This document shows positions 1 to 64,000 of a stretch of 64,000 bases of DNA, one piece after another. Positions within the stretch are counted from its first letter, which is position 1, and every line of letters begins with the position of its first letter. A program made the translations under genes and the position numbers. Under the pieces are notes generated by a model that saw nothing but the letters and a program-made list of their open reading frames with translations, searched no databases and was not told the DNA's origin. The stretch comes from a bacterium (GTDB lineage: Bacteria > Patescibacteriota > Patescibacteriia > JACPHY01): the NCBI GenBank assembly GCA_030646955.1, contig JAUSKM010000015.1, positions 285 through 64,284 of the forward strand, read 5' to 3'.

Positions 1-483
1 ACACGTCCCGCCGGCGCTTGACGGCGTTGCCTGCTCGCACGAGAGCGCGATCCAACCATCATTGCCCAGCGCCAATACCTTTGCCCAACCCGCCGCCTGC
101 CCGGTAATCGCATTGAACCGCGCTGCCCACCCACCGGGCGGGGTTGCGCCACCGTACGCGCTACACGTCGCACCAAAGCATAGCCATCCTGCGTTACGCG
201 ACCATGCGAATCCGGAGACGTAGCCACGCGCATCAACGGTGACGCCGTACGATATATCGGCGTATGCGCCACCAAGTTCGCACGGATCATTGGTGCCAAA
301 CCGCTCACAGTTCGTCCCGTTCATCGAGATCCACCCCGCTTGCTCGTTCCACGCCCACCCCGCCACGTTGTCCGTCCCCGATGCGTCCGCCGCACGCGGC
401 GCGGCAAATACAACCACGGCCGCGACAACAGCCACGACCGACCACCAGCCGCCCCCAACATGCTTGCGGCGGTTCTCCACCAT
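1..483 (-). CDS. Partial CDS (N-terminal portion; 3' end lies beyond window start): membrane-anchored/secreted Trp/Gly-rich repeat protein
   Basis: Reverse complement of 1-483 is stop-free from ATG (RC of cat 481-483): MVENRRKHVGGGWWSVVAVVAAVVVFAAP..., a hydrophobic helix followed by repeated (A/S)GW(A/I) segments. It is absent from the ORF track because it runs off the edge. The co-located plus-strand ORFs are R/P-rich junk. Confidence 0.4.
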   Translation of the reverse strand, partial: MVENRRKHVGGGWWSVVAVVAAVVVFAAPRAADASGTDNVAGWAWNEQAGWISMNGTNCERFGTNDPCELGGAYADISYGVTVDARGYVSGFAWSRNAGWLCFGATCSAYGGATPPGGWAARFNAITGQAAGWAKVLALGNDGWIALSCEQATPSSAGGTC

Positions 484-519
484 AGTCATCCAGTGTACCA
501 CGATGTTGCACTCACCCTT

Positions 520-600
520 TTCCCGCAACTCCCACCCCCTCTATCTCCCTCCTCCCAACGGGAGGGGGAGGACCGGACTTCTGATCCCTCCCCTCCTGTG
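520..600. repeat. GC-rich hairpin element (CTCCCTCCTCCC-N-GGAGGGGGAGG type), intergenic
   Basis: ctccctcctcccaacgggagggggagg followed by ccctcccctcctgtgccccaccctc. Same family as the copies at 4864, 14803, 21674, 26190, 45729, 56233 and 60161. Confidence 0.5.
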
Positions 601-608
601 CCCCACCC

Positions 609-1031
609 TCACACCGCATCCACGCGCCCCCGCGCGTCGATCGCCGCATTGACCATCCGGTCTGCATCGCAATTCTGCTCACGTCGCACATGGGTGAATG
701 TACACCGCCGAAACCGCTGCGCCAAACCGACGATGCGGACGAAGAGCGGTGCCAGGCCGGCATTCTTCACGCGGTACTGCCGATTGAGCTGCTTCACGAG
801 CAACTCGGAATCCGCAAACGCCTCCACTTCCGTCGCCCCAAGCACGTGCGCACGCTCCAACGCGGCCACCATCGCGCGGTACTCTGCCTGGTTGTTCGTC
901 ATCTCGCCCAGGTACTCACCAAACGCCGCGAGCGTCTTTCCGTCGGCATCCGTGATGAACACGCCCGTCCCCGCCGGACCCGGGTTCCCCCGCGCACCAC
1001 CATCAGTAAAAATACGAACAAGCATATCCAT
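609..1031 (-). CDS. rnhA: Ribonuclease HI
   Basis: ORF 609..1118 contains MDMLVRIFTDGGARGNPGPAG...NNQAEYRAMVAALE, a RNase H fold signature. Start taken at the MDML methionine. Confidence 0.8.
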   Translation of the reverse strand: MDMLVRIFTDGGARGNPGPAGTGVFITDADGKTLAAFGEYLGEMTNNQAEYRAMVAALERAHVLGATEVEAFADSELLVKQLNRQYRVKNAGLAPLFVRIVGLAQRFRRCTFTHVRREQNCDADRMVNAAIDARGRVDAV

Positions 1032-1059
1032 GAGACCGTAGAAAAAGTGGATAACACAA

Positions 1060-1190
1060 CCCTCCTTTGTCATTTCGACAAGTCCGCGAGGAGAAATCTC
1101 ACCCATCCTTCCCGTCATTTCGACCGACGGAGTCCTCGAGGGAGTGGAGAAATCTCACCCATGCGTCGAACGGGCTCGAAATGACGGGGA
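1060..1190. repeat. Composite of MITE-like palindromic elements (GTCATTTCGA / GAGAAATCTCAC / TCGAAATGAC modules)
   Basis: gtcatttcgac...gagaaatctcaccc...cgtcatttcgaccgac...gagaaatctcaccc...tcgaaatgacgg. These are inverted repeats of the same module seen at 9864, 48108, 7841 and 24851. Confidence 0.6.
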
Positions 1191-1300
1191 GGAGAGCGGC
1201 GCGAGATTCCTCGGTCCCTCTTCGCGCGCGGAGCGCTTCGGAAGGACAAGCAGACCTCGGAATGACATGCAACTTGATATCTCGATCGGATAGAAACACA

Positions 1301-3055
1301 TCACTTCGTCTCTCGCACGTCCACCACCTTCACTTGCGCATCGCGGCGGCCGTTCCACTCATTGATGTCCAGCTCGTACACGACATCAATGCGATTGCCT
1401 ATCGCGATGTTCGGGCAGATGTCCGCGTAGCGAAAGCAGACGAGCGTGTACTTTTTTCGATCCTCCTGCACGCCAATTCGGCAATGTGCGCCGGTTGCGC
1501 CCATGGTGCGCACGTCGGCAACGGTGAGCCCGCGCGCGAGAAACCGCGGCTGCGGATTGCCAATGCCAAAGGGCTCTAGCTGCTCCAACTGCTCCGCGAG
1601 CGCCAGCGTCGCATGCGCAAGTGGCAGCTCGGCATCTACCGCAATGGTCGGAACGAGGTCTGCGTCCGTCAGCGTCGCACGGGCGTACGCCTCGATGCCA
1701 TCGCGGAACGCGGGGATGGCATCCACTCCCGTCAGCGTCAGTCCGCACGCTTGCGGGTGGCCGCCGTATGCCGCCAGCGTCCCACGCACCGCGTCCAGCG
1801 CGCGGACAATGTGGAATCCGGCAATGCTGCGTCCGGATCCCGTCACGCGCCCGCCAGCGGTGGTGAGCGCGATGGCCGGCCGATGGTGTCGCTCTTTGAG
1901 CGCGCTCGCCACAAGCCCCACGATGCCCGGCGGCCACCACTCGCCTACCACCACCAGCGTCCGGCGATCGCCCAGCTCCCCCACTTGCGCAAACGCCTCC
2001 TCGTTGGCGCGCAGCACCAGCTGCTGGCGCTCGCCGTTCGTCGCGTTGATCTGGTCCGCAAGCTGCGCGGCCTCTGCTGCGTCCGTAGTGCGCAGAAGAC
2101 GCAGTGCAACCGATGCGTGGTCAATACGCCCGGATGCATTGATGCGCGGCGCGATTTGGAATCCGATGGTGCCCGGCGTGATGCGCTCCGGCACAATCTT
2201 TGCAATCTCGTAGAGCTTCTGGAGGCCGAGGCGCCGCGTTTTGGCCAACACCAGAAGCCCATAGCGCACGATGACGCGGTTCTCGCCCGTGAGCGGCCCA
2301 AAATCCGCCACGGTGGAGATCGCCGCGCAGTCGAGGAGCCATTTCGCAAATCCCTCTGGCAAACGCCGATCGCTCCGCTGCGCATCGTGCTGCACAATCG
2401 CCTCGCAGAACTTCAGTGCCACGCCGCCACCCGTCAGCTCCTGGTACGGGTACTGCTCGCCGCGCGCCTTCGGGTGCAGGATCGCAAACGCCGGCGGCAG
2501 TGCCTCGGCACCAGATGCATCTGTCGGAATAAGATGGTGATCGGTGATGACGACATCAATGCCGACCTCGCGCGCCGCTGCAACAGTTGCCGCGTTCGCA
2601 ATGCCGCAGTCGCACGTGATAATGACCGTCGCGCCCAGTGCTCGCGCGCGCGCAAGGCCGGGCTCTTTGAACCCGTACCCGTCCTCCTCGCGGTGCGGGA
2701 TGAACGCATCCGCGCTGCACCCGAATGCGGTCAGCGTCTCCGTGAGCACCGCCGCGCCCGACACGCCATCCGCGTCGTAATCGCCATGCACCAAAATGCG
2801 CTCGCCGCGCTCGCGCGCGAGAACAATTCGCTCCACGGCCTTGGCCATGTCCCGAAACAAACATGGATCGTGCCGGTGTGTATCGTAGTCCGGGTGCAAG
2901 AATGCCGCAATCGCAGCAGGAGAACGCATCCCCCGCTGGTACAACAGCTGTGCCACCGCTGGCGGCAGATCCGCATGCGCCGCCAGAAACTCCCCCGGAA
3001 CCTGCTCCGCCACCCGCCACTCCCGCGCCACGCGCTGCATCGCTGTGTACGACAT
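1301..3055 (-). CDS. recJ: Single-stranded-DNA-specific exonuclease RecJ
   Basis: 584-aa ORF with a DHH domain (ILVHGDYDADGVSGAAVL...ITDHH) and a DHHA1-like C-terminal part, typical of RecJ. Confidence 0.85.
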   Translation of the reverse strand: MSYTAMQRVAREWRVAEQVPGEFLAAHADLPPAVAQLLYQRGMRSPAAIAAFLHPDYDTHRHDPCLFRDMAKAVERIVLARERGERILVHGDYDADGVSGAAVLTETLTAFGCSADAFIPHREEDGYGFKEPGLARARALGATVIITCDCGIANAATVAAAREVGIDVVITDHHLIPTDASGAEALPPAFAILHPKARGEQYPYQELTGGGVALKFCEAIVQHDAQRSDRRLPEGFAKWLLDCAAISTVADFGPLTGENRVIVRYGLLVLAKTRRLGLQKLYEIAKIVPERITPGTIGFQIAPRINASGRIDHASVALRLLRTTDAAEAAQLADQINATNGERQQLVLRANEEAFAQVGELGDRRTLVVVGEWWPPGIVGLVASALKERHHRPAIALTTAGGRVTGSGRSIAGFHIVRALDAVRGTLAAYGGHPQACGLTLTGVDAIPAFRDGIEAYARATLTDADLVPTIAVDAELPLAHATLALAEQLEQLEPFGIGNPQPRFLARGLTVADVRTMGATGAHCRIGVQEDRKKYTLVCFRYADICPNIAIGNRIDVVYELDINEWNGRRDAQVKVVDVRETK

Positions 3056-3225
3056 AATGCCCGCAACCTACGCGCTCCCCGCCACCCGCTAAAAACTCAA
3101 CCCCACCCCCACGGTGAACGCGAGCATGCTCACAATAACGAGCACGCTGATGACGGCCCAAATGCGCTTGATGGTGTTATGGGACATACCGTGCAACAAA
3201 AATACTACAATCCATCGTACCACGC

Positions 3226-5157
3226 TCACCGCTTGAGCACGGCGATGTAGGCCTCCGGGGGGAGGTCAACACGGCCGGTGGCGCGCATGGCTTTCTTGCC
3301 TTTCTTCTGCTTCTCCAGGAGCTTCTTCTTGCGCGTAACGTCGCCGCCGTAGAGACCGGCAGTGACGTCCTTGCGGAGCGGCGAGATGCGGGCGCTGGCG
3401 ACAATCTTGCCACCGATCGCCGCCTGAATGCGCACCTCAAACTGGTGGCGCGGGATCACGTCCTTGAGCCGCTCGACGATCCGCCGCCCCACCTGCTGCG
3501 CTTCGTCCTCGTACACAATTGTCGCGAGCGATTCCTCTGGTTCGTCCACAACAAAAATGTCGAGGCGCCGCACGTTCGCCTCGCGGTGCTCGGAAATTTC
3601 GTAATTCATGGACGCGTACCCCTGGGAAACACTCTTGAGCCGATCATAAAAATCCACCAGCACCTTCGCAAGCGGCAGCTCGTACTTCAGGAGCGCGCGC
3701 CGTTGCCCCTCGATGCCGCCGGCAAGGTACTCCGTGGTGCGGTAGGTGCCGCGGTACTCCTGGCAGAGCTGCATGAGCCCGCCCACGTACTGCTCTGGCG
3801 TCACGATGTCCATGCGCACCCACGGCTCCTCAATTGCCGCGATGGACGACGGGTCCGGCAGCTCCTGCGGCGAACGGATGACTTCTCGCGCGCTGCTGTC
3901 CGCTTGGTGTTGCCGGCGCACCCAGTATGCAACACTCGGCACCGTCACCACCACGTCCATGTTGTGCTCGCGGATAAGCCGCTCCCGGAACACGTCCAGG
4001 TGGAGGAGGCCCAAGAATCCGCAGCGGAACCCCACGCCCAGTGCCTGCGAATGCTCCGGCTCCGCGACAAGCGCAGCATCGTTGAGGCGTAGCTGATCAA
4101 TGGCATCACGGAGCTGTTCCGTTTCATCCGAGTTCTTGGGGAACACGCCAGCGAACACCATGGGCCGCACGTCCTTGTACCCGGGGAGCGGCGCGGTTGC
4201 CGCGTACTTCGCGCCCGTCATAGTATCGCCAACGCGCACGCTTCGGATGTCCTTGAGGCCCGTCACGATGTATCCGATCTCCCCCGGCCCCACCTCGTCC
4301 GTCGCATAGAGCTTGGGGTTAAACGATCCCACCTCGCTGGCCTCTACCACCGTACCGGTGGTGAAGAATTTGAGTTTATCACCGCGCGCAACCGATCCGT
4401 CCACCACGCGCACATACGCGATGACGCCCCGAAAATCGTCGTACACAGAATCAAAAATGAGTGCGCGCAATCTCCGATCCCCCACCTCATCTTGAGGGGG
4501 GGGCGTCCGCACGGGTGCCGGTACCCGCTCCACCACCGCGTCGAGCAACATCGCAACGCCCTCGCCCGTCTTTCCGGAGACGGCAAGAATCTCCTCACGC
4601 GCGCATCCCAACAGCTCCATGATTTCCTGCGCCGTGCGCTCAACGTCCGCCGCCGGCAGATCAATTTTGTTGATCGCCGGAATAATGACGAGGTCCTGCT
4701 CCATCGCCAAGTACAGGTTCGCAATCGTCTGCGCCTGCACACCCTGCGTCGCATCTACGAGCAGGATTGCTCCCTCCACTGCCGCAAGCGAACGCGAGAC
4801 CTCGTACGTGAAGTCCACATGCCCGGGCGTGTCGATGAGGTGGAATATGTACTCCTCCTGATGATCCCCCACCTCCCGCTCGTCTGCGTCCGCCGGAGCG
4901 CGGAGGGAGGAGGGGCGAGGGGGGGTGGGCGTCCGCATCGTTCCGCCATGCGCGCCCAGCGTCCATCGCATGCGGACTGGCGCCAGCTTGATCGTAATCC
5001 CCCGCTCCTGCTCCAGGTCCATCTGGTCCAGCGTTTGCTGCTTCATGTCCCGGCTACTCACCGTTCCCGTGAGCTCCAACATCCGGTCCGCCAGCGTGGA
5101 TTTGCCGTGGTCAATGTGGGCGATGATGCAAAAATTGCGAATGGATGATGATTCCAT
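3226..5157 (-). CDS. lepA: Elongation factor 4 (LepA)
   Basis: MESSSIRNFCIIAHIDHGKSTLADRMLE...DTPGHVDFTYEVSRSLAAVEGAILLVDA. The ORF track extends upstream to 5394 as non-coding read-through. The gene carries two in-frame GC-hairpin insertions (see repeats at 4488 and 4864). Confidence 0.9.
   Translation of the reverse strand: MESSSIRNFCIIAHIDHGKSTLADRMLELTGTVSSRDMKQQTLDQMDLEQERGITIKLAPVRMRWTLGAHGGTMRTPTPPRPSSLRAPADADEREVGDHQEEYIFHLIDTPGHVDFTYEVSRSLAAVEGAILLVDATQGVQAQTIANLYLAMEQDLVIIPAINKIDLPAADVERTAQEIMELLGCAREEILAVSGKTGEGVAMLLDAVVERVPAPVRTPPPQDEVGDRRLRALIFDSVYDDFRGVIAYVRVVDGSVARGDKLKFFTTGTVVEASEVGSFNPKLYATDEVGPGEIGYIVTGLKDIRSVRVGDTMTGAKYAATAPLPGYKDVRPMVFAGVFPKNSDETEQLRDAIDQLRLNDAALVAEPEHSQALGVGFRCGFLGLLHLDVFRERLIREHNMDVVVTVPSVAYWVRRQHQADSSAREVIRSPQELPDPSSIAAIEEPWVRMDIVTPEQYVGGLMQLCQEYRGTYRTTEYLAGGIEGQRRALLKYELPLAKVLVDFYDRLKSVSQGYASMNYEISEHREANVRRLDIFVVDEPEESLATIVYEDEAQQVGRRIVERLKDVIPRHQFEVRIQAAIGGKIVASARISPLRKDVTAGLYGGDVTRKKKLLEKQKKGKKAMRATGRVDLPPEAYIAVLKR
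4488..4514. repeat. Small GC hairpin (CCCCCACCTC...GAGGGGGGGG) inside lepA
   Basis: cccccacctcatcttgagggggggg. It encodes the extra segment APVRTPPPQDEVGD relative to the canonical LepA alignment. Confidence 0.4.
4864..4934. repeat. GC-rich hairpin element inserted in-frame in lepA
   Basis: atcccccacctcccgctcgtctgcgtccgccggagcgcggagggaggaggggcgagggggggtgggcg. It encodes an insertion of about 30 aa, GAHGGTMRTPTPPRPSSLRAPADADEREVGDHQ, between the conserved KLAPVRM and EYIFHLIDTPGHVDF segments. Confidence 0.6.
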
Positions 5158-5200
5158 ATATCGGGATGGTAGCAGCAACAATAGGAACCCGAAAATGGGA

Positions 5201-6802
5201 TCACCCTCGCGCCTCGTCTGCGCCACCAAAGGCACGGGGGACGGCGCGGAGGGCGTGACGACGGAGCGCGAGCGCAAGCGCGGTAATTTCATCGGATTTG
5301 AGGAGGATACCAACGGCAAGGTACGCCCCGAAGCCCAGGCCCCCTGCCAGGAAACCCTGCAACGCGATGCCGATGAATGTCTGTGTCCCCACAAGCGCGG
5401 CGATGCTGGGCTTCACCACCTGGATGACCACGCCCATGACGAGTGCAGCGATGAGGAATTTCCCGATGGCGATACCCGTACGCCGTCCATCCAGCCCGCC
5501 GGCGCGGCGACGCAATGCGACGAGGAGCGCGAGCGCCTGGACGATACCCGCGAGCGCCAACGCCAACGCGAGGCCCTGCGGACCAAATGTGCGACCCAGG
5601 AACCACGCAGCCGCGATGCCGAGCACATCCGCCGCCACGCTGATGACGAACGGCGTGCGCGTGTCCTCGAAGGCGTAAAACGCACGCGTCAAAAGCGGGA
5701 TGAGCATCGCAAAAAAGAGTCCAACGCCAAACGCCTCCACCGTTTCCAATGTTCGAACCGTATCCTCCCATCCAAACGCGCCAGCACCCAGGAGCACGCG
5801 GACGATCTGCGCTTTGAGTGCCAAGAGCATCACGACAGCAGGCAGCGCGAGGAGCGCGATCTGTCGAAACGTCGCAGAGAAATACTGCCGGAACTGTTCG
5901 ATGTCACCAGCAGCAACTGCGCTCGACAAGCGCGGGAATGCGGCGATGGCGAACGCGATGCCAATGAGCGCGATCGGCACATGTTGGATGTTCGCCGCAA
6001 ACGTAAACACCGCGAGCGATCCCGCGGCGAGCGTGGACGCAATGCCGGCGACGATGAGCAGCTGCACCTGCTGCGCGCCAAGCGATGCGACACGCGGGAG
6101 AAGGTTCACAAACAACAATCGCACCTCGCGATCGCGCCACGTTGGCGCCCACTGTACCCGCAGCCCCGTACGCGCCGCAGCCACCCATTGCATCGCAAGG
6201 TGCGCGGCAGCACCCAGCACCACGCCCCACGCGATTCCTACCGGGCCGAGCATCGGCGCCAGCGCGAGGACGCCGCCGATGATGCCAAGATTGTAGAGGA
6301 GCGGTGCCGCCGCAAACGCGAAGAAGCGCTCCTCTGCCTGCAATACGCTACCAATGACAGATGAGAGGCCTAGGAGTGCCGTCGCGATGAACAGGATGCG
6401 GCCAACCTGCACGGTGAGCGCAAGCTGCTCCGACGAAAACCCAGGCGCAATAGCCGCAAAGAGCGGCGTCGCCGCAAGTGCGCCAATGCTCCCACACAGC
6501 AGGAGGAGAAACGCGGCATTGGTGAACACCTGCGAGGCGAAACGATGTGCGCGGTCACGCCCACCCGCGCGCAGCCGAATAAAAATCGGCACGAACGCCG
6601 CGGAGAGCGCGGCGAGGCCAAGGAGGTTGAAGGCAAAATCCGGGATGCGGAATGCCGCGTAGTACGCGTCGAGTACCGACCCCGCACCAAACGTGGTGGC
6701 GAGGATGCGATCGCGCACGAGTCCCAGGATGCGGCTCGCAAGCGAGAGCGCTGCAATGAGCAGCGCGGAAGCGACGGTGGTTTGTCCCAAGCGCATAGGC
6801 AA
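5201..6802 (-). CDS. murJ: Lipid II flippase MurJ (MviN family)
   Basis: 533-aa polytopic membrane protein. N-terminus LGLVRDRILATTFGAGSVLDAYYAAFRIPDF is typical of MurJ. Confidence 0.85.
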   Translation of the reverse strand: MPMRLGQTTVASALLIAALSLASRILGLVRDRILATTFGAGSVLDAYYAAFRIPDFAFNLLGLAALSAAFVPIFIRLRAGGRDRAHRFASQVFTNAAFLLLLCGSIGALAATPLFAAIAPGFSSEQLALTVQVGRILFIATALLGLSSVIGSVLQAEERFFAFAAAPLLYNLGIIGGVLALAPMLGPVGIAWGVVLGAAAHLAMQWVAAARTGLRVQWAPTWRDREVRLLFVNLLPRVASLGAQQVQLLIVAGIASTLAAGSLAVFTFAANIQHVPIALIGIAFAIAAFPRLSSAVAAGDIEQFRQYFSATFRQIALLALPAVVMLLALKAQIVRVLLGAGAFGWEDTVRTLETVEAFGVGLFFAMLIPLLTRAFYAFEDTRTPFVISVAADVLGIAAAWFLGRTFGPQGLALALALAGIVQALALLVALRRRAGGLDGRRTGIAIGKFLIAALVMGVVIQVVKPSIAALVGTQTFIGIALQGFLAGGLGFGAYLAVGILLKSDEITALALALRRHALRAVPRAFGGADEARG

Positions 6803-6821
6803 CTCCCATTGTACCGCACAA

Positions 6822-6849
6822 CACGCATCCGGCCGAAGCCGGATGCGTG
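6822..6849. terminator. Stem-loop (11-bp stem, UUCG-type tetraloop) between hpf and murJ; possible attenuator/terminator
   Basis: acgcatccggc-ttcg-gccggatgcgt on the minus strand, downstream of the hpf stop. There is no clear U-tract. Confidence 0.3.
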
Positions 6850-6885
6850 TTTGATGTATTGAGCCAGAAGCTAGCAGCTCGCAGC

Positions 6886-7260
6886 TTATGACGCTACTGC
6901 TTCCTCCGAAACACGCCGCGCGCTTGCTCCCGCGTGCATCCCCTGCATCGTACCGGCCACTCGGTGACGCTTGCGCATCTGAAGCACCAGTTTGTCCTTC
7001 GCGAGGTCAATCGCTTCGCGGAGCGTATGATCGTCCTCCTCCGCAAGCCACTTGTATGTATCAACCGTCAGCGTCAGGGATACCTTAAACGCCTTCTTCT
7101 TGGCAAAGCGCTCCGCCCGGAACGTCAGCAACGGCTCTTCTGTTCCTGCAGGGAGACGCAGCAACGCCCGCTCAATCGTCTTTGCCTTCACGACGAAATA
7201 CTGCCGGCAGAAATGCTGGTCAAACTCACCCACCTTCTTGTAGCTGTAGGAAACCTTCAT
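6886..7260 (-). CDS. hpf: Ribosome hibernation-promoting factor / RaiA (YfiA/HPF family)
   Basis: MKVSYSYKKVGEFDQH...EEDDHTLREAIDLAKDKLVLQMRKRHR has the HPF-like pattern (cf. E. coli ...QDMYAAIDGLIDKLARQLTKHKDK). Confidence 0.65.
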   Translation of the reverse strand: MKVSYSYKKVGEFDQHFCRQYFVVKAKTIERALLRLPAGTEEPLLTFRAERFAKKKAFKVSLTLTVDTYKWLAEEDDHTLREAIDLAKDKLVLQMRKRHRVAGTMQGMHAGASARRVSEEAVAS

Positions 7261-7422
7261 AGGATAGGCACTCATTACTACAGCGCGGGCCAGCCGTTTC
7301 TTTCATTTCCGCCGCCCGCGTCGCATGGACAACATACCCCGCCTGTGGAAAAACTGCAAGGAGGCCCCAAGATGCCAAAAATGGGGCGGTTCTGCGATGC
7401 CGATGATGCGGGAGGTACTTGC

Positions 7423-7815
7423 TCAATCATCAACGCGCGTATTGTTTCGTGTATCGCCGAGTACTCCGAGCGCCGCTGCTGCCATGAACAAACCAAAATC
7501 GCGCACGGCGAGATCCCCGCGTGCCACGGCAGCGAGAATGGTCAAAAGGTGAAGCGCGACAACCGCGGCAACGATACGCACTCGCCACCCCACCACCAGC
7601 AACACGCCGAGGAGCACCTCCGCCACACCCACCACGCGCAGGAACTGCACGGGATCCATCGGCAACAATCCGATCATCCACGGCGGAACAAATCCCAGCC
7701 ACGACACGGTATCTGCAATCTTGCCATATCCAAAGATGAGCAGCACTGCACCCAACCCCAAACGCAACAGCAATGCCGCAGCGCTGGGGCCCGTAAAACG
7801 AGAAAGCATCCTCAT
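7423..7815 (-). CDS. DoxX-family membrane protein
   Basis: MRMLSRFTGPSAAALLLRLGLGAVLLIFGYGKI... contains four hydrophobic helices. The upstream 55 codons of the track ORF are repeat-element sequence (HCEHAKQSHT). Confidence 0.6.
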   Translation of the reverse strand: MRMLSRFTGPSAAALLLRLGLGAVLLIFGYGKIADTVSWLGFVPPWMIGLLPMDPVQFLRVVGVAEVLLGVLLVVGWRVRIVAAVVALHLLTILAAVARGDLAVRDFGLFMAAAALGVLGDTRNNTRVDD

Positions 7816-7840
7816 ACTTTGACAATAAAATTGGTGCGTG

Positions 7841-7876
7841 TGAGATTGCTTCGCATGCTCGCAATGACAATACTTA
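7841..7876. repeat. MITE-like palindromic element (GTGAGATTGCTTCGC...CTCGCAATGACA)
   Basis: gtgagattgcttcgcatgctcgcaatgacaata. Same module as 9917..9947. Confidence 0.6.
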
Positions 7877-7924
7877 GGAATAAGTGGACTTAACATTTTC
7901 GACACCGTTTTCAAACACGGTCTC

Positions 7925-9187
7925 CTACGGCTTGTATAATTCATCGATGGCCGGCTCCCACACCGTGCAATGACTTGCACCGCCTATCGCGAACAGTTTT
8001 TTGTCGGGGTAGCGCTTTTTCAGCTCGCGAAACACATCGATTGCATGTTCGTCGCGAACAATATTCATGTCCCGCAAGACATCGCTGGTGACCCTTCGTT
8101 CACCGACCAACTGCGGCTCGGTCATTTCGATAATCCTGGCCCTATCTTCTTTCCTTAACTCCGGATCATCGAACCGTTTCACAAGCTCCGCCAAGGAGAA
8201 GCCCATATGCCTCTGCAGCGAGGCATCGATATTTTCATTCGTGAGTTCGATGCCTAAAGAAACTGCCTCTTCAACGCCGCCCCCCGACAAAGCAACACCA
8301 CTACGTCTGCGTATCTCGTCGGCGGAGGGCCTCACATTGGATTCATGGGGTTTATTTTCGTCATAGGATGCATGGGCCCTGCGTGCGGCATAGGTGACCA
8401 TCCAGTCGGTCACATCTTGTGGTCCGTATTTGTGCTCACCGGTGGTTTCATCTTTCAACTTAAGGACCTCGCGAATCTGCTCGATTGTACGCGTATCCCA
8501 AGTCCGGACCTCTTTCCCTTCCCGCATCGCCAATAAAGCAATGTACGGCTCCTCCCCTTTTTCCGCGATAACCCGCGCGGGATCTTTTTTCAGGATTTCG
8601 CTCAACGACTCCCCCGGGTAGAAGTCCTCAAGCGAAAGTCCGCCTTCGATCAGCACGATGTCCGGATCTTCTTGCATCAACGCATCGACCGTGGGTTGCA
8701 TCGGCTCAACTGTATTTGCGTGCGCAAAACCACGTCCAATGAACTCCGCACCGTTTTCGGAACGTTTCTTGATCTCGTTGATTTCCTTACCGCTTTCGCG
8801 GGCCGCCTTCTCTTCCTCCGGCGTCAAAAGAAGGAGATGCAATTTCTCGATCTCAAGTGCATCCAAGCGCGCGCCACGATTACGCTCCACACGCACTTGA
8901 TCGTCGACCATATGCCCGTGTATTGCCTGCTTGGATTCTTTACTAATAATTCCTAGTGCCGCCTCCAATCCATCCACTTCTCCCTGATAATCCTCTTCTA
9001 GTGTTGCGCGCATTTCAGATTCGTCTTTCGAGGAATCCGCAGCATGAGACAGAAGACGAATATCTTGATCGATTTTCGTGATCCGCTCCTTGCGCACCTG
9101 GGCAATGGTCTCCGGGGTTTTCGCTGCAACTTTTTCCGGAACAGCCCCCATCGAATCCATTTTCGGCAGTTCTTTTCCCGAGGACAT
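7925..9187 (-). CDS. TraB/GumN-family-like protein (erythromycin esterase/TraB superfamily), likely horizontally acquired
   Basis: 420 aa. Contains a GxxH-like N-terminal motif (IGRGFAHANT) and a C-terminal xFAIGGASHC motif resembling the TraB-family VGAAHL motif. GC content is about 50% against about 66% in flanks. Flanked by direct repeats of the DoxX 5' region. Confidence 0.4.
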   Translation of the reverse strand: MSSGKELPKMDSMGAVPEKVAAKTPETIAQVRKERITKIDQDIRLLSHAADSSKDESEMRATLEEDYQGEVDGLEAALGIISKESKQAIHGHMVDDQVRVERNRGARLDALEIEKLHLLLLTPEEEKAARESGKEINEIKKRSENGAEFIGRGFAHANTVEPMQPTVDALMQEDPDIVLIEGGLSLEDFYPGESLSEILKKDPARVIAEKGEEPYIALLAMREGKEVRTWDTRTIEQIREVLKLKDETTGEHKYGPQDVTDWMVTYAARRAHASYDENKPHESNVRPSADEIRRRSGVALSGGGVEEAVSLGIELTNENIDASLQRHMGFSLAELVKRFDDPELRKEDRARIIEMTEPQLVGERRVTSDVLRDMNIVRDEHAIDVFRELKKRYPDKKLFAIGGASHCTVWEPAIDELYKP

Positions 9188-9205
9188 AAAAATACAACAA
9201 CCGCA

Positions 9206-9286
9206 TCAAGTCCGTTTTTCTCTCGTGCACAAACGCAACAGAAACGCCGCGATCTCGGAGCCCGTAAAGCGAAAAAACATCCTCAT
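9206..9286 (-). pseudogene. Duplicated DoxX 5' fragment (26 codons then stop)
   Basis: The minus strand reads MRMFFRFTGSEIAAFLLRLCTREKRT*. About 80 bp (9232-9292) duplicates 7770-7830, including gcccgtaaaRcgaRaaaRcatcctcatactYtgacaat. Confidence 0.55.
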
Positions 9287-9414
9287 ACTCTGACAATCAT
9301 CTTCGTCACCGCGTCCTGAAATACGCGAAACGCCTTCCGCCACTCTTTCTTGTGCGTGTATTGATCGTCATTGCTGACACGTACGCAGTACTGACACCCA
9401 CACCAATGATACCA

Positions 9415-9867
9415 TCAGTGTGCCTTCGGGTACGCGCAGTTTACCATCCACTGCACCCCGAACCGATCCCGAACACTCCCGTAGTAGTCACCCCATGGCT
9501 GGTCTGCAATATCCATCTCCACCGTGCCGCCGTCTGCAAGCGCATGGAAGATGCGATCCGCCTCCTCCTTGCTGTCGGGATGAATGGAAATGTACGCGTT
9601 ATTTCCCTGCACCAACTTCTGCCCAAGCGACGGCAGCGTGTCCGAAGCCATGAGCTTATCGTCGCCAACTGGAAGGCAAATGTGCATCATCCCGTTCTCC
9701 TCCTCTTTGGGAATGTGTACGCCTTCCATCGGCATGTCCTTGAACCGCACCCTGGAGCTGAACTCCCCGCCAAAGATGGAACGGTAAAACGTGAACGCCT
9801 CCTCTGCATTCCCGGCAAAGTTGAGATACGTGTTGAGTTTTATATTCTCCATTTTTCCATCTGTCAT
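9415..9867 (-). CDS. VOC-superfamily protein, PhnB-like (3-demethylubiquinone-9 3-methyltransferase-like domain)
   Basis: MTDGKMENIKLNTYLNFAGNAEEAFTFYRSIFGGEF...MHICLPVGDDKLMASD...DRFGVQWMVN matches PhnB/glyoxalase-like proteins. The start codon overlaps the first bases of the repeat element. Confidence 0.6.
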   Translation of the reverse strand: MTDGKMENIKLNTYLNFAGNAEEAFTFYRSIFGGEFSSRVRFKDMPMEGVHIPKEEENGMMHICLPVGDDKLMASDTLPSLGQKLVQGNNAYISIHPDSKEEADRIFHALADGGTVEMDIADQPWGDYYGSVRDRFGVQWMVNCAYPKAH

Positions 9868-9947
9868 TTCGAACGCAGCGAGAAATCTCACACGATCCAA
9901 TAACTGCCGACACGCGAGATTGCTTCGCGGACTCGCAATGACAGTAC
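9864..9947. repeat. MITE-like palindromic elements (two modules)
   Basis: gtcatttcgaacgcagcgagaaatctcacacg ... gcgagattgcttcgcggactcgcaatgacag. Confidence 0.65.
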
Positions 9948-9977
9948 GTATGTGATGCCGTGAAATTGCAATCGTTA

Positions 9978-11294
9978 TCATCCTTCGTACGCCCGCTGCA
10001 GCTGCTCCACATCAAACTTCTTCATCGCGAGAAATGCCTTCGTCACACGCGCACGACGTTCTGGATCCTCATCGCGCATCATCGCGTCCATTGCCGTGGG
10101 CACGATCTGCCAGGAAACGCCGTACGTGTCCTTGAGCCATCCGCATTGCTCTGCTTCCGGCACGGCAGAGAGCCGCTCCCAAAAATAATCGATCTCCGCC
10201 TGCGTATCGCACCGTATCAGGAACGAGAATGCCTCATTGAACGTAAACGCATGCTTATGCGCGCTGTCCATCGCTATAAACTGCTGCCCTACCAACGCAA
10301 ACTCTCCGTACATCACCGTCCCCTCCTTATCCGGCGCAGCATTCGCACCGTACCTACTCATATCGCCCACCTTCGCATCGCGAAATACTGACGCATAGAA
10401 CCGCATCGCTTCCTCTGCTTTCCCGCACCGCTCTCCAACGAACAGAAGCGATGGGGTGATGCGCTGGATACTCTTGCGACCGTCCATGCATATGAGCTGC
10501 CACGAGAGGCCATACCGGTCTTGCACCCATCCGTACCGCGTACTGAACGGATATGCACCAAGCTCCATCAGTACTTTCCCGCCATCCGCAAGCTGCTCCC
10601 AGAGCGCGTCCACCTCCGCAGGCGTTGCGCACGCGACCATGAATGAGATTGCCGGAGTAAATTGGAAGTACGGCCCTGCGCTGATGCACATGAACTCCTG
10701 CCCCGAGAGCACAAAGGACACAACATCTACCGCGCCAGAAGGCGTCCCCTGCAACGTAGTTACATACTCCACGCGCGAATCCGGAAAAAGCGACGTGTAA
10801 AATTCCGCCGCCTCTCGCGCCTCCTTGTCGTACCAAAGGTGAGGCACAATTTTTTGCATAGTGGCAACCTCCACCGTGCCGCGCTCGACGTACCGCTTGA
10901 AATTGGTGAGGATCGCCTGCCAACCATCCCGCTGCATCTGCTCCGGATTCAGCGACTCCGGATCAAACGTCTCGGTCACGTATACGTGCTCCAGCATCTG
11001 CGTGAACGTCACGCGCACATGCCGACCGTCATCCATGTCGTACTCGATCAATGCATACTTGCGAACGGCAGCATGCGTTCCCGAAAAATCAAACCTTGCG
11101 CTGCCATCCTTTGCAGCCATCACCGTCGTAAATCGTCCACCCACACGTACATCATTCTCCGCCGACGGCGCCTCCTACTCATCCGACGCAAACGCCCAGC
11201 CGACAATGTGCTCCGACTGCGTAAAACACTCCCACACCCTCGCCATGGGAGCGCGCACATCCACGTCCACTGTGATTGGCTGTTGTTTGTTCAT
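9978..11294 (-). pseudogene. SRPBCC (AHSA1-like) + tandem PhnB/VOC-domain protein interrupted by an in-frame TAG at a conserved Trp position
   Basis: [76 protein letters not shown]... is in a single frame (RC of cta at 11175-11177). Homologues read ...FASDDWHAPYAENDLRVGG..., so TGG is replaced by TAG here. Confidence 0.55.
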
Positions 11295-11541
11295 GTGATT
11301 CTTCACTGTAGCAGCGCCATGATGACCTTTTCGTGAATTGAATTCATCCGACCATGTCAGCGTACCACAACGCAAAACGCCCCTGCTTTCGCTCATAATA
11401 CTCTTCCCTCGCAGAGCAACGAAAAACCTACCGCCATCAATGCATACGCAGGAACACCACGTGCACTGTACTGCATGTATACAAGGAAAGACCGCCCCAC
11501 GAAGGGCGGCCTTGTACCAACAACGGAGCACCGTACGTCGC

Positions 11542-12378
11542 TCAATCACCTGAGAGAAACTCGGCCCATGCCGCACACTCCTCGAGGTCGTCGGTATCGA
11601 TGAGGCGGTCGCAATCGTTGTCGACGTGATCATTGCACACCTCTTCATTGCACGCGGGATCGCAGGTGAGCAACGCTACAGGAGCATCACACTCCCAAAA
11701 CCCCTCCTGCAACAATCCGTCGTTCTCCCATATGCAGATCACGCCGATCCAATCACCGTCGTCCGTCACCCCGTCGCAGTCGTTGTCGACGCCATCGCAG
11801 ATTTCCATGGGACATGCTGCGGTCGAATCGAACACACAATCGCCATCATCCCAATCCACCATGCCATCGCAGTCGTTGTCGGCACGATCATGACACAACT
11901 CGACATTCTCCTCACAGGACGGACCTCCAGCGATAGGGAGCCCGCATGAGAGCGTTGTGTGTGGCACGCCCTCTGTACCGGGAGCCCCGCACGTACGCAG
12001 GCCTGCATTCACTGCATCCCAGTACTCCATGTAACACGCCTGCTCTTCCCAAGGACCATTGTCCGTGATACCGTCGCAGTCGTTATCGATACTATCGCAG
12101 CGCTCCTCAGAGCACTCGGTCGCGTCATCGCCGGAATCATCATCCGCGCTGACGGCATCATCGTCGGATGTGTCGCCGTCGTCGTTTGCGGTTGCTTGGG
12201 AGTCATCGTCGGTGATGACTCCATCGTCGTCCGCTGCCATCGTATCGTCATCGACGGAAGTTGCGACGCTATCATCGTCTCCAACCGGAAAACTTCCTTC
12301 CGGCATATCGCTCCCGCACGCCTGCACTGCCGTTATGAGCGCCGTGATCATGGAAAGAACCAACCATACGGTACGCAT
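11542..12378 (-). CDS. Secreted Cys/Asp-rich repeat protein (DNDCDG 'putative metal-binding' type repeats)
   Basis: Signal peptide MRTVWLVLSMITALITAVQAC. At least four repeats of C-x-D-x-DNDCDG-x-x-D(W) (CDSIDNDCDGITDNG, ADNDCDGMVDWDDGDC, CDGVDNDCDGVTDDGDW, VDNDCDRLIDTDD). Acidic low-complexity N-terminal region. Confidence 0.55.
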   Translation of the reverse strand: MRTVWLVLSMITALITAVQACGSDMPEGSFPVGDDDSVATSVDDDTMAADDDGVITDDDSQATANDDGDTSDDDAVSADDDSGDDATECSEERCDSIDNDCDGITDNGPWEEQACYMEYWDAVNAGLRTCGAPGTEGVPHTTLSCGLPIAGGPSCEENVELCHDRADNDCDGMVDWDDGDCVFDSTAACPMEICDGVDNDCDGVTDDGDWIGVICIWENDGLLQEGFWECDAPVALLTCDPACNEEVCNDHVDNDCDRLIDTDDLEECAAWAEFLSGD

Positions 12379-12591
12379 CCGCACCTCCTTCTTTGTTCCC
12401 CGCAAATATACATCCAAGCAGCCTCTCCGTCAAGTTCCCCAAAATATATTCACCAAAAAGCTAATCGTTCGACGTGTTTCCACGGATGTCAAAAACCCCA
12501 CCGAAGCAGCGAGGCCATTGACATCTCCGCATCGTGAACAATGCTAGAGCCGCGGTACAGGAACATCGATAATACATCCGACTCCCCACAA

Positions 12592-13260
12592 CTAAAACTT
12601 CCTGACCTTCATGATGCAAGCATCGTCCACGCCTCCCTTTGCGCTCGCATACATCGCGTAGAGAAAGGCATCTCGGTCGATTGCATGTTGGCCGCCGAAT
12701 TCCTCACCCCAATCGGGGTCGTTGACGTAGACATTCTCTTGATCGATGCCGGTCACGACATTGAAATGAATGCTGAATCTTGGCGGGAGGTCAGTATTGT
12801 GAAGAAACCAATGTGTGAGAGGAATAAATACGGGCCGCTCTTCGTTTACTTCCACTTCGATATCACTCATGAGCGGAACCCGCGGCGTGATAGTGCCGCC
12901 TGCATCCACAAATTGAAGAAAGTGATCGAGAGCGATCGGATCACATTCTCCTTTCATGAGCGGTTTGAGCGACCAGAGATACCTCTTGAGCTCATCCGTA
13001 TTCTTGAACGATGAAAAGAGCGAAAAAAGGGATGGGTGCATCGTAATAATCTCGACCGAAAAACCTCGCTTAAGCAAGTACGTTCCGACTTGCGGGGTAA
13101 CTGTCCCCCACGAGTACGTTCCGAGTTCCTTTTTCATCTCATCAAAGGAAAACGACACCTTGTAGTACGCAAGCAACATCGCAAGACATGCGGGACCACA
13201 ATCGCTGGATCCTTCAGCTTGTCGAACAAGAGGAACAGATAGTTTCGTCATACTACCCAC
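12592..13260 (-). CDS. Papain-fold peptidase C39-like domain protein
   Basis: QAEGSSDCGPACLAMLLAYYKVSF matches the C39 Q...CG.ACL.M..YY(G) catalytic Cys motif. A downstream H/D pair is present (HFNVVTGID...NDPDWG). GC content is about 45-50%. Confidence 0.55.
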   Translation of the reverse strand: MGSMTKLSVPLVRQAEGSSDCGPACLAMLLAYYKVSFSFDEMKKELGTYSWGTVTPQVGTYLLKRGFSVEIITMHPSLFSLFSSFKNTDELKRYLWSLKPLMKGECDPIALDHFLQFVDAGGTITPRVPLMSDIEVEVNEERPVFIPLTHWFLHNTDLPPRFSIHFNVVTGIDQENVYVNDPDWGEEFGGQHAIDRDAFLYAMYASAKGGVDDACIMKVRKF

Positions 13261-13417
13261 AGTCTACCAGTTCGAATCCCATCACGGGAGCAAACAAAAC
13301 CCCAGCATTGCTGCTGAGGATTTGTTGGCTCGGGCTCGTGGACCTTGATCGTCTTAACGGGTCAATTGCTCATTGGATTTCGAGAGGGCACGACTGACCA
13401 GAAATAATTAGGAAATC

Positions 13418-14095
13418 TCAAGGCAGATTGGACTCCCCCACTGCGACCAGCTTTCCATCCCGAAGATACACATGCAATGTCCAGTCTCGATGATCTTCCC
13501 AGGGGGCATAGGTTAGCACGGTGTAGCCATCGGACGCACTCGTTTTCACTGGTTCACCAAACGCTCGAAAAACAGTCACCGTATCGATTCCGACAACCTC
13601 CCCATGCGAACGCGGATCGGTAAACTTAATGAGTCGGGCACTCTTTTCATGCTGATTAGCCCGCTCTCGAAGATACTCCTTGGCATGGGAGCCACTCATC
13701 CAATACGCACGCTCCCAAAATGGAACCTGAATATGCTTTGTGACCTGTTCCCCACCTCGTCGAAGCGGATTGTCATCAATCTGTAAACGAAACTCTCGCA
13801 ACCATGGCGTCCAAACGACCATCCAAATAGTGAGCACGAACACAACGAATGCGGACGGGAGATACACAATCGCGACCGTTTTCGGCACCCGCTTCTTCAC
13901 CGTGAAAACCATGACCATGGTGAAGATGGCAACCGCGAGAATAACAGACAGCACAAGCATACCAACCTCAAACCCCACACCTCGACCCTCGAGTGCAGAA
14001 CTCCACCCCGCAAGAAAAGCACACGCGACCATGAAACCCGAGAATGCCGCCAGGAAAACCATGCAAACGCTCAACAAGTTTGGTTTTTTCATCAT
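13418..14095 (-). CDS. Hypothetical membrane protein (3 TM helices)
   Basis: 225 aa. N-terminal half has three long hydrophobic helices, followed by a soluble C-terminal domain. Low-GC DNA. Confidence 0.5.
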   Translation of the reverse strand: MMKKPNLLSVCMVFLAAFSGFMVACAFLAGWSSALEGRGVGFEVGMLVLSVILAVAIFTMVMVFTVKKRVPKTVAIVYLPSAFVVFVLTIWMVVWTPWLREFRLQIDDNPLRRGGEQVTKHIQVPFWERAYWMSGSHAKEYLRERANQHEKSARLIKFTDPRSHGEVVGIDTVTVFRAFGEPVKTSASDGYTVLTYAPWEDHRDWTLHVYLRDGKLVAVGESNLP

Positions 14096-14214
14096 AGCTT
14101 CGTGATACCTACCAAGAGGACGAAATGCTCAAGAATCGCAACGCTTCATCTTGACCGTTGTGCTCCCAAGTGTACCAAAAGTAATCGGACCACCCAAGGG
14201 TGATCCGATTACTT

Positions 14215-14285
14215 CTCGGGGACCTGGATTCGAACCAAGATAAACGGATTCAGAGTCCGTTGTCCTACCATTAGACGATCCCCGA
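14215..14285 (-). tRNA. tRNA-Gln (anticodon CUG)
   Basis: RC is TCGGGGATCGTCTAATGGTAGGACAACGGACTCTGAATCCGTTTATCTTGGTTCGAATCCAGGTCCCCGAG. It folds as a cloverleaf with acceptor TCGGGGA/TCCCCGA, anticodon loop CTCTGAA and T-loop TTCGAAT. Confidence 0.6.
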
Positions 14286-14368
14286 CTACGCAGCAGCATA
14301 CACCACATCTTCAAGCAAAACCGTACCACGACCAGTTTCTTCTGACAAGCAACCCCATCAGACGCGCA

Positions 14369-16171
14369 CTACTCCATAATGGGCGCGGCTGCGGTGCCTC
14401 GTGCCGGTTCGCTCGCTGCGATGACGCGGGAAGAAGCGAACACCTCCAGGGCGGCGTCAACGGTGGTGTCGCCGGTGGCGGGGCGGCAGGCGCGGTCGAG
14501 CTCTTCAAAGTGCTCCACCGCAATCGCGACGGGATCCAGGTGGAGGGGCGTGCCGACGATGCGTGCGATGGCGCTGGTGAGCGGCTCTATGATGCCGGGC
14601 TGCCGCACTTTCTCCGCGTGGAGCTTGTAGCGGAAGCCGATGGTGAGCGTCCCGTCTGCAATGCGTTGCGGGCGACCGCCTTCCAGGAGGTACGGGATGG
14701 AGCGGTTGACGTCCGCGAGATCGCGGATGATGTGGTGCCATTGTTGCTGGACTTTCGAGAGCGCCTCGGTGGCGCTCTGGATGACGGTGGATGTTGGAAG
14801 TTGCTCCCTCCTCCCGGCGGAAGGGGGAGGAATAAAACGCACCCCCTCTGACTCCCCCTCTTGAAGAGGGGGAGGAACCGGATCGGATGTATCTGTTACC
14901 GTCGTTGGGAGTTTGATGCTTGCAGGGGTACGAGCGCGCGAGGCGTGTTGGGGGGTACGGGCTGCACCGCCGGTGGTGGCGGGTGGAGCATCGTCGTCAT
15001 TGCTCCGCGATGCGTCTCGCTGAGACGAGGCGAGCTGCGCGGGATTCATTTTGCCTGGTGATGCGCTCGCTGCGGGCGCTGCGGGAACGAATGGGGAGCG
15101 CGCGAGGAGCGTAAGGACGGCAACCTCGAGGAGGAAGAACGGACGGTCTGCACGACCGATGCGATCCAGGAGTTCCGTGAACATGCGAAGCGCGAACACC
15201 TGTGCCGTCGCAACGGCACCTTGCTGGGCGGCAGCGCGTGCGGCGCTGCGCAGCTCGTTGATGATGTCGCGACAAAACGCATCCGCATCGCATCCCTCGG
15301 CTGATGCAGCATCGAGCGTGGCCAGGGCCAATGCGGTGTCGCCGGCACCAACCGCGCGAAGCAGCGTCTGGACATGCACCATGTTTGATTGCGGGAGCAC
15401 GAGCGCGGCAACATCGGCCGTCACTCGCTTCCCGCCCACCGCCATGAGCTGCCCCAACAGGGATTCTGCGTCACGCACGGAGCCGTCTGCCGCGCGGACT
15501 ACCTGCGCGAGCACCTCGTCATCCACGGCAACATCCTCTACCCCTGCAAGCATCCGGAGCCGCTCCGTGAGCGTCCCATCCCCCACGCGCCGGAACGTAA
15601 AATGCTGGCACCGTGACGTGATCGTCTCCGGCACCTTCTGCATTTCCGTTGTCGCAAGGATGAAGTGGACGTGCTCTGGCGGCTCCTCCAGCGTCTTGAG
15701 GAGCGCATTAAAGGACGCCGTCGAGAGCATGTGCACCTCGTCAATGATGTACACCTTCTTTGCTGCAACTGCGGGGGCGATACGCACCGCCTCGATGATG
15801 TACTCACGCACCTTCTCCACCTGCGTGTTGGATGCCGCATCAATCTCCACGACATCCATGCAACGTCCTGCGGTAATTTCCTCGCACCGGATGCAGGCGT
15901 TACAAGGCACGGGAAGTGTTTGCTTCGACCGGTGCTTCGCGCGAGTTTCTTCGTCGCTCCGCTCCTCGGAATGACGAGGAGCGAGGCAATTCACCGCCTT
16001 CGCCAGGAGCCGCGCGGTGGTGGTCTTTCCAACGCCGCGCGGACCGGAGAAAAGGTACGCATGCGCAACACGACCCGCCGCGATAGCCGCGACGAGCGTG
16101 CGCGTGACATGCTCCTGCCCCACGACGTCCTCAAACGTCTGCGGGCGATGCTTACGATACAGTACGGGCAT
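14369..16171 (-). CDS. dnaX: DNA polymerase III subunit gamma/tau
   Basis: MPVLYRKHRPQTFEDVVGQEHV...FSGPRGVGKTTTARLLAKAVNC...EIDAASNTQVE. Long A/P-rich C-terminal region. Contains two in-frame repeat insertions (15950 and 14803). Confidence 0.9.
   Translation of the reverse strand: MPVLYRKHRPQTFEDVVGQEHVTRTLVAAIAAGRVAHAYLFSGPRGVGKTTTARLLAKAVNCLAPRHSEERSDEETRAKHRSKQTLPVPCNACIRCEEITAGRCMDVVEIDAASNTQVEKVREYIIEAVRIAPAVAAKKVYIIDEVHMLSTASFNALLKTLEEPPEHVHFILATTEMQKVPETITSRCQHFTFRRVGDGTLTERLRMLAGVEDVAVDDEVLAQVVRAADGSVRDAESLLGQLMAVGGKRVTADVAALVLPQSNMVHVQTLLRAVGAGDTALALATLDAASAEGCDADAFCRDIINELRSAARAAAQQGAVATAQVFALRMFTELLDRIGRADRPFFLLEVAVLTLLARSPFVPAAPAASASPGKMNPAQLASSQRDASRSNDDDAPPATTGGAARTPQHASRARTPASIKLPTTVTDTSDPVPPPLQEGESEGVRFIPPPSAGRREQLPTSTVIQSATEALSKVQQQWHHIIRDLADVNRSIPYLLEGGRPQRIADGTLTIGFRYKLHAEKVRQPGIIEPLTSAIARIVGTPLHLDPVAIAVEHFEELDRACRPATGDTTVDAALEVFASSRVIAASEPARGTAAAPIME
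14803..14878. repeat. Pair of GC-rich hairpins inside dnaX linker region
   Basis: ctccctcctcccggcggaagggggagg and ccccctcttgaagagggggagg. They encode ...DPVPPPLQEGESEGVRFIPPPSAGRRE.... Confidence 0.55.
15950..15992. repeat. MITE-like element module inserted in-frame in dnaX AAA+ domain
   Basis: ttcgtcgctccgctcctcggaatgacgaggagcgaggcaattc. It encodes APRHSEERSDEETRAKHRS between the conserved AKAVNC and PCNACIRC segments (E. coli has NCETGITATPCGVCDNC). Confidence 0.6.
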
Positions 16172-16198
16172 ACGCTGCCGGAAGCGAACAACCACCAA

Positions 16199-16969
16199 CT
16201 ATCCCCTGATGATGTTCTCCACTGCCGCCCAGGTGGAGGGAGCGTCTTTGGGGACGAGGACGACAACTTCGTCGCCGGGCTCGCCGTGGTAGTAGGTCAC
16301 CGACGCGCGAAGGATGCGGAAGCGCTTGTACTCCGTGGTGGGGAGATCACTCCCCTCTGCGATCGCGCGCGCAATACCGCTGCGCTCGCCGTCCGCATCC
16401 GGCACAATCACGACGTACTCTCCACTCACGTCATCGCGCTCCAGCACGCCGACGCGACGATCGCGCGCGATCGGGCCGATCTGCTTGTACACGAACGCGC
16501 CGCGCTGGGTGATGCGGAGCTTCAAGATGTCGCCTTCCACGAGCTTGGACTTTGATGCGTAGTTCGACGGAACGCTGTATTGCTTTCCGTCCGGACCCAC
16601 CATGTGCTGCCCATCGAACACACCTTCAATGACGCGCGCCGCATCGGTGTCGGGATTCGCGCCGCTGCTCAGCATGGGATCAAGCGGTCGAACATGCGCC
16701 ATAGTTTTTGGCATTGCTGCCCCTCCTCCAGCAGTCGCCATTGCCATCACGGGAACATTGGCAACCTCACGATCCATGAGCATGAGGAGCTGACGGATGT
16801 GCGTATCCAGCTCCCGAAGTTTTTCGCGAATCACCTCCATGGAATCTGATGTCGCGACTCCCGACGGAACCTGGAGCGCCGGGAACAGCTCTGACGGATC
16901 AAACTCCGCACCCTCGAATGACGCATCCATGGAATCGAACGGAAACGATGGCATGTTTTGGTTTTCCAT
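16199..16969 (-). CDS. Hypothetical protein, likely co-transcribed upstream of dnaX
   Basis: Only the C-terminal 256 codons of track ORF 16199..18082 look protein-like (MENQNMPSFPFDSMD...KLVEGDILKLRITQRGAFVYKQIGP...). The upstream 370 codons are R/S/A-rich and judged non-coding. Confidence 0.5.
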   Translation of the reverse strand: MENQNMPSFPFDSMDASFEGAEFDPSELFPALQVPSGVATSDSMEVIREKLRELDTHIRQLLMLMDREVANVPVMAMATAGGGAAMPKTMAHVRPLDPMLSSGANPDTDAARVIEGVFDGQHMVGPDGKQYSVPSNYASKSKLVEGDILKLRITQRGAFVYKQIGPIARDRRVGVLERDDVSGEYVVIVPDADGERSGIARAIAEGSDLPTTEYKRFRILRASVTYYHGEPGDEVVVLVPKDAPSTWAAVENIIRG

Positions 16970-17090
16970 GCAGAAATATTTATGAACGCATACACCCAGC
17001 ATACGTCGCACGGAGCGCGTGCGCAATGGTGGAAAAACGGTGGAGGAAACGGGCGTAGGATGAACATTCCATGAGCACGCCGAGGGGGCC

Positions 17091-17858
17091 TTGACAGCAT
17101 GCAGTAGCCCATGGTACGGTGCGGGCACGCTCTTTGGCAACATGCCGGTGAGTGATCGGGAGGAAATGGACATGCAAGAAGGACATGAACGGGGGGGTGA
17201 TGACACGATCGTCGAGCGGGCGTACGCGATGCGACGAGATGGGCAGCTCCTGCAGGCGCAACGGCTCCTGGAGGATGCGGCGAAACGGTATCCGCGCTCG
17301 CCACGCGTCGCGCTTGCACAATCGGACACAGCGATCCAGCTCAACCAGTTCGCCGTCGCCCTCCGCGCAGCACGGCGCGGCATCGCGACGAATCGCGATG
17401 CCGAGCGCGCGGAATGGCACCTCGCGCTCCTCATCAATGCAGGCACCGCCGCACGCGTCCTCCAACGGTTCGACGAGGCGCAGGAGTTCTTGGATACCGC
17501 ATTCCGGATCGAGGAGCACCACCCGCTGGTCAACCTCCAGCTTGCGAGCATCGCGGAGCAGACGCGACGCCCAGAGGAGGCCGCGCGATTTGCGCTCCGA
17601 GCAATCGCAAACGCGAGGAAGCTCCCCGACAGCGAACGACGCATCCTGCTTGGCGCATCCGCCATCCTCAACGCGGAGACGGTCGCGCCACGTGCGACAC
17701 GCACGCAACGCGCCGTCGCCGCCGCCGTCCGCATCATCTGCGGCGATGCCGCACTCATTGTGCGACGCCAACGTCTGCTCCGCCTCTTCGACCTGCAGCT
17801 CACGCCGATAGAGCGGCGTGCGGCAGGAACGCTCACGCACCTCCTCGGCAGTGCGTGA
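17091..17858 (+). CDS. Hypothetical TPR-like helical repeat protein
   Basis: 255-aa ORF with helical repeats (AYAMRRDGQLLQAQRLLEDAAKRYPRSPRVALAQSDTAIQLNQFAVAL...). It is preferred over the antisense ORF 16980..17909, which is C/R-rich. Confidence 0.45.
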   Translation: MTACSSPWYGAGTLFGNMPVSDREEMDMQEGHERGGDDTIVERAYAMRRDGQLLQAQRLLEDAAKRYPRSPRVALAQSDTAIQLNQFAVALRAARRGIATNRDAERAEWHLALLINAGTAARVLQRFDEAQEFLDTAFRIEEHHPLVNLQLASIAEQTRRPEEAARFALRAIANARKLPDSERRILLGASAILNAETVAPRATRTQRAVAAAVRIICGDAALIVRRQRLLRLFDLQLTPIERRAAGTLTHLLGSA

Positions 17859-17921
17859 CGCGCACATCGGAACGACAAGCCCCGCACCAATGGTGCGGGG
17901 CGATTCCATTGCCGATGCGTG

Positions 17922-20342
17922 CTACCCCAGCTGTGACCGCTCCATGATCTCCTGCTCCACGAGCATGCGATCGCGTCCGTAGGTGAGGCGCGAGAGCTGC
18001 CGAATGGCATCCGCCACCTTGGGATCGCCGTGCGGCGGCGGACGCGTGTAGAAATTGAACGGCCGCTGCGCGGTGTTGTCAATCATGAGTCGGATGTACG
18101 CATTGCGCGCCTCGATGTTCATGACATCGTGCTGCGTCACGGGCGGGCCAAGCTGTGTCGCGATGGTCTCCGCATCGTCCACACCCACGCGGAAGCTCAC
18201 AACGGAGCCCACGTTCCCAAAAATCGCATCACGCACAGCCGTGTCGTTGTTCTGCACGAGCTGGCCAATGTACTGATGCGCCATGATAAGGTTCAACCGG
18301 TACTTGCGCGCCTCGGCAAGAATGGTCGCAATGGAATCGGTTACGAAGTTCTGAAACTCGTCAATGTAGAGGTAGAAGTCCTTGCGATCCGCCTCTGGCA
18401 TGTCCGCACGCGCGAGCGCGGCGATCTGCAATTTCGTCACACAGATGAGACCCAGGAGCTTCGCGTTCATCTCGCCCACTTTGCCCTTTGAGAGGTTCAC
18501 GAGCAGAATCTTTTGCTTGTCCATTATTTCACGGAAATCAATGCCGGAATGTTGCTGACCGATGATGTTGCGCACCATCGTATTCTCAATAAACCTGCCG
18601 ATCTTTGAAACGAGGTACGGAAGCATCTCGCCCTTGGTCTGACTGCTCGTCTGGGGCAGCTCTTTCTCCCAGAAGGCGCGCACGATAGGATCCGTCACCT
18701 GCTGAAGTTTGAGCTTCTGGTACCCCTCGTCCGTAAGGATGCGTGGGATTTCCACGAGCGTCCCCGGGTTCTGCATGTCCGCCATGAGCGTAATCATCGC
18801 GTTGCGCATGTAATGCTCAAACATCGGCCCGATCATCTGCGGATCGGAGACGAGCTTGTAGAAGATTGCGATCATCTCCTGCGTCGCAAAATCAATCGCC
18901 TCCGGCGTTTTTGCTTCCAGCATGTTGAGGCCTACCGGCCGCTCAACATCGGACGGGTCAAAAACAACAACATCACCCGCGCGCTCCTTGGGGATGTTCG
19001 GAAGCACGTCCTCCACGAACGAGCCGTGCGGATCAATGACGCACACACCCTTTCCGGCGCGAATGTCCTGGATCACCATGTTCAACATGATGTTGGTCTT
19101 TCCGACGCCCGTGCTCCCGATGAGGTACATGTGCCGCTGGCGATCCTGCTGCTTCATGCGTACCGTCACGTTACGGCCGCGGTATGACGCATCGCCCAAA
19201 ATGACGCCCTCCGTGGGGAGTGATACTGGCGGTGCTGCACGCCGTGCGCCGAGCCATTCAATGTTCGGCGTCTGCGCGGACGGCAGCGGGAGATGCCACA
19301 CACTCGCCATCTCCTCTGTATTGAGCACCACACGCTGCCGCTCATCAAACTGGCGGTACACAAAGCGGCGGATGCGTGCATCATCCGCGCTGGCCTTCCC
19401 CACCACGAACATGTTGCCGTACTCGGGCATCCCGTACTGCGCAAACGCCTGCGTGATGGAATTGAGGACGAGATCTGTACGCTCTGCCGTTGCTGCAGAT
19501 GCAACGATACGGACGTTCGCATCGAGTCCAAACTTTGATGCCTTCTCCTCCAATCCCTTCACGATCTCCTGCTCCATGGGTGAGAGCTGGTGCTGCTCTT
19601 TTTCTTTCGTACCGCCACCGATACCCGCGATTGCTCTCCACGATGTGCCACCTGCGGCATCCTTCCCCTGCTGCATGTCGCGCGCTTTCTGCACCCCGCC
19701 CGAACGCCACGAGCGGCGTGCAGACCGGACGACGAACTGCATCGCCGCACCCTCCTGCTCGCCAATCTTGCTCATCGCATTCGTGAGCGCATCGAGCGGA
19801 TCGGATTCCATCTTGCGGTAGGACTTGATGGGGTAGTATCCCGCGCGCTTGAATGTCACCGTCGCACCGCGAATAACGCCGTGCGGCTGGAAAATATTGT
19901 AGTCACTCGCCTCACTCATCGAGGCATCGGGCTCCTGCGCATGGAGCTGCTCCTCAATATACCCCTGGTGCCGGCGCGGTATTGCAATGTAAAACTGTAC
20001 CTTGCCGGCGGACGCAACAATTTCGAACGCGAACGTATCATCGCGCCCAAAGAGCCAGGCCTTCAGTCCGCGCTGGGCGTGCAGTCCCGCAATCGCGGTA
20101 AAAAACGCCTCGGTCTGCGCGATGGATTCCTGAATTTGCTGCGAGTTTGCCACGCCCTGCTCCTCCTCACGACCGCGCTCGCGCGGGACAAGCACCTTGA
20201 GCACCACCAAATCAAATGTCCGCACGACGGAGACGTGGTGCCGGGCAATCGCTCGCACGATGAACAGCGCCACTATGAACGCACTGCCGGCGCCGAGAAA
20301 CACCGCGAGCGCGATGAGAATCTGGAAAATAGACAGCGTCAT
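17922..20342 (-). CDS. Type IV coupling protein-like ATPase (TraD/TraG/VirD4 family), N-terminal TM helices
   Basis: TM segment MTLSIFQILIALAVFLGAGSAFIVALFIV. Walker A YLIGSTGVGKTNIM, VIDPHGSF, Walker B FYLYIDEFQNF, and the T4CP-like motif ARKYRLNLIMAHQYIGQL. Confidence 0.55.
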   Translation of the reverse strand: MTLSIFQILIALAVFLGAGSAFIVALFIVRAIARHHVSVVRTFDLVVLKVLVPRERGREEEQGVANSQQIQESIAQTEAFFTAIAGLHAQRGLKAWLFGRDDTFAFEIVASAGKVQFYIAIPRRHQGYIEEQLHAQEPDASMSEASDYNIFQPHGVIRGATVTFKRAGYYPIKSYRKMESDPLDALTNAMSKIGEQEGAAMQFVVRSARRSWRSGGVQKARDMQQGKDAAGGTSWRAIAGIGGGTKEKEQHQLSPMEQEIVKGLEEKASKFGLDANVRIVASAATAERTDLVLNSITQAFAQYGMPEYGNMFVVGKASADDARIRRFVYRQFDERQRVVLNTEEMASVWHLPLPSAQTPNIEWLGARRAAPPVSLPTEGVILGDASYRGRNVTVRMKQQDRQRHMYLIGSTGVGKTNIMLNMVIQDIRAGKGVCVIDPHGSFVEDVLPNIPKERAGDVVVFDPSDVERPVGLNMLEAKTPEAIDFATQEMIAIFYKLVSDPQMIGPMFEHYMRNAMITLMADMQNPGTLVEIPRILTDEGYQKLKLQQVTDPIVRAFWEKELPQTSSQTKGEMLPYLVSKIGRFIENTMVRNIIGQQHSGIDFREIMDKQKILLVNLSKGKVGEMNAKLLGLICVTKLQIAALARADMPEADRKDFYLYIDEFQNFVTDSIATILAEARKYRLNLIMAHQYIGQLVQNNDTAVRDAIFGNVGSVVSFRVGVDDAETIATQLGPPVTQHDVMNIEARNAYIRLMIDNTAQRPFNFYTRPPPHGDPKVADAIRQLSRLTYGRDRMLVEQEIMERSQLG

Positions 20343-20359
20343 GCGTACGAGCGCGATGC

Positions 20360-20809
20360 TTACTTCTGCTTCCGGGCGAGCGCGAGGATTGCGTCGGTCT
20401 TCACCTTTGCTTCTTGCGTAAGAAACCACCGGTTGAGCCGCGGGATGACGTGCAGCCATCGAACGATGTCTCCGTGCGCTTCCCGCACATCCACCGGACC
20501 ACGCACGAACATGGCTTCAAGGCGTTCTGCAAGACGGCTGGCAGCGCCACGGAATGCTTGCTGCACCTGCGGGTCCAAACCCATGTAGAGCGCCTTGAGC
20601 TGCTCATCTGCCAATGCAATCTCAATGTCTTCACGCAATGGTGATTTCTGCACGCGCGGCGCCGCCGAGGATTGCGGAATCGACGCGCGCGCTGCAGGCG
20701 ACGCGCTGGCACGCTCCGGCGCTGCCGGGCGTTGCTCGAGCTGTTCCGTGATGCGCGCGAGGGTGCGCGGCTGCTCGACAATCGGTTGTTCCGGTGATCC
20801 GAGCGGCAT
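20360..20809 (-). CDS. Hypothetical protein upstream of T4CP-like gene
   Basis: 149-aa ORF ending 18 bp before the T4CP-like start. No recognisable motifs. Confidence 0.45.
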   Translation of the reverse strand: MPLGSPEQPIVEQPRTLARITEQLEQRPAAPERASASPAARASIPQSSAAPRVQKSPLREDIEIALADEQLKALYMGLDPQVQQAFRGAASRLAERLEAMFVRGPVDVREAHGDIVRWLHVIPRLNRWFLTQEAKVKTDAILALARKQK

Positions 20810-20866
20810 AGCGACGATATTCGTGCTTCCAGTATACCACTTTGGTATGCATCCCGACGACCCCGC

Positions 20867-22306
20867 CTATGCCCCCCCTCGAACCTTCGGCCCGTCTTGC
20901 GTATCTTCAACGGTGTACCCCAGCGCGGCAATCTGCGCGCGGAGACGATCAGCGCGTGCCCAATCCTTCTCGGTGCGTGCGTGCTCTCGCGCACGCACGA
21001 GCTCCAGCACCTCCGGCGGAACGACGAATGGTTTACCCAAAACGTCGCGCAGCCCTAGTGCAAATACCTCATCCGCATACGCAACGAACGCGCTCTGCTC
21101 CACGGTTCGCTCGCTCTTCTTGAGGCATTCCCAGAGCAACGCGAGCGCTTTTGGCGTGTCGAGATCGTCGTTCATGGCATCCAAGAACCGCTCGGTGGTC
21201 TTGTGCACCTTCACCTTCAGCTGCGCGCTCACGCGTACCGGCGGCTTGGGGAATTCGCGGCACTGTGTTCGCAGATGCTCCAGCGCATGCTGCGCAGCGG
21301 TGAGGGATTCCCAGGTAAAGTTGAGCGGCGAACGGTAGTGCGCGCCCAGCACCAAATACCGATATGCAAGCGGATCAATCCCCCGCTCAATCAACTGCGT
21401 GATGGTAATGAGGTTCCCCTCGGACTTCCCCATGCGCTTGCCGTCCACGGTCAGGAATGCGCCATGGAGCCAATACGCTGCGAGCGGCTTCCCGTACGCC
21501 GCTTCGGACTGCGCAATCTCGTTCGTGTGATGGACGGGAATGTGATCAATCCCGCCCGTGTGGATATCAAACGGCTGCCCCAACAGCTCACGGCTCATGA
21601 CGGAGCACTCCAAATGCCACCCGGGGAACCCTGTCCCCCACGGCGATTCCCACTCCTGCTGACGTTTCCTCTGTTCCCCCCCCTCCCGCTGGAAGGGGGG
21701 GCTGGGGGGGGTAGGGTTTGAAAGTTTCCACAGCGCGAAATCGTGCGGCAATCGCTTCTCGCCCACCGCAACGCGCATACCGCCCGCCTTCTCCTCCAGC
21801 TTCTGACCGCGGAACGCCGTGCCGTAGGACGCGAGCTTCGCGGTGTCAAAATACACACCGTCCGATGTCGTATAGGTGTACCCCTGCTTCTCCAAACGCT
21901 CTACCAGCGCAATCTGCTGCGCGATGTACTCCGTTGCCTTGGGCATCGCGTCTGGTGTGAGGATGTGCAGCCGCTCAAGGTCCTGCAGGAATGCCTGCGT
22001 GTAAAAATCCGCCAGTTCCCGCGCAGACTGCTTGCGCTGCGCAGCTGCGCGTTCCAATTTATCCTCGCCGGTATCCGCGTCGCCCACGAGATGTCCTACG
22101 TCCGTAATGTTCATGACGTGCTTCACCCGCAACCCATTGAGCAGGAGCGTCCGCCGAAGCACATCCGCAAACACGTACGACCGCAAATTCCCAACGTGCG
22201 CAAAATCGTACACCGTCGGCCCGCACGTGTACACGCGAACGCTCCGACCGCGCAGCGGCCGGAACGGTTCGATCGTCTTGGTGAGGGAGTTATGGAGCGC
22301 GAGCAT
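20867..22306 (-). CDS. cysS: Cysteine--tRNA ligase
   Basis: MLALHNSLTKTIEPFRP...VYTCGPTVYDFAHVGN...WESPWGTGFPGWHLECS...KMGKSEGN carries the HIGH/KMSKS-class motifs. Contains a GC-hairpin insertion. Confidence 0.9.
   Translation of the reverse strand: MLALHNSLTKTIEPFRPLRGRSVRVYTCGPTVYDFAHVGNLRSYVFADVLRRTLLLNGLRVKHVMNITDVGHLVGDADTGEDKLERAAAQRKQSARELADFYTQAFLQDLERLHILTPDAMPKATEYIAQQIALVERLEKQGYTYTTSDGVYFDTAKLASYGTAFRGQKLEEKAGGMRVAVGEKRLPHDFALWKLSNPTPPSPPFQREGGEQRKRQQEWESPWGTGFPGWHLECSVMSRELLGQPFDIHTGGIDHIPVHHTNEIAQSEAAYGKPLAAYWLHGAFLTVDGKRMGKSEGNLITITQLIERGIDPLAYRYLVLGAHYRSPLNFTWESLTAAQHALEHLRTQCREFPKPPVRVSAQLKVKVHKTTERFLDAMNDDLDTPKALALLWECLKKSERTVEQSAFVAYADEVFALGLRDVLGKPFVVPPEVLELVRAREHARTEKDWARADRLRAQIAALGYTVEDTQDGPKVRGGA
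21674..21712. repeat. GC-rich hairpin inserted in-frame in cysS
   Basis: ttccccccccctcccgctggaagggggggctgggggggg. It encodes the extra NPTPPSPPFQREGGEQRKRQQE preceding the conserved WESPWG. Confidence 0.55.
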
Positions 22307-22307
22307 G

Positions 22308-23927
22308 CTAAGGTGCGAGGCGGGCGCAAATGGCGTACGATGTTGCTGTTCTGTTGAAAGCGGTGCCATTTCGATACCCGCATCCCCAGCTCTGACCTGT
22401 GGTAACTGGATACGAATGCAGTAGTTGCATCGCTCCGGACCCGTCATCTTTACATCCGCCACCGATCCTTTGGCCGGCGGCACAAGTCACGACCCCAGAC
22501 GCAGTTACTGCATTTGCTGGAACACTGAAAGAGCTTTCAATGATTGTGAGACCGATGGATAGATTTCCATCGATCGTTGTATTTCCGTACACGTGCAGCT
22601 TTGCTGTATCGGTTCCCAAGAATCCACCAATGCCCAACCGATCATCGATGCGCTCGTCTCCATACACACGCAACTTCACCCCGGAAGGCGCTGCACCACC
22701 AATACCAACACCCAACGCACCACCCCCGACATGGAGTCGGTTGATCGTACCCAACGCATTCGAGAGCTTCAATTCACCCTCTTCGCTCACTTCCAATATC
22801 GGATCCGCCTGTAGGGGGGTGTAGCTATTGTGCTGCCCCAACACCCTAAACCAACTCGCTCCAACGTCATTCCCATCCGCATCAATCTGCACCTCCGCAT
22901 TTGCGGTGCTGGACATCACAAGAGGCGCGGTAACGTTGAGGGTAGATGCATGCACAAATCCCAATTGCGCACTCTTGTCATCGCGCAGCCGTAACGTAGA
23001 TGTTCCATCAGACGTCGCCACCGTCAATGCGCTCCCAGGATTCGCGTTTGTTGCATTCACCTTGAATTGAATATTTCCACTCGCATCAACATAGAAATTT
23101 CCGGCCGTTACATCAAGATTGGCCTGTGTCCCATTCCCCGCGATTTCCACTTTTCCCGCACGCGCAGTTCCCGCAATCCAGAGGTCACTCCCGCTGGTGC
23201 TCGTCTGCCCCGCTGGTGCGATGACGAGATCCGTAAGGGATACAAAATCGCCCGTTGCACCCGCTGCCGGCCACGCGCCGCGGCAGTCGCCCTGGAGACA
23301 GAGCTGGCCGGTGGTGGCGATGTCGCCCGCGACCCACAGCTTCCTGCTCGCATCCGGCGTAGCGCCGATGCCAACGTTACCCGTGACACCACTCACGTGC
23401 ATGCGCACCGCGGCACTCGTTCCAGAAACGGTACTCAACGTGAGATCTGCTGGAGGTGCCGATGACGACGCTGGCATGGCGACAATCGAGCCCCCCTGAA
23501 CGTAGAGTGCTGGTCCGACAAGTACCCCTTTCCCCGCCTGTCCGTACGCGTAGAGAAATCCGTTAGCGCTCGAAACGTACGCATCACCCGCGGCGTTCTG
23601 CACGCTGAAGTCGGACGAGCCCCGCATGATGAATCTCTCATTTTCCCCGTACAGATACCCGGATCCTTCGCTGCCCTGCAGGATGATGTTCCCACTCGCA
23701 AGGACGTTTGCCGCTTGCAATGCACCGCTGATGACAATGTTGCCCGTTTGCGTCTCTGGGGTCCCTGCGCCCCCCTGCAACCATACAAACCCCGGCGGAT
23801 TACCGGACGGAGGCGCTTGCCCTGGCTCCTGCCACTGCGCGTACGCGGACGATGCAAGTCCCGCAACCCCGAGGAAGAGGGCGACCACAAACATTGCGTA
23901 TGGGTGGTGACGGTTGGATGATTGCAT
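22308..23927 (-). CDS. Secreted beta-helix-like repeat protein (tail-fibre/adhesin-like), C-terminal Cys-containing domain
   Basis: Signal peptide MQSSNRHHPYAMFVVALFLGVAGLASSAYAQ. Long G/S/T/N-rich repeats (GNIVISG...ASGNIILQG...) and a C-terminal GCKDDGSGAMQLL...WGCGYRNG. Confidence 0.55.
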   Translation of the reverse strand: MQSSNRHHPYAMFVVALFLGVAGLASSAYAQWQEPGQAPPSGNPPGFVWLQGGAGTPETQTGNIVISGALQAANVLASGNIILQGSEGSGYLYGENERFIMRGSSDFSVQNAAGDAYVSSANGFLYAYGQAGKGVLVGPALYVQGGSIVAMPASSSAPPADLTLSTVSGTSAAVRMHVSGVTGNVGIGATPDASRKLWVAGDIATTGQLCLQGDCRGAWPAAGATGDFVSLTDLVIAPAGQTSTSGSDLWIAGTARAGKVEIAGNGTQANLDVTAGNFYVDASGNIQFKVNATNANPGSALTVATSDGTSTLRLRDDKSAQLGFVHASTLNVTAPLVMSSTANAEVQIDADGNDVGASWFRVLGQHNSYTPLQADPILEVSEEGELKLSNALGTINRLHVGGGALGVGIGGAAPSGVKLRVYGDERIDDRLGIGGFLGTDTAKLHVYGNTTIDGNLSIGLTIIESSFSVPANAVTASGVVTCAAGQRIGGGCKDDGSGAMQLLHSYPVTTGQSWGCGYRNGTAFNRTATSYAICARLAP

Positions 23928-24176
23928 TCCTAGCTGCTCCACGCGAGATCCCTGGACGATCCTCGGAATGACGAGGAAAGGAAACTCTGTATGACGGGAG
24001 ATTAAAAGGGGGACCTCTGCAAAAGTTGTGTTATTGCGAGCCGAACCCGTGAAGCGTGGCAATCCCGGCGTTAGGTTGACCGAGATTGCGGAGCCTGTCC
24101 CGAGTACGCGATGGATCCGCGTGTGTGACTCCTCACCATGACACCGTAGGGTTTTTTGGAGGTCTCAAGGGACAAT

Positions 24177-24704
24177 CTACATCCGCTCCTCCCGTGGCCG
24201 ACGCGCGAGCACCATCGTGAGAATGGGGAGCACGATCCAAAGTGAACGCGCGGTATCCGTGAGGAACGCAGCGCGGGTCACCGGCGCGAACTGCTGCGTG
24301 ATGGTGGCGGGGAGGAACGAGAGCGTCACGGACACGAGCAATCCAACGTGGAGGATACTGAATACGAACACCTGCCAGAACGGCCCATCGTACCCGCCAA
24401 TCGCCCACGACATCGCGCTGCGGGAGAGCAGGAAAAAAATGAAGAGCAGCACGCCGAGGAATACCGTCACACGGAACACGAACGATGGCCCCACCGCTAC
24501 CTGCACCATTGTTCCGCTCACCTCATGGAACCACGGCACGGTGTGTACAACCGCGAGCGCCATGTAAATGGCCACGATGATCGCCAAAATCCGGTCACGT
24601 CCCAACGAGACGCCGTAGAGCAAAGAAAAAACGACAAAGAACAGGATGATGAAGAGATCCCACGTTGGCGAAGCAAAATTGAACTGAGGAAGCCAAGAAG
24701 ACAT
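24177..24704 (-). CDS. Hypothetical membrane protein (about 5 TM helices)
   Basis: 175-aa strongly hydrophobic ORF. Confidence 0.5.
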   Translation of the reverse strand: MSSWLPQFNFASPTWDLFIILFFVVFSLLYGVSLGRDRILAIIVAIYMALAVVHTVPWFHEVSGTMVQVAVGPSFVFRVTVFLGVLLFIFFLLSRSAMSWAIGGYDGPFWQVFVFSILHVGLLVSVTLSFLPATITQQFAPVTRAAFLTDTARSLWIVLPILTMVLARRPREERM

Positions 24705-24802
24705 ACTACTGCGCAGTCATCCACAGTATAGCACGCTGGGCAGAGTACGCACCGTAGAAATAATTTCTGAACGGGATAGAGGACGTTGTGGGTACCCTTG
24801 AT

Positions 24803-24966
24803 AGCCGGAATTGCCACGTCGAGGACTCCTCGCAATGACAATACCGGTGTCATTGCGAGTCCGCGAAGCAATCCCGGCCATGTGCAGCACTGTGCTGCGT
24901 CGCCATCGCAAGAGTCCTGCTATGGCCGGGATTGCTTCGTCGCTTCGCTCCTCGCAATGACAACGT
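24803..24966. repeat. Cluster of at least three MITE-like modules (GTCATTGCGAG...GCGAAGCAATCCCGGCCAT and inverses)
   Basis: ccggaattgccacgtcgaggactcctcgcaatgaca / gtcattgcgagtccgcgaagcaatcccggccat / atggccgggattgcttcgtcgcttcgctcctcgcaatgacaacg, lying between the membrane-protein gene and the dnaJ stop. Confidence 0.65.
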
Positions 24967-24998
24967 GGGCGTGACGAGGGGAATGACGGCTTCACGTA

Positions 24999-26090
24999 TT
25001 ACTCCGCGCTCCGTAGATCCTCCCACAGTTGCTTTGCTTTCCGCGAGAGCTTCTCGGGGATCTTCACGTCTACGGTGACGATGTGATCGCCGCGGCTGCC
25101 ACTGCGCCTTGGCACGCCCTTATGTTTCAATCGAAGCTGATCACCGGGCTGCGTGCCCGTAGGGATTTTGAGCGCGACATCGCCGTCCACCGTGGGAACA
25201 TCCACGGTGTCCCCAAGTGCCGCTTGCGGCGCGCTGACTGCCACCTGCGACCGAATCGTCTCGCCGTCGCGCGTGAACCGTGCATCGGGACGCACGCGAA
25301 GACGTACGTAGAGGCTCCCCGCCGCGCCGCCACGCCCTGCTGCTTCCCCGCCGCCACGCATCTCCAGCACGGTGCCGTCGTCCACGCCCGGAGGAACCTC
25401 AATCGCGAGGTCATCCGAGCGCACCTGCGTCCCGCTCCCACGGCACGTCGCGCACTTCGTTTTTGGTACCTTGCCCGCACCCTCGCACGCCGGACACGCA
25501 CGCACCTGCTGGAATGCGCCAAAGATGGTCTGCTGGACCTGTCGCACACGACCTGCGCCGCCGCATTGGCTGCACGATTGCACGTCCGTCCCCTTCTCCG
25601 CGCCGGTCCCGTGGCACTCTCGACACTCCACCCGCCGCTCCAACGTGAGTGTTTTGCGCACGCCAAAAATCGCCTCCGCAAAATGAATCTCCATCGCAAC
25701 TTCCAAATCCCGCCCGCGCCGCTGTCGAGCGCCGCCGCGCTGCCCCATCCCAAAGATGTCGCCGAGGCCGCCGCTAAAAGCCCCCGAGAAGAGGTCCTCA
25801 AAGTTCACGCCGGTCGCCTCCGCCCAATTGGAAAAATCGCCGAAGCCCTCAAAGCCCCGGAACCCGCCCTGCGCGCGCGCCTGCTCAAACGTGTGGCCGT
25901 ACTGATCGTACTGCTGGCGCTTCTCCACGTTTGAGAGAATCTGGTACGCCTCGCTGATTTCCTTGAATTTTTCCGGATCCCCACCCTTGTCCGGATGATG
26001 CTGCTGCGCGAGCTTCCGAAATGCGCGCTTCACCTCATCCGCCGATGCGGATTTAGCAACGCCGAGTGTATTGTAGTAGTCCTTGGCCAT
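24999..26090 (-). CDS. dnaJ: Chaperone DnaJ
   Basis: MAKDYYNTLGV...HHPDKGG J-domain. Four CxxCxGxG zinc-finger repeats. Typical C-terminal domains. Confidence 0.9.
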   Translation of the reverse strand: MAKDYYNTLGVAKSASADEVKRAFRKLAQQHHPDKGGDPEKFKEISEAYQILSNVEKRQQYDQYGHTFEQARAQGGFRGFEGFGDFSNWAEATGVNFEDLFSGAFSGGLGDIFGMGQRGGARQRRGRDLEVAMEIHFAEAIFGVRKTLTLERRVECRECHGTGAEKGTDVQSCSQCGGAGRVRQVQQTIFGAFQQVRACPACEGAGKVPKTKCATCRGSGTQVRSDDLAIEVPPGVDDGTVLEMRGGGEAAGRGGAAGSLYVRLRVRPDARFTRDGETIRSQVAVSAPQAALGDTVDVPTVDGDVALKIPTGTQPGDQLRLKHKGVPRRSGSRGDHIVTVDVKIPEKLSRKAKQLWEDLRSAE

Positions 26091-26099
26091 AGGGAAGAT

Positions 26100-26140
26100 G
26101 CTAGCTGCTGGCTGCTAGCAGCTAGCAGCTAGATACTAGC
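26100..26140. promoter_or_regulatory. GCTAGC-rich palindromic region immediately upstream of dnaJ start, including a perfect 12-bp palindrome GCTGCTAGCAGC (26111-26122)
   Basis: gctagctgctggctgctagcagctagcagctagatactagc. No CIRCE is present here. Related AGCAGCTAG motifs precede the pyrG and beta-helix gene starts. Confidence 0.3.
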
Positions 26141-26189
26141 ACCATCGCTCATCACCGTAGCATGCTGCTGCGCGATGGACAATCATTTC

Positions 26190-26312
26190 CCCTCCCTCTC
26201 CGCTTCCAGGGGAGCGGTGGTGCGATACCGCGCCACCGCACAGTCATACATGGCCACCTCTCCCCCTCTAGCTCCCCCTCCCCCCATGAGTACGTGCGGG
26301 GAGGGGGAGGAC
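26190..26312. repeat. Composite GC-rich hairpin element (about 120 bp), intergenic dnaK/dnaJ
   Basis: cctccctctccgcttccaggggagcgg...catggccacctctccccctctagctccccctcccccatgagtacgtgcggggagggggagg. Near-identical to 45800-45878 and, inverted, to 60161-60240. Confidence 0.65.
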
Positions 26313-26579
26313 AAGAACATCGGAGTCGCTGGAGACACTTTTCGCATCCGCCACAAATGGAAGCGCCAGCGCGATACCAAGCATCGCGAGGATCAACACC
26401 TTCGTACGACGTTGCATACAAAACTGCGGAAAATAAAAAAGCCGTCCGGCACAACGGCACAGGCGCGGCGTGCCTATACACTGTTGATGGTATACCCCCC
26501 CACAACACTGTAAAGGGTACGTCACGCACACCAGCGGAGCCGTTTCCGGCTCCGCTGGTGTCGCGTTATGCACTGCGCG

Positions 26580-28427
26580 TTATTCTTTCTCCTTGAAATC
26601 CGCATCCTTCGCCGCATCTTCTCCATCCGGCTTCTTCTCGGGTTCCTTGTCCCCCGTTCCTTGTTCCTTGTTCTCCTTGTACATCGCCTCGCCGATCTTG
26701 GAGAGTGCCGGTTGCAGCTCGTCCAATGCGCGCGTGATCGCGGCAATATCCTGACCATCTTTCACCTCGCGCAGCGCGCGCACTTTTGTCTCCACCTCGG
26801 TCTTCACCGTAGCATCCACCTTGTCGCCAAGATCGCGCAACGATTTCTCGGCGGTGTGGATGATCGTCTCCGCCTGATTGCGCAGCTCGATCAGTTCCTT
26901 GAGCTTCTTGTCCTCCTCGGCGTGCGCATCGGCGTCCTTCTTCATACGCCCCACTTCCGCATCGGAGAGCTTTGCGGAACCGGAGATGGTAATCTTCTGC
27001 TCCTTGCTGGTTGCCTTGTCCTTCGCGGACACCGTGAGGATGCCGTTCGCATCAATGTCGAACGTCACCTCCACCTGCGGGATGCCGCGCGGTGCGGGCG
27101 GGATGCCGTCGAGCATGAACCGACCGAGCGATTTATTATCCTTCGCCATGGGCCGCTCACCCTGCAGCACATGCACCTCCACGCCCGTCTGGTTGTCCGC
27201 AGCGGTGGAGAACACCTGCGATTTGCTGGTGGGGATCGTTGCGTTGCGCTCGATGAGCGGCGTTGCAACGCCGCCGAGCGTTTCAATGGAGAGCGTGAGC
27301 GGCGTGACATCCAGGAGCAGGATATCCTTCGCGCTGGAGTCCTCGCCAGAGAGCACGCTCGCCTGAATCGCCGCGCCCTTCGCGACGCACTCCATGGGAT
27401 CCACGCCGTGCTCAATCTTCTTGCCCACAATGCTCTCCACAAGCTGCTGAACGACGGGCATGCGCGTGGGACCGCCGACCAGGATGACGCGCTCGACGGT
27501 CTGCGGCGTAATGCCTGCGTCTTTCAGCGCCCGCTCCACCGGCGCGCGGCACCGATCCACCGTGGGACGCACCAGCTCTTCCAACGTCGCGCGCGTCACC
27601 TTCACCAACAGATGTTTGGGACCATCCGCCGTCGCGGAGATAAACGGGAGGTTCACCTCCGTCTCCATGGTGGTGGAGAGTTCGATCTTTGCCTTCTCCG
27701 CCGCCTCGTGGAGGCGCTGGAGCGCCATCGCGTCCTTGCGCAAATCCACGCCGTTCGTACGATGGAACTCATCCGCAATATAGTTGAGGAGCACCTCGTC
27801 CATGTCGCGGCCACCCAGTTGCGTATCGCCAGAGGTCGAACGCACCTCAAAGACACCCTGGCTGAAATTCATGACGGTCACGTCCAGTGTGCCGCCGCCC
27901 AAATCGAACACCACCACTTGTTGCTCCTTATCCGTCACCTTATCCAGACCGTACGCGAGCGCTGCCGCGGTTGGCTCGTTGATGATACGCACCACCTCCA
28001 ACCCCGCAATGCGCCCCGCGTCCTTCGTCGCCTGGCGCTGATCGTCATCAAAGTACGCCGGCACGGTAATGACGGCTTTCTCTACTGGCTCACCAAGATA
28101 CTTCTCGGCATCCTGCTTGATCTTCTGCAACACGAACGCGGAGAGCTGCTGCGGCGTGTAGTCCTTGTCCCCCGTCTTTGCCTTCCAATCCGTCCCCATC
28201 CGACGCTTGAACCCGTGGAACGTACGATCCGGGTTGGACACCGCCTGCCGCCGCGCCGGCTCCCCCACCAACCGCTGTCCGTCCTTGGTGAACGCAACGT
28301 ACGACGGAAACGCCTTCCCGCCGATCGTGGACCCTTCCGCCGCCGGAATGATGTTCACGCTCCCCCCCTGCATCACCGCCGCGGCGGAGTTGGACGTCCC
28401 CAGGTCAATACCGATGATCTTTGGCAT
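26580..28427 (-). CDS. dnaK: Chaperone DnaK (Hsp70)
   Basis: [18 protein letters not shown]...[11 protein letters not shown]...[13 protein letters not shown]. Start set at MPKII. Confidence 0.92.
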
Positions 28428-28495
28428 AGTTTTCTTGTGTGACTTCACCTACCCCGTCTTATCATTGCACGTGAAAATCTGAAGGCCTCCATCGT

Positions 28496-28981
28496 TCATG
28501 CGGTATCGCTCACGGGGATCGATTCTGCTGCCACAATGACCTTCGCCGGGCGCAGGCAGCGATCGTGCAATGCGTATCCCTGCTGGGCGACGCGGACGAT
28601 GGCCCCGGGTGCTGTATCTGGATACGACTCCTGGCCCACAATCTCGTGCAGCAGGTAGTCCACCGTCACGCCCTCCTGCGCGGTTGGCGTGACGCGGTGC
28701 TCGGCGAGGAACCGCTCCAATTGACTGGCAATGGCCTCGCACTCGTGGAGGTGCGCTGCGGCCGCCTGCACCGAGTCCACAATAGGCAGGAGCGCTCGAA
28801 GCACGTCCGCGGCCGCAAACTTCGCGTGCTCCTGGCGCGCGCGCTCGTGCTGCTTCTCCGCGTTCACGAGATCCGCAAGCGCGCGTTTCCACTTTTGCTC
28901 CAGCTCCGCAATACGCGCCTGGCACGCGGTGTGGTCTGGCACTTCCGCTTGTGGCGCATCTGCTGGTTGGGTGTCACTCAT
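28496..28981 (-). CDS. grpE: Nucleotide exchange factor GrpE
   Basis: 161 aa. Coiled-coil N-terminal part and GrpE C-terminal domain. Position between hrcA and dnaK. Confidence 0.8.
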   Translation of the reverse strand: MSDTQPADAPQAEVPDHTACQARIAELEQKWKRALADLVNAEKQHERARQEHAKFAAADVLRALLPIVDSVQAAAAHLHECEAIASQLERFLAEHRVTPTAQEGVTVDYLLHEIVGQESYPDTAPGAIVRVAQQGYALHDRCLRPAKVIVAAESIPVSDTA

Positions 28982-29688
28982 ACGATTCCCATTGCCGCAT
29001 ATCGAATATCTCGAAGCAACTCGAACTGCCGATCGTACGCCATGCGCATGGGCCCCGCAATGCCGATGGTCAATCGATGTCCTTCAGGGAGTGCGAGGTG
29101 CCCCGCAACCGTGCCACACTGGCCGCCGAACGGGTTCCCGTCCCCCAGGATGGCCGCCGCATCTCCCGTGAGCTGCGCATCAATAACTGCAATGGTATTG
29201 TCGAGATCATCGAAGCCCGCCGTGAATGCGTAGAGCGTCTCGCGATCATGGAACTCCGGCTGCACGACGACGTACGAAAGTCCTGTCGCGTACGCGTCGC
29301 CGTGTGCGATCCCCACCACCACTGCCTGCCGCGCCTCGCTGGCGAGCGCGCGCGCAATCGCGTGGCCGGCAAGCCGCACGTCCGCCGCAACCTCCGCGAT
29401 GAGCCGCGCAAACCGCTCCACGCGCTCCGCCGCAATGCGCGCTGCTTGCTGTTGGATGTGCTCCACGTACAGCTCGTACGCCGCGGGCGTTGGCGCACGG
29501 CCGGCAGACGTGTGCGGCTGTACCAGATACCCCTGCGCCTCCAGCGCGGCAAGCTCTGCGCGGATGGTCGCCGGACTCGCGTCAACCCCACGCCGGGCAA
29601 TTTCGCCCGACGACACCGGCTCCGCCGCCTCGACGTATGCCGAGATGACCTCAAAGAGAATGGTTACTTGACGATTGGTGAGCGACAT
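28978..29688 (-). CDS. hrcA: Heat-inducible transcription repressor HrcA (short form)
   Basis: LTNRQVTILFEVISAYVEAAEPVSSGEIARRGVDASPATIRAELAALEAQGYL wHTH N-terminus. Overlaps the grpE start by 4 bp. CIRCE lies upstream. Confidence 0.8.
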   Translation of the reverse strand: MSLTNRQVTILFEVISAYVEAAEPVSSGEIARRGVDASPATIRAELAALEAQGYLVQPHTSAGRAPTPAAYELYVEHIQQQAARIAAERVERFARLIAEVAADVRLAGHAIARALASEARQAVVVGIAHGDAYATGLSYVVVQPEFHDRETLYAFTAGFDDLDNTIAVIDAQLTGDAAAILGDGNPFGGQCGTVAGHLALPEGHRLTIGIAGPMRMAYDRQFELLRDIRYAAMGIV

Positions 29689-29715
29689 ATCCTCTCCCTA
29701 CAGCATAAAAAAGTA

Positions 29716-29742
29716 TTGGCACTCTCGTCAAGAGAGTGCCAA
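29716..29742. promoter_or_regulatory. CIRCE operator (HrcA binding site) upstream of hrcA-grpE-dnaK
   Basis: TTGGCACTC-tcgtcaaga-GAGTGCCAA, against the consensus TTAGCACTC-N9-GAGTGCTAA. It lies 28 bp upstream of the hrcA start. Confidence 0.8.
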
Positions 29743-29778
29743 TACTCTCGGCGATTCGCTCGGTTTCCCCGGTGTATC

Positions 29779-29858
29779 CTTTGCGAGTCCGTGAGGGCGC
29801 AGCAATCTCTCTGCCTGATTGGCCGGGATTACCACGTCGCGGACTCCTCGCAATGACA
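29779..29858. repeat. MITE-like modules in hrcA promoter region
   Basis: cctttgcgagtccgtgagggcgcagcaatctc (degenerate) + ctgattggccgggattaccacgtcgcggactcctcgcaatgaca. Confidence 0.55.
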
Positions 29859-29943
29859 CAAACATACGAAATTCTACCTCTCAAAAAGAACGAGACCCGC
29901 ACTTTCGTACGGGTCTCAGGTAATACTCCTCGAAGTTTGCGGC

Positions 29944-31782
29944 TTACATCATCGACATGTCCAGGATGATCTGCACGGCATCGACGAGGCTCTTGCACGG
30001 CTTCATGTTCGGCTTCTGACGTAGGCTCCTGGTGGAGAGCACGTAGGCCGGAACCGGACCGTAGCCCTCGATCAGAACGGTCGGCTTCCCGGCCTCCAGC
30101 GCGAGAAGCACTTCGCGGAGCGTGCCTTCCTCACCGCCGAGGGTCAGAACGACGTTGCTGTCGGCGATCATCTGCTGACGCATGTCGTCCTTCTCACCCA
30201 CAAACATGACGGGCACCCCGCCGAACGAGTCTTCCGCCCTGCCCTGCATGTAGCTGGGCTGGTAGAGACGCACTTCCGGCTGGGCAACCTTGTCGCTCGC
30301 GAGAGCCGCCCTGAGGACCGCACCCGGATTTCCGCCCGGCGTTCCGGCGAAGAACGAGCAGTGGGAACTGAGGTTGTCGGCCACGAACTGCGCCGCGCCC
30401 TGCGGAAGATCGGGCTGCTTCCCGGATCCGACCACGAGCACGTTGTGACGCGCGTGATTTGCTCCGTTCGGCACGGTCGCCGGCAACGGTTCCTCGGGCA
30501 GGGCGATGAAGTCGGCGACGAGCTTCTTCCACCGCTTGCTGGACGTGATTTTCTTGAGCTTGCGCTCTATCTTCTCGCGCTTGCGCCGCTCGGTGTCCTC
30601 GGCCTTGGCCTGCTTCTGCTGCTCCTTGAACTCGGCCACTTCCTTCTCGTGTTCGGCCCTTCCCTCGGCGACCTGCTGAACGTGTTCCGCGCGCCGATTC
30701 TTCTGACGCTCAGCCCACTTCTTGTGCTGCTCTTCGATCTGGTTGTCGATGTCGGCGGCCACGTAGATGTAGCCATCGGGGACTGCAAGCAGACACCTGC
30801 GGATCGTCTCGGACGCTTTCGTGGGACGCTCCACGACCTTGGCGTAGGTACCGGGGGCGTAGTCGATGCCCATCAGTTCGGGTTTGTCCTCGAAGGTGTT
30901 GTCCGGATCGACGCCCCAGTTGACGTTGCGGTGGTGGTCGAGATCCTGGCCGTACTCGTTCGAGCCGACGATGCTCCAGCTCGAGTGACCGATCCGGTTG
31001 CGCCACGCGTCTGCATCGAAGTATTTGACCAGCACCCGGATCTGACGACCGGAATCGACCGTCGAATCCACGAAGAGGACGTGCTTGCCCCGGAGCGTTC
31101 CCTTCTTGGCGAACTCCTCGAGCTTGTCCTCGTCGAGCTGACCACCGCCCTGATCCACCTTGATGCTGAACATCTCGGTGAGACCGAGAGCGCGCCGCAG
31201 GATGATGCAGGGAAGACGACCACCGCGGTCGATGGACACGAGCACGGTCTGCTCGATGCTCACCTTATGGGAACGACGCAGATGTTTGACGACCGTCTGA
31301 TGCAGGCCGTAGTACGGAATCGCACGGGCGATGCGCTCCATCTCGCCGACCGACTCGAGCATAGCGATTGCCCGCTCGTACTCGGCGCGGCTGATGCGCT
31401 TCTTGATCTTGTCGATCCCATCGTCGGCGTCCATGATGTTGCGGTCGCGCAGGAGGGGGATCTTGAAATAGCCCTTCTTCTTGTCGTCGTCCTCGTCGAT
31501 GCCGCGCGTGTAGGCGAAGCGAAAGACCTCGTTAGCATCGTCCACGAGGCGCATGCGCTCGACGTGGCTCAAGGACTCGAAATCCTCGATCCTACTCTGC
31601 TCGAGCTTGAGGCGCGGAGTGAAGTCCTCCTTCTCGAACGTCGGCTCGACGTAGGGCGGGAGCCCGATGATCCCGTTCCGATACGCCTGCAGGAGGCTCC
31701 ACTGGATCTCCGGCATGGCCACGACGAGACGCTGAGCGAGAGACTGACGACATCCGAGAGACATGTGCATGCCGAATGACAT
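29944..31782 (-). CDS. Multidomain protein: unknown N-terminal domain + type I phosphoribosyltransferase (PRTase) domain + K/E-rich coiled coil + C-terminal LOG/SLOG-like Rossmann domain
   Basis: PRTase hood and PRPP loop: TVLVSIDRGGRLPCIILRRAL...GKHVLFVDSTVDSGRQI. Coiled coil EQHKKWAERQKNRRAEH...KAEDTERRKREKIERKLKK. LOG-like NVLVVGSGKQ...AGTPGGNPGAV...VVLTLGGEEGTLREVLLALEAGKPTVLIEG (GGxGTxxE-like). Confidence 0.6.
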   Translation of the reverse strand: MSFGMHMSLGCRQSLAQRLVVAMPEIQWSLLQAYRNGIIGLPPYVEPTFEKEDFTPRLKLEQSRIEDFESLSHVERMRLVDDANEVFRFAYTRGIDEDDDKKKGYFKIPLLRDRNIMDADDGIDKIKKRISRAEYERAIAMLESVGEMERIARAIPYYGLHQTVVKHLRRSHKVSIEQTVLVSIDRGGRLPCIILRRALGLTEMFSIKVDQGGGQLDEDKLEEFAKKGTLRGKHVLFVDSTVDSGRQIRVLVKYFDADAWRNRIGHSSWSIVGSNEYGQDLDHHRNVNWGVDPDNTFEDKPELMGIDYAPGTYAKVVERPTKASETIRRCLLAVPDGYIYVAADIDNQIEEQHKKWAERQKNRRAEHVQQVAEGRAEHEKEVAEFKEQQKQAKAEDTERRKREKIERKLKKITSSKRWKKLVADFIALPEEPLPATVPNGANHARHNVLVVGSGKQPDLPQGAAQFVADNLSSHCSFFAGTPGGNPGAVLRAALASDKVAQPEVRLYQPSYMQGRAEDSFGGVPVMFVGEKDDMRQQMIADSNVVLTLGGEEGTLREVLLALEAGKPTVLIEGYGPVPAYVLSTRSLRQKPNMKPCKSLVDAVQIILDMSMM

Positions 31783-31863
31783 GGATCACCTCTTGTGGGA
31801 CGCGTGGTTGGAATGAAAAGAACCGTACAGCCACCATGACTGTACGGGACAACGTGCTTTTTG

Positions 31864-33219
31864 TCAAGCAGGGACGCCACGCACGTTCCGGACGATTGCC
31901 AACGGCGTCTGCTCGCTGCTCTGACCCAGTGGATTGTCTCGAAATACTGCACGAATACGCGCACGATCCACGCCCTCGGACACGCCCAACACCTCGACGC
32001 CAAGATCATTAGCATCGATAATCGCAATGCCAACACCAATACGTCGCGCGAGGCGCTCCGCAACGGCATCGGGGTCCTTGGGCCCCAGGACGGCATACGC
32101 GTTGTACGGCGGGAGCGTGTACGAGCACGGCCCATCAATCGCATTCACGCTGTGCCCTGCCAAACGGTAGAAAAGCCCGGAGATACCAAATGGTTTTGTG
32201 ACGGCCGCGACGGCTGCGGCGAGCAGGATGCGCAACGTGCCGGCTTCGCGCAGCGCAAGTTCCATCGTCTCCGGCCGCGCAAGCCCGATGCCGGCAGGAT
32301 TCTTGGTGACGAACCGCACGAGCTGTGTTGCCAGCCACCGCGGACGAATCTCGTCCACGCGGTATGCACGCCCCTGTGTGATCGCCACCACGCGCTCGGA
32401 AATCGCCAGCACGTCATCCGGCCGCAGGTACTCCGTGGTGTGCTTCGTCACCAGCTCCAAGAGATCATCGTGCGGCAGCACGACGTTTGTCCTCACCGGA
32501 TAGCGCGCAAGACGCTCCTCCTGATCCCGCACGTAGCTCACCACAAGCTCCTTGCCCGCGTTTGGCACGAACGGAGGATCTGCGTCACCCGCAAAATGCG
32601 TGCGACGAACCGCGTCCAATGCCGCATCCAACAGCCGCTCGGCATCGCTGCCAAGCGAAGCAATGATGGTGCGTCCCCAGCGGCTGTACCCATAGAGCGC
32701 GCGCAGGGCGATGCGACGCCCCACCGATGGCGTCGCAGCATGATCGCGCGCGTTATCAATGATGTCCGCTGCCTTCACCATTCGAACGGCCCGCGGCGCA
32801 TCCAAAAACGCGCGTGCTTGCGACCACTTGGCATCGCGCCCTGGCGTCCAGGTGAGCCAACGCACCGCACCTGCAACCGCGTCGCCGAATGCGGTAGCGA
32901 TATCGTCTACCCGAACGCCGCAATCCTCCACCACGTCATGGAGCAGCGCGGCAGCAATCGCATCAGCATCGCGCACGCGGAATTCCTCCAACAACGATAC
33001 CGCGACCCGCATGGGATGAATGATGTACGGAATCGCCGGATTCCCTTTCCGCGTCTGTCCCGCATGCGCATCACGAGCAAAGGACAACGCCGTGCGAATA
33101 CGGTGTTGCTCTGCTTCGTTGCATGACGCAAGCGCCCGATCAAATCGAGCTTCCTGGGCAGCACAATCAACAAATTCCTTCCACGACACGGGCATACATA
33201 TTCTAGTGTAGCACGACAC
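31864..33219 (-). CDS. Fusion protein: SpoT/RelA-type HD hydrolase domain (small alarmone hydrolase-like) + CofE-like (F420-0:gamma-glutamyl ligase family) domain
   Basis: HD: RIRTALSFARDAHAGQTRKGNPAIPYIIHPMRVAVSLL...AALLHDVVEDCGV...VKAADIIDNARD. CofE-like: DVLAISERVVAITQGRAY...NAIDGPCSYT...AVLGPKDPDAVAERLARRIGVGIAIIDANDLGVEVLG...PLAIVRN. Confidence 0.6.
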   Translation of the reverse strand: MSCYTRICMPVSWKEFVDCAAQEARFDRALASCNEAEQHRIRTALSFARDAHAGQTRKGNPAIPYIIHPMRVAVSLLEEFRVRDADAIAAALLHDVVEDCGVRVDDIATAFGDAVAGAVRWLTWTPGRDAKWSQARAFLDAPRAVRMVKAADIIDNARDHAATPSVGRRIALRALYGYSRWGRTIIASLGSDAERLLDAALDAVRRTHFAGDADPPFVPNAGKELVVSYVRDQEERLARYPVRTNVVLPHDDLLELVTKHTTEYLRPDDVLAISERVVAITQGRAYRVDEIRPRWLATQLVRFVTKNPAGIGLARPETMELALREAGTLRILLAAAVAAVTKPFGISGLFYRLAGHSVNAIDGPCSYTLPPYNAYAVLGPKDPDAVAERLARRIGVGIAIIDANDLGVEVLGVSEGVDRARIRAVFRDNPLGQSSEQTPLAIVRNVRGVPA

Positions 33220-33272
33220 TGCACTTGACGAACTCCCAGAAGTCGCTACGCTGGTAATGCATACACACTGCT

Positions 33273-33344
33273 GGCCCCATCGTCTAGCGGCTAGGACGGT
33301 GCCCTCTCACGGCACAAACCCGGGTTCGATTCCCGGTGGGGTCA
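33273..33344 (+). tRNA. tRNA-Glu (anticodon CUC)
   Basis: GGCCCCATCGTCTAGCGGCTAGGACGGTGCCCTCTCACGGCACAAACCCGGGTTCGATTCCCGGTGGGGTCA forms a cloverleaf with anticodon loop CTCTCAC. Confidence 0.8.
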
Positions 33345-33346
33345 TA

Positions 33347-33386
33347 TGAAAACCGCCCTCCGATTTCGGAGGGCGGTTTTCATTAT
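33347..33386. terminator. Bidirectional rho-independent terminator (serves tRNA-Glu on + and murF on -)
   Basis: aaaaccgccctccga-tttc-ggagggcggtttt, a perfect 13-bp GC stem flanked by A- and T-tracts. Confidence 0.8.
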
Positions 33387-34708
33387 GCGGTCCACGCGCG
33401 GTCCTGGCGGCAGAGGAGTGCTGGTGCGCGGAGGGGATCGGCCATGAGCTCACGGACGATGCGCTCGAGACGGACGCCTTGGGAACCCTTGATGAGTACC
33501 ACGTCGCCGGGTGCCAGAAGATCCTGCACAAAGCGGCCCGCCTCCTGGGCGCGGGAAAATTCTAGGATGCGATCCGCGGGCATGCCCGCTGCGCGCGCGG
33601 CAGCGGCGGTCTGGCGGCTGGCGGCGCCCACACAGATCAGGTACGCAAGCGACTGCGCCGCGGCCAACCGCCCGATCCGCTCGTGCTCCTGAATCGTGAG
33701 CGTCCCCAGTTCCAACATGTCCCCAAGCACCGCGATGGCACGGCCCGGCACCGTACGCTGCTCCAGCGCGTGCAGGGCAACGGCAACCGCGAGCGGCGAT
33801 GCATTGTAGCTGTCATCCAAAAGCGCCGTCTCCTTGATGCCGGGGATGATACGCATGCGACCCGGCGCCGGTTGGTACTGCCGCAGCGCGTGCGAAATCT
33901 CCACGAGGTGCATGCCCAGTCCCAAACCCACCGCCGCCGCGGCAAGCGCCGCGTGCATGTGCCCTGCCCCCAGACACCCCGGGAGATGCACCGGCACCGT
34001 TGCGCCCCCTGCAACAATTTTGAACGTCATCCCGCCCGGAAGCACAAATCCTCCTGTCGTTCCTTGTTCCTTGTCCCTTACCCCTTGTGCTCCAGAGGTA
34101 ACTCGGTACTCGATCCCGCGTACGTCCGCATCCTCGTGCGTGCCGTACGAAATGACGCGCGCCTTCGTGCGCTCCGTCATCGCCCACACATGGATATCAT
34201 CACGGTTGAGTACTGCGATGTCATCGCGGCTGAGCACGCTGACGAGCTTGCGTTTCTCGCTCGCCACGCGGTCCACGGACTTAAAGAATTCCGTGTGCGC
34301 TGCGCCAACCGCCGTGACGACAGCAACGTGCGGACGCGCAATGCGTAGGAGGTAGCTCAAATCGCCTGGATGGTCCGCGCCATACTCCAGCACGAGCGCC
34401 TCCGGGTACCGCAACCCACGCACGGCTGCGTACCACTTCCCCCGCGCAAGCAACGCAACCCAGCGCCACGGCGACCGGCCGGGCGCCCGCCCTCCGATGA
34501 TCGCCACCGGCAACCCAATCTCGTTGTTGTAGTTCTTCGGCGCAGCGCGAACGTCCCAATCGGCGTCCAACACCGCACGGATTGCCTCACGCGCCGACGT
34601 TTTCCCCACACTGCCCGTGATACCCACGATCAGCGGTTGCTGCCGCCGCACCACTGCACGGGCGAGGAAGGCGAGGAGTGATTCCAAGAATGTACGCATA
34701 GCGATCAA
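33383..34708 (-). CDS. murF: UDP-N-acetylmuramoyl-tripeptide--D-alanyl-D-alanine ligase
   Basis: 441-aa Mur ligase: P-loop GITGSVGKTS, DDSYNASP, C-terminal domain. Confidence 0.85.
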   Translation of the reverse strand: MIAMRTFLESLLAFLARAVVRRQQPLIVGITGSVGKTSAREAIRAVLDADWDVRAAPKNYNNEIGLPVAIIGGRAPGRSPWRWVALLARGKWYAAVRGLRYPEALVLEYGADHPGDLSYLLRIARPHVAVVTAVGAAHTEFFKSVDRVASEKRKLVSVLSRDDIAVLNRDDIHVWAMTERTKARVISYGTHEDADVRGIEYRVTSGAQGVRDKEQGTTGGFVLPGGMTFKIVAGGATVPVHLPGCLGAGHMHAALAAAAVGLGLGMHLVEISHALRQYQPAPGRMRIIPGIKETALLDDSYNASPLAVAVALHALEQRTVPGRAIAVLGDMLELGTLTIQEHERIGRLAAAQSLAYLICVGAASRQTAAAARAAGMPADRILEFSRAQEAGRFVQDLLAPGDVVLIKGSQGVRLERIVRELMADPLRAPALLCRQDRAWTA

Positions 34709-34714
34709 CGCACG

Positions 34715-36481
34715 TTACTCCACCCGCGGCGGAACGCCGTCATACTGGACGATATACGCTGCGAGGTCGCCGAACAAGGGGGCGGCAGTGGAATCCGCAA
34801 AGAGCCGCTGTGCACGGTCAATGCGAACAACCATGGAAAAGGTTGGCCGATCCACCGGTCCGATTCCTACGAACGTATGGATCGTGTCATCTGAATAGCC
34901 CGGTCGATCACGGTACGGAATCTGCGCCGTGCCGGTTTTCCCGCCAATGAGGTACCCGCGCACCCCCGCGCTCTTGGCGTACCCGTCTCGCACCACGCTC
35001 ACCAGCATGCCCTGGAGTATCACCGCTGCGCGTTGACTCACCGCGCGATGCACAATGCGCGGCGCAAAGGTTTTGCGTGTGCCATCCGGCGCCACAACCG
35101 CCTCCACGATGCGCGGCTCCATGAGGTTCCCGCCGTTTGCGATTGCTGCGTACGCTACGGCAAGCTGAAGCTGCGTGGCGGTAATGCCCTGCCCAAACGA
35201 CGCGGTGGCGAGATAGATGTCGCCGCGCTGCACGAGGTTCGCAATGTTCCCGGGCGACTCCGCATCGAGCGCGATCCCCGTCCGCGCACCAAACCCAAAC
35301 CGCTCGATGGCCTCGCGGAACCGATCACGCCCCAGCTGCATCGCCGCGTACACGGTTCCCGTATTAATCGAAAATCGAAGCACGTCCGTCATCGTCGAAC
35401 GCCCGTAGACCTTATGGAGCGAGTTTGTGATGGTGTGATTATTCAACGTGACGCTGCCGGTGTCCGTAAACTCTGTATTTGGCCCTACCGCATCCGCTTC
35501 GATTGCCGCAGCCATGGTGACGGCCTTGAACACCGAGCCGGGCTCGTATGCGTCCGATACGGCTGGGGTCTGGTACACGCCGATATCCTCCACATCGCCA
35601 TACCGATTGGGATCGAACGCCGGCACGGCGCACATTGCACGCACGGCACCGGTCACGGGATGGAGGATGACAATAGATCCGCTGGCCGCGCCGTGTTTTG
35701 TAACCGCATCCTCCAGCCGGCGGCACACTTCCAGTTGGAGCTCCCGTTCAATAGTAAGGTACACGTCCGACCCATGTTCCGCCTGGCGGCCATCGCGTTT
35801 CCCAAACACGATGAGGCGACCGGCGGCATCGCGCTCCCCCTCCAGGAATCCCGAGGTGCCGGCGAGCACGTCTTCGAACGCGCCCTCGACGCCGTACCGT
35901 CCCGCGATGCGCGAATCCTCGTCTGCGCCAACGAAACCCGTAAGGTGCGCCATGCGCGTCCCATCGGGATAGAAGCGCGCGATCGTGGGCTGCGTATGGA
36001 TGCCGGGCAGCGCGAGCGCGAGCACCGAATCGCGCAGCTCCGCAGATGCATCGCGCGTGACGGGCTCGTAGGGGTCATTGGGTTTGCTCAGACGCTCCGC
36101 AAGCGCAACCTCTGCCGCCTCGTCCAACTGCAGCAGTGGCGCCAGGAGCCCTGCGGCGCGCTTGGGCTGTGCGATCTCCGTCGGCACCGCGTAGACGGTG
36201 TACGTTCGCTGATTCGTCGCCACCGGGAAGTACCCGTCACTCGCCTGCCGATCGTGTACAAAAATTTCACCACGCTCCGCCGTGAGCTGCCGGAACACCT
36301 CGTGCTGCCCGGCCGCAAGCCCCGTGTACCACTCGTGGTCGCGCACCTGCACAATCCAGAGCCGCACGACCACCACCGCCCACAGCAACACGAACACGCC
36401 CGCGACCACCACGAGGCGCGGATCCCGGCCGCCGCGCGGACGCGCCGCAGCCCGCCCCGCCCCCCATCCATTCCGCATCAT
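34715..36481 (-). CDS. ftsI: Penicillin-binding protein 2/3 transpeptidase (FtsI-type)
   Basis: N-terminal TM segment and dimerisation domain. SxxK (GSVFK), SxN and KTGT(A) motifs. Start chosen at MMRNGW (the track ORF extends to 36577) to avoid overlap with the upstream gene. Confidence 0.8.
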   Translation of the reverse strand: MMRNGWGAGRAAARPRGGRDPRLVVVAGVFVLLWAVVVVRLWIVQVRDHEWYTGLAAGQHEVFRQLTAERGEIFVHDRQASDGYFPVATNQRTYTVYAVPTEIAQPKRAAGLLAPLLQLDEAAEVALAERLSKPNDPYEPVTRDASAELRDSVLALALPGIHTQPTIARFYPDGTRMAHLTGFVGADEDSRIAGRYGVEGAFEDVLAGTSGFLEGERDAAGRLIVFGKRDGRQAEHGSDVYLTIERELQLEVCRRLEDAVTKHGAASGSIVILHPVTGAVRAMCAVPAFDPNRYGDVEDIGVYQTPAVSDAYEPGSVFKAVTMAAAIEADAVGPNTEFTDTGSVTLNNHTITNSLHKVYGRSTMTDVLRFSINTGTVYAAMQLGRDRFREAIERFGFGARTGIALDAESPGNIANLVQRGDIYLATASFGQGITATQLQLAVAYAAIANGGNLMEPRIVEAVVAPDGTRKTFAPRIVHRAVSQRAAVILQGMLVSVVRDGYAKSAGVRGYLIGGKTGTAQIPYRDRPGYSDDTIHTFVGIGPVDRPTFSMVVRIDRAQRLFADSTAAPLFGDLAAYIVQYDGVPPRVE

Positions 36482-36503
36482 GCGCGCGGCTGCCATAGGT
36501 TCT

Positions 36504-37664
36504 TCACAATCTCCCCTCTCCCACCGGGCTGTAGCCATTGCGAACCTCCTCGCCATCGGTGTAGCCGTCGCCGTCACTGTCCCGGCTGTTCAGGTCACTG
36601 CCGTACAACGCCTCGCGAACGTCGGAAAGACCGTCGGCATCGGCATCGGAACCTGCGGGCAATGCGTGCGACGGCTGCGGTTGCACGCCGAAGAGCTGCT
36701 CGATGACATCGTCGAGCGGGAGCGCGCTCGGAGGCGGCGCCATGGTCACGGGAACGTTCCAATCTGACCACTGGATGTCTGCGGTGCCGGTGAGGCGGAT
36801 GTTCGTTGCGTCCTCGCGCACCGCGAACGGGAACTGCGCGCGCACGAACGCACCCGCGCCCGTGAGCCACACATCGATCGTAATGTCCCGCACCCGCGGA
36901 ACGACTGCGGTCTGGAGCAATGCGGCCAGCGTCTCCCCACTCTCGCTTCCTGCGAGGAGCGCGATGAGCGCAGCGAGCGCTTGCTCGTTGATCGTCGTGC
37001 GGAGGTGCCGCGCGCGGACGCCGTCTACGCGCTCGCGCCCGAGATCCTCCTGGAACATGAGCAGTGGGTGCGTCCGCGCTTGTTCACGCAGCGCCGCGGC
37101 GCGACTCGCGTCGTACGGTGCGCTGGGTGCTGCCGCGCCTCCTATGCGCTGCTGGAGCCGCGCAAAGGTTGCACTATCCGCCACTACCCACCGCTCGCCG
37201 AGCATGCCCTGGACGATGCCCGCGCCGAGCGCCACGGCAGGCGCCGATGTCCCGCCGAGGAACGAAAAATCCCGCAGTCGGAGGTACTGCATCTCGCCAA
37301 TCGCTCGCGTGTCGAGCAGGAAGCCCAGCGTCGCATCACCGATCGCGCCCGCTGCCGTGATCGTCCCATCGCTTGCACGCGCGCCATCGTGCTCGCCGCG
37401 CCGTCCGTCATACGTCAGATGGAGCGACGCGGATTGCTCGTCCTGCTCCCACGCGATGCGCACGTCCGCGCGTGTGCGCACGGACACCGCCTCGACGGCC
37501 TGCACCCACGCACGATCGAGCGCCACCTGCGGATGCCGCGCCACCGCGCTCCACGGCCCCGCGCCCATCACCGCCGCGACCGTGCCAGCGGCTGCCGCGA
37601 CAATAATCGCAACAACTGCGGGCACGATGCCTCTTGGTTCCGTACCGTGTCGAAGCATAGTCAT
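36504..37664 (-). CDS. Membrane-anchored hypothetical protein with C-terminal Ca-binding thrombospondin type-3-like D-x-D-x-DG repeats
   Basis: N-terminal TM segment IVPAVVAIIVAAAAGTVAAV. C-terminus DADADGLSDVREALYGSDLNSRDSDGDGYTDGEEV. Confidence 0.5.
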   Translation of the reverse strand: MTMLRHGTEPRGIVPAVVAIIVAAAAGTVAAVMGAGPWSAVARHPQVALDRAWVQAVEAVSVRTRADVRIAWEQDEQSASLHLTYDGRRGEHDGARASDGTITAAGAIGDATLGFLLDTRAIGEMQYLRLRDFSFLGGTSAPAVALGAGIVQGMLGERWVVADSATFARLQQRIGGAAAPSAPYDASRAAALREQARTHPLLMFQEDLGRERVDGVRARHLRTTINEQALAALIALLAGSESGETLAALLQTAVVPRVRDITIDVWLTGAGAFVRAQFPFAVREDATNIRLTGTADIQWSDWNVPVTMAPPPSALPLDDVIEQLFGVQPQPSHALPAGSDADADGLSDVREALYGSDLNSRDSDGDGYTDGEEVRNGYSPVGEGRL

Positions 37665-37990
37665 GATGTCAATGCATTCGCTTCAATCGTGCACCATTCG
37701 CCCTGCTCCGCATCCCATCGAAATGCGCGAAGGAACGACACGAGATCATTGGTATCGTACATTTTTTGCACTGCCGTTTCTCCACCGATGCGCCGCGATC
37801 CCAACGCATGCTCACCGATGGTGCGCGGCTTGGTGACGTATTCCAACCGCACTCGTCCCATCGGCGCCTCAAATTCTACGAACGCCACCGTGCTCAATGG
37901 CACGCCCTCCAGTTCGGTTCTGCCTTCCTCTGCAATCACGAACCGCTCGGCAATGCGATCCAGGAGATCCGCCCATTGGGATGGTTGCAT
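37661..37990 (-). CDS. Hypothetical small protein
   Basis: MQPSQWADLLDRIAERFVIAEEGRTELEGV..., about 109 aa. Translationally coupled (4-bp overlap) to the downstream gene. Confidence 0.4.
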   Translation of the reverse strand: MQPSQWADLLDRIAERFVIAEEGRTELEGVPLSTVAFVEFEAPMGRVRLEYVTKPRTIGEHALGSRRIGGETAVQKMYDTNDLVSFLRAFRWDAEQGEWCTIEANALTS

Positions 37991-38009
37991 ACAAAAACAA
38001 TGCGATGCC

Positions 38010-41000
38010 TTACGGTTCCTCGCGTGATACTGCCGCTGCCGGCGCCTCGGCAATACCGGGTGATACCGTCATATCCTGCGGAGCCGTCGTCCCCGCATCG
38101 CGGAGTGCCCCGGTGTGCACACTCGGGTGCAGCGCGAGATCCACGCCAACAATGCCCTCGCGTTTGCGCATGTCCAGCGTACTCGAGCGCGCCGGGTCAT
38201 ACCCCCCCTTCTGCGCCGTCACATAGTAGACGCTCTTGCCCGCAAGGAACTGGTAACGGCCGTATCGGTCGGTCGCCGCGGTCTCCAGAAGTTTTCCAAA
38301 CTCAATATCGAACAGACGGACAACCGCGAGGTGGAGCGGGTGCTTAGAAACCACATCCCGAATCGCACCCCAGGATTTCACGGCGCGCGCGCGGATAGCA
38401 AGTCGCCGGAAGAGCACGTAGAAGAGGAGGTTGATGCCCAGCACGGCACCGATGAGCGGACGCGGCGAAATGGCGAAGGATGCGATGGAGAGCACGAGGC
38501 CGACATCCGAAACCGCGCCACTGATGATGCGCCCGTAGTGGTTGCGCAGGACATGCTTGTCGAGCGTCATCGTCCGCTCCGCTTTCGCGTCCAGCGGGAT
38601 ACTCTTGATGACGAACCCGCCACCCTCCGGCACCGCGAACGGCTCGCCGTAGGTGCAATCGAGGAAGTCGCCATCCTCGCGGCGCCCCGCAAGGCGCGTG
38701 GAGGGGTATGCGTACTGCGGATGGCGCACGTCCAATCGGTACGATCCTGCTTGCTTCACCGCAAAGTTGTACCGCCCCAGGTGGTCCGTCACCTCGGTGG
38801 CAACCACGCGACCCGTCGCAACATCCAGAAGCCGGACGGTAGCGAGATCCACCGGCCGCTTCGAGAGCGCGCCATACACCGTCCCCCACGCGGTACGCTT
38901 GCGTCGCGAAAAGAGGCGGCTTGGCGAGAGAAGGAAGCCAACGAGGTACTGCGCGTACGCGAGGAGCTGAAACCCGTGCACGGCGGTCGCGGTGTTCGTC
39001 GCGACGGCAACCACCACCGCTGGCGCAACGACACGCTCCGTCGTTGTCTCAACGGCAGGGTTGTCCAGCACGCGTTCCTGCACCGCCACGGCGGTCTTCT
39101 CCGCGGCCTTCGCCGTTGCCTTCGCGGTGGTCTGCGTTGCACTGACGACGGCCTTCGCGGTCGCGGTGGTTGCCTCGGCAACCACCGTCGCGGTACGCGC
39201 CGCGATGCCTTCCGTTTCCTCGGTGCGATCAAACGCGCTCGCGCAGTCAGGATCCGCTGGGTAGTCCAGGAGCGCGTCGCCATCGTTATCCATACCATCT
39301 GCGCATGCGGCTGGCGCGATCGCAAACGGGAGCACCTGCGGGAGCGGCGAGACGTTCCCTGCGGAATCGCGCGCGGCGACGCGGATGGTGGAGCCGCCTG
39401 GTGGGAGTGCGAGCGTTGTACGGAACTCCCATGCGACACTCGTCACGCGGTGCGTAAAGGTTGCCGATTCTCCGCCGATGGTAATGAGGATCGCATCAAC
39501 ATCTCCTGCCGATGCCGCAGGGATGATACCGGCGAGCTGAATCAGCACGTCGAACGCGTCCGCGCGCGATGCCGCAATCCCCTGCTTCGTTGTCCGAACC
39601 TCGCGAACCTCCGGCGTTCCTGGCGGCGTGCGATCCACCACAAACGGAGCAGCCGCCGTCAGCGTCAGCCCTCCAGCGACAACCGCATCGCCGCGCACCT
39701 CATGTGCTCCTTCTGCCACGATGCCGGGGAGGAGTGCCGTGAAACCGCCGAGCGCGTCCGTCTCCACGGAAGCAATGGGGGTACCGTCGAGCGCAATACG
39801 TACCATGGTCTCCGATGGTCCGCGCCCACTCACCACAACGGTTTGCGCATTGGTTGCAGAGCCCGCGATGGGTGCCGTGAGCGTGAGATCGCGCAAGGGC
39901 GGCGATACCATACGCACCTGCGCAGCAGTAGATTGCCCGCTCGTTGTCACACTGATGCGATGCGATCCCTCGCTCACATTGCGAATGGTCAACGAGAAGC
40001 TCTGATCCGCAGCCGCAGTGAGATTCCAATGCGTCCGATCGTCAAGCGAGACCGTCACCGATGCATCGGATGATGCCGCACCACGAATGACGAGATCACC
40101 CGCAGGCAACACCGCGCCATCAACAGGCGCGAGGAGCGCGAACATCGTCGCCGCGTTTGCGCGCGTGACGCCGGGCGCGGGGGACGCCGTGCCCGGCGCT
40201 GCTGACGTGCCCGGCGCAGCAACGTCTGGAATCGGGACCACCGGCGGTGCTCCCGGTTGCTGCGGAGGCGGCGTTGGCTGCGGCGTAACAGTAAGCGGTG
40301 CGCCAACGGGCTCCGCCGGAGGCGCCTCCTGCGGCGGCACTGGTTGTTGCGGCGGCGCTGTGTCCGGCGGAGGAGCAAGCGGCCCAATGACGCTGAACGT
40401 GAGCGGCGCGAGTGCAACCGTACGCGGCGCCACATCCGCAAGGGGCACATATGCCATAGTCGGCGCAACCGTGAGGGATGCGCCCGCAGCTGCCGTTGTC
40501 CGGAAATCAATGCCGAACACCGCCGTTGCACCGATGCCGAGCGTGGCAAGTCGGAATGTCGCAACACCCGGCGCAGTGGCGCCAACATCCGCAGCATCCG
40601 CGTCGCCTGCATCCGATGCACGGACGCCGTTGACTACGAGCGTGCCCGGCATTGGCACGGCACCTGCCGGGATAGGGATAGAAACAACAAGATTGCGCAC
40701 GATGCCGGTCCCCGCATGCGCAACACGCACCACGACGGGAATGCGATCATCCGTACGAACATCCGGAGATGCGAGCGTGGTCTGCACCTGCGCGGACGCA
40801 TCGCCGCGATCGCTGCCGACGGTGGTACTCACAATGGTCGTCGCGGAGCACGCTGATGGCACGCCAACGTGATTGCGCGCCTCGGCACAAAACGCGTAGG
40901 TATGATCCGGCTCAAGGCCAATGACAAGCACGCGGCCGCGCTCCCACTCTGCGAACGTCCGCCATACGGCATCAGGCGTACCAAAAAGCCCGTCTGCAGC

Positions 41001-42851
41001 AACGTACCGGCCAGATTGTTTATCCTTGATCGCATACCGAATGTCGTCCGCGTTCCCGCTGCCAGCACCAAACGCAATGACCGCGCTCGATCGCGTCACA
41101 TCTGATGCGGTCGCTGCTCCCGGCACGACGGCAAGCGTCACCGCACAGGGATACGAATCGGAAACTGGCGAGATCTTCGTGCCGCTCAACGCGACAACGC
41201 GCCGGCCGCAGTACTCGGTGTCCGGCGCGAGCGCACGTTCCTCCACGAATGTTGCCGCGGGATCGTCCGTCCGCGCCAGCTCCTTCCCATCCGCGTCACG
41301 AATCGCAAACCCCGATGCCGCACCCCCGCTATTCGCAAATGGCCATCGGATGCTCGTGGCGGCGGGCACCGGCGTTGCAATCGTTGGCGCCCCGATGGTG
41401 TCATCTACCGTGTACGCAATACGCAACGCGGTGAGGCGCGGATCCGCCTCGCCGTTCGTTGAAATGAGCGTTGCGCGCCACCGCAGCGATGAACCCGTTA
41501 CCGTGAACGTCCATACCGTCCCGGGCGTGACCGGACCCTCCCACCGTGCGGCACCATCCGCTGCGCTCACCTCGTAGGTGATTGCCGCGCCTGCCGGCAC
41601 GGTCGCCGTGGGCGTGAGCGTCGCGGTAAGGATGCGATGCGGAGTGTCATCAACGGGGTTCGCGGTCAACGCGATACCAGGGGATGCGAGGCCGGACATC
41701 AGGACGTTCGCGCCGTCCGCCCGTCCCGCAATGACGCTCCCGTGCGCGGGGTATGTTGGCGCAATGCCAAACGCGGACGGCGCACTGCCAACCCATCCGA
41801 GGGCAAGCGCGGTGGCAGTCCCGCCCTCCACGCGGGCAACGCCGCCACTCCTCCCAACCAGGAGCTGCCCGCCGGGGCCGTATGCAATCGCGCTGGCGTC
41901 CTCGCTGCGATACGCGATACTCCACCCAGCGCCGCCGTCCGTTGTCTCGTACACGCCATCAAGGAACAGTGCGGCAACGCGCCCCGTACTGCTCGCGGCA
42001 AGCGCGGTCGCATACGGCACGGAGATGCCAGCCGGATTGCGCAGCGTCCACGTGGTACCAGCGTCCACGGAACGGTACAGGCCATCGCGCAATGTCGAAA
42101 GGAAGACCGTATGGTTCGTCTGGTACGCAGGATCCACCGCAACGGCGCGGATGTCACCGTTCACGCGCACTGCATCAGACACGCCGGAGGAAATATCGAA
42201 CCATGATACGCCGCTATCTTGGCTTCGCAGCACGCGATCGAACGCCGCGACAAATACCGTGCGGTCTGTCGCGTACGCCGGCGAGAATGCGATACCAAAT
42301 CCATTCACGCTCCCGTCTACCTGCAGCCACGTCACACCGCCATCAATCGTACGCCAAAGGCCGCTCCCGTTTGTCATGGCAAACGCGATCCCATCGCCGG
42401 AGAATGTTGGGGAAACCGCAACCGCAACCGCCTCGCTGCCCGTCGCAAGCATGCGCAGCCACGTTGATCCTCCGTCCGTGGTGCGATACACGCCGTCGCT
42501 TGCAGCGATGAATGCCGTACGACTTGCGGCGTACTCTGGCGTATACGCGACACCGCTGACGCGGCGGCCATCAAACGCGGCGGCGGTCACCCAGACATTC
42601 CCGTTGTCAACCGCGCGACGCAGACGTACGTCCCCTGCTGCACTGTCCCAAGACGCACTCCAACCCGAAGCGAGCGCAGCGGGCACCGAGGAAAATTCCT
42701 CGACGTACACGCGCTCTGTTGCCGCATCAATTTTGGTGACGACGGCACCCGCAAGAACGAGAAGGAGCGCGGCGACTCCAAAGCCAAGCGCATGGTGACG
42801 CGGGAACAATGCAGCCATAGGAACAACAAACAGCCGAGCACGCAGCTCCAT
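38010..42851 (-). CDS. Giant cell-surface protein (>1600 aa): signal/TM anchor, BNR/Asp-box beta-propeller, Ig/FN3-like domains, Pro-rich linker, DNDGD Cys/Asp motif, C-terminal TM helices with two CarboxypepD_reg-like domains
   Basis: Asp-box repeats TTDGGSTW, TIDGGVTW, SQDSGVSW, SVDAGTTW, TTDGGAGW. Linker PPPDTAPPQQPVPPQEAPPAEP. CADGMDNDGDALLDYPADPDC. RVVATEVTDHLGRYNF and LLETAATDRYGRYQFLAGKSVYYV (CarboxypepD_reg-like). The track ORF extends to 43010; start set at MELRARLFVV. Confidence 0.65.
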   Translation of the reverse strand: MELRARLFVVPMAALFPRHHALGFGVAALLLVLAGAVVTKIDAATERVYVEEFSSVPAALASGWSASWDSAAGDVRLRRAVDNGNVWVTAAAFDGRRVSGVAYTPEYAASRTAFIAASDGVYRTTDGGSTWLRMLATGSEAVAVAVSPTFSGDGIAFAMTNGSGLWRTIDGGVTWLQVDGSVNGFGIAFSPAYATDRTVFVAAFDRVLRSQDSGVSWFDISSGVSDAVRVNGDIRAVAVDPAYQTNHTVFLSTLRDGLYRSVDAGTTWTLRNPAGISVPYATALAASSTGRVAALFLDGVYETTDGGAGWSIAYRSEDASAIAYGPGGQLLVGRSGGVARVEGGTATALALGWVGSAPSAFGIAPTYPAHGSVIAGRADGANVLMSGLASPGIALTANPVDDTPHRILTATLTPTATVPAGAAITYEVSAADGAARWEGPVTPGTVWTFTVTGSSLRWRATLISTNGEADPRLTALRIAYTVDDTIGAPTIATPVPAATSIRWPFANSGGAASGFAIRDADGKELARTDDPAATFVEERALAPDTEYCGRRVVALSGTKISPVSDSYPCAVTLAVVPGAATASDVTRSSAVIAFGAGSGNADDIRYAIKDKQSGRYVAADGLFGTPDAVWRTFAEWERGRVLVIGLEPDHTYAFCAEARNHVGVPSACSATTIVSTTVGSDRGDASAQVQTTLASPDVRTDDRIPVVVRVAHAGTGIVRNLVVSIPIPAGAVPMPGTLVVNGVRASDAGDADAADVGATAPGVATFRLATLGIGATAVFGIDFRTTAAAGASLTVAPTMAYVPLADVAPRTVALAPLTFSVIGPLAPPPDTAPPQQPVPPQEAPPAEPVGAPLTVTPQPTPPPQQPGAPPVVPIPDVAAPGTSAAPGTASPAPGVTRANAATMFALLAPVDGAVLPAGDLVIRGAASSDASVTVSLDDRTHWNLTAAADQSFSLTIRNVSEGSHRISVTTSGQSTAAQVRMVSPPLRDLTLTAPIAGSATNAQTVVVSGRGPSETMVRIALDGTPIASVETDALGGFTALLPGIVAEGAHEVRGDAVVAGGLTLTAAAPFVVDRTPPGTPEVREVRTTKQGIAASRADAFDVLIQLAGIIPAASAGDVDAILITIGGESATFTHRVTSVAWEFRTTLALPPGGSTIRVAARDSAGNVSPLPQVLPFAIAPAACADGMDNDGDALLDYPADPDCASAFDRTEETEGIAARTATVVAEATTATAKAVVSATQTTAKATAKAAEKTAVAVQERVLDNPAVETTTERVVAPAVVVAVATNTATAVHGFQLLAYAQYLVGFLLSPSRLFSRRKRTAWGTVYGALSKRPVDLATVRLLDVATGRVVATEVTDHLGRYNFAVKQAGSYRLDVRHPQYAYPSTRLAGRREDGDFLDCTYGEPFAVPEGGGFVIKSIPLDAKAERTMTLDKHVLRNHYGRIISGAVSDVGLVLSIASFAISPRPLIGAVLGINLLFYVLFRRLAIRARAVKSWGAIRDVVSKHPLHLAVVRLFDIEFGKLLETAATDRYGRYQFLAGKSVYYVTAQKGGYDPARSSTLDMRKREGIVGVDLALHPSVHTGALRDAGTTAPQDMTVSPGIAEAPAAAVSREEP

Positions 42852-43002
42852 TGCCGATGCGTGCGCGAACGGCTCACGGAACAATCTTTTGTTAGTATAC
42901 CACGCAAATTTCTCTTGCGCCCACAGGGTACTGGGCGGTACAATGGCAATGTGCATGCGTGACACTGCACGGGGCACGCTCCCGCGCACCACGACTCCAT
43001 CC

Positions 43003-43758
43003 ATGTTCAATCATCAGGATTTTTTCACACTCGAGCGCCGTGCAAAGCAGCAACGCGTTGCCGCGATTGCAGGCAGCGCGCTCGCCGCGATCCTGCTCGT
43101 GACCTTCGCAACCGCGACCGACGCGTCCCGGGCTGTGGATAGCGCATCGCTCGCGCTGGTGTCCGCGGATTGCGCGCCGGTCGTACGCGGCCGCACCATC
43201 CACGTCGCCTGGGAGACCACCGTCGCAGCGGATGAAAATTCCGTCATGGTTGGATCGGACGACATGTTCGGCACCACCGTCGCCGCAACGCCGGGGACGC
43301 GCCACGCAGCAGTCATCGCAGACCTCCCCAGCGGCGCGACCGTCCACTATCGCGTCACATCGCGACGTACTGCCACGGAGGAGACCGCCGCATCCGGTAC
43401 CTGCGTGGTCACGGTGGATGGCCTCGACACCGCCGCGCCACGCTTCACCGATGTCATTGTGGACAGTGTTGTCACCGATGCGGCCGCGGTCCACTTCGCA
43501 ACCAACGAACCCGCCGCGCTCCTCGTTACCGTGACATCCTTTGATGCAGACGGCGCCATCGTCACCGCATCGGAGACCACCGCCACCCAGGATATCGTGT
43601 CGCCTCCCGCCCACCGCATCGTCCTCTCCGGCCTCACCCCCGGCACGCGCTACACCGTCCGCGCAGACGCCATCGACAACGCTGGCAACTCCACCACCTT
43701 GACACCCCCCATCGAATTCCGTACGCTGCATGTGCCCGCCCCCGTAGCTCAGTGGTAG
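43003..43758 (+). CDS. Membrane-anchored protein with two FN3-like (purple acid phosphatase N-terminal-like) domains
   Basis: MFNHQDFFTLERRAKQQRVAAIAGSALAAILLVTFA TM helix. IHVAWETTVAADENSVMVGSD...TVHYRVTS beta-sandwich repeats. The 3' end, including the stop, overlaps tRNA-Lys by 21 nt. Confidence 0.45.
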   Translation: MFNHQDFFTLERRAKQQRVAAIAGSALAAILLVTFATATDASRAVDSASLALVSADCAPVVRGRTIHVAWETTVAADENSVMVGSDDMFGTTVAATPGTRHAAVIADLPSGATVHYRVTSRRTATEETAASGTCVVTVDGLDTAAPRFTDVIVDSVVTDAAAVHFATNEPAALLVTVTSFDADGAIVTASETTATQDIVSPPAHRIVLSGLTPGTRYTVRADAIDNAGNSTTLTPPIEFRTLHVPAPVAQW

Positions 43759-43809
43759 AGCAGCGGCCTTTTAAGCCGAATGTCGCAGGTCCGATCCCTG
43801 CCGGGGGCA
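43738..43809 (+). tRNA. tRNA-Lys (anticodon UUU)
   Basis: GCCCCCGTAGCTCAGTGGTAGAGCAGCGGCCTTTTAAGCCGAATGTCGCAGGTCCGATCCCTGCCGGGGGCA, with anticodon loop CTTTTAA. Confidence 0.85.
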
Positions 43810-43835
43810 TAGATACAACCACGCGCAGCACAACA

Positions 43836-43878
43836 AAACACCCACCCCAGCAATGGGGTGGGTGTTTTGTTGGTTTTT
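43836..43878. terminator. Bidirectional rho-independent terminator (tRNA-Lys on +, murG on -)
   Basis: aaaacacccacccca-gcaa-tggggtgggtgttttgttggttttt. Confidence 0.8.
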
Positions 43879-43884
43879 CGCCCG

Positions 43885-44952
43885 TCACTGCGCTGCTTGC
43901 ATGACCACGCGCGCAAGCGTGGCGGCGGCGTTGTCGGGAAACATGGTGGCGATGGAACGACCGAGTTTGGCGCGACGGTTGGCATCCTCGAGAAGCGCAT
44001 GGATGCGTTGTGTGAAGACGCCGGGCGCGACGAGGGCCCGCGAATTCCAAACCTCCGCAGCACCGCGCTCGTTGAGTTGCTGCGCGTTGTCTTCCTGGTG
44101 AGTGGATGGCATGGGCACCAGCACCGTCGGTTTACCCAGGCACCCCAGCTCCGCGATCGTCCCCATGCCCGCACGACTCACCACAAGATCCGCAGCAGCG
44201 AGCGCGGGAATCATATCGTCGGCGAGAAACTCAAATTGTCGATAGGATCCGGCCCACTCCCCCTTCCCAGCGGGAGTGGGGGGAACATTGCCCTGCTTCC
44301 CTTTCCCCGTCACATGAATCACGTCGGCAATCGCCGTCAGCTCGGGCAATGCGGCCCAGACAAGGTGGTTGAGCGCCATTGCGCCGGTGCCACCGCCAAG
44401 AATGAGGAGTACGTGTCGATTTCCGGAGAATCCAAAATGCCGCTGTGCTTCGCGCACATCCGCCACGCACGCATCGCGCACGGCGGCACGCACCGGCACG
44501 CCGATGCCCTCAGCGCCAAATGTCGCCGTCCGCGCGGACGAAAACCGCGCCACAAGCGTGTTGGCCAATGATGGACGCGCGTCCAGTTGGTGGATGACGA
44601 TCGGGATGCGCAGCACGCGCGCCGCAAGCATCACCGGCACCTGCACGTATGACCCCGCGCCCACCACCGTATCTGGCCGCTCCCGACGCAGAAACGCAAG
44701 TGCGCGCACGAACGCCCATGCAATTGCAAACGCATCCACGATATTCCGCCCATCCAGGTACCGTCGCAGCTTGCCTGCCGGAAACGCGATGAACCGGATC
44801 CCGTCGCGCTCCACCAACACCCGCTCCGGCCCCCGCCGCGTCCCAATCCACATCATCACCGCCCGCGGCCGCACATGCCGAATCTCCTCCGCGACAGCCA
44901 AGAGCGGGGTCACCGATCCCAATGTTCCGCCGCCGGTGAAGAGGATGGTCAT
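43885..44952 (-). CDS. murG: UDP-N-acetylglucosamine--N-acetylmuramyl-(pentapeptide) pyrophosphoryl-undecaprenol N-acetylglucosamine transferase
   Basis: MTILFTGGGTLGSVTPLLAV...GT28 N- and C-terminal domains. A small GC hairpin (44256-44286) lies within a variable loop. Confidence 0.85.
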   Translation of the reverse strand: MTILFTGGGTLGSVTPLLAVAEEIRHVRPRAVMMWIGTRRGPERVLVERDGIRFIAFPAGKLRRYLDGRNIVDAFAIAWAFVRALAFLRRERPDTVVGAGSYVQVPVMLAARVLRIPIVIHQLDARPSLANTLVARFSSARTATFGAEGIGVPVRAAVRDACVADVREAQRHFGFSGNRHVLLILGGGTGAMALNHLVWAALPELTAIADVIHVTGKGKQGNVPPTPAGKGEWAGSYRQFEFLADDMIPALAAADLVVSRAGMGTIAELGCLGKPTVLVPMPSTHQEDNAQQLNERGAAEVWNSRALVAPGVFTQRIHALLEDANRRAKLGRSIATMFPDNAAATLARVVMQAAQ

Positions 44953-45656
44953 GCGTGGGCGTGAAGATACATACTCCGAGCATCGCTCGGCAGCCGCTCG
45001 ATGGCGGAGCGAAGCATGGTGCGGGGCATCGCTGCGGCGTGCAGACGGAGGAATGTTTCGAGGGCGGCCGTGGAACGCTTCCCGGCCTCACGCAGCATCC
45101 AACCGGTTGCTTTGTGGATGAGGTCATGCGGATCGCGTAGGAGGATCTGCGCGATGCGAAACGTGTCCGTCAACTGGCCATGCCGAATGAACGCGTACGT
45201 CGCGACGATGGCGATGCGCCGCTCCCAGAGCTGCGGCGAGCGTGCGAGACGGGCCAGCACACCGCGCGGACGACGCAGGAGGTATGCGCCGACGATGTGG
45301 TACGCAGAAGTGTCCACGAGATCCCAGTTGTTCACGCGCACGGTATTGTGGAGGTAACACTGGTACACCGCGCGCTGCTCCCGCGCATCGCCGCCGTTGA
45401 ACCGCGCGATGAGCAGCAGGAGCGCCACGAAACGATCCTCATGGGAGCGCGATTGCAGCAACTGCTCCGCGTGCGTGAACGAGCATGCGTGGTACTGCTT
45501 CGCAATCGTGCGCATCGTTGGGACAGTAACGCCAAGAAATTGATCCCCCTGTGCGTATTCCCCTGCTCCGGTCTTAAAAAACCGCGCACACGCTGCCGCA
45601 CGCGACGGATCCGCCGCACTCCGTATCGCGCGTTTGATCGTGGGAAGAGAGGCCAT
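44949..45656 (-). CDS. DNA alkylation repair protein (AlkD/AlkC HEAT-like repeat family)
   Basis: 235-aa all-helical protein, RFFKTGAGEYAQGDQFLGVTVPTMR...WDLVD..., typical of DNA-7-methylguanine glycosylase-like proteins. Confidence 0.65.
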   Translation of the reverse strand: MASLPTIKRAIRSAADPSRAAACARFFKTGAGEYAQGDQFLGVTVPTMRTIAKQYHACSFTHAEQLLQSRSHEDRFVALLLLIARFNGGDAREQRAVYQCYLHNTVRVNNWDLVDTSAYHIVGAYLLRRPRGVLARLARSPQLWERRIAIVATYAFIRHGQLTDTFRIAQILLRDPHDLIHKATGWMLREAGKRSTAALETFLRLHAAAMPRTMLRSAIERLPSDARSMYLHAHA

Positions 45657-45728
45657 AGTGCGCTCCTTGATGCTCGGTGCTCGGAATCTGGGCTCTTCGC
45701 CCTTTTCTGTCGCTCATGCTCTGTTTGA

Positions 45729-45878
45729 TCCCCTCCCTCCCCGCGCGTACTCGCGGGGGGAGGGAGGGTTAGGGAGGGAGAGGTGGGACGGAATGGCAAC
45801 ATGGTACAGCCCATCCATAGCCACCTCTCCCCCTCCTGCTCCCCCTCTCCCCACGAGTACGTGCGGGGAGGGGGAGGG
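45729..45878. repeat. Composite GC-rich hairpin element (two hairpins plus conserved spacer)
   Basis: cccctccctccccgcgcgtactcgcggggggagggaggg ... cagcccatccatagccacctctccccctcctgctccccctctccccacgagtacgtgcggggagggggagg. Paralogous to 26250-26312 and 60161-60240 (inverted). Confidence 0.65.
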
Positions 45879-45885
45879 TAAGGAG

Positions 45886-47022
45886 CTAGCGCCGATGCCG
45901 TGCCGCCGTGCCGCGCGTCCGGCTAAGGTTGAGCACGATACCAGCCGCACCCAGCGAGACCGCCAACGCGGTGCCGCCAGAGGAGACGAACGGCAGCGGC
46001 AAGCCCGTGAGCGGGAGCATGCCGACCATCGCGCCAATGTTCACGACGGACTGCACGCCCCACCACGCAGCGATGCCGACAAGCACGAGGCGGTCAAACT
46101 CATCTGTCGCATCCATGGCATTGCGCAGCACGCGCGCAATGACGTACGCAATCAGCGCGAGAAACGCGAGCGAGAAGATGAAACCGATTTCCTCGGCGAC
46201 AATCGCGAAGATGGAGTCCGAGATGACCTCCGGGAGGAACGCAAACTTCTGCCGCGAGTGCCCCAGGCCAACGCCAAACCATCCGCCCGATCCTACAGCG
46301 AGGAGCGCCTGGTTTACCTGATACCCGATGCCCTGGGGATCTAGCTCCGGGTGCAGGAACGCGGTGAGCCGCGCGACGCGGTACGGCGCGGCCGCGATGA
46401 GCGCAGTGAGCGCCGCGATGCCGCCCAACGCGAGGAGGCCGAGGTGGCGCAACTGCATCCCCCCCACGAACGCCATCGCCACGCCAATCGCCGCGATAAT
46501 CAGCATCGTACCGAGGTCTGGTTGGAGCCCGATGATGCCCAGTACGCCACCAAGAACGCCGAGGAACGGCAGGAATCCCCTCGCCCACGCCTTCGGATGG
46601 AACCACAACGGACGCCGCACCGTTGCCCACGACGCGAGCGCGAGGATGAGTCCAACTTTTGCAAGCTCTGCGGGCTGGAACGTCACGAAACCGATATCGA
46701 GCCAGCTCTGCGCCCCACCGCGCGTCACGCCGAGGCCCGGAATGAGCACCGCAATGAGGAGCACCACACTCCCTGCGAGCGCCCAGAGCCCGCACCGCTC
46801 CAGAACAGGCCGCCGCAGCCGCGCGGCGAGCACGAGGAGGACCGCGCCCGGGAGCACGCCGGACCAGAGCTGATGGACCAAGTAGTACGACCGCGAGCCG
46901 TACCGTTCGTACGCGAGCGGCGCAGAGACGGACGAGAGAAAAATGAGCCCCAGTGCCACGAGCAGCGCGACCGCAGCAAAGAACCGCGTGTCCGTCTCCT
47001 GGAGGAATCGCGGCATGCGCAT
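45886..47022 (-). CDS. ftsW: Peptidoglycan glycosyltransferase FtsW (SEDS family)
   Basis: 378-aa polytopic membrane protein with SEDS motifs (...GDTGAM... family). Position in the cluster next to mraY and murG. Confidence 0.85.
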   Translation of the reverse strand: MRMPRFLQETDTRFFAAVALLVALGLIFLSSVSAPLAYERYGSRSYYLVHQLWSGVLPGAVLLVLAARLRRPVLERCGLWALAGSVVLLIAVLIPGLGVTRGGAQSWLDIGFVTFQPAELAKVGLILALASWATVRRPLWFHPKAWARGFLPFLGVLGGVLGIIGLQPDLGTMLIIAAIGVAMAFVGGMQLRHLGLLALGGIAALTALIAAAPYRVARLTAFLHPELDPQGIGYQVNQALLAVGSGGWFGVGLGHSRQKFAFLPEVISDSIFAIVAEEIGFIFSLAFLALIAYVIARVLRNAMDATDEFDRLVLVGIAAWWGVQSVVNIGAMVGMLPLTGLPLPFVSSGGTALAVSLGAAGIVLNLSRTRGTAARHRR

Positions 47023-47024
47023 AG

Positions 47025-48074
47025 CTACAACCCGTGATCAAGGAGGTAGAGGATAAGCCCGAGGACGGCAGTGACGCCGGCGATGACCCAGAAGCGCATG
47101 ACGATCTTCGCCTCTGGCCACCCGATGGCCTCCAGATGGTGATGGAACGGCGTCGAGCGGAAGAGCTTTCTCCCTACGAAGCGCTTCGCGGTCATCTGCA
47201 CAACGACGGACGCGGACTCTGCCACGAACGGGAGGCCGATGACGAGGAGCAGAAACGGCTCGTTCGTGAGCAGCGCGATGATGCCGAGTGTTGTCCCCAG
47301 CGCCATGGCACCGGTATCGCCCATGAAGAACCGCGCGGGCGGAATGTTGAACCAAAGAAACGCGAGGAGCGCGCCGACGATCACACCCACGAACGCCGCG
47401 AGATCGTATCGCTCCAGAAGAAACGCAATCGCGCCGTATGCGCCAAACGCGGTGAGGAGCGTCCCGCCAGCCAGACCATCCAAACCATCCGTAATGTTCA
47501 CGGAGTGCATGGTCGCAATGAGCACGAGCGCCGCGAAGAGAAAGTAGAGTATGGGCCCAAGATCAGCAATGCCGATGAACGGCACAGAGAGCGTGGTCCA
47601 CTCCAGCTTCACAACGAACCACCACGCGATTCCAGCGGCGACGAGCGCGTACAGAAAGAGCCGGTGGCGCATGGTGAGGCCGCCGCCCTTGGGGCCAACG
47701 CCAAGGACATTGAGCAGGTCGTCGCCAAACCCGATGAGTGCCGCAGCAACGAGCGCGCCCAGCGGGAGGAGCGTCTCCGCACGGGAAAGGAAATTCAACT
47801 GTGCGAGGAACGGAACATCAAACGCGTACGCGGCACCAAACAACACCGCGAGCGCGAGCGTGGTCCCCCACACGAGCACCCCGCCCATGGTGGGCGTCCC
47901 CTGTTTGTGCGCGTGCATCCTCGCGTACACCGGCGCCTCGGACGCAAGGCGGATGTTCTTACCCAACTTATACTTATACAACATCCGCGTGAGCGCCGGC
48001 GTCCAGAGCATCGTCACGACGAACGCGAGTGTGGTGAGGACAAATATTTTGACAATGGGATCCATGAGGTTCAA
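47025..48074 (-). CDS. mraY: Phospho-N-acetylmuramoyl-pentapeptide transferase
   Basis: 349 aa with a DDxxN/DG motif region (INITDGLDGLAGG) and the ten-TM topology typical of MraY. Confidence 0.9.
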   Translation of the reverse strand: MNLMDPIVKIFVLTTLAFVVTMLWTPALTRMLYKYKLGKNIRLASEAPVYARMHAHKQGTPTMGGVLVWGTTLALAVLFGAAYAFDVPFLAQLNFLSRAETLLPLGALVAAALIGFGDDLLNVLGVGPKGGGLTMRHRLFLYALVAAGIAWWFVVKLEWTTLSVPFIGIADLGPILYFLFAALVLIATMHSVNITDGLDGLAGGTLLTAFGAYGAIAFLLERYDLAAFVGVIVGALLAFLWFNIPPARFFMGDTGAMALGTTLGIIALLTNEPFLLLVIGLPFVAESASVVVQMTAKRFVGRKLFRSTPFHHHLEAIGWPEAKIVMRFWVIAGVTAVLGLILYLLDHGL

Positions 48075-48087
48075 TAGATGTTTCCGT

Positions 48088-48139
48088 CACCTTCGAGCGA
48101 TACTTCACTTCCGTCATTTCGAGCGCAGCGAGAAATCTC
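48088..48139. repeat. MITE-like element module
   Basis: gtcaccttcgagcgatacttcacttccgtcatttcgagcgcagcgagaaatctcacacg. Confidence 0.6.
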
Positions 48140-48183
48140 ACACGCAATACTCTATCGAACACGATACGGTTGACATGTACTGC

Positions 48184-48729
48184 TTACGAATGTTTCTCAA
48201 CCCCCACATCATGTGAGATTCCTCGGCCGACCTCGGAATGACGAGCAGAAGCATACCCCACCCCATTCATATTCCAGAGCAGCACGGTACCCACAAGCGC
48301 GGCGAATGCGAGGAGTACTGCGGCAGCGAGGAGGAACACAGATGCCGTGGCGGGCGCAGGCGCGTTGCGGGGCGTGAGACCAAATGCGAGCGCAATGTTG
48401 AATGCGATGAACGCCGAGCCCGTGCGAGCGATGCGCGCGAGATCATGCCATGAACCAAAGGCATCGATCCCAAACGTGGTAGTGTAATGCGTCACGAGCG
48501 ATGCCGCGTCCGGCACATTTGGCACCGCGAGCGCCGCAATCCATGCACCCGCGAGCAGTGCACCGGCCGCGACGGCCATCCAGCGCGTTTGCGAATTCGC
48601 GAGCAGTGGATGCGAAAACGCGCACACGCGCCGCACGCATGCACGCTGCACCCGCCCAACTGCCGTCCATAGCTCCCCCTCGCTCCGGGATGGAGCATCC
48701 GGGGAGATGCGGTCATCCATATGCCTCAT
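48184..48729 (-). CDS. Hypothetical membrane protein
   Basis: [11 protein letters not shown]...[19 protein letters not shown]... with about four hydrophobic helices. Start placed so as not to overlap rpmA. The C-terminal tail is supplied by the repeat element. Confidence 0.4.
48211..48243. repeat. MITE-like element module forming the 3' end (last codons + stop) of the membrane-protein gene 48184..48729
   Basis: gtgagattcctcggccgacctcggaatgacgag. It is translated as ...[11 protein letters not shown]. Confidence 0.6.
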
Positions 48730-48900
48730 CCTATGCCCATCCGCTCTCTCCAGCGTAGCATTGTCCCACCGTTCTTGACATCTCCGGAGCCGTGTGATGG
48801 AATATATCCAGGAGATGCATACGATAGCATCGCTTTTTTGTTGCAGCCGCCCGCCCCGCGAAACATTCGCGAAGCATGGCCGGCTTGCAGCTCGTTTTTT

Positions 48901-49185
48901 ATGGCACATAAAAAGGCAGGTGGCTCAACACGGTTGGGCCGCGATTCCCAGGGGCAGCGGCTTGGCGTGAAGCGCTCTGACGGGCAAGTTGTCCGTTCGG
49001 GCAACATCATCGTCCGGCAGCGCGGAACATCGTTCCGCCCGGGCACCAACGTCCAGCGCGGCAAGGATGACACACTCTTCGCGGTCGCCGATGGCGTCGT
49101 GAAGTTCGTCAAACGCACCCGCTTGACGTTCGCCGGAAAGAAGGTGGTGCGGAATGTCGTCTCGGTGGAGCAGCCGCGCGGCTAA
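48901..49185 (+). CDS. rpmA: 50S ribosomal protein L27
   Basis: [69 protein letters not shown] is colinear with bacterial L27. Confidence 0.9.
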
Positions 49186-49208
49186 CGCACGGATCCGCAA
49201 ACAAGAAG

Positions 49209-49245
49209 CAGCGCCCGCTCGAAAGAGCGGGCGCTTGCGTGTTGC
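49209..49245. terminator. Rho-independent terminator after rpmA (also downstream of minus-strand small gene)
   Basis: gcagcgcccgctc-gaaa-gagcgggcgcttgcgtgttg. Confidence 0.65.
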
Positions 49246-49255
49246 AGCCAAACGA

Positions 49256-49525
49256 TCACGAACCGTCGAGGTCCTCCGTTGCCTGCGGTGCTCGGTGGTG
49301 CTCGTCTTTTACTATTTGGATGAATGTGTCCAAGATCGTCGCGCTGGCGGTGATGCAGCACACACCTCCAACAAGGAACCAGGCAGAGAGGAGTACCCTC
49401 GGTGTTGGGAAAAGCATGTGAATGACATACGCGACAGCGCAATACACCACCCACAAAAGTACGAACGACAAAAGCATCAGTGCAGCTGCGCTGCTCGGGC
49501 GCTGCTCGGGCGAATGTTCCATCAC
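49256..49525 (-). CDS. Small hypothetical membrane protein (2 TM helices)
   Basis: MMEHSPEQRPSSAAALMLLSFVLLWVVYCAVAYVIHMLF...WFLVGGVCCITASATILDTFI. Confidence 0.35.
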   Translation of the reverse strand: MMEHSPEQRPSSAAALMLLSFVLLWVVYCAVAYVIHMLFPTPRVLLSAWFLVGGVCCITASATILDTFIQIVKDEHHRAPQATEDLDGS

Positions 49526-49564
49526 GCACCTCCTGCGAATACCCTACACGAGCCCATACCGCTG

Positions 49565-51232
49565 TCAAGCACCACGCTTCTCGGCGGCCTTGATGAGACC
49601 CAGGAAGAGCGGCTGGGGGTCGAGGGGGCGGCTCTTGAATTCGGGGTGGAATTGAGCGGCAACGAAGTACGGGTGCGTCTGTTTGGGCAGCTCTATTATT
49701 TCCGCGAGATCGCGCTCGGGGTTGACGCCGGAGAAGACCATGCCCGCGGCCTCGCACCGCTCACGGTACGCGTTATTAAATTCGTAGCGGTGCCGATGAC
49801 GCTCCGAGATGCGTAGGTCGCCATTGGCGTACCGCTTGCTCACCCATGACGTATCCGCATAGGCGCGCGCTGCGTGTGTTCCCGCGCGCACGCGACAATC
49901 ATACGCGCCCAGGCGCATGGTGCCGCCGTACGCATCCTTCGCCAGCCGCGCCTTCTGCTCTTCCATGACATCAATGATGGGGTCTGCCGTGTCCGGCACA
50001 ATCTCGGTGGTATGCGCGCCGGGCAGTCCCAATACGTTGCGCGCGAACTCGACGCACGCGAGTTGCATGCCGTAGCAGATACCAAGGAACGGAATGCCGT
50101 GCTCGCGGAGGTACTGGATTGTGCGAATCTTCCCCTCAACGCCGCGCGACCCAAATCCCCCAGGAATGACAACACCATCACATTGTCCGAGTTGCTTCAG
50201 CTTCTTGTTGTCCTGCTCGTACTCCTCCGTATTCACCCACTCCAGCACCGGCGTGCGCTTCCGCGCCCACGCAGCATGCTTCACCGCCTCAATGACGGAG
50301 AGGTACACGTCCGAGAGCACAAAATCGCCTGTTGAAAAATACTTCCCCACGATCGCAATGCGAACCGGTGCATACTGCCGCTCCGAGGTGCGCACCATCG
50401 CGCGCCACTGCCGCAAATCTTTCCCGCGCGGCGCAAGACCCAACTTTTCCAATACGCGCTCCGCAACGTGCTCGCGCTCAAAATTGACCGGCACATGATA
50501 GATGGATGCCACATCCGGCGCCGCAATCACATCGTCCGCCTGGACGTTACAGAACACCGCCAGCTTCTTGCGTCGCACAGCGTCCAACGCTTGCGATCCG
50601 CGCGCAACGATGAAATCCGGCTGAATGCCCGCAGCTTGCAGCTGTCTGGTCGCATGTTGCGTGGGCTTCGTTTTCATCTCGCCGATATGACCCGGGATTG
50701 GAAGGTACGACACGAGCAGCGTAATGACATCGTCCGGCCGCTGCTGTTTGAGCAATCGCGCGGCTTCCAAGAAGAGCACGTTCTGGTACTCACCGACGGT
50801 TCCACCGATCTCAATGAGCACGATCTCCGCACGCCGCGCCTCTACGCACGCATGAATGCGATGGAGTACCTCCTCGGGAAGATGCGGCACCACCTCCACG
50901 CACTTGCCCTTGTACCCCAAATTCCGCTCGCGCTCAATGACCGAGAGGTACACCCGCCCGGTGGTCATGTAATTGATTTTCCCCAGATCCTGACCCAGGA
51001 ACCGTTCGTAGCTTCCGATGTCCAGGTCCGTCTCGTCACCATCATCCGTCACAAATACTTCGCCATGCTCCGTGGGGTTCATGGTGCCCGCGTCTACGTT
51101 CACATAGGGATCAATCTTCATCGCGGTGACGCGAAATCCCTTCGCCTGCAGCAGTACACCCAGCGATGCCGTAACCGTCCCCTTCCCAACGCCAGACAAC
51201 ACCCCGCCGGCAACGAAAATATATTTGGGCAT
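49565..51232 (-). CDS. pyrG: CTP synthase
   Basis: MPKYIFVAGGVLSGVGKGT...glutamine amidotransferase C-terminal GICYGMQ. Start preceded by AGGAG at a 9-nt spacing. Confidence 0.92.
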   Translation of the reverse strand: MPKYIFVAGGVLSGVGKGTVTASLGVLLQAKGFRVTAMKIDPYVNVDAGTMNPTEHGEVFVTDDGDETDLDIGSYERFLGQDLGKINYMTTGRVYLSVIERERNLGYKGKCVEVVPHLPEEVLHRIHACVEARRAEIVLIEIGGTVGEYQNVLFLEAARLLKQQRPDDVITLLVSYLPIPGHIGEMKTKPTQHATRQLQAAGIQPDFIVARGSQALDAVRRKKLAVFCNVQADDVIAAPDVASIYHVPVNFEREHVAERVLEKLGLAPRGKDLRQWRAMVRTSERQYAPVRIAIVGKYFSTGDFVLSDVYLSVIEAVKHAAWARKRTPVLEWVNTEEYEQDNKKLKQLGQCDGVVIPGGFGSRGVEGKIRTIQYLREHGIPFLGICYGMQLACVEFARNVLGLPGAHTTEIVPDTADPIIDVMEEQKARLAKDAYGGTMRLGAYDCRVRAGTHAARAYADTSWVSKRYANGDLRISERHRHRYEFNNAYRERCEAAGMVFSGVNPERDLAEIIELPKQTHPYFVAAQFHPEFKSRPLDPQPLFLGLIKAAEKRGA

Positions 51233-51270
51233 ACCGTACGCTCCTAGCTGCTGGCTCAGAAAACGATTCA

Positions 51271-51717
51271 TCACGAAACTTCTTCCACGATAACGCGTCC
51301 TTCCGCCTCAATGCCGTGCGGCATGCTAAAACGGATATCGTACTCTCCTGGTTCTTCGATTGGCGCATCGAGACGCACCCACGCAGCATCGATGTGCGTG
51401 CCATCAGCAGCGAGCTGCGCGGCGATGCGTGCGGCATCGATAACGCTGGAGAGCGTCCCGTTTGCGTTCACCTTCACCGATACGATGAGTTCGCACCCAT
51501 CAAGCACTTCGGCAATCCGCTGGAGCTCGGTAAGCTCATGCTCGGCTGCCTGCCGCTGCTCCTCTGCGCGCGCCGCGACCTCCGCGAGCGCGGTCTCCGT
51601 TGCCGGAACCGCGAGGTGCTGCGGGAAGAGGATGGTACGCGCGTGCCCATCGGACACTTCGACGATATCGCCCTCGTCGCCAACGTTAGCAACGTCGGCA
51701 AGAAGCATGACTTTCAT
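51271..51717 (-). CDS. rplI: 50S ribosomal protein L9
   Basis: MKVMLLADVANVGDEGDIVEVSDGHARTILFPQHLAVPATETALAEV..., two-domain L9. Confidence 0.85.
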   Translation of the reverse strand: MKVMLLADVANVGDEGDIVEVSDGHARTILFPQHLAVPATETALAEVAARAEEQRQAAEHELTELQRIAEVLDGCELIVSVKVNANGTLSSVIDAARIAAQLAADGTHIDAAWVRLDAPIEEPGEYDIRFSMPHGIEAEGRVIVEEVS

Positions 51718-51724
51718 ATATTCC

Positions 51725-52972
51725 TTATGGTGCGCGCTCCACCATCGTCGCCAGCTCTGCCATCGCGCGCGCATGCTGCGGATCGCGCTCGGCCTTGCTG
51801 TCATCTTCGGTGAGCGCAACTGCCATATCGGGCGTGATGCCATTCCCCTCAATAGATCGGCCTGCGGGCGTGAGCCATTCGGCAATCGTCAATTTGAGCG
51901 CGGATCCATCGCGCAGATTCGCGAGGTGTTGCACGGTCCCTTTCCCAAATGTCTGCGCTCCGATGACGCGCGCACGCCCGGTGTCTTGCAACGCGCCCGC
52001 GACGATCTCTGATGCAGATGCACTCCCCTCGTTGACGAGCACCACCGTCGGAAGGTGCTGGAGCCGCGCGAGCCCACTGGACCGATGCTCCTGCACGCGG
52101 CCATCATTCGTACGCTCCTGGACGATAACATCGCGCTCGATCCACTCCCCCGCAATCGCGATGGCTGCTTCCAAGAAGCCCCCGGGGTTATTCCGCAAAT
52201 CGAGCACGACCGCACGATCGCCCCGCGCGAGAAGCGTACGCACCGCAGCATCAAATCGTTCCACCGTGTCGCCGTTGAAATGTGAGATGTGCACCACCGC
52301 AACCGCCTTGCCGGTACTGGTCCGCTGCTGCTCCACGGTCACACTCTCGATTGCAATGACATCGCGCACGATGGAGACCTCACGCGGCGTCGCTTCTTTC
52401 CCGGACTGCACGAGGAGCTTTACCGCGGTACCGCGCTCACCACGAATACGCGCAACCGCTTCCTCCAACGAGAGATCCAGCGTCGGTTCTTCATCCACCG
52501 CGAGGATGCTATCCCCAGACCGCAGCCCCGCGCGCGCGGCGGGCGTACCGGGGAGCGGCGCGATGACCGTAAGCACGTCGCCACGAATGCCGATCTCCGC
52601 CCCGATACCCTGAAGCGATCCGGAGAGATCCTCACGAAACAACTCCGCGCGCTCCGGATCGAAGAACGCGGAATAGGGATCTTCGAGCGCATCCACCATG
52701 CCCGCAATGGATCCGTAGAAGCGGTCGCGCGTATCCACGGGCTGCCGGAGGAAATCGCGCTCGAGGAGCGACCACACCTCCCAGTACAAACCAAAATCAA
52801 GGTCACGAGCTGCCTCGGGCGCCCCCACATCGCGGTTGACAACACGCGCTGGCGCTCCTCCACCGGCAGATGGATCCGCGTATCGGCCAGCGAAATACCC
52901 AACCCAATAGCTCGCCGCGAGCACGGCAATGCCGACGAGCATCTGGAGGTGTCTGCGGGTAATCGTCACCAT
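51725..52972 (-). CDS. Carboxyl-terminal processing protease (S41 family), PDZ-containing
   Basis: N-terminal TM segment. PDZ domain (GIGAEIGIRGDVLTVIAPLPGTPAARAGLRSGD). S41 catalytic region VVLVNEGSASASEIVAGALQDTGRARVIGAQTFGKGTVQ. Confidence 0.85.
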   Translation of the reverse strand: MVTITRRHLQMLVGIAVLAASYWVGYFAGRYADPSAGGGAPARVVNRDVGAPEAARDLDFGLYWEVWSLLERDFLRQPVDTRDRFYGSIAGMVDALEDPYSAFFDPERAELFREDLSGSLQGIGAEIGIRGDVLTVIAPLPGTPAARAGLRSGDSILAVDEEPTLDLSLEEAVARIRGERGTAVKLLVQSGKEATPREVSIVRDVIAIESVTVEQQRTSTGKAVAVVHISHFNGDTVERFDAAVRTLLARGDRAVVLDLRNNPGGFLEAAIAIAGEWIERDVIVQERTNDGRVQEHRSSGLARLQHLPTVVLVNEGSASASEIVAGALQDTGRARVIGAQTFGKGTVQHLANLRDGSALKLTIAEWLTPAGRSIEGNGITPDMAVALTEDDSKAERDPQHARAMAELATMVERAP

Positions 52973-53060
52973 AGTACTCCCCATGCGTACGTTACTCCTC
53001 CACGCTACCACATTCCGCAACGGTGTGAACGTCTGGGTATCTCCGACCCCACAACGCTGC

Positions 53061-54332
53061 TCATGTTTCCGTACGACGAATATCCACACCAATAGCACGC
53101 AGTCGTTGCTCAATCTGCTCAAAGCCGCGATCGATCTGGGAGACGTTGTGGATGGTGCTCACGCCCTGGGCCGCGGCAGCTGCAATGACCAGCGCAATGC
53201 CGGCGCGGATATCCGGCGAACCCAGCGTTGCAGCGGCGAGTGGCCGCGGCCCCTCCACAACGCACCGATGCGGATCGCACAGGATGATGTTGGCCCCCAT
53301 CTTGTTCAGACGGTCAATGTAGAAGAGCCGCCCCTCATAGATGGTCTCGTGAACCAGCGCAACGCCGTGCGCCTGCGTCAGCGCCACCGTGAGCGGCGGC
53401 TGGAAGTCCGTCGCCATTCCTGGATACTCGTGCGTCCGCAACGGCATCGCGCGCAACGGGCCGTCTACGCGGATGTGCATGCTCCCGGTAGCCGCGTCCG
53501 CATCAATCGCCGCTCCCATGGAGCGCAGGAATGCAATGGGCACCTGGAGGTGCGCGGGATCGCAGCCGGTAATGGTCAACGATCCGCCACAGCTCGCGGT
53601 GAGGGCGGCGAATGTGACCGCCTCGACGCGATCCGGAATGCAGGCCACCTCGCCCCCCGAGAGCCGATCCACACCCACGACGCGCATCGTGGGTGTCCCC
53701 AGGCCAGTGATACGCGCACCACATGCATTGAGGAACTCACCCAACGCGACCACCTCGGGCTCCATCGCGACGTTCTCAAGGATCGTCGTACCGGGGACGC
53801 GCACAGCGAAGAGCATGAGCGCCTCGGTGCCGGTGACGCTCACGAAAGGAAAGACGAAGTGCGCGGGCGCGAGGGCGCGGGCAGTGAATCGAACTGCGTC
53901 CGCCTCCTCCTCCACCTGGACGCCGAACGCGCGGAATCCCTGTATGAAAAAATCGATTGGCCGACGCCCAATAGCGTCGCCGCCGGGAAGCGGCAGCGTG
54001 AGCGTGCCGAAACGATGGAGGAGCGGACCGATCATCACGAGGCCGGCACGAAGCTTCCCCATGCGTTCTGCGGGAAGCTCCGCATTCCGCAGCGTTGCTG
54101 CGTCAATGGTATACTCGTGAGGACCAGCCGTCACCGTTGCGCCAAGCGCACGAACGATCTCCGCCATATGGCGGACGTCCTCAATATCCGGCACGCGACG
54201 GATCGTGACGGGGCCATCCGAAAGCAGCGCTGCTGCAAAAAGCTTCAGCGCCTCATTTTTTGCCCCACCCACTGCCACCGTGCCGTGGATCGCAGATGGG
54301 CCGGTCACGATGAACGATGCATCAGCTCCCAT
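53061..54332 (-). CDS. murA: UDP-N-acetylglucosamine 1-carboxyvinyltransferase
   Basis: MGADASFIVTGPSAIHGTVAVGGAKNEALKL... 423-aa EPT fold. Confidence 0.9.
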   Translation of the reverse strand: MGADASFIVTGPSAIHGTVAVGGAKNEALKLFAAALLSDGPVTIRRVPDIEDVRHMAEIVRALGATVTAGPHEYTIDAATLRNAELPAERMGKLRAGLVMIGPLLHRFGTLTLPLPGGDAIGRRPIDFFIQGFRAFGVQVEEEADAVRFTARALAPAHFVFPFVSVTGTEALMLFAVRVPGTTILENVAMEPEVVALGEFLNACGARITGLGTPTMRVVGVDRLSGGEVACIPDRVEAVTFAALTASCGGSLTITGCDPAHLQVPIAFLRSMGAAIDADAATGSMHIRVDGPLRAMPLRTHEYPGMATDFQPPLTVALTQAHGVALVHETIYEGRLFYIDRLNKMGANIILCDPHRCVVEGPRPLAAATLGSPDIRAGIALVIAAAAAQGVSTIHNVSQIDRGFEQIEQRLRAIGVDIRRTET

Positions 54333-54341
54333 ATCGATTCT

Positions 54342-55679
54342 ATGCCGCTCGCATTACGACGATTACTCTACAGCGCGTTCATCGCAGTATTCCTCGCGGT
54401 GGCGCCACTCTTGGTAGTATACAGCATGGGCTATCGCTACCATCCCGAGAAGCACCGATTTGAGCGGACGGGGCTTATCGTGCTCGATGGAACGCCGGAG
54501 CAGGCGACGGTGCTCGTGGACGGCACCGTGCGGGCGACGCGGCTCCCTGCTCGCATCGGAGGCCTGGGCGAAAACGTCTACACCTTGCGCGTCGAACAAT
54601 CAGGGTTCCACCCGTGGGAGCAGCGCGTGAGCGTGACGAGCGGCCACACGACGTTCGCAACCGCATTACGCCTCTTCCGCATCGCAGATCCCGTTCGCAT
54701 CGCCACAGGAACAACCGCACGACTTGCAACCAGCGCCGACGGTCACTGGGCGGCATGGGTACGCACGGAGCAAGGATTTGAGGAACTCTGGTTACACGAT
54801 CTCGTCCGCGATACGCGCACGCTCGTCTACCGCGCGCCGCCGCAGGGCATCACCATCACTTGGTCGCCGCAAGATGCCATGCTCCTCCTGCACACCGCGG
54901 CCGACACGCTTGTGGTGGACCCCGATGCGCCGCGCGTGCTCCTGTCACTCCGCACGCTCCTGTCACATGTGCCGAACGCCGTTCAGTGGGAACTCGAATC
55001 CAGCAGCGCCGTCATTGCCGTCGCGGAAGGCCGCCTCTCCCGCGTGCACCTGGCGACTGCGCGTGCCGTGACGCTGCCCGTGCCGGTTCCGGAAACGCCG
55101 TTTGCCGTTGCACGAGCCACACTGTACGTCGTCCGCCAACTCGCGAATCCGCACGACCGGGATTCGGAGATCGTCGCGGTCCCGCTTGACGGAAGTGCAC
55201 CGCACACGATCACGACGTTCCCGGGATCCATCGCACGCTTCGTGGGCATGCGCGATACCACGCTCATCGCGGAGCAGGACACGCCGCTCGGCGTTGCAAC
55301 CATGGATATCGACACGACCGACGGCACCATCGTCATACAAAACGGATACGCACGGGATGCGCGTGGAGATGCGGTGCTCTGGCGGACCAACGCGAACGAA
55401 CTCTGGATGGAGCGCGGGAAGCCACCAACCGCCACCCTCCTGGTCCGCCGCGACGCCCCGCTCGTGGACACACGCTGGCTCCCTGATGCCCCGTACGCGA
55501 TGCTCGCAACCGATCGGGACATCCACGCGGTCGCCCTTGACCACCCAACGCCAAATCGCACGACGCTCCTCGCCACATTTGACCACATCATCGGCGCAAC
55601 GGTCCTTGCCGATTCCAGTACCCTCCTCATTGCTGGCACCCACAATGACGAAGACGGCCTCTGGCGCCTCCCCCTCTAG
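54342..55679 (+). CDS. PEGA-domain membrane-anchored protein with C-terminal beta-propeller-like region
   Basis: MPLALRRLLYSAFIAVFLAVAPLLVVYSMG TM helix. PEGA: TVLVDGTVRATRLPARIGGLGENVYTLRVEQSGFHPWEQRVSV. Its start lies 9 bp from the divergent murA start. The upstream 470 codons of the track ORF are antisense to ctpA/murA. Confidence 0.55.
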   Translation: MPLALRRLLYSAFIAVFLAVAPLLVVYSMGYRYHPEKHRFERTGLIVLDGTPEQATVLVDGTVRATRLPARIGGLGENVYTLRVEQSGFHPWEQRVSVTSGHTTFATALRLFRIADPVRIATGTTARLATSADGHWAAWVRTEQGFEELWLHDLVRDTRTLVYRAPPQGITITWSPQDAMLLLHTAADTLVVDPDAPRVLLSLRTLLSHVPNAVQWELESSSAVIAVAEGRLSRVHLATARAVTLPVPVPETPFAVARATLYVVRQLANPHDRDSEIVAVPLDGSAPHTITTFPGSIARFVGMRDTTLIAEQDTPLGVATMDIDTTDGTIVIQNGYARDARGDAVLWRTNANELWMERGKPPTATLLVRRDAPLVDTRWLPDAPYAMLATDRDIHAVALDHPTPNRTTLLATFDHIIGATVLADSSTLLIAGTHNDEDGLWRLPL

Positions 55680-55697
55680 CGATACGCGCTGCGCACC

Positions 55698-56600
55698 TCA
55701 CCGATGACCGAGGTACTCCGCAAGCGCCTGCTCCCATCCGCGCAAGGGTGGGAGCTTTGTCGTGCGGAGTACCGAGTGCGTGGGGCGTCTGGCAGCGCGC
55801 GGAAACTGCGACGCGGAGACGGGAACTAGCGTCCCACGCCACCCAGCGCACGTGAGCGCCTCCTGCGCAAAACGGTACCAGGTACACGCCCCGTCGTTCG
55901 TGCGATGATAGATGCCGCTCTCCGTAGTGCGCGCCACCAGATCCCGGGTTGCTTGCGCGAGGTCTGGCGCATACGTTGGCGATGCCCGCTCATCATCCAC
56001 CACTTCCAACCGATCGCTCGCCGCCGCTCGCTCGATAATCACGTCCACGAACGAACGCTTTCCGCCTGCCGACTGCGCCGCTGTACCAAAGAGCCGCGAG
56101 AGCCGGATGATGTGCCACTGCCATCCTGGATGCGCAGCCGCAACACGCTGCACCTCCTGCTCGCCCAGGAACTTTGACCGTCCATAGGCGGAGCAAGGAT
56201 CCGGTATCGCATCCTCGGCATATCCCGCTCCTATCCCCCCTCCCGCTGGGAGGGGGGGAAGGGGGGGGAGGTCCTGCAGCGCTCCAAACACATAATCCGT
56301 CGAATAGTGCACGAACGCCGCTCCAACAGCAGCGGCTGCATCTGCCAAATGCCCAACCGCGTATCCGTTCACCGCATCGGCAACGGCTTGCTCCTCCTCT
56401 GCGCGGTCCACCGCATTATACGCCGCCGCGTTGATGAGGATCTCCGGTGCAGCCGCCGCGATACGCGCCCGCACCTGCACCGCATTGGTGATGTCGAGAT
56501 TACTGCGATCCCACGCGATCACCTCGCAATCAGAAAACGCTCGGACGAGTGCGTGTCCGAGCATCCCCCTTGCACCCACAATGCAGACGCGCATACTCAT
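55698..56600 (-). CDS. rfbD: dTDP-4-dehydrorhamnose reductase
   Basis: MRVCIVGARGMLGHAL...HYSTDYVF...YGRSK(F)LGE. Contains a GC-hairpin insertion (LPPLPPLPAGGGIG). Confidence 0.85.
   Translation of the reverse strand: MSMRVCIVGARGMLGHALVRAFSDCEVIAWDRSNLDITNAVQVRARIAAAAPEILINAAAYNAVDRAEEEQAVADAVNGYAVGHLADAAAAVGAAFVHYSTDYVFGALQDLPPLPPLPAGGGIGAGYAEDAIPDPCSAYGRSKFLGEQEVQRVAAAHPGWQWHIIRLSRLFGTAAQSAGGKRSFVDVIIERAAASDRLEVVDDERASPTYAPDLAQATRDLVARTTESGIYHRTNDGACTWYRFAQEALTCAGWRGTLVPVSASQFPRAARRPTHSVLRTTKLPPLRGWEQALAEYLGHR
56233..56272. repeat. GC-rich hairpin inserted in-frame in rfbD
   Basis: tatcccccctcccgctgggagggggggaagggggggg. It adds about 14 aa relative to the RmlD alignment (E. coli PGTGDIPWQETDATSPLNVYG). 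Confidence 0.55.
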
Positions 56601-57355
56601 CGCTGCACTGGCGCACTTACGCCGAACGCGCCGGCGGCATGAAGCTCCGCCACGCGCTGATTTGCGCGTAGGAGCTCATCATGCGAAGTGCCCGCATCAA
56701 TCCAGAACCCCGGAAGTTCCACGGCCTCCAGGATCCCCTGCTGGACGTACCACATATTGAGATCGGTCACCTCTAATTCGCCGCGGCCCGACGGCACCAG
56801 CGAGTGGATGGCCTGGAACACCTGCGGATCGTAACAGTAGATACCCGTCTGCGCGAAGTGTGACTTCGGGTGCTGCGGTTTCTCCTCGATCGAACGGACG
56901 TTGCCGCGTTCATCAAACTCCACGACGCCGCACTGACGCGGATCCTCCACGCGCGTCACGAAGATCAACGCGCCACGCTCGCGCGCCATGAATCGCTGGA
57001 GATACGGTCGGAGATCTGCAGTAAAAATATTGTCGCCGAGGAGCATCATGATGTGCTCGCCCCCCGCGAATCGCTCCGCGAGCGCCATCGCCTGCGCAAT
57101 TCCGCCGGCCTCTTCCTGGATCTCGTACTGTAACCGTAACCCAAACTGCGCGCCCGACCGCAGGAGGTTGAGGAAGCTCCCCGCGTGCTCTGGCCCCGTG
57201 ATGAGCAGCACGTCCTCAATCCCCGCAGTCGCCATGGCCTGCAGCGGATAGTAAATCATGGGCCGATCGTAAATCGGCAGGAGGTGCTTATTGGTGACGT
57301 ACGTCAACGGCCGCAGCCGCGTCGCCCGCCCACCGGCAAGGATGACACCACGCAT
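56597..57355 (-). CDS. rfbA: Glucose-1-phosphate thymidylyltransferase
   Basis: MRGVILAGGRATRLRPLTYVTNKHLLPIYDRPMIYYPL.... Confidence 0.9.
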   Translation of the reverse strand: MRGVILAGGRATRLRPLTYVTNKHLLPIYDRPMIYYPLQAMATAGIEDVLLITGPEHAGSFLNLLRSGAQFGLRLQYEIQEEAGGIAQAMALAERFAGGEHIMMLLGDNIFTADLRPYLQRFMARERGALIFVTRVEDPRQCGVVEFDERGNVRSIEEKPQHPKSHFAQTGIYCYDPQVFQAIHSLVPSGRGELEVTDLNMWYVQQGILEAVELPGFWIDAGTSHDELLRANQRVAELHAAGAFGVSAPVQR

Positions 57356-57392
57356 AGAAAGATACCGTAGCACGCCCGGGCGCGCGACCCAA

Positions 57393-58220
57393 TCATCGCC
57401 GCAGTGCCCACTTCACCTGGTACTGCACGAGGGACTTCAGGTGCGTGCGGGTGAGCGGATTCTGCACGAGGGATTTAAGACCGGGCACCTGTGCCGAAGA
57501 GCGCTCGTGACCATGCTCTACGATAATGTCGCCCTTGTAGTACACCGGCCACCCGCGCGCCCAGAATGTCCGGCAGAGGTCGCAGTCCTCAAAATACATG
57601 AAGTACCGCTCGTCAAATCCACCGATCTCGCGCAGGTAACTCCCGCGGATGAACTGGGCCGCAGACACTGCCCAATCAATCGGCCGCGTCTGCGCGTGAT
57701 CCATGTCATCCATGTGAATACGGTCCACACGCCGGCGCGCCCAACGGTACTTGCGGTGGAGATCCAGTCGGTGGATCGGCTGATCAAGGAACGCAGGGAA
57801 CCGCATGCACGAGGGCTGCGTTGCTCCGCTGGGCAGCTGCAGGCGCGGTGCTGCCATCCCTATCTCCGGATTCGTTTCCATGTAGGCATGGAGCCGCTGC
57901 ACGACTTGCGGATGATCAGGAAGAAACACGATATCCGGATTCACGAGGAAGTAGTACCGCGCAGCAATCTGCCGGAGCGCGATGTTATTGCCGGATCCAA
58001 ATCCACGGTTCGACGGCGCTGCAATGACGATCGGCTCCGGCTGATAGCCATGAAACTCCCGCGCGATCGCGTCCGCGATACCGTCGCCGGACGCATTGTC
58101 CACAATGACCGGCTGCACCGCAAGCCCGCTCCCCGCGACATCACGATAGAGCGATCGCAGCATCGCGAGCACTTTCTCCTTCATCTGGTAGTTTACGGTC
58201 ACGGTGACGATGTCGTTCAT
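57393..58220 (-). CDS. Glycosyltransferase family 2
   Basis: VTVNYQ...VIVDNASGDG...DxD-containing GT-A fold. Confidence 0.7.
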   Translation of the reverse strand: MNDIVTVTVNYQMKEKVLAMLRSLYRDVAGSGLAVQPVIVDNASGDGIADAIAREFHGYQPEPIVIAAPSNRGFGSGNNIALRQIAARYYFLVNPDIVFLPDHPQVVQRLHAYMETNPEIGMAAPRLQLPSGATQPSCMRFPAFLDQPIHRLDLHRKYRWARRRVDRIHMDDMDHAQTRPIDWAVSAAQFIRGSYLREIGGFDERYFMYFEDCDLCRTFWARGWPVYYKGDIIVEHGHERSSAQVPGLKSLVQNPLTRTHLKSLVQYQVKWALRR

Positions 58221-58233
58221 ATCTTGAGCACGC

Positions 58234-59232
58234 TCACGCTGCCGTCTTCACAAACCACTGCCGCACCTCCTCCGGTGGTACGCGATAGCGCGCCATGACC
58301 TCCTTGCGGCGCTGGACCATTGCGGGCGCAAGCCGCCAGAGATCCACGAGGCCGCGGAGCGTCCCCCACTCCGCGAGCAGAAGGTACGCGAGTTTTTTCC
58401 CCTCGTACCAGAGCAGGGGCGCACTATCCACCCGCAGCGTCTTCCCGTGCTCATTCTTCAGGAGCATGAGGAGATGATTACGGTACGAGCAGCGCCGCTC
58501 AAACGCGCTGCGGCTTCCCCGCCGCCGGTGCGCAGCGGCCGTCCGATCATGCCATGCGCGCGCCGCGGGAACGAGGTGCGCCTTCCATCCTGCGCTCCGC
58601 AGACGGTACGCAAGGTCCACGTCCTCCTTGTAGCTAAAAAACTGCTCATCAAAAATCTCATTGCCGTGTGCCACCGCACGCAGCGCCGCGCGACGGTACA
58701 TCGGCAACGCGCCGGACACGCCGAACACCTCGCTGAATGCGACGCTCCCGTACGCCTCGCCAACGCCAAGCTCCGTCACATTCCGCGACCGATCCACGCG
58801 CAACCCCATCGAATCTACCGTATCCGTGCGCACATCCCGCTGCACGTCCCACCGGCAGAGCGCACCCTGCACGGCAGCGGTGGTCGGATGCGTATCCAGG
58901 AATGCACGACACCGCGCAATGTAATCCGGTGCGAGTACCGTGTCCTGATTGAGAAGCTGTACGAATACGCTCTCGGACAACGCGAACGCCTGATTATGAC
59001 CGGCGGCAAACCCGCGATTTATTGCATTGCGCACCACACGCACCCGCTGTGATCCCGATGCACGAAACCGTGCGACGTCCTGCTCAAGTGCGGCGAACGC
59101 CTCATCCGTGGATCCATTATCCACGACAACAAAATCCCAATCCTTCGCGGTCTGCTTGCGCAGCGAGGCGAAGAGATGGGGGTAGTACATCGCGCCATTC
59201 CACGCTACGAGTTGGACGGTGAGCGTTGCCAT
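58234..59232 (-). CDS. Glycosyltransferase family 2
   Basis: TVQLVAWNGAMYYPHLFASLRKQTAKDWDFVVVDNGSTD.... Confidence 0.7.
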   Translation of the reverse strand: MATLTVQLVAWNGAMYYPHLFASLRKQTAKDWDFVVVDNGSTDEAFAALEQDVARFRASGSQRVRVVRNAINRGFAAGHNQAFALSESVFVQLLNQDTVLAPDYIARCRAFLDTHPTTAAVQGALCRWDVQRDVRTDTVDSMGLRVDRSRNVTELGVGEAYGSVAFSEVFGVSGALPMYRRAALRAVAHGNEIFDEQFFSYKEDVDLAYRLRSAGWKAHLVPAARAWHDRTAAAHRRRGSRSAFERRCSYRNHLLMLLKNEHGKTLRVDSAPLLWYEGKKLAYLLLAEWGTLRGLVDLWRLAPAMVQRRKEVMARYRVPPEEVRQWFVKTAA

Positions 59233-60071
59233 AGATCAGCGATACGCGTTGTGCCGATCGCAAACGGCCGCACGAACGCAAGAACCGCACGCTTCCACGG
59301 CGCATGGTGCTTTCCAAAGTACCGCACCATGCTCTGCGTGAATATCCGCTGTTTCGCGCTGCGTCGCACCTGCGCAAAGGATCGCCCCACGGCGTCCACG
59401 CAGGAGACGCGCGGCGTGTACGCGATCTCCCACCCCGCATCATGCGCGCGCTTACAGAAATCCACTTCCTCAAACCACAAGAAAAAATGATCATCAAGCA
59501 ACCCGATGTCGTCTATGACACGACGCCGGATGCAGAAGAAGGAACCGCGAAGAGAATCCACACGCGCCTCGCGTGCATAATCAAAATCCCGCACGAGATA
59601 CCGATCGAGCACGCGCGGAAACACATGCGGGACCTTCATGAGCAACGCCAGCTGGTCCGCGAGCTCTGGAAACCGCCGCACATGCGGCAACACTGCACCG
59701 TGCTCATCGAGCAGTCGGCACCCCGCAACGCCAACGCGCGCATTGCGTTCCTCCTGCATGAACGCGACCATGTCCGGCAACGCCCCCGGCAACACGCGCA
59801 TGTCCGGATTCAGCAACAGGACGAATGCCGCATCATGTGCAGCTGCAATCCCTTGATTGCACGCTGCTGCAAACCCCCGATTCGTATCGTTGCCAATGCA
59901 CCGGACCCGCGGGAAGGCATCACGAACCATCTCCGCGCTGCCGTCCGATGATGCGTTATCAACCACGACAACCTCGTGCGTGAGGTTGCCAGCGTGCGCC
60001 GCGATGGACTCCAGACACGTCCGCAGCCGCTCCCGCACGTTCCACGAGACGATGACGATGCACAGGTCCAT
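59205..60071 (-). CDS. Glycosyltransferase family 2
   Basis: MDLCIVIVSWNVRERLRTCLESIA...VVVVDNASSDGS. Start at MDLCIV. Confidence 0.7.
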   Translation of the reverse strand: MDLCIVIVSWNVRERLRTCLESIAAHAGNLTHEVVVVDNASSDGSAEMVRDAFPRVRCIGNDTNRGFAAACNQGIAAAHDAAFVLLLNPDMRVLPGALPDMVAFMQEERNARVGVAGCRLLDEHGAVLPHVRRFPELADQLALLMKVPHVFPRVLDRYLVRDFDYAREARVDSLRGSFFCIRRRVIDDIGLLDDHFFLWFEEVDFCKRAHDAGWEIAYTPRVSCVDAVGRSFAQVRRSAKQRIFTQSMVRYFGKHHAPWKRAVLAFVRPFAIGTTRIADLWQRSPSNS

Positions 60072-60160
60072 ACCGTCTCCATTCTCGCACACGAACGGCG
60101 CCAAAGCAACTCCTCAAAAAAGTAGGTTCTTCCGGCTTTCGTGTCGCCGAGTACGCTTCT

Positions 60161-60240
60161 TATCCTCCCCCTCCCCGCACGTACTCGTGGGGGGAGGGGG
60201 AGCGAGAGGGGGAGGGGTGGCTATGGATGGGCTGTGTGAT
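60161..60240. repeat. Composite GC-rich hairpin element, inverted copy of 45800-45878
   Basis: cttatcctccccctccccgcacgtactcgtggggggagggggagcgagagggggaggggtggctatggatgggctg. Confidence 0.65.
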
Positions 60241-60311
60241 CGTGCGATGCAGATGGGGCGACAACCGACAGGAAAGCCGGAAGAACCAAAAAAGTACGAC
60301 ATCGCGCCGCA

Positions 60312-60881
60312 TCACGCGTGAATCCCGTACTGCGCAACGCGCTCCGCGCAACCATGGACGGTCTGCCATGGCGTGCGCACCACATCCTCCAATTCGTGCG
60401 AAACCGATGCAGCCGCCAGCACGGAAACCGGAGCTTCCGTGAGCGGCCAAAACACATGATAGACACCCGTCGGCACGATGGCGCGCACCATATCAATATC
60501 TGCCAACACGTACACGGGATCCGGCACTGCATCACGCGGCCGATCCGCTCCTAGCACGCACGCATACTGATGCCCACGCGTGGGTGAGTCCTCTCGGAGA
60601 TCAGAAAAATACCACAACGCGCAGCCCGAGAGCGTAAAAAACCGCTCAAGATTATTCGTGTGGTGGTGCCCCGCGCGCGCGATGTGCTTCCCCATTGCGA
60701 TGGAAACGTAGAGGTTCCCCAACCCCGCACCCAAGATCGGATTCGCGCTCCCGTTACGGATAAGCTCCGCCAACATCCCACGACTATCCCCCACCACCTT
60801 CGTATGGTGCAATTCCAATCCCGCAATGGTCGTCGTCTCGACGCGAGCGTCGGCAATCACATTCGTATCGCTGTGCGTCAT
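60312..60881 (-). CDS. rfbC: dTDP-4-dehydrorhamnose 3,5-epimerase
   Basis: 189-aa cupin. ...LELHHTKVVGDSRGMLAEL...GKHIARAGHHHTN.... Confidence 0.8.
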   Translation of the reverse strand: MTHSDTNVIADARVETTTIAGLELHHTKVVGDSRGMLAELIRNGSANPILGAGLGNLYVSIAMGKHIARAGHHHTNNLERFFTLSGCALWYFSDLREDSPTRGHQYACVLGADRPRDAVPDPVYVLADIDMVRAIVPTGVYHVFWPLTEAPVSVLAAASVSHELEDVVRTPWQTVHGCAERVAQYGIHA

Positions 60882-60902
60882 ACCCCACGTATTGCTAGCA
60901 GC

Positions 60903-61925
60903 TTACCGCGGCAGGTGTGCGTTAATCTCCTCACTGCGTGTGCGGAGCTGCTCCACCCAAGCACGGTGCTCTTGATACCAGCGCACGGTGCGCTCGAGTC
61001 CTTCATGGAACCGATCGCGCGTGTACACCGGCTTCCACCCCAGCGCCTCGATCTTCGTGGCATCAATTGCGTACCGGCGATCGTGCCCCGGACGATCCTC
61101 GACAAACTGCATGAGCGATCGCGGTTTCCCAAGAATCTCAAGAATTGCGCCCACGACATCAAGATTGTTCCGCTCATTGTCCACGCCAATATTGTACACC
61201 GCCCCCGGAATCCCCGTACGGAGGAGCGTATCGAGCGCCGCGCAGTGATCCTCCACATGAATCCAGTCGCGCACGTTCTTACCATCGCCATAGATCGGCA
61301 CTGGCTGGCCAGCCATGGCGCGGAAAATCACAAACGGAATCAGCTTCTCTGGGAATTGGTACGGGCCGTAGTTATTGGAGCAGTGCGTCACGATCACCGG
61401 TGCCTTATGCGTCACGACGTAGGAACGACAGAGCAAATCACCGCCCGCTTTTGCCGCGGCGTACGGAACATTGGGTGCAAACGCGGTGTCCTCCGTGAAC
61501 CGTAATCCGTCATCCAATGCGAGCGTCCCGTACACCTCATCCGTCGAGACCTGTACGAACCGCTCGATGCCCTCCTGGCGAACCACATCAAGCAGGGTGC
61601 AGACGCCGAGGACGTTCGTGGTGACGAATGCCCGTGCACCAAGGTGAATGGAGCGATCCACATGCGTCTCTGCTGCAAAGTTGATGATGGTATTGATGTG
61701 GTGTTCCCGCACCGTCTGCAGCACCTGCGTCGCATCGGTGACGTCACCCCGCACGAACGCGTAACGCGGACCAAACTGCGCCTCAACATCCGCGAGGTTT
61801 TCAGGATTCGCTGCGTACGTCAACGCATCGAAGTTCACGATCGTCACATCCGCGTGCGCGTTGAGCACAGAGCGGATGAAATTCGAGCCGATGAATCCGG
61901 CGCCGCCGGTGACGAGCAGTCGCAT
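60903..61925 (-). CDS. rfbB: dTDP-glucose 4,6-dehydratase
   Basis: MRLLVTGGAGFIGSNF...YxxxK SDR extended family. Start at MRLLVTGG. Confidence 0.9.
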   Translation of the reverse strand: MRLLVTGGAGFIGSNFIRSVLNAHADVTIVNFDALTYAANPENLADVEAQFGPRYAFVRGDVTDATQVLQTVREHHINTIINFAAETHVDRSIHLGARAFVTTNVLGVCTLLDVVRQEGIERFVQVSTDEVYGTLALDDGLRFTEDTAFAPNVPYAAAKAGGDLLCRSYVVTHKAPVIVTHCSNNYGPYQFPEKLIPFVIFRAMAGQPVPIYGDGKNVRDWIHVEDHCAALDTLLRTGIPGAVYNIGVDNERNNLDVVGAILEILGKPRSLMQFVEDRPGHDRRYAIDATKIEALGWKPVYTRDRFHEGLERTVRWYQEHRAWVEQLRTRSEEINAHLPR

Positions 61926-61944
61926 ACGGGAAAACAACGGACGG

Positions 61945-62331
61945 TCATGAAATATCGTGACGCAACGCAAGCGCCAGCGATGCCACCGCAACCGTGGTGA
62001 GCAGTGCCATCACCGCACCCAGCGTGCCAAAACCAAGTTGCCACCACACCCATGCGCCGGCAGCAAGCGCCGCAACGATACCCCAACACACAACCATCCG
62101 GGACGGCACGGACGGCTGCGCGGACTTTGGTGCCAGCATAGCTACCCCAATGAGCGCGAGCAAGAACGCGTGCGGATTGACGACGCTGCGGACGAATCCC
62201 GGTTCAAGATCGTCCAACAACAGAAGGAGCGGGTAGAGCACGAGCAACACCGGCAGCGCCTCGCCCGCGAGGAAGTGAACGAACTGCAGCGACGAGTGAC
62301 GCATACGGTGACGCATCATCATAGACACCAT
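61945..62331 (-). CDS. Small hypothetical membrane protein
   Basis: 128 aa with three hydrophobic helices. Confidence 0.4.
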   Translation of the reverse strand: MVSMMMRHRMRHSSLQFVHFLAGEALPVLLVLYPLLLLLDDLEPGFVRSVVNPHAFLLALIGVAMLAPKSAQPSVPSRMVVCWGIVAALAAGAWVWWQLGFGTLGAVMALLTTVAVASLALALRHDIS

Positions 62332-62918
62332 GGACCCAGACAGAAGGGGTCACGTTCGGCAGTCACCGAGAGAGCACGGATGCGAATCGGACGCGCCGGA
62401 GACACCCCCGGCGCGGAAAAAATGACCCGATACACGTTCCGCTCCACCTGCCAGGCACGCTGGAGCGTGAATGGAATCTGGACCACACCAACCTCGCCAG
62501 GCAACCCGGCGCGCACGACATCCGGATGCTGCACGAGTACGGCATCACCAACAACGCCCCCATCCACGGTCTTCACATCAAACTCCCACCGCTCCGGATG
62601 CGTCCGCACGCCCACGCGGAATGGCACCTGGTGCTCATTATCGTACCGTAGCGTCACCGTGATGCGACGGAACCACCGCGGGAGCCGTAGGTTCACATAC
62701 ACCGGCTCGCCCACCAGGAACACCTCGGACTGCTCCGGCTGTCGCGCAACGCGCGGCGGCGGTCCAAATGCGGTCAGGTACGGCGTTGTGCGATTACGCA
62801 CCACGTCCGCCTCCACCGTCACCGTTCGGTCCAGCTGCACATCACGCAACGCGAGCACGACAAGGAGCGCTGCAGCAGCAGCCCAGAGCACCGCTCGAAG
62901 TACGCGCTGCTTCGTCAT
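62319..62918 (-). CDS. Hypothetical membrane-anchored protein
   Basis: N-terminal TM segment VLRAVLWAAAAALLVVLAL, then a soluble domain. Overlaps neighbours by 4 bp and 13 bp. Confidence 0.45.
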   Translation of the reverse strand: MTKQRVLRAVLWAAAAALLVVLALRDVQLDRTVTVEADVVRNRTTPYLTAFGPPPRVARQPEQSEVFLVGEPVYVNLRLPRWFRRITVTLRYDNEHQVPFRVGVRTHPERWEFDVKTVDGGVVGDAVLVQHPDVVRAGLPGEVGVVQIPFTLQRAWQVERNVYRVIFSAPGVSPARPIRIRALSVTAERDPFCLGPWCL

Positions 62919-64000
62919 AGCAATCCCATGCGATAGAGCTGTTCGCCGAACGGCATCGTTCCAACGGACGTGAACGCAAATCCGACAACTGCGGGCCTGC
63001 TTGGAGCGTACCAGTAGACAGGCGCCGTTTCCACAAGGACAGCAAGATGTCGCAGGAAGTCCGCGTCGGGTTCCTCTGAAACAAAGACGACTGCGCGTTC
63101 CGGGAAGAACGTCTTGTCCATACGGTGCGAGACGATGATCGCATCGTCGGGCGTTTCCGCAATGACCGCGCGGGCGCGTGTGCGGTGCTCAACGATCCCC
63201 CGACGCTGCTGGGCAAGCCCTTCGGTTGTACCAGTGACGATCTGCTGACTGCTCACGAGCGCGATGCCGAGCACCAGGAGCATCGCAATGATCTGCCGGA
63301 GGCGCCCGACGCGCGACACGATCCGCAAAAACCCTGTCGCCGCCCATGGCGCAAGAAGGAACACCATCGGCAGCCAGTACCGTGCGTACGAAATCGTGAA
63401 CACATTTGTTGCTCGCACCAATGGATCCGCAAGCGTCCAGGATCCGTAGAACACCATAAGCCACGCTGACAATAGAACGGTGATCATTCCTTCCCGCTTG
63501 CAGCTTGCGGCTTGCAGCTTGCGGCTTGCAGTGAACAATCCAACAATCGCAAGCGCCATGAACCACCAATACGGCACCACCATGTACTGCCAGAAGCGCT
63601 GGAGCGACGCGACAATATCCACGCCGAACGGAAAGAGGAACGCACGAATCATGCCGCCCGATCCCGCAAACTCTGTCGGCGGCGCACCGCCTGCATGCAG
63701 GAGTGCATAGCCGGTGGTGAACGGGGATCCGTACAGTTGTGCATTGAGGATGAGAATCGGAATGAACGGCAGCACAAGGCCAACAACAGCGGCAACACCC
63801 TGCGCCACTGTTGCGCGCTGCCGCCATGCGATGGCGCCTGCGAGCGTCAAGACCCAGAGTGCCTCATGCGTGCGGAACGTCAGTGCAAAGCCGATCAGAA
63901 GTCCGCCGCACAACCACCACGCCACATGCCCCCGTTTGTGCAATACGGCAGCCAATCCCATGAGGAGCAGCGCCAGGAATGGAATATTCGGCAGGAACGC
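62915..64000 (-). CDS. Partial CDS (C-terminal part; 5' end beyond window end): GT39/ArnT-like membrane glycosyltransferase
   Basis: Polytopic membrane protein. The reading frame continues stop-free to position 64000. Contains a 7-bp tandem repeat at 63496-63531. Confidence 0.5.
   Translation of the reverse strand, partial: AFLPNIPFLALLLMGLAAVLHKRGHVAWWLCGGLLIGFALTFRTHEALWVLTLAGAIAWRQRATVAQGVAAVVGLVLPFIPILILNAQLYGSPFTTGYALLHAGGAPPTEFAGSGGMIRAFLFPFGVDIVASLQRFWQYMVVPYWWFMALAIVGLFTASRKLQAASCKREGMITVLLSAWLMVFYGSWTLADPLVRATNVFTISYARYWLPMVFLLAPWAATGFLRIVSRVGRLRQIIAMLLVLGIALVSSQQIVTGTTEGLAQQRRGIVEHRTRARAVIAETPDDAIIVSHRMDKTFFPERAVVFVSEEPDADFLRHLAVLVETAPVYWYAPSRPAVVGFAFTSVGTMPFGEQLYRMGLL
63496..63531. 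repeat. Tandem repeat, about 5 x 7-bp GCTTGCR (or 2.5 x 14 bp) inside the GT39-like coding region
   Basis: gcttgcagcttgcggcttgcagcttgcggcttgcag. Translated in-frame as TASRKLQAASCKREG. Confidence 0.7.

Follow-up and report, generated by a model that had tools for sequence, protein, structure and literature searches.

The window analysed here, a 64-kb stretch of DNA from a small-genome Patescibacteria/CPR MAG related to Uhrbacteria, carries 17 units of one hairpin repeat, spread over eight loci according to a covariance model. Seven of the eight loci are intergenic, all between co-directional minus-strand genes, and the eighth is in-frame in dnaX. The core GTCATTGCGAG occurs in 16 copies with at most one mismatch, compared with 2.2 expected, and this number was reached in 0 of 100 shuffles. 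The covariance model was trained on 16 window units and run unfiltered over the whole window; it returned the training units at E 1.7e-10 to 2.7e-4 and one more unit at 1141-1189(-) (E 0.034), and the rest was noise. The units are listed below with their strand and score, and are named after the basal stem as T (ATTTC/GAAAT), C (ATTCC/GGAAT) or G (ATTGC/GCAAT) variants.

1069..1103 (+): T variant, TGTC tag, tail CTCACCC; 37.9 bits, E 3.7e-9
1114..1160 (+): T variant, CGTC tag, inverted dimer with the next unit; 33.3 bits
1143..1185 (-), model match 1141-1189: weak or overlapping unit (CGTCATTTCGAG...) that has the GAGAAATCTC core in common with the 1114 unit; 15 bits
1199..1266 (-): C variant with a 40-nt nested-hairpin loop, 34 nt 3' of the recJ stop; 32.4 bits
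7839..7868 (-): single unit, G variant, in the gap that separates the stop of ORF 7925-9187 from the gene starting near 7810; 38.7 bits
9863..9893 (+): T variant, left half of an inverted heterodimer; 34.9 bits
9912..9942 (-): G variant, right half of the heterodimer with the 9863 unit, 35 nt 3' of the stop of ORF 9978-11144; 41.3 bits
15937..15975 (-): C variant, 3' arm degenerate (GAAAC), in-frame in dnaX; 38.4 bits
23939..23972 (-): C variant, partly decayed; 13 nt separate it from the likely ATG (23926) of a downstream secreted-protein gene; 32.4 bits
24030..24068 (+): G variant, GTT tag, tail CCCGGCG; 30.4 bits
24100..24146 (-): possible unit, decayed, with a different stem (GTCATGGTGAG...GGATCCATC), uncertain; 11.7 bits, E 0.33
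24802..24839 (-): G variant, tail TCCGGC, first in a three-unit cluster 3' of dnaJ; 36.1 bits, z -2.2
24849..24881 (+): G variant with a short loop and the tail CCCGGCCAT, left half of an inverted dimer; 37.4 bits
24922..24961 (-): G variant with the long loop GAGCGAAGCGA, right dimer half, 37 nt 3' of the dnaJ stop; 42.2 bits, the best match
29776..29815 (+): decayed unit, tag TATC, CCTTTGCGAG...GCAGCAATC, left dimer half; 21.9 bits, E 2.7e-4
29820..29857 (-): G variant with a G.T wobble (ATTGC/GTAAT), right dimer half; 39.5 bits
48113..48143 (+): T variant, left heterodimer half, about 45 nt 5' of the mraY start; 37.1 bits
48211..48242 (-): C variant, 9-nt arms ATTCCGAGG/CCGAGGAAT, 4-nt loop TCGG; 39.7 bits

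The dispersed family of nested palindromes described in the original prediction is therefore genuine. Every coordinate listed there holds a unit, and the three sequence modules quoted occur exactly at 9863-9891, 7841-7868 and 24922-24962. The copies listed were all real, but the units at 1199-1266(-), 23939-23972(-) and 24030-24068(+) had been missed. The possible decayed unit at 24100-24146(-) is also absent from that list. The placement mostly at gene ends was borne out by the seven intergenic loci, which typically lie 31-53 nt past a stop codon.

The units are built in one order: the (C/T)GTC tag, which is unpaired, comes first, then a basal stem of 5 bp (ATTNC/GN'AAT), a pair of conserved CGAG/CGA(A) strands, a variable nested hairpin and a short tail. 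Most units measure 28-40 nt and two long-loop units 47 and 68 nt; the loops span 3 to 45 nt and frequently form nested hairpins. The tag is CGTC in six of the 17 window units, TGTC in nine and another sequence (TGTT, TATC) in two, and about half of the units in genomes elsewhere have C before the GTC. The conserved tail in the window's clade is CTCAC(A/C), CTCGC or CCCGGCC, and that of most proteobacterial copies is CAG. Mini-hairpins of the d(GCGAAGC) type and tandem sheared G.A motifs in a 5'-CGAG-3' context are known from the structural literature. By analogy, G-variant units, which hold GCGAAGC, often twice, with CGAG on either strand beside the basal stem, may form similar structures, and the CGAG/CGA(A) strands could pair as tandem sheared G.A mismatches. 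For this motif a K-turn was considered and rejected because the bulge and strand arrangement are unsuited. On sequence, attC sites (no R''/R' cores) and CRISPR repeats (irregular spacing) were likewise rejected.

Inverted dimers with the tags outermost are found at five loci. They are 80-135 nt long and without coding capacity, and their spacers (26-69 nt) are unrelated in sequence. Different stem or loop variants are joined in three of the five (for stems, T with G and T with C), and the pairing of a short-loop with a long-loop unit is also present in other phyla. Since dimer partners may differ in stem variant, the conserved entity is the unit hairpin.

Pairing of the basal stem is supported by covariation. 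Across the 17 window units, stem pair 4 is GC in six, UA in five, CG in four, GU in one and another combination in one, and the covariation score was matched by 0 of 500 shuffles. Pair 1 is A-U in 15/17 and pair 2 is U-A in all 17; in a wider set of 149 further units the corresponding counts are 147 and 149, 99.3% of stem cells are paired, and both-side changes occur at three pairs. Additional stems in relatives are ATTCT/AGAAT, ATGCT/AGCAT and ATCCT/AGGAT. Five Watson-Crick pairs are supported in total, followed by G/A on both strands at positions 6-7 and then by one or two further pairs. Long loops fold as hairpins, with GA at both start and end in 84 of 165 and a closing stem of at least 3 bp in 39%, compared with 11% in shuffles. 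Under RNA nearest-neighbour rules, single units were no more stable than shuffled sequence. Dimers fold into long hairpins (z -2.2 to -8.9): the 1114/1143 dimer has 18-nt arms that are 94% complementary (z -2.3), the 9863/9912 heterodimer reaches z -2.2, the 24849/24922 dimer -73 kcal/mol (z -8.9), the 29776-29857 dimer z -4.4 and the heterodimer upstream of mraY z -4.9.

The copy in dnaX is a lineage-specific in-frame gain of 39 nt. The unit at 15937-15975(-) encodes RHSEERSDEETRA in the loop of the zinc module, between Cys1 and Cys2-4, where it is flanked by the first Cys (VNC) and by PCNACIRC. The ORF stays intact, all four zinc-module Cys are kept, and the insert is missing from the two nearest orthologues. 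An in-frame copy in the AAA+ module had thus been correctly predicted, but it adds 13 aa relative to the nearest orthologue and not 19. A sister clade carries an older REP insertion within the same loop, and these two independent insertions indicate that the loop is a tolerant surface site. Relatives have further in-frame copies, one of 34 aa in RNase HII and another in a GT2 glycosyltransferase.

Confinement to the window, named in the original prediction as grounds for rejecting it, does not apply, since the motif extends beyond this stretch. Units are carried by related CPR MAGs, and the G-variant pattern is found in at least 120 genome stretches from more than 10 phyla, Bradyrhizobium among them, and in at least 120 viral contigs. 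In the search for a protein family recurring beside the units, only shared phage structural genes were found. In one relative (L125) a unit separates cysS from the gene that follows it, a position at which the window shows a 58-nt gap only, and the REP-rich MAG GCA_043805865.1 has the CTCACAC tail in common with the window. Gain and loss of units between relatives is observed, and presence or absence between genomes at about 50-59% protein identity suggests that the units are mobile.

A superfamily of CGTC-tagged REPs has been described (Di Nocera, De Gregorio & Rocco 2013, BMC Genomics 14:522; PMC3733652). Its members are dispersed short palindromes of about 20-40 bp, the tag is often TGTC, with CCTC also allowed, and the stem opens with A-T and T-A. 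The published families have perfect stems of 8-9 bp, loops of 4-5 nt and an unpaired CCA tail, and the units are mostly dimers, often heterodimers. Most are intergenic and close to where the upstream ORF ends, with neighbouring genes that run in one direction or converge; some copies are intragenic, in genes for replication and repair, and no dedicated or flanking transposase has been reported (PMC3733652). The window units have in common with them the unpaired tag and the A-T/T-A stem opening, and are partly alike in arms of about nine positions, short loops and a short tail. Inverted (hetero)dimers, the position just past ORFs between co-directional genes, in-frame copies in replication or repair genes and the absence of an adjacent transposase are further shared features. 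On this anatomy, the repeats very probably are REP-type elements that belong to the CGTC-tagged superfamily and occur both singly and in inverted dimers. Compared at the level of the superfamily rather than with CGTC-1 to CGTC-4, the fit to the published class is imperfect. In the window stem, two conserved G/A positions (CGAG on either strand) take the place of perfect pairing, the loops are more variable (3 to 45 nt) and often hold nested hairpins, a CTCAC or CCCGG tail stands in place of CCA, and the host phylum, Patescibacteria, lies outside the eight phyla reported for CGTC REPs. The window family is an ordinary member of a widespread and poorly understood class.

By description, the repeats also resemble the Rickettsia RPEs, of which R. 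conorii RPE-4 corresponds to CGTC-4 and RPE-6 to CGTC-1; Bradyrhizobium is also a listed host of CGTC REPs (PMC3733652). In both cases, small palindromic repeats occur in a reduced genome, in-frame in essential genes, and are translated. The R. conorii peptides VIPAKAGI and CHSRESGNP open with the same GTCATTCC reading as RHSE... in the window, and the in-frame target is dnaE in R. conorii and dnaX in the window. RPEs differ in having perfect GC-rich stems and GAAA-type loops, RPE-1 is much longer, and their host is an obligate intracellular alphaproteobacterium rather than a CPR bacterium.

The units may alternatively be RNA elements in the first place, i.e. intercistronic or 3'-UTR hairpins kept by selection for mRNA stability, read-through attenuation or processing. 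This is the most serious competitor, and we consider it possible but rather less than even. Most window loci begin 31-53 nt past a stop between co-directional genes, one stem contains a G.U wobble, and in a phage contig (L128) sense-oriented units stand on either side of the major capsid gene. Units closely follow a stop codon in several contigs (L140, L128), and a Shine-Dalgarno-like sequence follows the tail in L161 and L128. Moreover, all units are on one strand in 21 of the 25 viral loci having at least two single units, and in a crude ORF-strand test the sense:antisense ratio was 38:20 for viral (p 0.025) and 21:11 for bacterial loci. The roughly 2:1 sense bias and the units around the L128 capsid gene imply that an RNA-level function could matter more than assumed. 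However, an orientation test on RBS and stop-codon flanks showed no clear sense preference, and both orientations occur, including units of L125 in a divergent intergenic region that are antisense to the flanking genes. The 29776-29857 dimer is probably untranscribed, since an intrinsic terminator (29918-29891) precedes it and the hrcA promoter/CIRCE operator comes after it. In-frame coding copies in dnaX, RNase HII and GT2 also count against a primary RNA role, as do the lack of a T-run after the hairpins, the missing thermodynamic signal of single units and the result with the Rfam 15 covariance models, which matched the units to no family, whether at the gathering score or with E relaxed to 10.

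Less likely still is that the units are strict REPINs, REP doublets mobilised by a cognate single-copy RAYT (Y1/HUH) encoded elsewhere in the genome. REPINs and RAYTs have been described from other lineages (Bertels & Rainey 2011; PMC3116915), and the window units resemble REPINs as short hairpins arranged in inverted doublets that form one long hairpin, dispersed between genes and without TSDs, as expected of Y1 enzymes. Related Uhrbacteria-like MAGs do encode a RAYT-like Y1 family (PF01797; NF047646 at 64 bits), with two copies in the REP-rich GCA_043805865.1. This score falls below the NCBIfam NF047646 cut-off of 80, however, and at four related CPR Y1 loci the covariance model found no units beside the Y1 genes, all four being flanked by their own AAA..GACCC/GGGTC..TTT-type hairpins. 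No Y1 transposase was detected by tblastn in the window, where there is no candidate mobilising enzyme, or in the 120 REP-bearing genome loci examined. Further, the tag is CGTC/TGTC instead of the GTAG of Pseudomonas REPINs and E. coli BIMEs, the stem variant is often unequal between dimer partners, CGTC REPs have no dedicated transposase on record (PMC3733652), and REPIN families are lineage-specific whereas the window unit sequence is common to phyla and phages.

It is quite improbable that the units serve a nucleoid or regulatory protein as binding sites in double-stranded DNA, in the manner of the sites for gyrase and IHF in enterobacterial BIMEs. The conserved non-palindromic flanks (GTC tag, CGAG and tail) and the intergenic position would suit such sites. 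Compensatory stem change with at least three allowed base pairs, however, points to pairing and not to base-specific recognition, the loop varies from 3 to 45 nt, and identical sequence across more than 10 phyla and phages makes a single regulator an unlikely explanation. The label 'MITE-like' of the original prediction, which implies IS deletion derivatives with terminal inverted repeats moved by a DDE transposase, is scarcely tenable: dimers of 80-135 nt do have inverted ends and are non-coding, but no flanking direct repeat longer than 3 nt, and hence no TSD, was found at any of 10 units or dimers, single tagged hairpins of 28-40 nt are common (as single units or inverted dimers this is REP anatomy; PMC3733652), dimer spacers are unrelated in sequence and length, and the two 'ends' may be different variants, each keeping its own internal complementarity.

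As REP-type elements of the CGTC superfamily, the units would be non-autonomous hairpin DNA that has spread within this CPR lineage into tolerant sites, either just past stops between co-directional genes or in-frame in surface loops such as that of the DnaX zinc module. Movement may proceed via a single-strand DNA hairpin intermediate, presumably handled in trans by a nuclease or transposase encoded away from the units. Transcribed copies could fold in mRNA and may act as 3'-end hairpins, a role that would be a side effect or secondary gain and not needed for every copy.

These observations extend REP-type repeats, including in-frame copies in essential genes, to the Patescibacteria, and provide a parallel to the Rickettsia RPEs in another reduced-genome lineage. 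Literature searches returned no description of REPs in CPR, and for the core sequence unrelated primer matches only. The distribution across phyla and phages sharpens, without answering, the question of what moves or maintains CGTC REPs. It is conceivable, though doubtful, that the GA-containing CGTC hairpin (GTCATTGCGAG...CGAAGCAATC with covarying stems) is one near-identical family across more than 10 phyla, CPR and tailed phages. If so, recognition by a widely conserved host or phage enzyme would be implied, phages would be likely carriers between phyla, and CPR bacteria, with their reduced gene set and the RAYT-like Y1 genes of related MAGs, would offer a small search space for the factor that mobilises or maintains CGTC REPs.

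The units also affect annotation, as they inflate or create spurious ORFs, shift apparent starts and stops and add peptides to real proteins. The peptide HCEERSDEA, predicted to inflate the upstream part of ORFs, is encoded in ORF 24717-24995, which is spurious and reads through the three-unit cluster. The unit at 48211 was thought to supply the last codons and the stop of a membrane-protein gene; it lies in-frame among the final 20 codons of ORF 48184-48909(-), while the stop TAA (48184-48186) lies in the dimer spacer. Similarly, the proposed overlap with the start of the PhnB-like gene involves an ATG in the reverse complement of unit 9863 (GAAATGAC), which is a possible start, but a second in-frame ATG is located 15 nt (five codons) downstream (MTDGKMENIK).

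The dispersed repeat family that the original prediction labelled MITE-like is real and was correctly spotted, but somewhat mislabelled. It belongs, as an unexceptional member, to a class that is already known and occurs widely. The core GTCATTGCGAG (≤1 mismatch) has 16 matches in the whole window, against 2.2 expected. A covariance model, based on an alignment of 16 window units and one unit from a relative, was run unfiltered across all 64 kb. All 16 training units were recovered (E 1.7e-10 to 2.7e-4), together with one untrained unit at 1141-1189 on the minus strand, below which there was only noise. This gives 17 units at 8 loci; the coordinates first reported were all correct, with three units overlooked.

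Unit loci in the window (covariance model)
1065-1270: four units
7834-7872: one unit
9859-9946: two units
15935-15979: one unit
23937-24074: two units and a possible decayed third
24799-24965: three units
29772-29861: two units
48109-48246: two units

In their common orientation, the units are ordered as (C/T)GTC - ATTNC - GAG - variable loop - CGA(A) - N'NAAT - C, followed by a tail that is CTCAC, CTCGC or CCCGGCC in the window. The variable stem position covaries with its partner (GC 6, UA 5, CG 4, GU 1, unpaired 1) to an extent reached by none of 500 shuffles, and shifting the partner position abolishes the pairing. Relatives contribute the further stems ATTCT/AGAAT, ATGCT/AGCAT and ATCCT/AGGAT, and 99.3% of stem cells are paired across 149 further units. 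CGAG or CGA(A)G is present beside the stem on both strands, a sequence context in which tandem sheared G.A pairs may form. Where a loop has at least 9 nt it is a hairpin too, and half of these loops again have GA at start and end, so the earlier term 'nested palindrome' is apt. RNA folding of single units shows no unusual stability; inverted dimers of two opposed units (n = 5) fold into long hairpins (z -2.2 to -8.9). The stem variants of dimer partners may differ (ATTTC/GAAAT with ATTGC/GCAAT or with ATTCC/GGAAT), and the conserved entity is therefore the unit hairpin. No target-site duplications were found at units or dimers.

By this anatomy, as read from sequence, the window units match, at superfamily level, the CGTC-tagged REPs that Di Nocera and colleagues described in 2013 (PMC3733652). 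There, the class has a CGTC, frequently TGTC, tag, a stem that opens A-T then T-A, arms of 8–9 positions, short loops and a short tail. Inverted dimers predominate and are often heterodimers, intragenic copies occur notably in replication and repair genes, and the class is presented as being without a dedicated transposase. The same paper assigns the Rickettsia palindromic elements RPE-4 and RPE-6 to the class; their peptides VIPAKAGI and CHSRESGNP have the GTCATTCC reading in common with the window units. The window units differ from the REPs described there at two G/A stem positions and in tail sequence. An Rfam search of the repeats returned no family up to E 10, and a literature search found no report of the CGTC REP class in the host's phylum. 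The host is a CPR bacterium, since the nearest relatives of its DnaX are annotated as Candidatus Uhrbacteria or Patescibacteria.

The possibility that the motif is confined to the window is contradicted by its presence in other genomes, related CPR loci and viral contigs. With one genome per species, the pattern GTCATTGCGAG-N3-25-CGAAGCAATC matches at least 120 genome stretches. Those listed include Alpha- and Gammaproteobacteria (among them many Bradyrhizobium), Chloroflexota, Bacteroidota, Cyanobacteria, Planctomycetota, Desulfobacterota, Zixibacteria, Patescibacteria and Firmicutes, as well as Helicobacter rodentium. Bradyrhizobium is a published CGTC host genus. The commonest loops in the listed matches are CGAAG and GAGCGAAGCGA, with one of each in a typical dimer, and the window dimer 24849/24961 has the same design. 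Units are also present in the related CPR loci L003, L124, L125, L246, L247 and L248. Amplification within the CPR lineage is suggested by the CTCACAC tail common to the window and L125, a locus of the REP-rich MAG GCA_043805865.1. Units also lie directly downstream of recJ in both the window (1065-1270) and L125 (21043-21165), while the next gene differs and protein identity between the two hosts is roughly 50%; either chance or prolonged retention at that position may account for it.

The in-frame copy predicted within dnaX was borne out: the unit CGTCATTCCGAGGAGCGGAGCGACGAAGAAACTCGCGCG is translated as RHSEERSDEETRA in the zinc module, after the first Cys (VNC) and ahead of PCNACIRC. In a neighbour-joining tree, the window DnaX clusters with its nearest relatives, P0002 and P0003. 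Because the zinc-module loop is only 13 and 11 aa in these two, compared with 26 aa in the window, the 39-nt unit, an insert of 13 aa, is, judging by loop length, a gain specific to this lineage. In the sister clade (P0004, P0005, P0008), the same DnaX loop holds a longer insert, encoded by a decaying unit whose stem is ATCC(T/C) and whose orientation and frame are those seen in the window. This shared position points to one tolerant site hit by two insertions. Similarly, an in-frame REP dimer adds 34 aa (TVSLRGSQATEAIPATRTNGIATPRSGSARNDNQ) to the RNase HII of relative L246 (2781-2879), and a single in-frame unit (PCHCEPQRSNPGHC) is found in a GT2 glycosyltransferase of relative L248 (3580-3620).

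Another family of palindromes dispersed through the window, CTCCCCCTCCCC...GGGGAGGGGGAG, presumably the first family of the original prediction, has copies at 545-572, 14804-14831, 26245-26315, 44257-44284, 45728-45882, 56233-56260 and 60162-60220. The copy at 14804-14831 is in-frame within dnaX (IPPPSAGRREQ), which thus bears inserts of both families, and relative L001 has a similar pair inside its own dnaX (1475-1552). In CPR locus L124, a gene with 23S_rRNA_IVP/bAvd domains lies directly upstream of dnaX (9626-9976); proteins of this type accompany diversity-generating retroelements.

The window has a G+C content of ~62%, and nearly all genes are on the minus strand. Repeats adjoin recJ, an RNase H-like gene, two PhnB-like genes, dnaX, the hrcA-grpE-dnaK-dnaJ operon, mraY and ftsW. 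All seven intergenic unit loci lie between co-directional genes, and most start 31–53 nt after the upstream stop codon. The dimer at 29776-29857 is probably untranscribed, because an intrinsic terminator (29918-29891) precedes it and the promoter-like site and CIRCE operator of hrcA come only after it. The terminator, which is strong, follows the preceding gene (29891-29918, minus strand). Immediately upstream of hrcA (29702-29750, minus strand), the promoter-like site TTGACG-18-TATGCT and the CIRCE-like operator TTGGCACTC-N9-GAGTGCCAA overlap. The unit at 48211-48242, thought to supply a gene's stop, forms an in-frame part of the tail of ORF 48184-48909, whose stop codon, however, lies in the spacer. 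As for the proposed overlap with the start of the PhnB-like gene, unit 9863, read as its reverse complement, contains an ATG that could serve as the start, although an alternative ATG lies 15 nt (five codons) onward. Two other direct repeats were observed. One of 77 nt (78% identity; 7759-7835 and 9230-9306) spans the initial codons of two minus-strand, apparently paralogous membrane-protein genes (MRMLSRFTG... and a similar start), together with the region upstream of them. The other, of ~52 nt, occurs three times at 11749-12100 within ORF 11542-12417(-), and the copies look like internal protein repeats, not a DNA element.

No Y1 transposase was found in the window. One Y1_Tnp protein, from the contig of a relative, matches NCBIfam REP_Tyr_transpos at 64 bits, short of the cut-off of 80; members of its family are frequent among Uhrbacteria and Planctomycetota, with two copies in the MAG that contains L125. 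The covariance model detected no CGTC units beside the Y1 genes in any of the four CPR loci examined, which agrees with the literature, where CGTC REPs are described as being without an adjacent transposase. In all four, the Y1 genes are bracketed by gene-specific palindromes, AAA(A/T)GACCC-N-GGGTC(A/T)TTT or equivalent (L001 11277-11300 and 11995-12014; L246 5963 and 6694; L247 480 and 553; L248 4765, 4822, 5572 and 6780). These hairpins were not found elsewhere in the CPR loci examined, and they resemble IS200-like ends or a private REP. The CGTC units are probably hairpin DNA, spread in trans and settling at sites that tolerate it, and RNA-level effects are possible for transcribed copies.

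Sense exceeds antisense by about 2:1 among single units, which is a weak test, and same-strand consistency is strong in viral contigs, at least 120 of which match the GTCATTGCGAG-N3-25-CGAAGCAATC pattern. Contig L128, the one checked, belongs to a genuine tailed phage and carries portal and major head genes. Its units lie at 4355-4388, 5562-5587 and 7062-7093; two of them, oriented in sense, flank the major capsid gene. In the tailed-phage contigs L128, L140 and L161, units are placed between structural genes, in sense and on one strand per contig, often right after a stop codon and followed by a Shine-Dalgarno sequence. In viral contig L171, a 25-nt unit occurs four times head-to-tail with a 33-nt period (2695-2818).

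Follow-up and report, generated by a model that had tools for sequence, protein, structure and literature searches.

The closest described systems are the intrastrand triplex motifs, a class already published under the names BoxC, PIT, TM and TMECO (Holder et al. 2015, NAR 43:10126, PMC4666352), where Hoyne et al. 2000 is cited for the BoxC/PIT elements. TMECO oligonucleotides form a triplex in vitro, as judged by CD and NMR; TTA and CCG second loops and inverted pairs have been described for TMECO, and E. coli MG1655 carries 23 TMECO per genome, always intergenic (PMC4666352). In the same work, TMs showed no association with transposons or mobile elements and gave no sign of triplexes in vivo, promoter and terminator activity was negative, and neighbouring genes belonged to no functional class; TMs were linked to local genomic instability, and polymerase blocks were seen in vitro (PMC4666352). 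Other relevant systems are the Rickettsia palindromic elements (RPE; Ogata et al. 2000, 2002, as reviewed in PMC10969869), REP/REPIN-RAYT (Bertels and Rainey 2011, PMC3116915; Di Nocera et al. 2013, PMC3733652), intragenic MITEs such as ERIC and the Coxiella QMITE (PMC10969869, PMC5896051), and the coding palindromes of Nematomorpha mitochondria (PMC6649704).

The window analysed here, a stretch of 64,000 nt from a contig of a Candidatus Uhrbacteria MAG, contains 13 copies of a hairpin repeat in which a C/T arm is followed by a G/A arm, counting the looser lepA copy at 4858-4962. The initial annotation had reported at least 11 copies or composites, and hairpins are present at the positions it gave. 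Seven copies are intragenic, in lepA (two), dnaX (two), cysS, murG and rfbD, and all seven keep the reading frame, as had been claimed; the other six are intergenic. The copies are as follows.

532..572, minus strand: intergenic three-block copy of triplex type (Y arm, loop GTT, R arm, ATA, mirror R' arm), 9 triplets, between an RNase H-like gene (609-1118, minus strand) and the next minus-strand gene
4479..4503, strand not assigned: two-arm hairpin CCCCCACCTC ATCTT GAGGGGGGGG in lepA, in frame, encoding part of VRTPPPQDEVGD
4858..4962, plus strand: lepA insert of 105 nt, a degenerate C-arm/G-arm hairpin with a second G-rich tract and a G4-type motif at 4905-4929
14804..14831, minus strand: in-frame two-arm hairpin of the dnaX linker (IPPPSAGRRE), with 89% identity to the 545-572 copy
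14839..14874, minus strand: canonical three-block copy in the dnaX linker, CTCCCCCTCT TCA AGAGGGGGAG TCA GAGGGGGTG, 10 triplets, in-frame peptide PPPLQEGESEGV
21676..21715, plus strand: three-block copy on the antisense strand of cysS, in frame NPTPPSPPFQREGGEQ, 11 triplets
26188..26217, strand not assigned: weak two-arm C/G hairpin in the dnaJ-dnaK intergenic region, its family membership uncertain
26245..26317, minus strand: long-loop three-block copy (loop GCACGTACTCAT) with a partial conserved 3' tail, in the dnaJ-dnaK intergenic region, 12 triplets
44253..44287, minus strand: degenerate copy in murG, in frame NVPPTPAGKGEWAG, in a variable loop (GKGK...Y)
45728..45787, plus strand: intergenic long-loop three-block copy with second loop TTA, left half of an inverted pair, 12 triplets
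45793..45886, minus strand: intergenic long-loop three-block copy with the conserved tail CTATGGATGGGCTGT, right half of that pair; the pair (45728-45886) lies between a DNA-alkylation-repair gene and ftsW, its right half abutting the ftsW stop codon
56234..56271, plus strand: three-block copy on the antisense strand of rfbD, in frame LPPLPPLPAGGGIG, 10 triplets
60162..60248, plus strand: intergenic long-loop three-block copy with the conserved tail, 14 triplets, between a GT2 glycosyltransferase gene and the gene upstream

The repeat is in clear excess over chance. A stem-based scan for a C/T-rich 5' arm with a G/A-rich 3' arm found 12 loci, against 0-1 in 20 Markov-1 simulations, with the opposite arm polarity at only two loci, and CCCCTCCCC occurs six times in the window where 0.5 occurrences are expected. 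Strict copies reach a load of about 1 per 8 kb. Per base, intergenic DNA has a repeat density ~9-fold higher than that of genes. Orientation is unbiased, with four strict copies on each strand and a 6:6 split overall, and the copies in the window lie in no fixed position or direction relative to genes.

Read along one strand, the full unit consists of a pyrimidine arm, a loop, a purine arm, 3 nt and a mirror-image purine arm. In eight copies this third arm mirrors the purine arm after exactly 3 nt, with A or T opposite A, giving the Y, R and R' blocks of the class II purine motif (G*G-C, A*A-T, T*A-T). Eight of the 13 copies passed an ITxF-like class II scan (9-14 triplets, at most one mismatch, a second loop of exactly 3 nt), and none passed in 20 simulations; a recognisable third arm is absent from 5 of the 13, and plain two-arm hairpins are found only as degenerate copies. 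The second loop measures 3 nt in all eight strict copies. The first loop spans 3-5 nt in the strict copies of dnaX, cysS and rfbD and 8 nt at 532-572. In the four long-type copies it reaches 10-14 nt, the additional bases pairing into a 4-bp inner stem, and exceeds the 1-6 nt that the published search criteria place between blocks. The third arm had been overlooked in the initial annotation.

The pairing rule was examined in 110 distinct hairpins with 47 arm sequences from many phyla, without overlap with the scan pattern. When the third arm is read in the mirror register at a 3-nt spacing, an A of the arm faces A (0.33) or T (0.39), together 0.72, and a G faces G at 0.80, whereas at all other spacings and in the direct-repeat register A+T opposite A reaches only 0.25-0.44 and G opposite G 0.46-0.65. 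At most one non-triplet position occurs in 65 of the 110 hairpins. The third arm covaries with the sequence of the hairpin arm and is not merely any G-rich tract; at the level of sequence, this pattern obeys the pairing rule of an antiparallel purine-motif intramolecular triplex. Because this class had already been published as BoxC/PIT/TM, and the three-block unit belongs to it and spans many phyla, the earlier impression that the sequence family looks distinct must be abandoned.

The long intergenic copies share 87-92% identity across 73-94 nt. The segment 45793-45886 aligns with 60155-60248 at 87% identity over 94 nt, and 26245-26317 with 60157-60229 at 92% over 73 nt, in agreement with the unit of ~90 bp that had been described as common to the intergenic composites in both orientations. 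The murG copy is 86% identical to the cysS copy in the opposite orientation, and at locus L004 a copy internal to cysS is ~93% identical to an intergenic copy. Near-identical copies are found both between and inside genes, and the proposed parallel to the behaviour of RPE holds. The repeats are probably mobile, to judge from the sequence. The junctions of the lepA and cysS inserts and the ends of the aligned long copies show no target-site duplication, no linked transposase or terminal tag was found in the window or the aligned copies, and the GTAG/CGTC tag is absent from the hairpin feet of the aligned copies. In the nearest relative, a Y1_Tnp (PF01797) gene adjoins dnaK; the window holds no homologue of it.

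Orthologues were compared with those of the closest relative, whose LepA is 77-83% identical, and the sites of both lepA inserts (105 nt and 18 nt) and of the cysS insert are empty there; for these two genes, the alignment that the initial annotation had proposed as a check came out in its favour. The 4858-4962 insert places 35 codons between RMRW and EY..HLIDTPGHVDF that are absent from the relative. An insert of ~30 aa before DTPGHVDF had been correctly located but undersized, the gain being 35 aa (105 nt) before HLIDTPGHVDF, with a further 6 aa at a second site. At that second site, 4479-4503, the relative is six codons shorter, and since both termini of this copy match those of the 4858-4962 copy, it looks like an internally deleted version of the latter. 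The same LepA loops in other Uhrbacteria are filled by unrelated repeats. In cysS, 57 nt stand in place of 18 nt, a net gain of 13 aa and not the ~18 aa first given; the corresponding residues are TPPGVK in all other Uhrbacteria. The site is thus a replacement and not a clean insertion. The third arm partly overlaps the ancestral Thr-Pro-Pro codons, so that some local de novo growth is possible. The CysS insert is predicted to be a low-confidence coil, in a disordered-loop location (pLDDT ~50, and <50 at residues 202-206, in a model with a mean of 90.6).

In rfbD, the gain of 14 aa relative to solved RfbD structures agrees with the ~14 aa previously noted. The murG copy makes no net insertion against E. 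coli MurG; compared with Patescibacteria relatives, it lengthens a variable loop by just 2-9 residues. Both dnaX copies fall within a variable linker, 14804-14831 being missing from the closest relative and 14839-14874 having a hairpin at the homologous position there. Length variation in the murG and dnaX regions extends to all relatives. Over the syntenic ~25 kb, the closest relative has one hairpin against eight in the lepA-to-dnaK stretch of the window (seven clear copies plus the weak 26188-26217). Homologous copies in rfbD, cysS and murG are read in different frames and orientations, and the short intragenic types are stop-free in most frames.

Hairpin stabilities, computed with ViennaRNA, which models hairpins only, range from -10 to -22 kcal/mol. 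The best-folding single copy is 60162-60248 (-22.5 kcal/mol, z = -4.9), and the inverted pair 45728-45787/45793-45886 folds at -57.5 kcal/mol (z = -8.9); the short copies reach z values of just -1.2 to -2.1, as shuffled C-run/G-run sequences fold well too. All five G-quadruplex-type motifs on the plus strand (four runs of at least 3 G, 1-7 nt apart) lie within repeat elements, although not every copy has one; they are a by-product of the two G-rich arms per element.

The motif class is present across many phyla, including the isolate genomes of Alcanivorax hongdengensis, Nostoc sp. KVJ20, Cyanothece sp. BG0011 and Vibrio maritimus. Its intragenic share is 18 of 33 matches in Patescibacteria versus 4 of 31 in cyanobacteria, and intragenic copies in other genomes were confirmed with Pfam. 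The TMECO pattern CCCTCNCCC N3-6 GGGNGAGGG N3 GGGNGAGGG has 16 matches in the retrieved loci, the exact pattern occurring twice inside lepA of Uhrbacterium L005, and none in the window. We did not find the in-frame location in essential genes, seen in the window and in other Patescibacteria, described for this motif class.

We consider it likely, at a probability of roughly 0.8, that the repeats are copies of a dispersed element of the BoxC/PIT/TM class, amplified in this lineage and filtered by selection within genes. A single strand would fold into the hairpin, and the third arm would then bind the purine arm by the triplets given above, possibly in the cell as well. The repeat would have multiplied within this Uhrbacteria lineage, most plausibly during single-stranded DNA stages or repair, with template switching, gene conversion between copies or a trans-acting enzyme as candidate routes. 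Selection would set which copies persist, per base mostly the intergenic ones, and an intragenic copy could persist where its net length is a multiple of three, its frame is stop-free and its site is a permissive surface loop; a stop-free frame is likely because the arms are C/T and G/A. Surviving intragenic copies would be read through as Pro/Ser/Leu-rich and then Gly/Glu/Arg-rich peptides. That triplex repeats are an actively propagating class across bacteria, routinely colonising coding sequence and especially that of compact Patescibacteria genomes, is a far wider proposition that we regard as doubtful. If true, such repeats would quite generally furnish essential proteins with new surface loops, and the essential genes themselves would contain obstacles of non-B DNA (triplex, hairpin, G4) that affect replication, mutation and protein evolution.

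If the repeats were instead functional cis elements kept for their DNA or RNA structure (pausing replication or transcription, promoting local mutagenesis or recombination, stabilising mRNA, or slowing ribosomes at domain boundaries), with the protein loops a by-product, the conservation of the design across phyla, the placement of 5/5 plus-strand G-quadruplex-type motifs, hairpins of -10 to -22 kcal/mol and the published link to genomic instability and in vitro polymerase blocks (PMC4666352) would all be accommodated. This is nevertheless unlikely, as position and orientation relative to genes are inconsistent, published tests of promoter, terminator and neighbour-gene class were negative (PMC4666352), orthologues function without the inserts, and copies decay to two-arm remnants. 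Quite unlikely, too, is that these are REP- or MITE-like hairpins moved by an HUH (Y1) transposase of the RAYT or IS200/IS605 kind, the third arm being incidental. The Y1_Tnp gene beside dnaK in the nearest relative, the hairpins themselves, some in REPIN-like inverted pairs, and the sharp copy-number differences between related genomes fit such a scheme; it is opposed by the lack of a Y1 homologue in the window, hairpin feet without GTAG or CGTC, the unbiased orientation (4:4 strict, 6:6 overall), a third arm whose covariation by triplex rules is unexpected under a plain REP model, and a published class without transposon association (PMC4666352).

Ordinary Pro/Gly-rich linkers under protein selection in a GC-rich genome, with hairpin symmetry arising from composition, would account for inserts in variable loops and linkers, for the length variation of murG and dnaX in all relatives and for the weak z of the short copies (-1.2 to -2.1), given how well shuffled C-run/G-run sequences fold. 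Such linkers should not recur as the same DNA between genes, be read in different frames on both strands, reach 12 loci where 0-1 are expected or carry a mirror third arm that is meaningless at the protein level, and the closest orthologues lack the inserts; intergenic copies, mixed frames, the mirror arm and empty orthologue sites largely refute this highly improbable account and support a dispersed DNA-level family over low-complexity coding sequence. Nor is it credible, beyond the barest chance, that metagenome assembly or amplification produced the hairpins as artefacts: the source is a MAG and GC-rich palindromes are difficult to sequence, yet long ORFs are preserved by 7/7 intragenic copies, one copy has an orthologue in a relative that was assembled independently, and the same motif class occurs in isolate genomes and E. 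coli.

A dispersed, selection-filtered triplex-class element shares features with each known system. Like RPE as described in the review (PMC10969869), the repeats in the window are palindromic, lie in frame in unrelated housekeeping genes at fold-compatible sites and also between genes, and belong to a reduced genome; RPE-type in-frame insertion at permissive sites is seen in lepA, cysS, rfbD, dnaX and murG. By that same account, and compared by description rather than sequence, RPE measure ~100-150 bp, encode a conserved peptide in one frame per family (RPE-1 to RPE-10) and are confined to one genus, whereas the units in the window are 33-90 nt long and GC-rich, have a mirror third arm, occur in several frames and both orientations, and belong to a motif class that spans phyla. 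A single frame with a conserved peptide was sought among the homologous copies, which differ in frame and orientation. REP/REPIN resemble the window repeats as short GC-rich extragenic hairpins, often in inverted doublets, with amplification within a genome; the window differs in its non-Watson-Crick third arm, its coding copies and the lack of a GTAG/CGTC tag or of a RAYT in the window. Like intragenic MITEs and the Nematomorpha palindromes, the repeats illustrate that ORFs tolerate inverted-repeat DNA, with extra peptide that in the window would follow from presumed translation; MITEs have terminal inverted repeats and target-site duplications unseen in the window, the Nematomorpha palindromes are long and perfect with both arms coding for conserved protein, and in both cases the sequence families differ. 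With BoxC/PIT/TM, the window shares the same three blocks, a 3-nt second loop including the TTA and CCG types, multiple copies without strand bias, inverted pairs, no linked transposase and large copy-number differences between relatives. TMECO arms are CCCTCNCCC and those of the window CTCCCCCTCCCC and C-run types. Unlike TMECO, four copies in the window have a 10-14-nt first loop, a 4-bp inner stem and a conserved tail of ~20 nt, and the host is a member of the Patescibacteria with ~1 strict copy per 8 kb, against 23 per E. coli MG1655 genome; unlike E. coli TMECO, three strict and four degenerate copies lie in frame within ORFs.

The GC-rich hairpins reported in the initial annotation are present at the positions given for them. 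We scanned for stems of 8 bp or more whose 5' arm is C/T-rich and whose 3' arm is G/A-rich and found 12 loci, versus 0-1 in 20 Markov-1 simulations. Reverse polarity is seen at only two loci, both between adjacent elements, and addition of the looser 105-nt lepA copy brings the total to 13. The string CCCCTCCCC occurs six times versus 0.5 expected. A relaxed scan (stem of at least 7 bp) returned 31 loci versus 8-20 in simulations and was dropped because it is too noisy. The short copies have weak folding z-scores (-1.2 to -2.1), as C-run/G-run sequences still pair after shuffling, and we therefore rely on locus counts and covariation. Repeat finding confirms that homology among copies is real and extends beyond composition: 45793-45886 matches 60155-60248 in inverted orientation (94 nt, 87% identity), 26245-26317 matches 60157-60229 (92%), the cysS copy matches the murG copy in inverted orientation (86% over 35 nt) and 545-572 matches dnaX 14804-14831 (89%). 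Seven copies lie within ORFs and six are intergenic; by a rough ORF map (~91% coding), per-base density is ~9-fold higher in intergenic than in coding DNA, a strong intergenic bias.

The window has a G+C of ~0.62, a GC skew that is negative throughout and nearly all of its genes on the - strand. LepA is encoded at 3226-5157 (-), and its nearest named relatives are Candidatus Uhrbacteria. CysS, RfbD and MurG are identified by sequence comparison with solved structures (E = 2.6e-95, 4.4e-38 and 1.3e-26, respectively), while Pfam models identify RecJ, MurJ, HrcA-GrpE-DnaK-DnaJ, FtsW, a DNA-alkylation-repair protein, a GT2 glycosyltransferase and an RNase H-like protein. An uncharacterised ORF of 1666 aa (38010-43010, -) is found upstream of the cell-wall genes murG and ftsW. 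Antisense to dnaK, an ORF at 26568-28442 (+) matches PF10712 (NAD-GH, E = 5e-127); we reject it as a real gene, as it is a shadow ORF opposite dnaK, whose - strand ORF is a clear Hsp70.

Description of these elements as hairpins alone is incomplete, since it misses a third arm: in most window copies, a second G-rich tract follows the G/A arm. Other Uhrbacteria (GCA_043805865.1 and GCA_001791555.1) have copies with this layout too. A scan for the pattern CTCCCCC N7-26 GGGGGAG NNN GAGGGGGWG, using one genome per species, returned at least 117 loci, with ~2 expected by chance on a uniform-composition estimate. The matches listed include Uhrbacteria, Andersenbacteria, Saccharibacteria, Buchananbacteria, Doudnabacteria, many cyanobacteria, Alcanivorax, Planctomycetes, Chloroflexi and Prevotellaceae, among others, and have a 33-nt consensus, CTCCCCCTTGCCAAGGGGGAGTTAGAGGGGGTG. 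Covariation was measured on 110 distinct C/T-first perfect hairpins with 47 arm sequences, none overlapping the scan pattern. In this set, the purine arm is followed, after a spacer of exactly 3 nt, by a tract that mirrors it. Positions opposite an arm A are A (0.33) or T (0.39) and those opposite an arm G are G (0.80), versus 0.25-0.44 for A+T and 0.46-0.65 for G at other spacers from 0 to 6 and in the direct-repeat register. No more than one position fails to conform in 65 of the 110 hairpins. Watson-Crick pairing cannot explain the third arm: a mirrored purine arm has the sequence of the pyrimidine arm's complement rather than of its reverse complement. Antiparallel purine-motif triple helices are built from G·G-C, A·A-T and T·A-T triplets and obey this mirror rule, which is well established. 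The three-block architecture and its covariation are observed, and the third arm, as judged from sequence, follows the antiparallel purine-motif triplex rule. A scan modelled on ITxF, the published search criteria for such motifs, finds eight class II motifs in the window and none in 20 simulations; stems have 9-14 triplets with at most one mismatch, and the second loop is always 3 nt.

Class II triplex motifs found in the window by the ITxF-like scan
532-569, - strand, class II motif
14839-14874, - strand, class II motif in dnaX
21676-21715, + strand, class II motif in cysS
26257-26309, - strand, class II motif
45731-45783, + strand, class II motif
45824-45876, - strand, class II motif
56234-56271, + strand, class II motif in rfbD
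60165-60219, + strand, class II motif

The + strand has five canonical G-quadruplex motifs, every one of them inside a repeat element (4905-4929, 21695-21716, 45755-45787, 56248-56268 and 60189-60217); for - strand genes, this is the template strand. The G-quadruplex might be taken as the organising principle. We reject it in favor of the triplex, as A and T positions in the third arm obey the mirror rule, and a quadruplex predicts no such rule.

The closest available relative, GCA_030647005.1, has a LepA 77-83% identical to that of the window and is syntenic from dnaK to lepA. At one lepA site, 35 codons (105 nt) between RMRW and EY..HLIDTPGHVDF are absent from the relative, as are 6 codons after VERVP at a second site. 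Both copies have the common termini GATCCCCCACCTC ... GGGGGCGTCCGCA, which suggests that the short one derives from the long one by internal deletion. In cysS, all 16 other Uhrbacteria and Patescibacteria aligned have a TPPGVK-like sequence where the window has SNPTPPSPPFQREGGEQRK, 18 nt being replaced by 57 nt at the DNA level; at this position, CysS proteins of solved structure have 13-16 fewer residues. Since the third arm overlaps the ancestral Thr-Pro-Pro codons, the cysS copy may be partly of local origin. At the exact position of the hairpin, RfbD has 14 more residues than its solved homologues, in agreement with the gain of about 14 aa first proposed. The murG insert is a weaker case: there is no net insertion relative to E. 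coli MurG, although the segment, in a variable loop, has 17 aa versus 8-15 aa in Patescibacteria relatives. Both dnaX hairpins lie in a variable linker. The relative lacks one of them and has a hairpin at the position homologous to the other, which therefore predates the split. The relative has one hairpin in ~25 kb of syntenic DNA, and the lepA-to-dnaK stretch of the window has eight (seven clear, plus a weak one at 26188-26217). These alignments indicate lineage-specific gain of copies.

The inserted copies are conserved as DNA rather than as peptide, as they are read in different frames and strands: the core common to rfbD and cysS is read as CCA GCG GGA in one and CAG CGG GAG in the other, and the murG copy is read from the opposite strand. 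Several frames and both orientations are used, the short types contain few or no stops, and all seven intragenic copies preserve the frame and are free of stops. The inserts are probably translated, with predicted peptides of the host proteins including TPPSPPFQR and LPPLPPLPAGGGIGAGYAEDAIPDPCSAYGR. Intron-like, spliced inserts are rejected, because removal at the RNA level would not need the frame-keeping and freedom from stops seen in the intragenic copies. In an AlphaFold model of the window CysS (mean pLDDT 90.6), the insert is coil and pLDDT drops below 50 at residues 202-206, which places it in a predicted disordered loop.

In-frame copies also occur in other genomes. GCA_043805865.1 has three hairpins in frame in cysS, one of which is ~93% identical to an intergenic copy at the same locus; it also has a long-loop copy with the GAGTACG loop of the window long type. 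The exact long-loop core CCCTCCCCGCRCGTACTCRYGGGG has no match in the genome and metagenome contig collections, from both of which the source genome is absent. In GCA_001791555.1 (G+C 0.48), copies of the CCCTCACC / CCTCTCCC / GGGAGAGG / GGGTGAGGG type are in frame in lepA, murJ and recJ. Among the matches listed, 36 of 123 lie within ORFs that extend for at least 60 codons to either side. Pfam-confirmed in-frame hosts, from Patescibacteria, Nitrospirae, Prevotellaceae and cyanobacteria, are PheT (two copies), RsmA/KsgA, RecJ, UvrC, HisF, asparagine synthase B (asnB), an Elp3-like radical-SAM protein, a GH38 mannosidase, a PD-(D/E)XK nuclease and a Wzy_C membrane protein. In a preliminary comparison on small, pattern-selected samples of the matches listed (45-codon margin), 18 of 33 are intragenic in Patescibacteria versus 4 of 31 in cyanobacteria, at similar G+C (0.49 and 0.47, respectively). 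Rfam searches returned only tRNAs for the window and nothing on repeats for 15 loci.

In Leptolyngbya and Nostoc, the triplex motif lies inside a larger conserved unit of ~100 nt, with a second triplex-type hairpin upstream (TCCCCCCTT..AAGGGGGGA CTA AGGGGGGTA) and a conserved tail downstream (GACTTGTGTGTACACCGTAG); no Rfam family corresponds to this unit. Cyanobacterial loci with the larger unit are L007, L008, L011, L013, L015, L056, L067, L070, L100, L102, L103, L110 and L115. In a Bacteroidetes MAG (L092, 1480-5385), a methylmalonyl-CoA mutase/MeaB-like ORF of 1302 aa appears, by eye from its translation, to contain several triplex-type inserts (LPLSKGELEGV, TPYQGGVGGGF and TPLAPPFKGGEP) and an inserted endonuclease-like segment (RKFRRQH...LDFYC...VDG).

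In other Uhrbacteria, the LepA loops occupied by window copies carry other repeats, and because of such inserts at three loops, LepA length in this group ranges from 593 to 673 aa. This fits a picture in which permissive loops collect whatever palindromic DNA the genome carries. In GCA_043805865.1 lepA (L123, 3190-3300), the loop of the 105-nt window insert has an unrelated AT-rich palindrome, AAATCCGAAATCCGAAA...TTTCGGATTTCG, encoding IRNPKSEIRNKFEVRNSN...FDIRASDL. The window itself has a second, unrelated repeat family, with a GTCATT[G/C/T]CGAG terminus and an ATTGC...GCAAT hairpin (26 matches with at most one mismatch versus 8.7 expected), at 1069-1266, 7830-7869, 9862-9943, 15965-15975, 23962-23972, 24804-24961, 29822-29858 and 48113-48242. 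One copy, in frame within dnaX, encodes RHSEERSDEETRAK, which is absent from the DnaX of the relative.

Near-identical copies, including their non-repetitive loops and tails, indicate amplification within genomes. We infer that the relevant structure forms in single-stranded DNA, and spread would probably occur during replication or repair, or through some enzyme. Neither target-site duplications (lepA and cysS junctions, aligned long copies) nor terminal tags (aligned copies) were seen, and the window showed no linked transposase. Upstream of dnaK, where the window has grpE-hrcA, the relative has a Y1_Tnp gene (PF01797, IS200/RAYT-like; L002, 1-159). This partial Y1 transposase, with no homologue in the window by tblastn, is only a lead as a candidate hairpin-mobilising enzyme.

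Highly conserved genes with filled and empty sites make it possible to date insertions and to map their junctions. In minimal genomes, sequences capable of forming stable hairpins, triplexes or G-quadruplexes are tolerated inside essential genes and presumably translated there. For annotation, the repeats account for many unusual Pro/Gly-rich inserts and protein length differences in Patescibacteria.

To our knowledge, BoxC/PIT/TM repeats, known since the 1990s, have been treated as intergenic, and their function and spreading route have not been worked out. The class covers the BoxC repeats of E. coli, the 'TM/TMECO' motif (Holder et al. 2015, PMC4666352) and, as cited there (Hoyne et al. 2000), 'potential intrastrand triplex' (PIT) elements. 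The TMECO pattern is 5'-CCCTCNCCC N3-6 GGGNGAGGG N3 GGGNGAGGG, a class II purine motif with a second loop of TTA (type A) or CCG (type B) and frequent inverted A+B pairs; 3,610 copies are reported in 262 proteobacterial genomes, and cyanobacteria have very many G/C-rich motifs (PMC4666352). According to the same source, the single strand folds into a stable triplex in vitro and gave no such signal in vivo; the motifs act neither as promoters nor as terminators and show no link to transposons, phages or plasmids; they are associated with local sequence instability; and RNA does not form purine-motif triplexes. Copies in E. coli MG1655 are 'always intergenic', and neither 'intragenic' nor 'in-frame' occurs in the text of PMC4666352. 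The window has no match to the literal TMECO pattern; the comparison loci have 16, two of them inside lepA of the Uhrbacterium GCA_001791555.1. Literature searches with the motif strings or the peptide KGELEGV gave no match, and those on palindromic or in-frame repeats in CPR/Patescibacteria gave nothing relevant. As far as the searchable literature shows, the new part is the in-frame occupation of essential-gene coding sequence, common in Patescibacteria.

The view that the sequence family is distinct does not hold: the repeats belong, as a local variant, to the BoxC/PIT/TM intrastrand-triplex class, and the inverted pair they form at 45728-45886 parallels the inverted TMECO pairs of E. coli. 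The variant differs in arm sequences, in a long-loop subtype with a conserved tail, in high density and, unlike the E. coli MG1655 copies, in lying in frame within genes. The suggested analogy with Rickettsia palindromic elements (RPEs) is apt, and the present repeats provide a second independent, phylogenetically broad case in which selfish or neutral palindromic DNA gives rise to new protein loops: like RPEs, they are palindromic DNA in frame within coding genes.

Follow-up and report, generated by a model that had tools for sequence, protein, structure and literature searches.

The locus described here lies in a window of 64,000 nucleotides, the window being the whole stretch of DNA that was analyzed. 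Between an HPF-like gene and a tRNA-Gln gene, it contains an intact DoxX gene, a low-GC gene (ORF420), a truncated DoxX stub, and two copies of a direct repeat. The features are listed below by window position.

6886 to 7275, minus strand: HPF-like gene (weak match to Pfam PF02482), the conserved right-hand neighbor of DoxX
7423 to 7815, minus strand: intact DoxX gene, 130 aa (Pfam PF07681, 6.1e-9)
7759 to 7826, minus strand: core of direct repeat copy 1, with 11 nt upstream of DoxX and DoxX codons 1-19
7827 to 7893, minus strand: 67-nt insertion splitting repeat copy 1, with one REP-like palindromic unit
7894 to 7907, minus strand: upstream piece of direct repeat copy 1, CGGTGTCGAAAATG, placed by gap-tolerant alignment
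7908 to 9229, minus strand: insert proper, 1,322 nt, made up of a 42-nt leader, ORF420, and a 17-nt trailer and bounded by the ends of the 82-nt repeat
7925 to 9187, minus strand: ORF420, the cargo gene, with an N-terminal helical region and a TraB/TIKI/EreA-ChaN-fold domain
9206 to 9286, minus strand: remnant ORF, a truncated DoxX stub of 26 codons, MRMFFRFTGSEIAAFLLRLCTREKRT, followed by TGA
9230 to 9311, minus strand: direct repeat copy 2, 82 nt, with 25 nt upstream and codons 1-19 of the DoxX 5' end
9312 to 14214, minus strand: accessory block A, low in GC (0.50-0.57 compared to 0.61 for the window), without an integrase
14215 to 14285, minus strand: tRNA-Gln(CTG), found by ARAGORN and Rfam, the conserved left anchor of a variable interval

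The initial annotation had described a direct duplication of about 80 bp at the 5' end of DoxX, and alignment of the two regions confirmed a direct repeat of 77 nt without gaps or 82 nt with gaps. The repeat search paired 7759-7835 with 9230-9306 (77 nt ungapped, 78% identity), which is the longest two-copy direct repeat of the window. The duplication itself stood, but its register had first been placed 9 nt away from the correct one; with the true offset of 1471, 7770 pairs with 9241. Gapped local alignment of the repeat core, 7826 to 7759 against 9297 to 9230, covered 68 nt at 84% identity. Its score of 79 was far above chance, as 500 shuffles gave 18.5 ± 2.3 with a maximum of 27. A 20-mer at the start codon occurs at only these two sites in the window and is identical at 19/20 nt between the copies. 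The repeat extends 14 nt further upstream, where 9311 to 9298, CGGTGACGAAGATG, matches 7907 to 7894 at 12/14 positions; an equally good match was seen in 2 of 20,000 spacer shuffles, and only 4 sites in the whole window match this piece equally well. The reconstructed full repeat is 82 nt long, with 70 of 83 aligned columns identical (84%), and consists of 25 nt upstream of the ATG and DoxX codons 1-19. Perfect runs common to both copies are now at most 12 nt, and the copies differ at 16-22% of positions, plus indels. Copy 1, which is proximal to DoxX, is split by the 67-nt insertion, and copy 2 is unsplit. The proposal that the DoxX promoter was also duplicated was not supported, since the repeat reaches only 25 nt upstream of the ATG and no sigma-70-like promoter was found on the gene strand in a scan of 7300-10100. 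The same scan found no terminator on that strand.

One explanation, raised by the initial annotation itself, is an assembly collapse or expansion artifact. This is a general risk of metagenome assemblies, and nothing beyond that risk points to it here. The artifact is excluded for practical purposes by the 16-22% divergence of the copies with their indels, by the insertion present in one copy only, and by an independent Logan contig, L004 (SRR13727527), which matches window positions 6613-9872 at 100% identity over 3,260 nt and spans both copies.

The intact DoxX protein scored 36.8 bits against PF07681, compared to a gathering cut-off of 23.6, and is therefore a member of this family. It is orthologous to the first DoxX of three relatives (L041, L042, and L045), with 55-57% identity. 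The ORF in the upstream copy begins with an ATG at 9286, which had earlier been read at 9292, and its stop is at 9208-9206. The 26-codon length reported for this remnant was correct, but it is not derived from DoxX throughout; only codons 1-19 are. Two in-frame TGAs were seen, and TGA recoding was rejected because TGA ends 30 of the 58 long ORFs. The stub stops midway through transmembrane helix 1. It breaks off abruptly within the codon run with no homology past the break, and the spacer after the stub showed no homology to the DoxX body or to the regions upstream of homologues. The stub is closest to the resident DoxX N-terminus and not to the DoxX2 paralogue of relatives. With 19 homologous codons, it cannot be a functional DoxX member. 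It differs from intact DoxX across these codons by 2 synonymous and 6 non-synonymous changes, and at the two positions that could be polarized (P10 and L15) the intact copy has kept the orthologue state and the change is in the stub. The stub appears to be a decaying pseudogene.

Another possible explanation for the upstream copy is that it was kept as a translation-initiation or leader signal, in the form of a 26-codon uORF, for ORF420. The near-identity of the copies at the start codon would fit such a role, as would the placement of the small ORF, which is in the same frame as ORF420 and ends 18 nt (6 codons) before the ORF420 ATG. However, a shared frame is a 1-in-3 coincidence, the peptide is unconserved with 6 of its 8 changed codons non-synonymous, and the mismatches are spread unevenly, but not significantly so (roughly 0.08, an estimate). 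RNA structure in the stub region was not beyond that of shuffles (z = +1.2), and no stub-like leader was found upstream of the ORF420 homologues. Retention as a leader is very unlikely.

The insertion that splits copy 1 holds a REP-like unit at about 7830-7876, TGTCATTGCGAG...GCGAAGCAATCTCACACG, which is 86% identical to 9916-9950 and has related copies at 24.8 kb and 29.8 kb. The CTCGCAATGACA motif was found at 8 sites in the window compared to 0.48 expected, which places the unit in a REP/MITE-like family. Like REP/BIME-like or MITE-like repeats, the hairpins are short imperfect palindromes with a conserved terminal motif, TGTCATTGCGAG, and are present in several intergenic copies per genome, singly or in inverted pairs. 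They differ from those repeats in that the window yielded neither a RAYT nor any other transposase and there is no clear target-site duplication. The terminal motif is also present in a Patescibacteria MAG (L005). The family is absent from Rfam, which reported three tRNAs only in the window, and the RNA structure of the elements gave no z-score beyond shuffles.

It had been suggested that the repeat elements travel with acquired cargo. This was contradicted by the dispersal of the hairpin, whose copies at 24.8 and 29.8 kb are in normal-GC regions, by its presence in one repeat copy only, and by its absence from the flanks of the ORF420 homologues in all four other genomes. Since the hairpin splits only one copy, either its arrival postdates the duplication or the other copy has lost it. 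Comparison of the sequences strongly indicates that it is a resident element, independent of the cargo and inserted later, and the REP-like hairpins of this genome would then be resident latecomers and not passengers of acquired DNA.

ORF420 has an N-terminal helical region at approximately residues 28-119, and its alpha/beta fold is common to solved members of the TraB/TIKI/EreA-ChaN superfamily, to which it belongs at the level of fold. The signature of the TraB/TIKI superfamily is said to be paired GxxH motifs and a conserved Glu. G153-H156, E181, and G403-H406 are invariant in an 8-sequence alignment of the ORF420 family, and the invariant residues of the protein include H156, E181, R378, D379, H381, and H406. 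As a candidate assignment, ORF420 is probably a metal-dependent hydrolase. Neither ORF420 nor its 7 close homologues had a Pfam match even at E <= 10. ORF420 falls outside the TraB/PrgY/GumN family PF01963, for which the gathering score is 26.8 bits, and distant members of the ORF420 HMM family scored only 19.9-24.6 bits against it. In contrast to the TraB/PrgY/GumN-TIKI-EreA/ChaN superfamily, the ORF420 family has an extra N-terminal module of ~110 residues, which is either long and helical or short and Cys-containing. The family has 92 clusters among 1.84 billion representatives, and no ORF420 relative was found on viral contigs. It is a rare and horizontally moving family with a TraB/TIKI-type fold and no Pfam model, and such a model could be built.

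The low GC content first noted for the gene between the copies was borne out, at 0.523 compared to 0.624 ± 0.028 for the long ORFs of the window. Its GC3 is 0.577 compared to 0.698 ± 0.057, only 2.1 SD under the mean. Part of the low GC reflects a composition rich in Glu, Lys, and Asp. The body of ORF420 is 82-83% identical at the nucleotide level in contigs L043 (111 kb, 47% GC) and L002; these contigs had no similarity to the window besides ORF420, and the homology stops at the stop codon. The neighbors of ORF420 are different in all four other genomes. These comparisons argue strongly that ORF420 is foreign and has spread horizontally. It is also, judged by a dN/dS of 0.10-0.24 and a native N-terminus, MSxKxLPK, that is conserved in the homologues, a functional gene. 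The L002 homologue is flanked by a 21-nt direct repeat (19/21 identical; 0 of 300 shuffles were as good), and the homologues in L001, L003, and L043 have no significant flanking direct repeats. An inverted repeat at the L043 homologue was borderline, with 2 of 300 shuffles.

A mobile element could also have produced this arrangement, either as a transposon or MITE with its target-site duplication or as an integrase islet whose attL and attR restored the gene end. The direct repeats at the flanks, the REP/MITE-like element at one edge, and the 21-nt repeat around the L002 homologue are all consistent with this, and a tRNA gene is nearby, at 14215-14285, where it bounds the 6.4-kb block between tRNA-Gln and DoxX. 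However, a Pfam search of all ORFs of at least 100 aa in 7816-14214 found no transposase, integrase, or recombinase. No inverted repeats flank the insert (7908 compared to 9229), and the tRNA 3' end is not repeated. Transposon target duplications are 2-14 bp, and a flanking repeat of 82 nt is far beyond that range. The REP-like unit is located inside a repeat copy and not at the end of the insert, and three homologues have no significant repeats at their flanks. With no transposase, terminal inverted repeats, or short target duplication, the insert does not belong with transposons, IS elements, or MITEs, and a mobile-element origin is highly improbable.

Block A encodes a 225-aa membrane protein, a peptidase C39-like protein, and a MopE-type Cys-rich secreted protein (Pfam), along with an AHSA1-PhnB gene with an in-frame TGA and a 146-aa VOC/PhnB-like protein (VOC146). 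Proteins of unrelated phyla match VOC146 at 75-80% identity, whereas backbone genes reach at most 57%. A tRNA-derived att repeat was sought by comparing tRNA-Gln and its 3' flank with the repeat flanks and the whole block, and it was rejected, as only chance-level matches were seen; the best match of the tRNA 3' 36 nt within the block was 10-15 nt, also at chance level. The stub lies inside the 6.4-kb low-GC block, and the initial annotation had missed that the event took place within it. The nearest DoxX relative, L045, has the order DnaX, tRNA-Gln, 7 nt, DoxX, HPF, without block A, and L041 has DnaX, tRNA-Gln, rhomboid, DoxX, and, further on, HPF. An HPF homologue follows DoxX in L045, L041, and L042, and the interval past tRNA-Gln was variable in every lineage seen. 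These gene orders point firmly to an ancestral proximity of tRNA-Gln and DoxX. Since the nearest DoxX is only 57% identical, the pre-insertion state is reconstructed across a large evolutionary distance. No empty-site genome was found in the collections searched, where the MurJ anchor reached at most 41% identity in GTDB genomes, DoxX homologues reached at most 57%, and VOC146 homologues were numerous and came from unrelated phyla.

Relatives L041, L042, L046, and L047 carry two tandem DoxX genes, which indicates that the locus tolerates two. A tandem duplication of the DoxX segment could thus have come first, with the region from codon 20 to the end of the upstream copy later replaced by ORF420. 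However, the second DoxX of the relatives is downstream and is a dissimilar paralogue, whereas the stub is of the resident DoxX1 type. This order also needs two events, and the replacement would have had to end exactly at the unit boundary, 6-17 nt from the ORF420 stop. We consider it improbable. The tandem paralogue itself was rejected as the source of the repeat, being downstream and dissimilar.

The explanation that we favor, with a probability of about 60%, is that an ORF420 fragment integrated in the 5' end of DoxX and duplicated ~82 nt of the target. This agrees with the initial view that an insertion or recombination event left its footprint at the locus, with a truncated DoxX 5' end as the upstream copy. 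Foreign DNA of 1.32 kb with one gene, ORF420, would have entered the 5' end of DoxX, and its integration would have duplicated 25 nt upstream of the gene together with codons 1-19. The downstream copy would have remained joined to the DoxX body, leaving the gene intact, and the upstream copy would have been severed after codon 19 to become the decaying stub 18 nt before ORF420. The site of the event would have been the variable accessory block that accumulated between tRNA-Gln and DoxX. Later, the 67-nt segment with the resident REP-like hairpin would have entered the upstream part of the downstream copy. Block A and ORF420 may have been acquired in either order.

Since no transposase, integrase, inverted termini, or short target duplication was found, non-site-specific routes of integration are the likeliest. 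One route would be a single crossover of a circularized fragment with short DoxX 5' homology; the other would join the DNA illegitimately at a staggered break, with fill-in. After either event, the copies would have diverged by ~16%, mainly in the stub, which is unconstrained. The perfect runs, at 12 nt or less, fall below the RecA minimal processing segment and are too short for RecA-type recombination. Therefore, a homologous crossover requires that the copies were far more alike at the time of the event. A single crossover with a circle that has one homologous segment leaves a flanking duplication, as seen in E. coli (109-950 bp; PMC3240628). Against the favored explanation, simple break-repair insertions do not usually duplicate as much as 82 nt of the target.

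It is also possible, though unlikely, that the stub came from a donor through homology-facilitated illegitimate recombination (HFIR), with ORF420 already upstream of DoxX. A linear donor fragment with tRNA-Gln, block A, and DoxX codons 1-19 would have been anchored on the DnaX/tRNA side, and its other end would have been joined illegitimately just upstream of ORF420. In the mirror image, the incoming DNA would have been ORF420 and DoxX, with its anchor on the DoxX/HPF side. A published proposal traces orphan gene fragments beside newly acquired genes to HFIR (PMC5361080). The foreign look of block A, with its low GC and the similarity of VOC146 to unrelated phyla, is in line with a donor origin, as are the variable interval after tRNA-Gln and the abrupt end of the stub. 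However, HFIR needs a well-matched anchor and, therefore, a close donor, so that the 16-22% difference would still need later decay. No donor-type arrangement was found, and the copies also have 25 nt of non-coding upstream sequence in common, which local duplication fits at least equally well. With a donor-derived stub, the copies would be orthologues of two lineages, and their divergence would measure the distance between donor and recipient and not the age of the event. The claim that the event can be dated thus applies only in a rough sense, and on condition that the duplication was an in-situ one.

As a mark of gene gain, the scar is an ordinary one; it lies in a variable region near a tRNA gene and is not a new kind of element. 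The locus offers a base-resolved case of single-gene gain without recognizable mobile machinery in a poorly known, probably Patescibacteria-like lineage, where the gene was gained in a hotspot with a tRNA gene on one side and a conserved neighbor on the other. A further and very doubtful idea is that genes of the ORF420 family are single-gene cassettes, complete in themselves, that pass between unrelated (probably Patescibacteria-like) genomes and insert at or near gene starts with long homology-dependent target duplications. If so, such insertion would capture host gene expression signals. Hints of this are the gene body that is 82% identical at the nucleotide level in an unrelated genome, where the homology goes no further than the stop codon, the 82-nt repeat here and the 21-nt repeat at L002, and the in-frame stub ORF 18 nt upstream.

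Scars of this type have already been described for illegitimate and single-crossover integration, and current understanding is not overturned. Integrative elements are known to duplicate or replace the end of a target gene, as is the case for tRNA-targeting islands and for phage 21 and e14 in icd. The locus shares with them imperfect gene-end direct repeats flanking the insert, an intact target, and a position beside a tRNA gene. In contrast to those elements, it lacks both an integrase and an identical core; what is repeated is the 5' end of a protein gene, and the tRNA is unduplicated.

Campbell-type single-crossover integration, which does not depend on a recombinase encoded by the element, leaves a duplicated homologous segment on either side of the insert; one copy of the gene is truncated and the other is intact (E. 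coli lacZ; PMC3240628). Here, however, the segment is only 82 nt, its copies are now 84% identical, and neither a circle nor a plasmid or donor is known. How a circle came to carry a DoxX 5' fragment would itself need an explanation. The orphan fragments attributed to HFIR, found in T6SS effector/immunity arrays and as orphan 3' ends of Rhs genes, share with this locus a foreign gene beside a conserved gene, a gene-fragment scar, and no mobility genes (PMC5361080). Those cases involve 3' fragments and immunity genes in selected arrays, whereas here the only fragment is a 5' stub, apparently decaying, from the gene of a housekeeping-type membrane protein.

Every gene of the DoxX locus is carried on the minus strand, and the features are as follows, read 5' to 3':

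16198->14369, minus strand: DnaX-like clamp-loader gene
14285->14215, minus strand: tRNA-Gln(CTG)
Between tRNA-Gln and the DoxX stub, minus strand: accessory-gene block, 4.9 kb (block A)
ATG 9286, stop 9208-9206, minus strand: DoxX stub, 26 codons
9229->7908, minus strand: insert proper, 1,322 nt (42-nt leader, ORF420 and 17 nt)
9187->7925, minus strand: ORF420
About 7876->7830, minus strand: hairpin repeat element
7815->7423, minus strand: intact DoxX
7275->6886, minus strand: HPF-like gene
6802->5201, minus strand: MurJ

The direct duplication reported in the initial annotation is real, although its register was 9 nt off. A repeat search found an ungapped pair of 77 nt (7759-7835 and 9230-9306; 78% identity, spacing 1471), the longest two-copy direct repeat of the window. 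By gapped local alignment, the core was 68 nt with 84% identity (7826->7759 against 9297->9230), and its score of 79 was far above that of shuffles (18.5 +/- 2.3). In copy 2, the copy in the stub, the 14 nt directly upstream of the core are CGGTGACGAAGATG (9311->9298). Their counterpart in the DoxX-proximal copy 1, CGGTGTCGAAAATG (7907->7894), lies 67 nt upstream of the core. When the 98-nt spacer was shuffled 20,000 times, just 2 shuffles gave an equally good match, and only four sites across the whole window matched the piece at 12 of 14 positions. Gap-tolerant alignment also recovered this split arrangement. Since the upstream piece recurs beyond the gap, the full repeat is 82 nt (70/83 columns identical), with copy 1 split by 67 nt of inserted sequence (7893->7827) in which the hairpin unit lies. 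An assembly artefact was ruled out, as the copies differ by 16-22% plus indels and this insertion, and a Logan contig (L004, SRR13727527) is 100% identical to window 6613-9872.

The stub does translate as a 26-codon ORF, MRMFFRFTGSEIAAFLLRLCTREKRT*, but its DoxX homology is limited to codons 1-19, of which two differ synonymously and six non-synonymously from those of DoxX. The promoter was also said to be duplicated. This is not shown, because the repeat extends no more than 25 nt upstream of the ATG and a promoter scan found no promoter-like site on the gene strand. The stub ORF and ORF420 share a reading frame, with one TGA and six codons between them (…REKRT*CGCCIFMSSGK…, window 9158-9286, minus strand). 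This is probably a 1 in 3 coincidence. A functional leader, a mobile element and an artefact jointly take up what little probability the other readings leave; no transposase, inverted termini or short target duplication was found for the insert.

ORF420 is horizontally acquired. Its GC content, correctly described as low, is 0.523 compared to 0.624 +/- 0.028 among long ORFs of the window, and its GC3 is 0.577 compared to 0.698 +/- 0.057. Its homologues have entirely different neighbours, in host genomes of 38-67% GC, and none was found on viral contigs. In L043 (a 111-kb contig, 47% GC) and L002 (a JGI contig), the gene body is 82-83% nucleotide-identical to the window, nothing aligns outside it and DNA homology ends at the stop codon. 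No DoxX fragment was found upstream of the ORF420 homologues. The idea of an insertion scar with a foreign cargo of TraB fold is upheld. The stub could instead be donor-derived, through homology-facilitated illegitimate recombination (HFIR), which we consider unlikely.

Other repeats were seen on contigs of the homologues. In L002, a 21-nt direct repeat (4634-4654 and 5915-5935; 19/21 identical, 0/300 shuffles as good) brackets the gene; no significant flanking direct repeat surrounds the other three homologues. In L043, about 170 nt directly upstream of the homologue form a nested palindrome (7679-7847; 38- and 40-nt arms with 78-84% complementarity), and a further hairpin lies downstream (9259-9381). 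The same contig has 216-nt tandem repeats within a helicase-like gene (10051-10592), where they code for a series of zinc-ribbon-like units (HPTKNAPLTAETV...CPAC).

The rare, mobile ORF420 family is the most unusual component of the locus, with only 92 clusters among 1.84 billion representatives in a profile search. ORF420 and its close family (all eight members) had no Pfam or NCBIfam match, even at E <= 10, and a profile search of PDB sequences found nothing. Invariant residues in the family alignment include GFAH(153-156), E181, RDMNxxRDEH(372-381) and GASH(403-406), which we take to resemble the paired GxxH/Glu signature of the TIKI/TraB superfamily, and some distant members matched PF01963 weakly, below threshold. 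The label TraB/GumN-like is thus apt for the fold and the superfamily, but not as Pfam membership. With dN/dS of 0.10-0.24 against four homologues, ORF420 is under purifying selection, and it retains the native N-terminus of its family. In columns 1-130 of the alignment, two alternative N-terminal modules precede one conserved domain, which hints that modules have been swapped. One module is long and helical, with about 110 residues (ORF420, P0002, P0006, P0007); the other is short and has a CxxC-containing motif (P0003, P0004, P0005).

The nearest non-self DoxX (P0010, 57% identity) is on contig L045, where the order is DnaX, tRNA-Gln, 7 nt, DoxX, HPF. Contig L041 reads DnaX, tRNA-Gln, rhomboid, DoxX1, DoxX2, ..., HPF, and L042, L046 and L047 agree with it. 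From these gene orders, the backbone DnaX, tRNA-Gln, DoxX, HPF is conserved, and what varies is the interval that follows the tRNA. In the window this interval is 6.4 kb (14214->7816; GC 0.50-0.57 vs 0.61 overall) and has genes for proteins of five kinds: membrane, C39-like peptidase, MopE-type Cys-rich, AHSA1-PhnB and VOC/PhnB-like. Neither an integrase (Pfam) nor a copy of the tRNA 3' end was found in the accessory block. The stub lies within the low-GC interval, at the junction of ORF420 and the older-looking block A. Tandem duplication of DoxX followed by replacement is a quite improbable origin for it.

Several accessory genes have features of their own. The VOC/PhnB-like protein (146 aa, 9415-9855, minus strand) shares 75-80% identity with proteins from archaea and from a number of bacterial phyla (Methanoperedens, Aminicenantes, Latescibacterota, Desantisbacteria, Anaerolineales), strikingly conserved and promiscuous compared to the backbone genes, which had no match above 41-57%. 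The product of the MopE-type gene (11542-12417, minus strand) is secreted, rich in Asp and carries repeated Cys motifs (PF11617); the gene itself has internal DNA repeats (11608-12100). The AHSA1/SRPBCC-PhnB fusion gene (11648->9978, minus strand) is broken by one in-frame TGA (11177-11175, within 11100-11300), at a position where the family conserves a Trp. The likely cause is a TGG->TGA nonsense mutation or else an error in sequencing; recoding is unlikely because TGA is otherwise the commonest stop codon in this genome (30/58 long ORFs).

Repeat elements had been proposed to travel with the cargo. The hairpin unit (TGTCATTGCGAG ... GCGAAGCAATCYC) has eight motif copies in the window compared to 0.48 expected, single or in inverted pairs, several of them in normal-GC regions (24.8 and 29.8 kb). 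The motif is absent from the homologue contigs L001, L002, L003 and L043, occurs in an unrelated Patescibacteria MAG, and interrupts just one repeat copy. Given this dispersal, absence and single interruption, the hairpin is a resident REP-like element that either came in once the repeat had been duplicated or has since disappeared from the other copy; it was not carried with the cargo. The 7830-7876 unit (GGCCGGGATTGC...CTCGCAATGACA) forms clusters of inverted pairs at 24804-24962 and 29822-29858; the copies at 24804 and 29822 are 92% identical over 37 nt. A second palindromic family, with abundant runs of C and G (CTCCCCCTCCCC...GGGGAGGGGGAG), occurs at 26245-26315, 45812-45882, 60165-60209, 545-572, 14804-14831, 44257-44284 and 56233-56260, with two 71-nt copies 89% identical.

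Overall, the observation was confirmed after correction of its coordinates, with a repeat that proved to be longer and split, and its interpretation was partly supported. We favor, at a probability of roughly 60%, that the insert integrated in situ and duplicated a target segment. No perfectly matching stretch between the copies now exceeds 12 nt; given the requirements of RecA, a homologous crossover implies that they were once more alike and diverged later. At the two polarisable positions, P10 and L15, intact DoxX has the orthologue state and the stub the derived state, which fits neutral decay of the stub. The footprint was considered datable. As a rough relative date, stub divergence (about 0.2 substitutions per site) and ORF420 synonymous divergence from its closest homologues (0.77-0.85) are compatible with an insertion younger than the homologue split, a comparison that holds only for a duplication made in situ. 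The locus is a neat but unexceptional example of how a variable region beside a tRNA gene acquires a gene. Two known routes could give such a flanking duplication without element-encoded enzymes. In the first, a circular molecule with one homologous segment integrates by a single crossover; in E. coli this produced duplications 109-950 bp long (PMC3240628). The second is illegitimate joining, with HFIR as one form, a proposed source of orphan gene fragments (PMC5361080).
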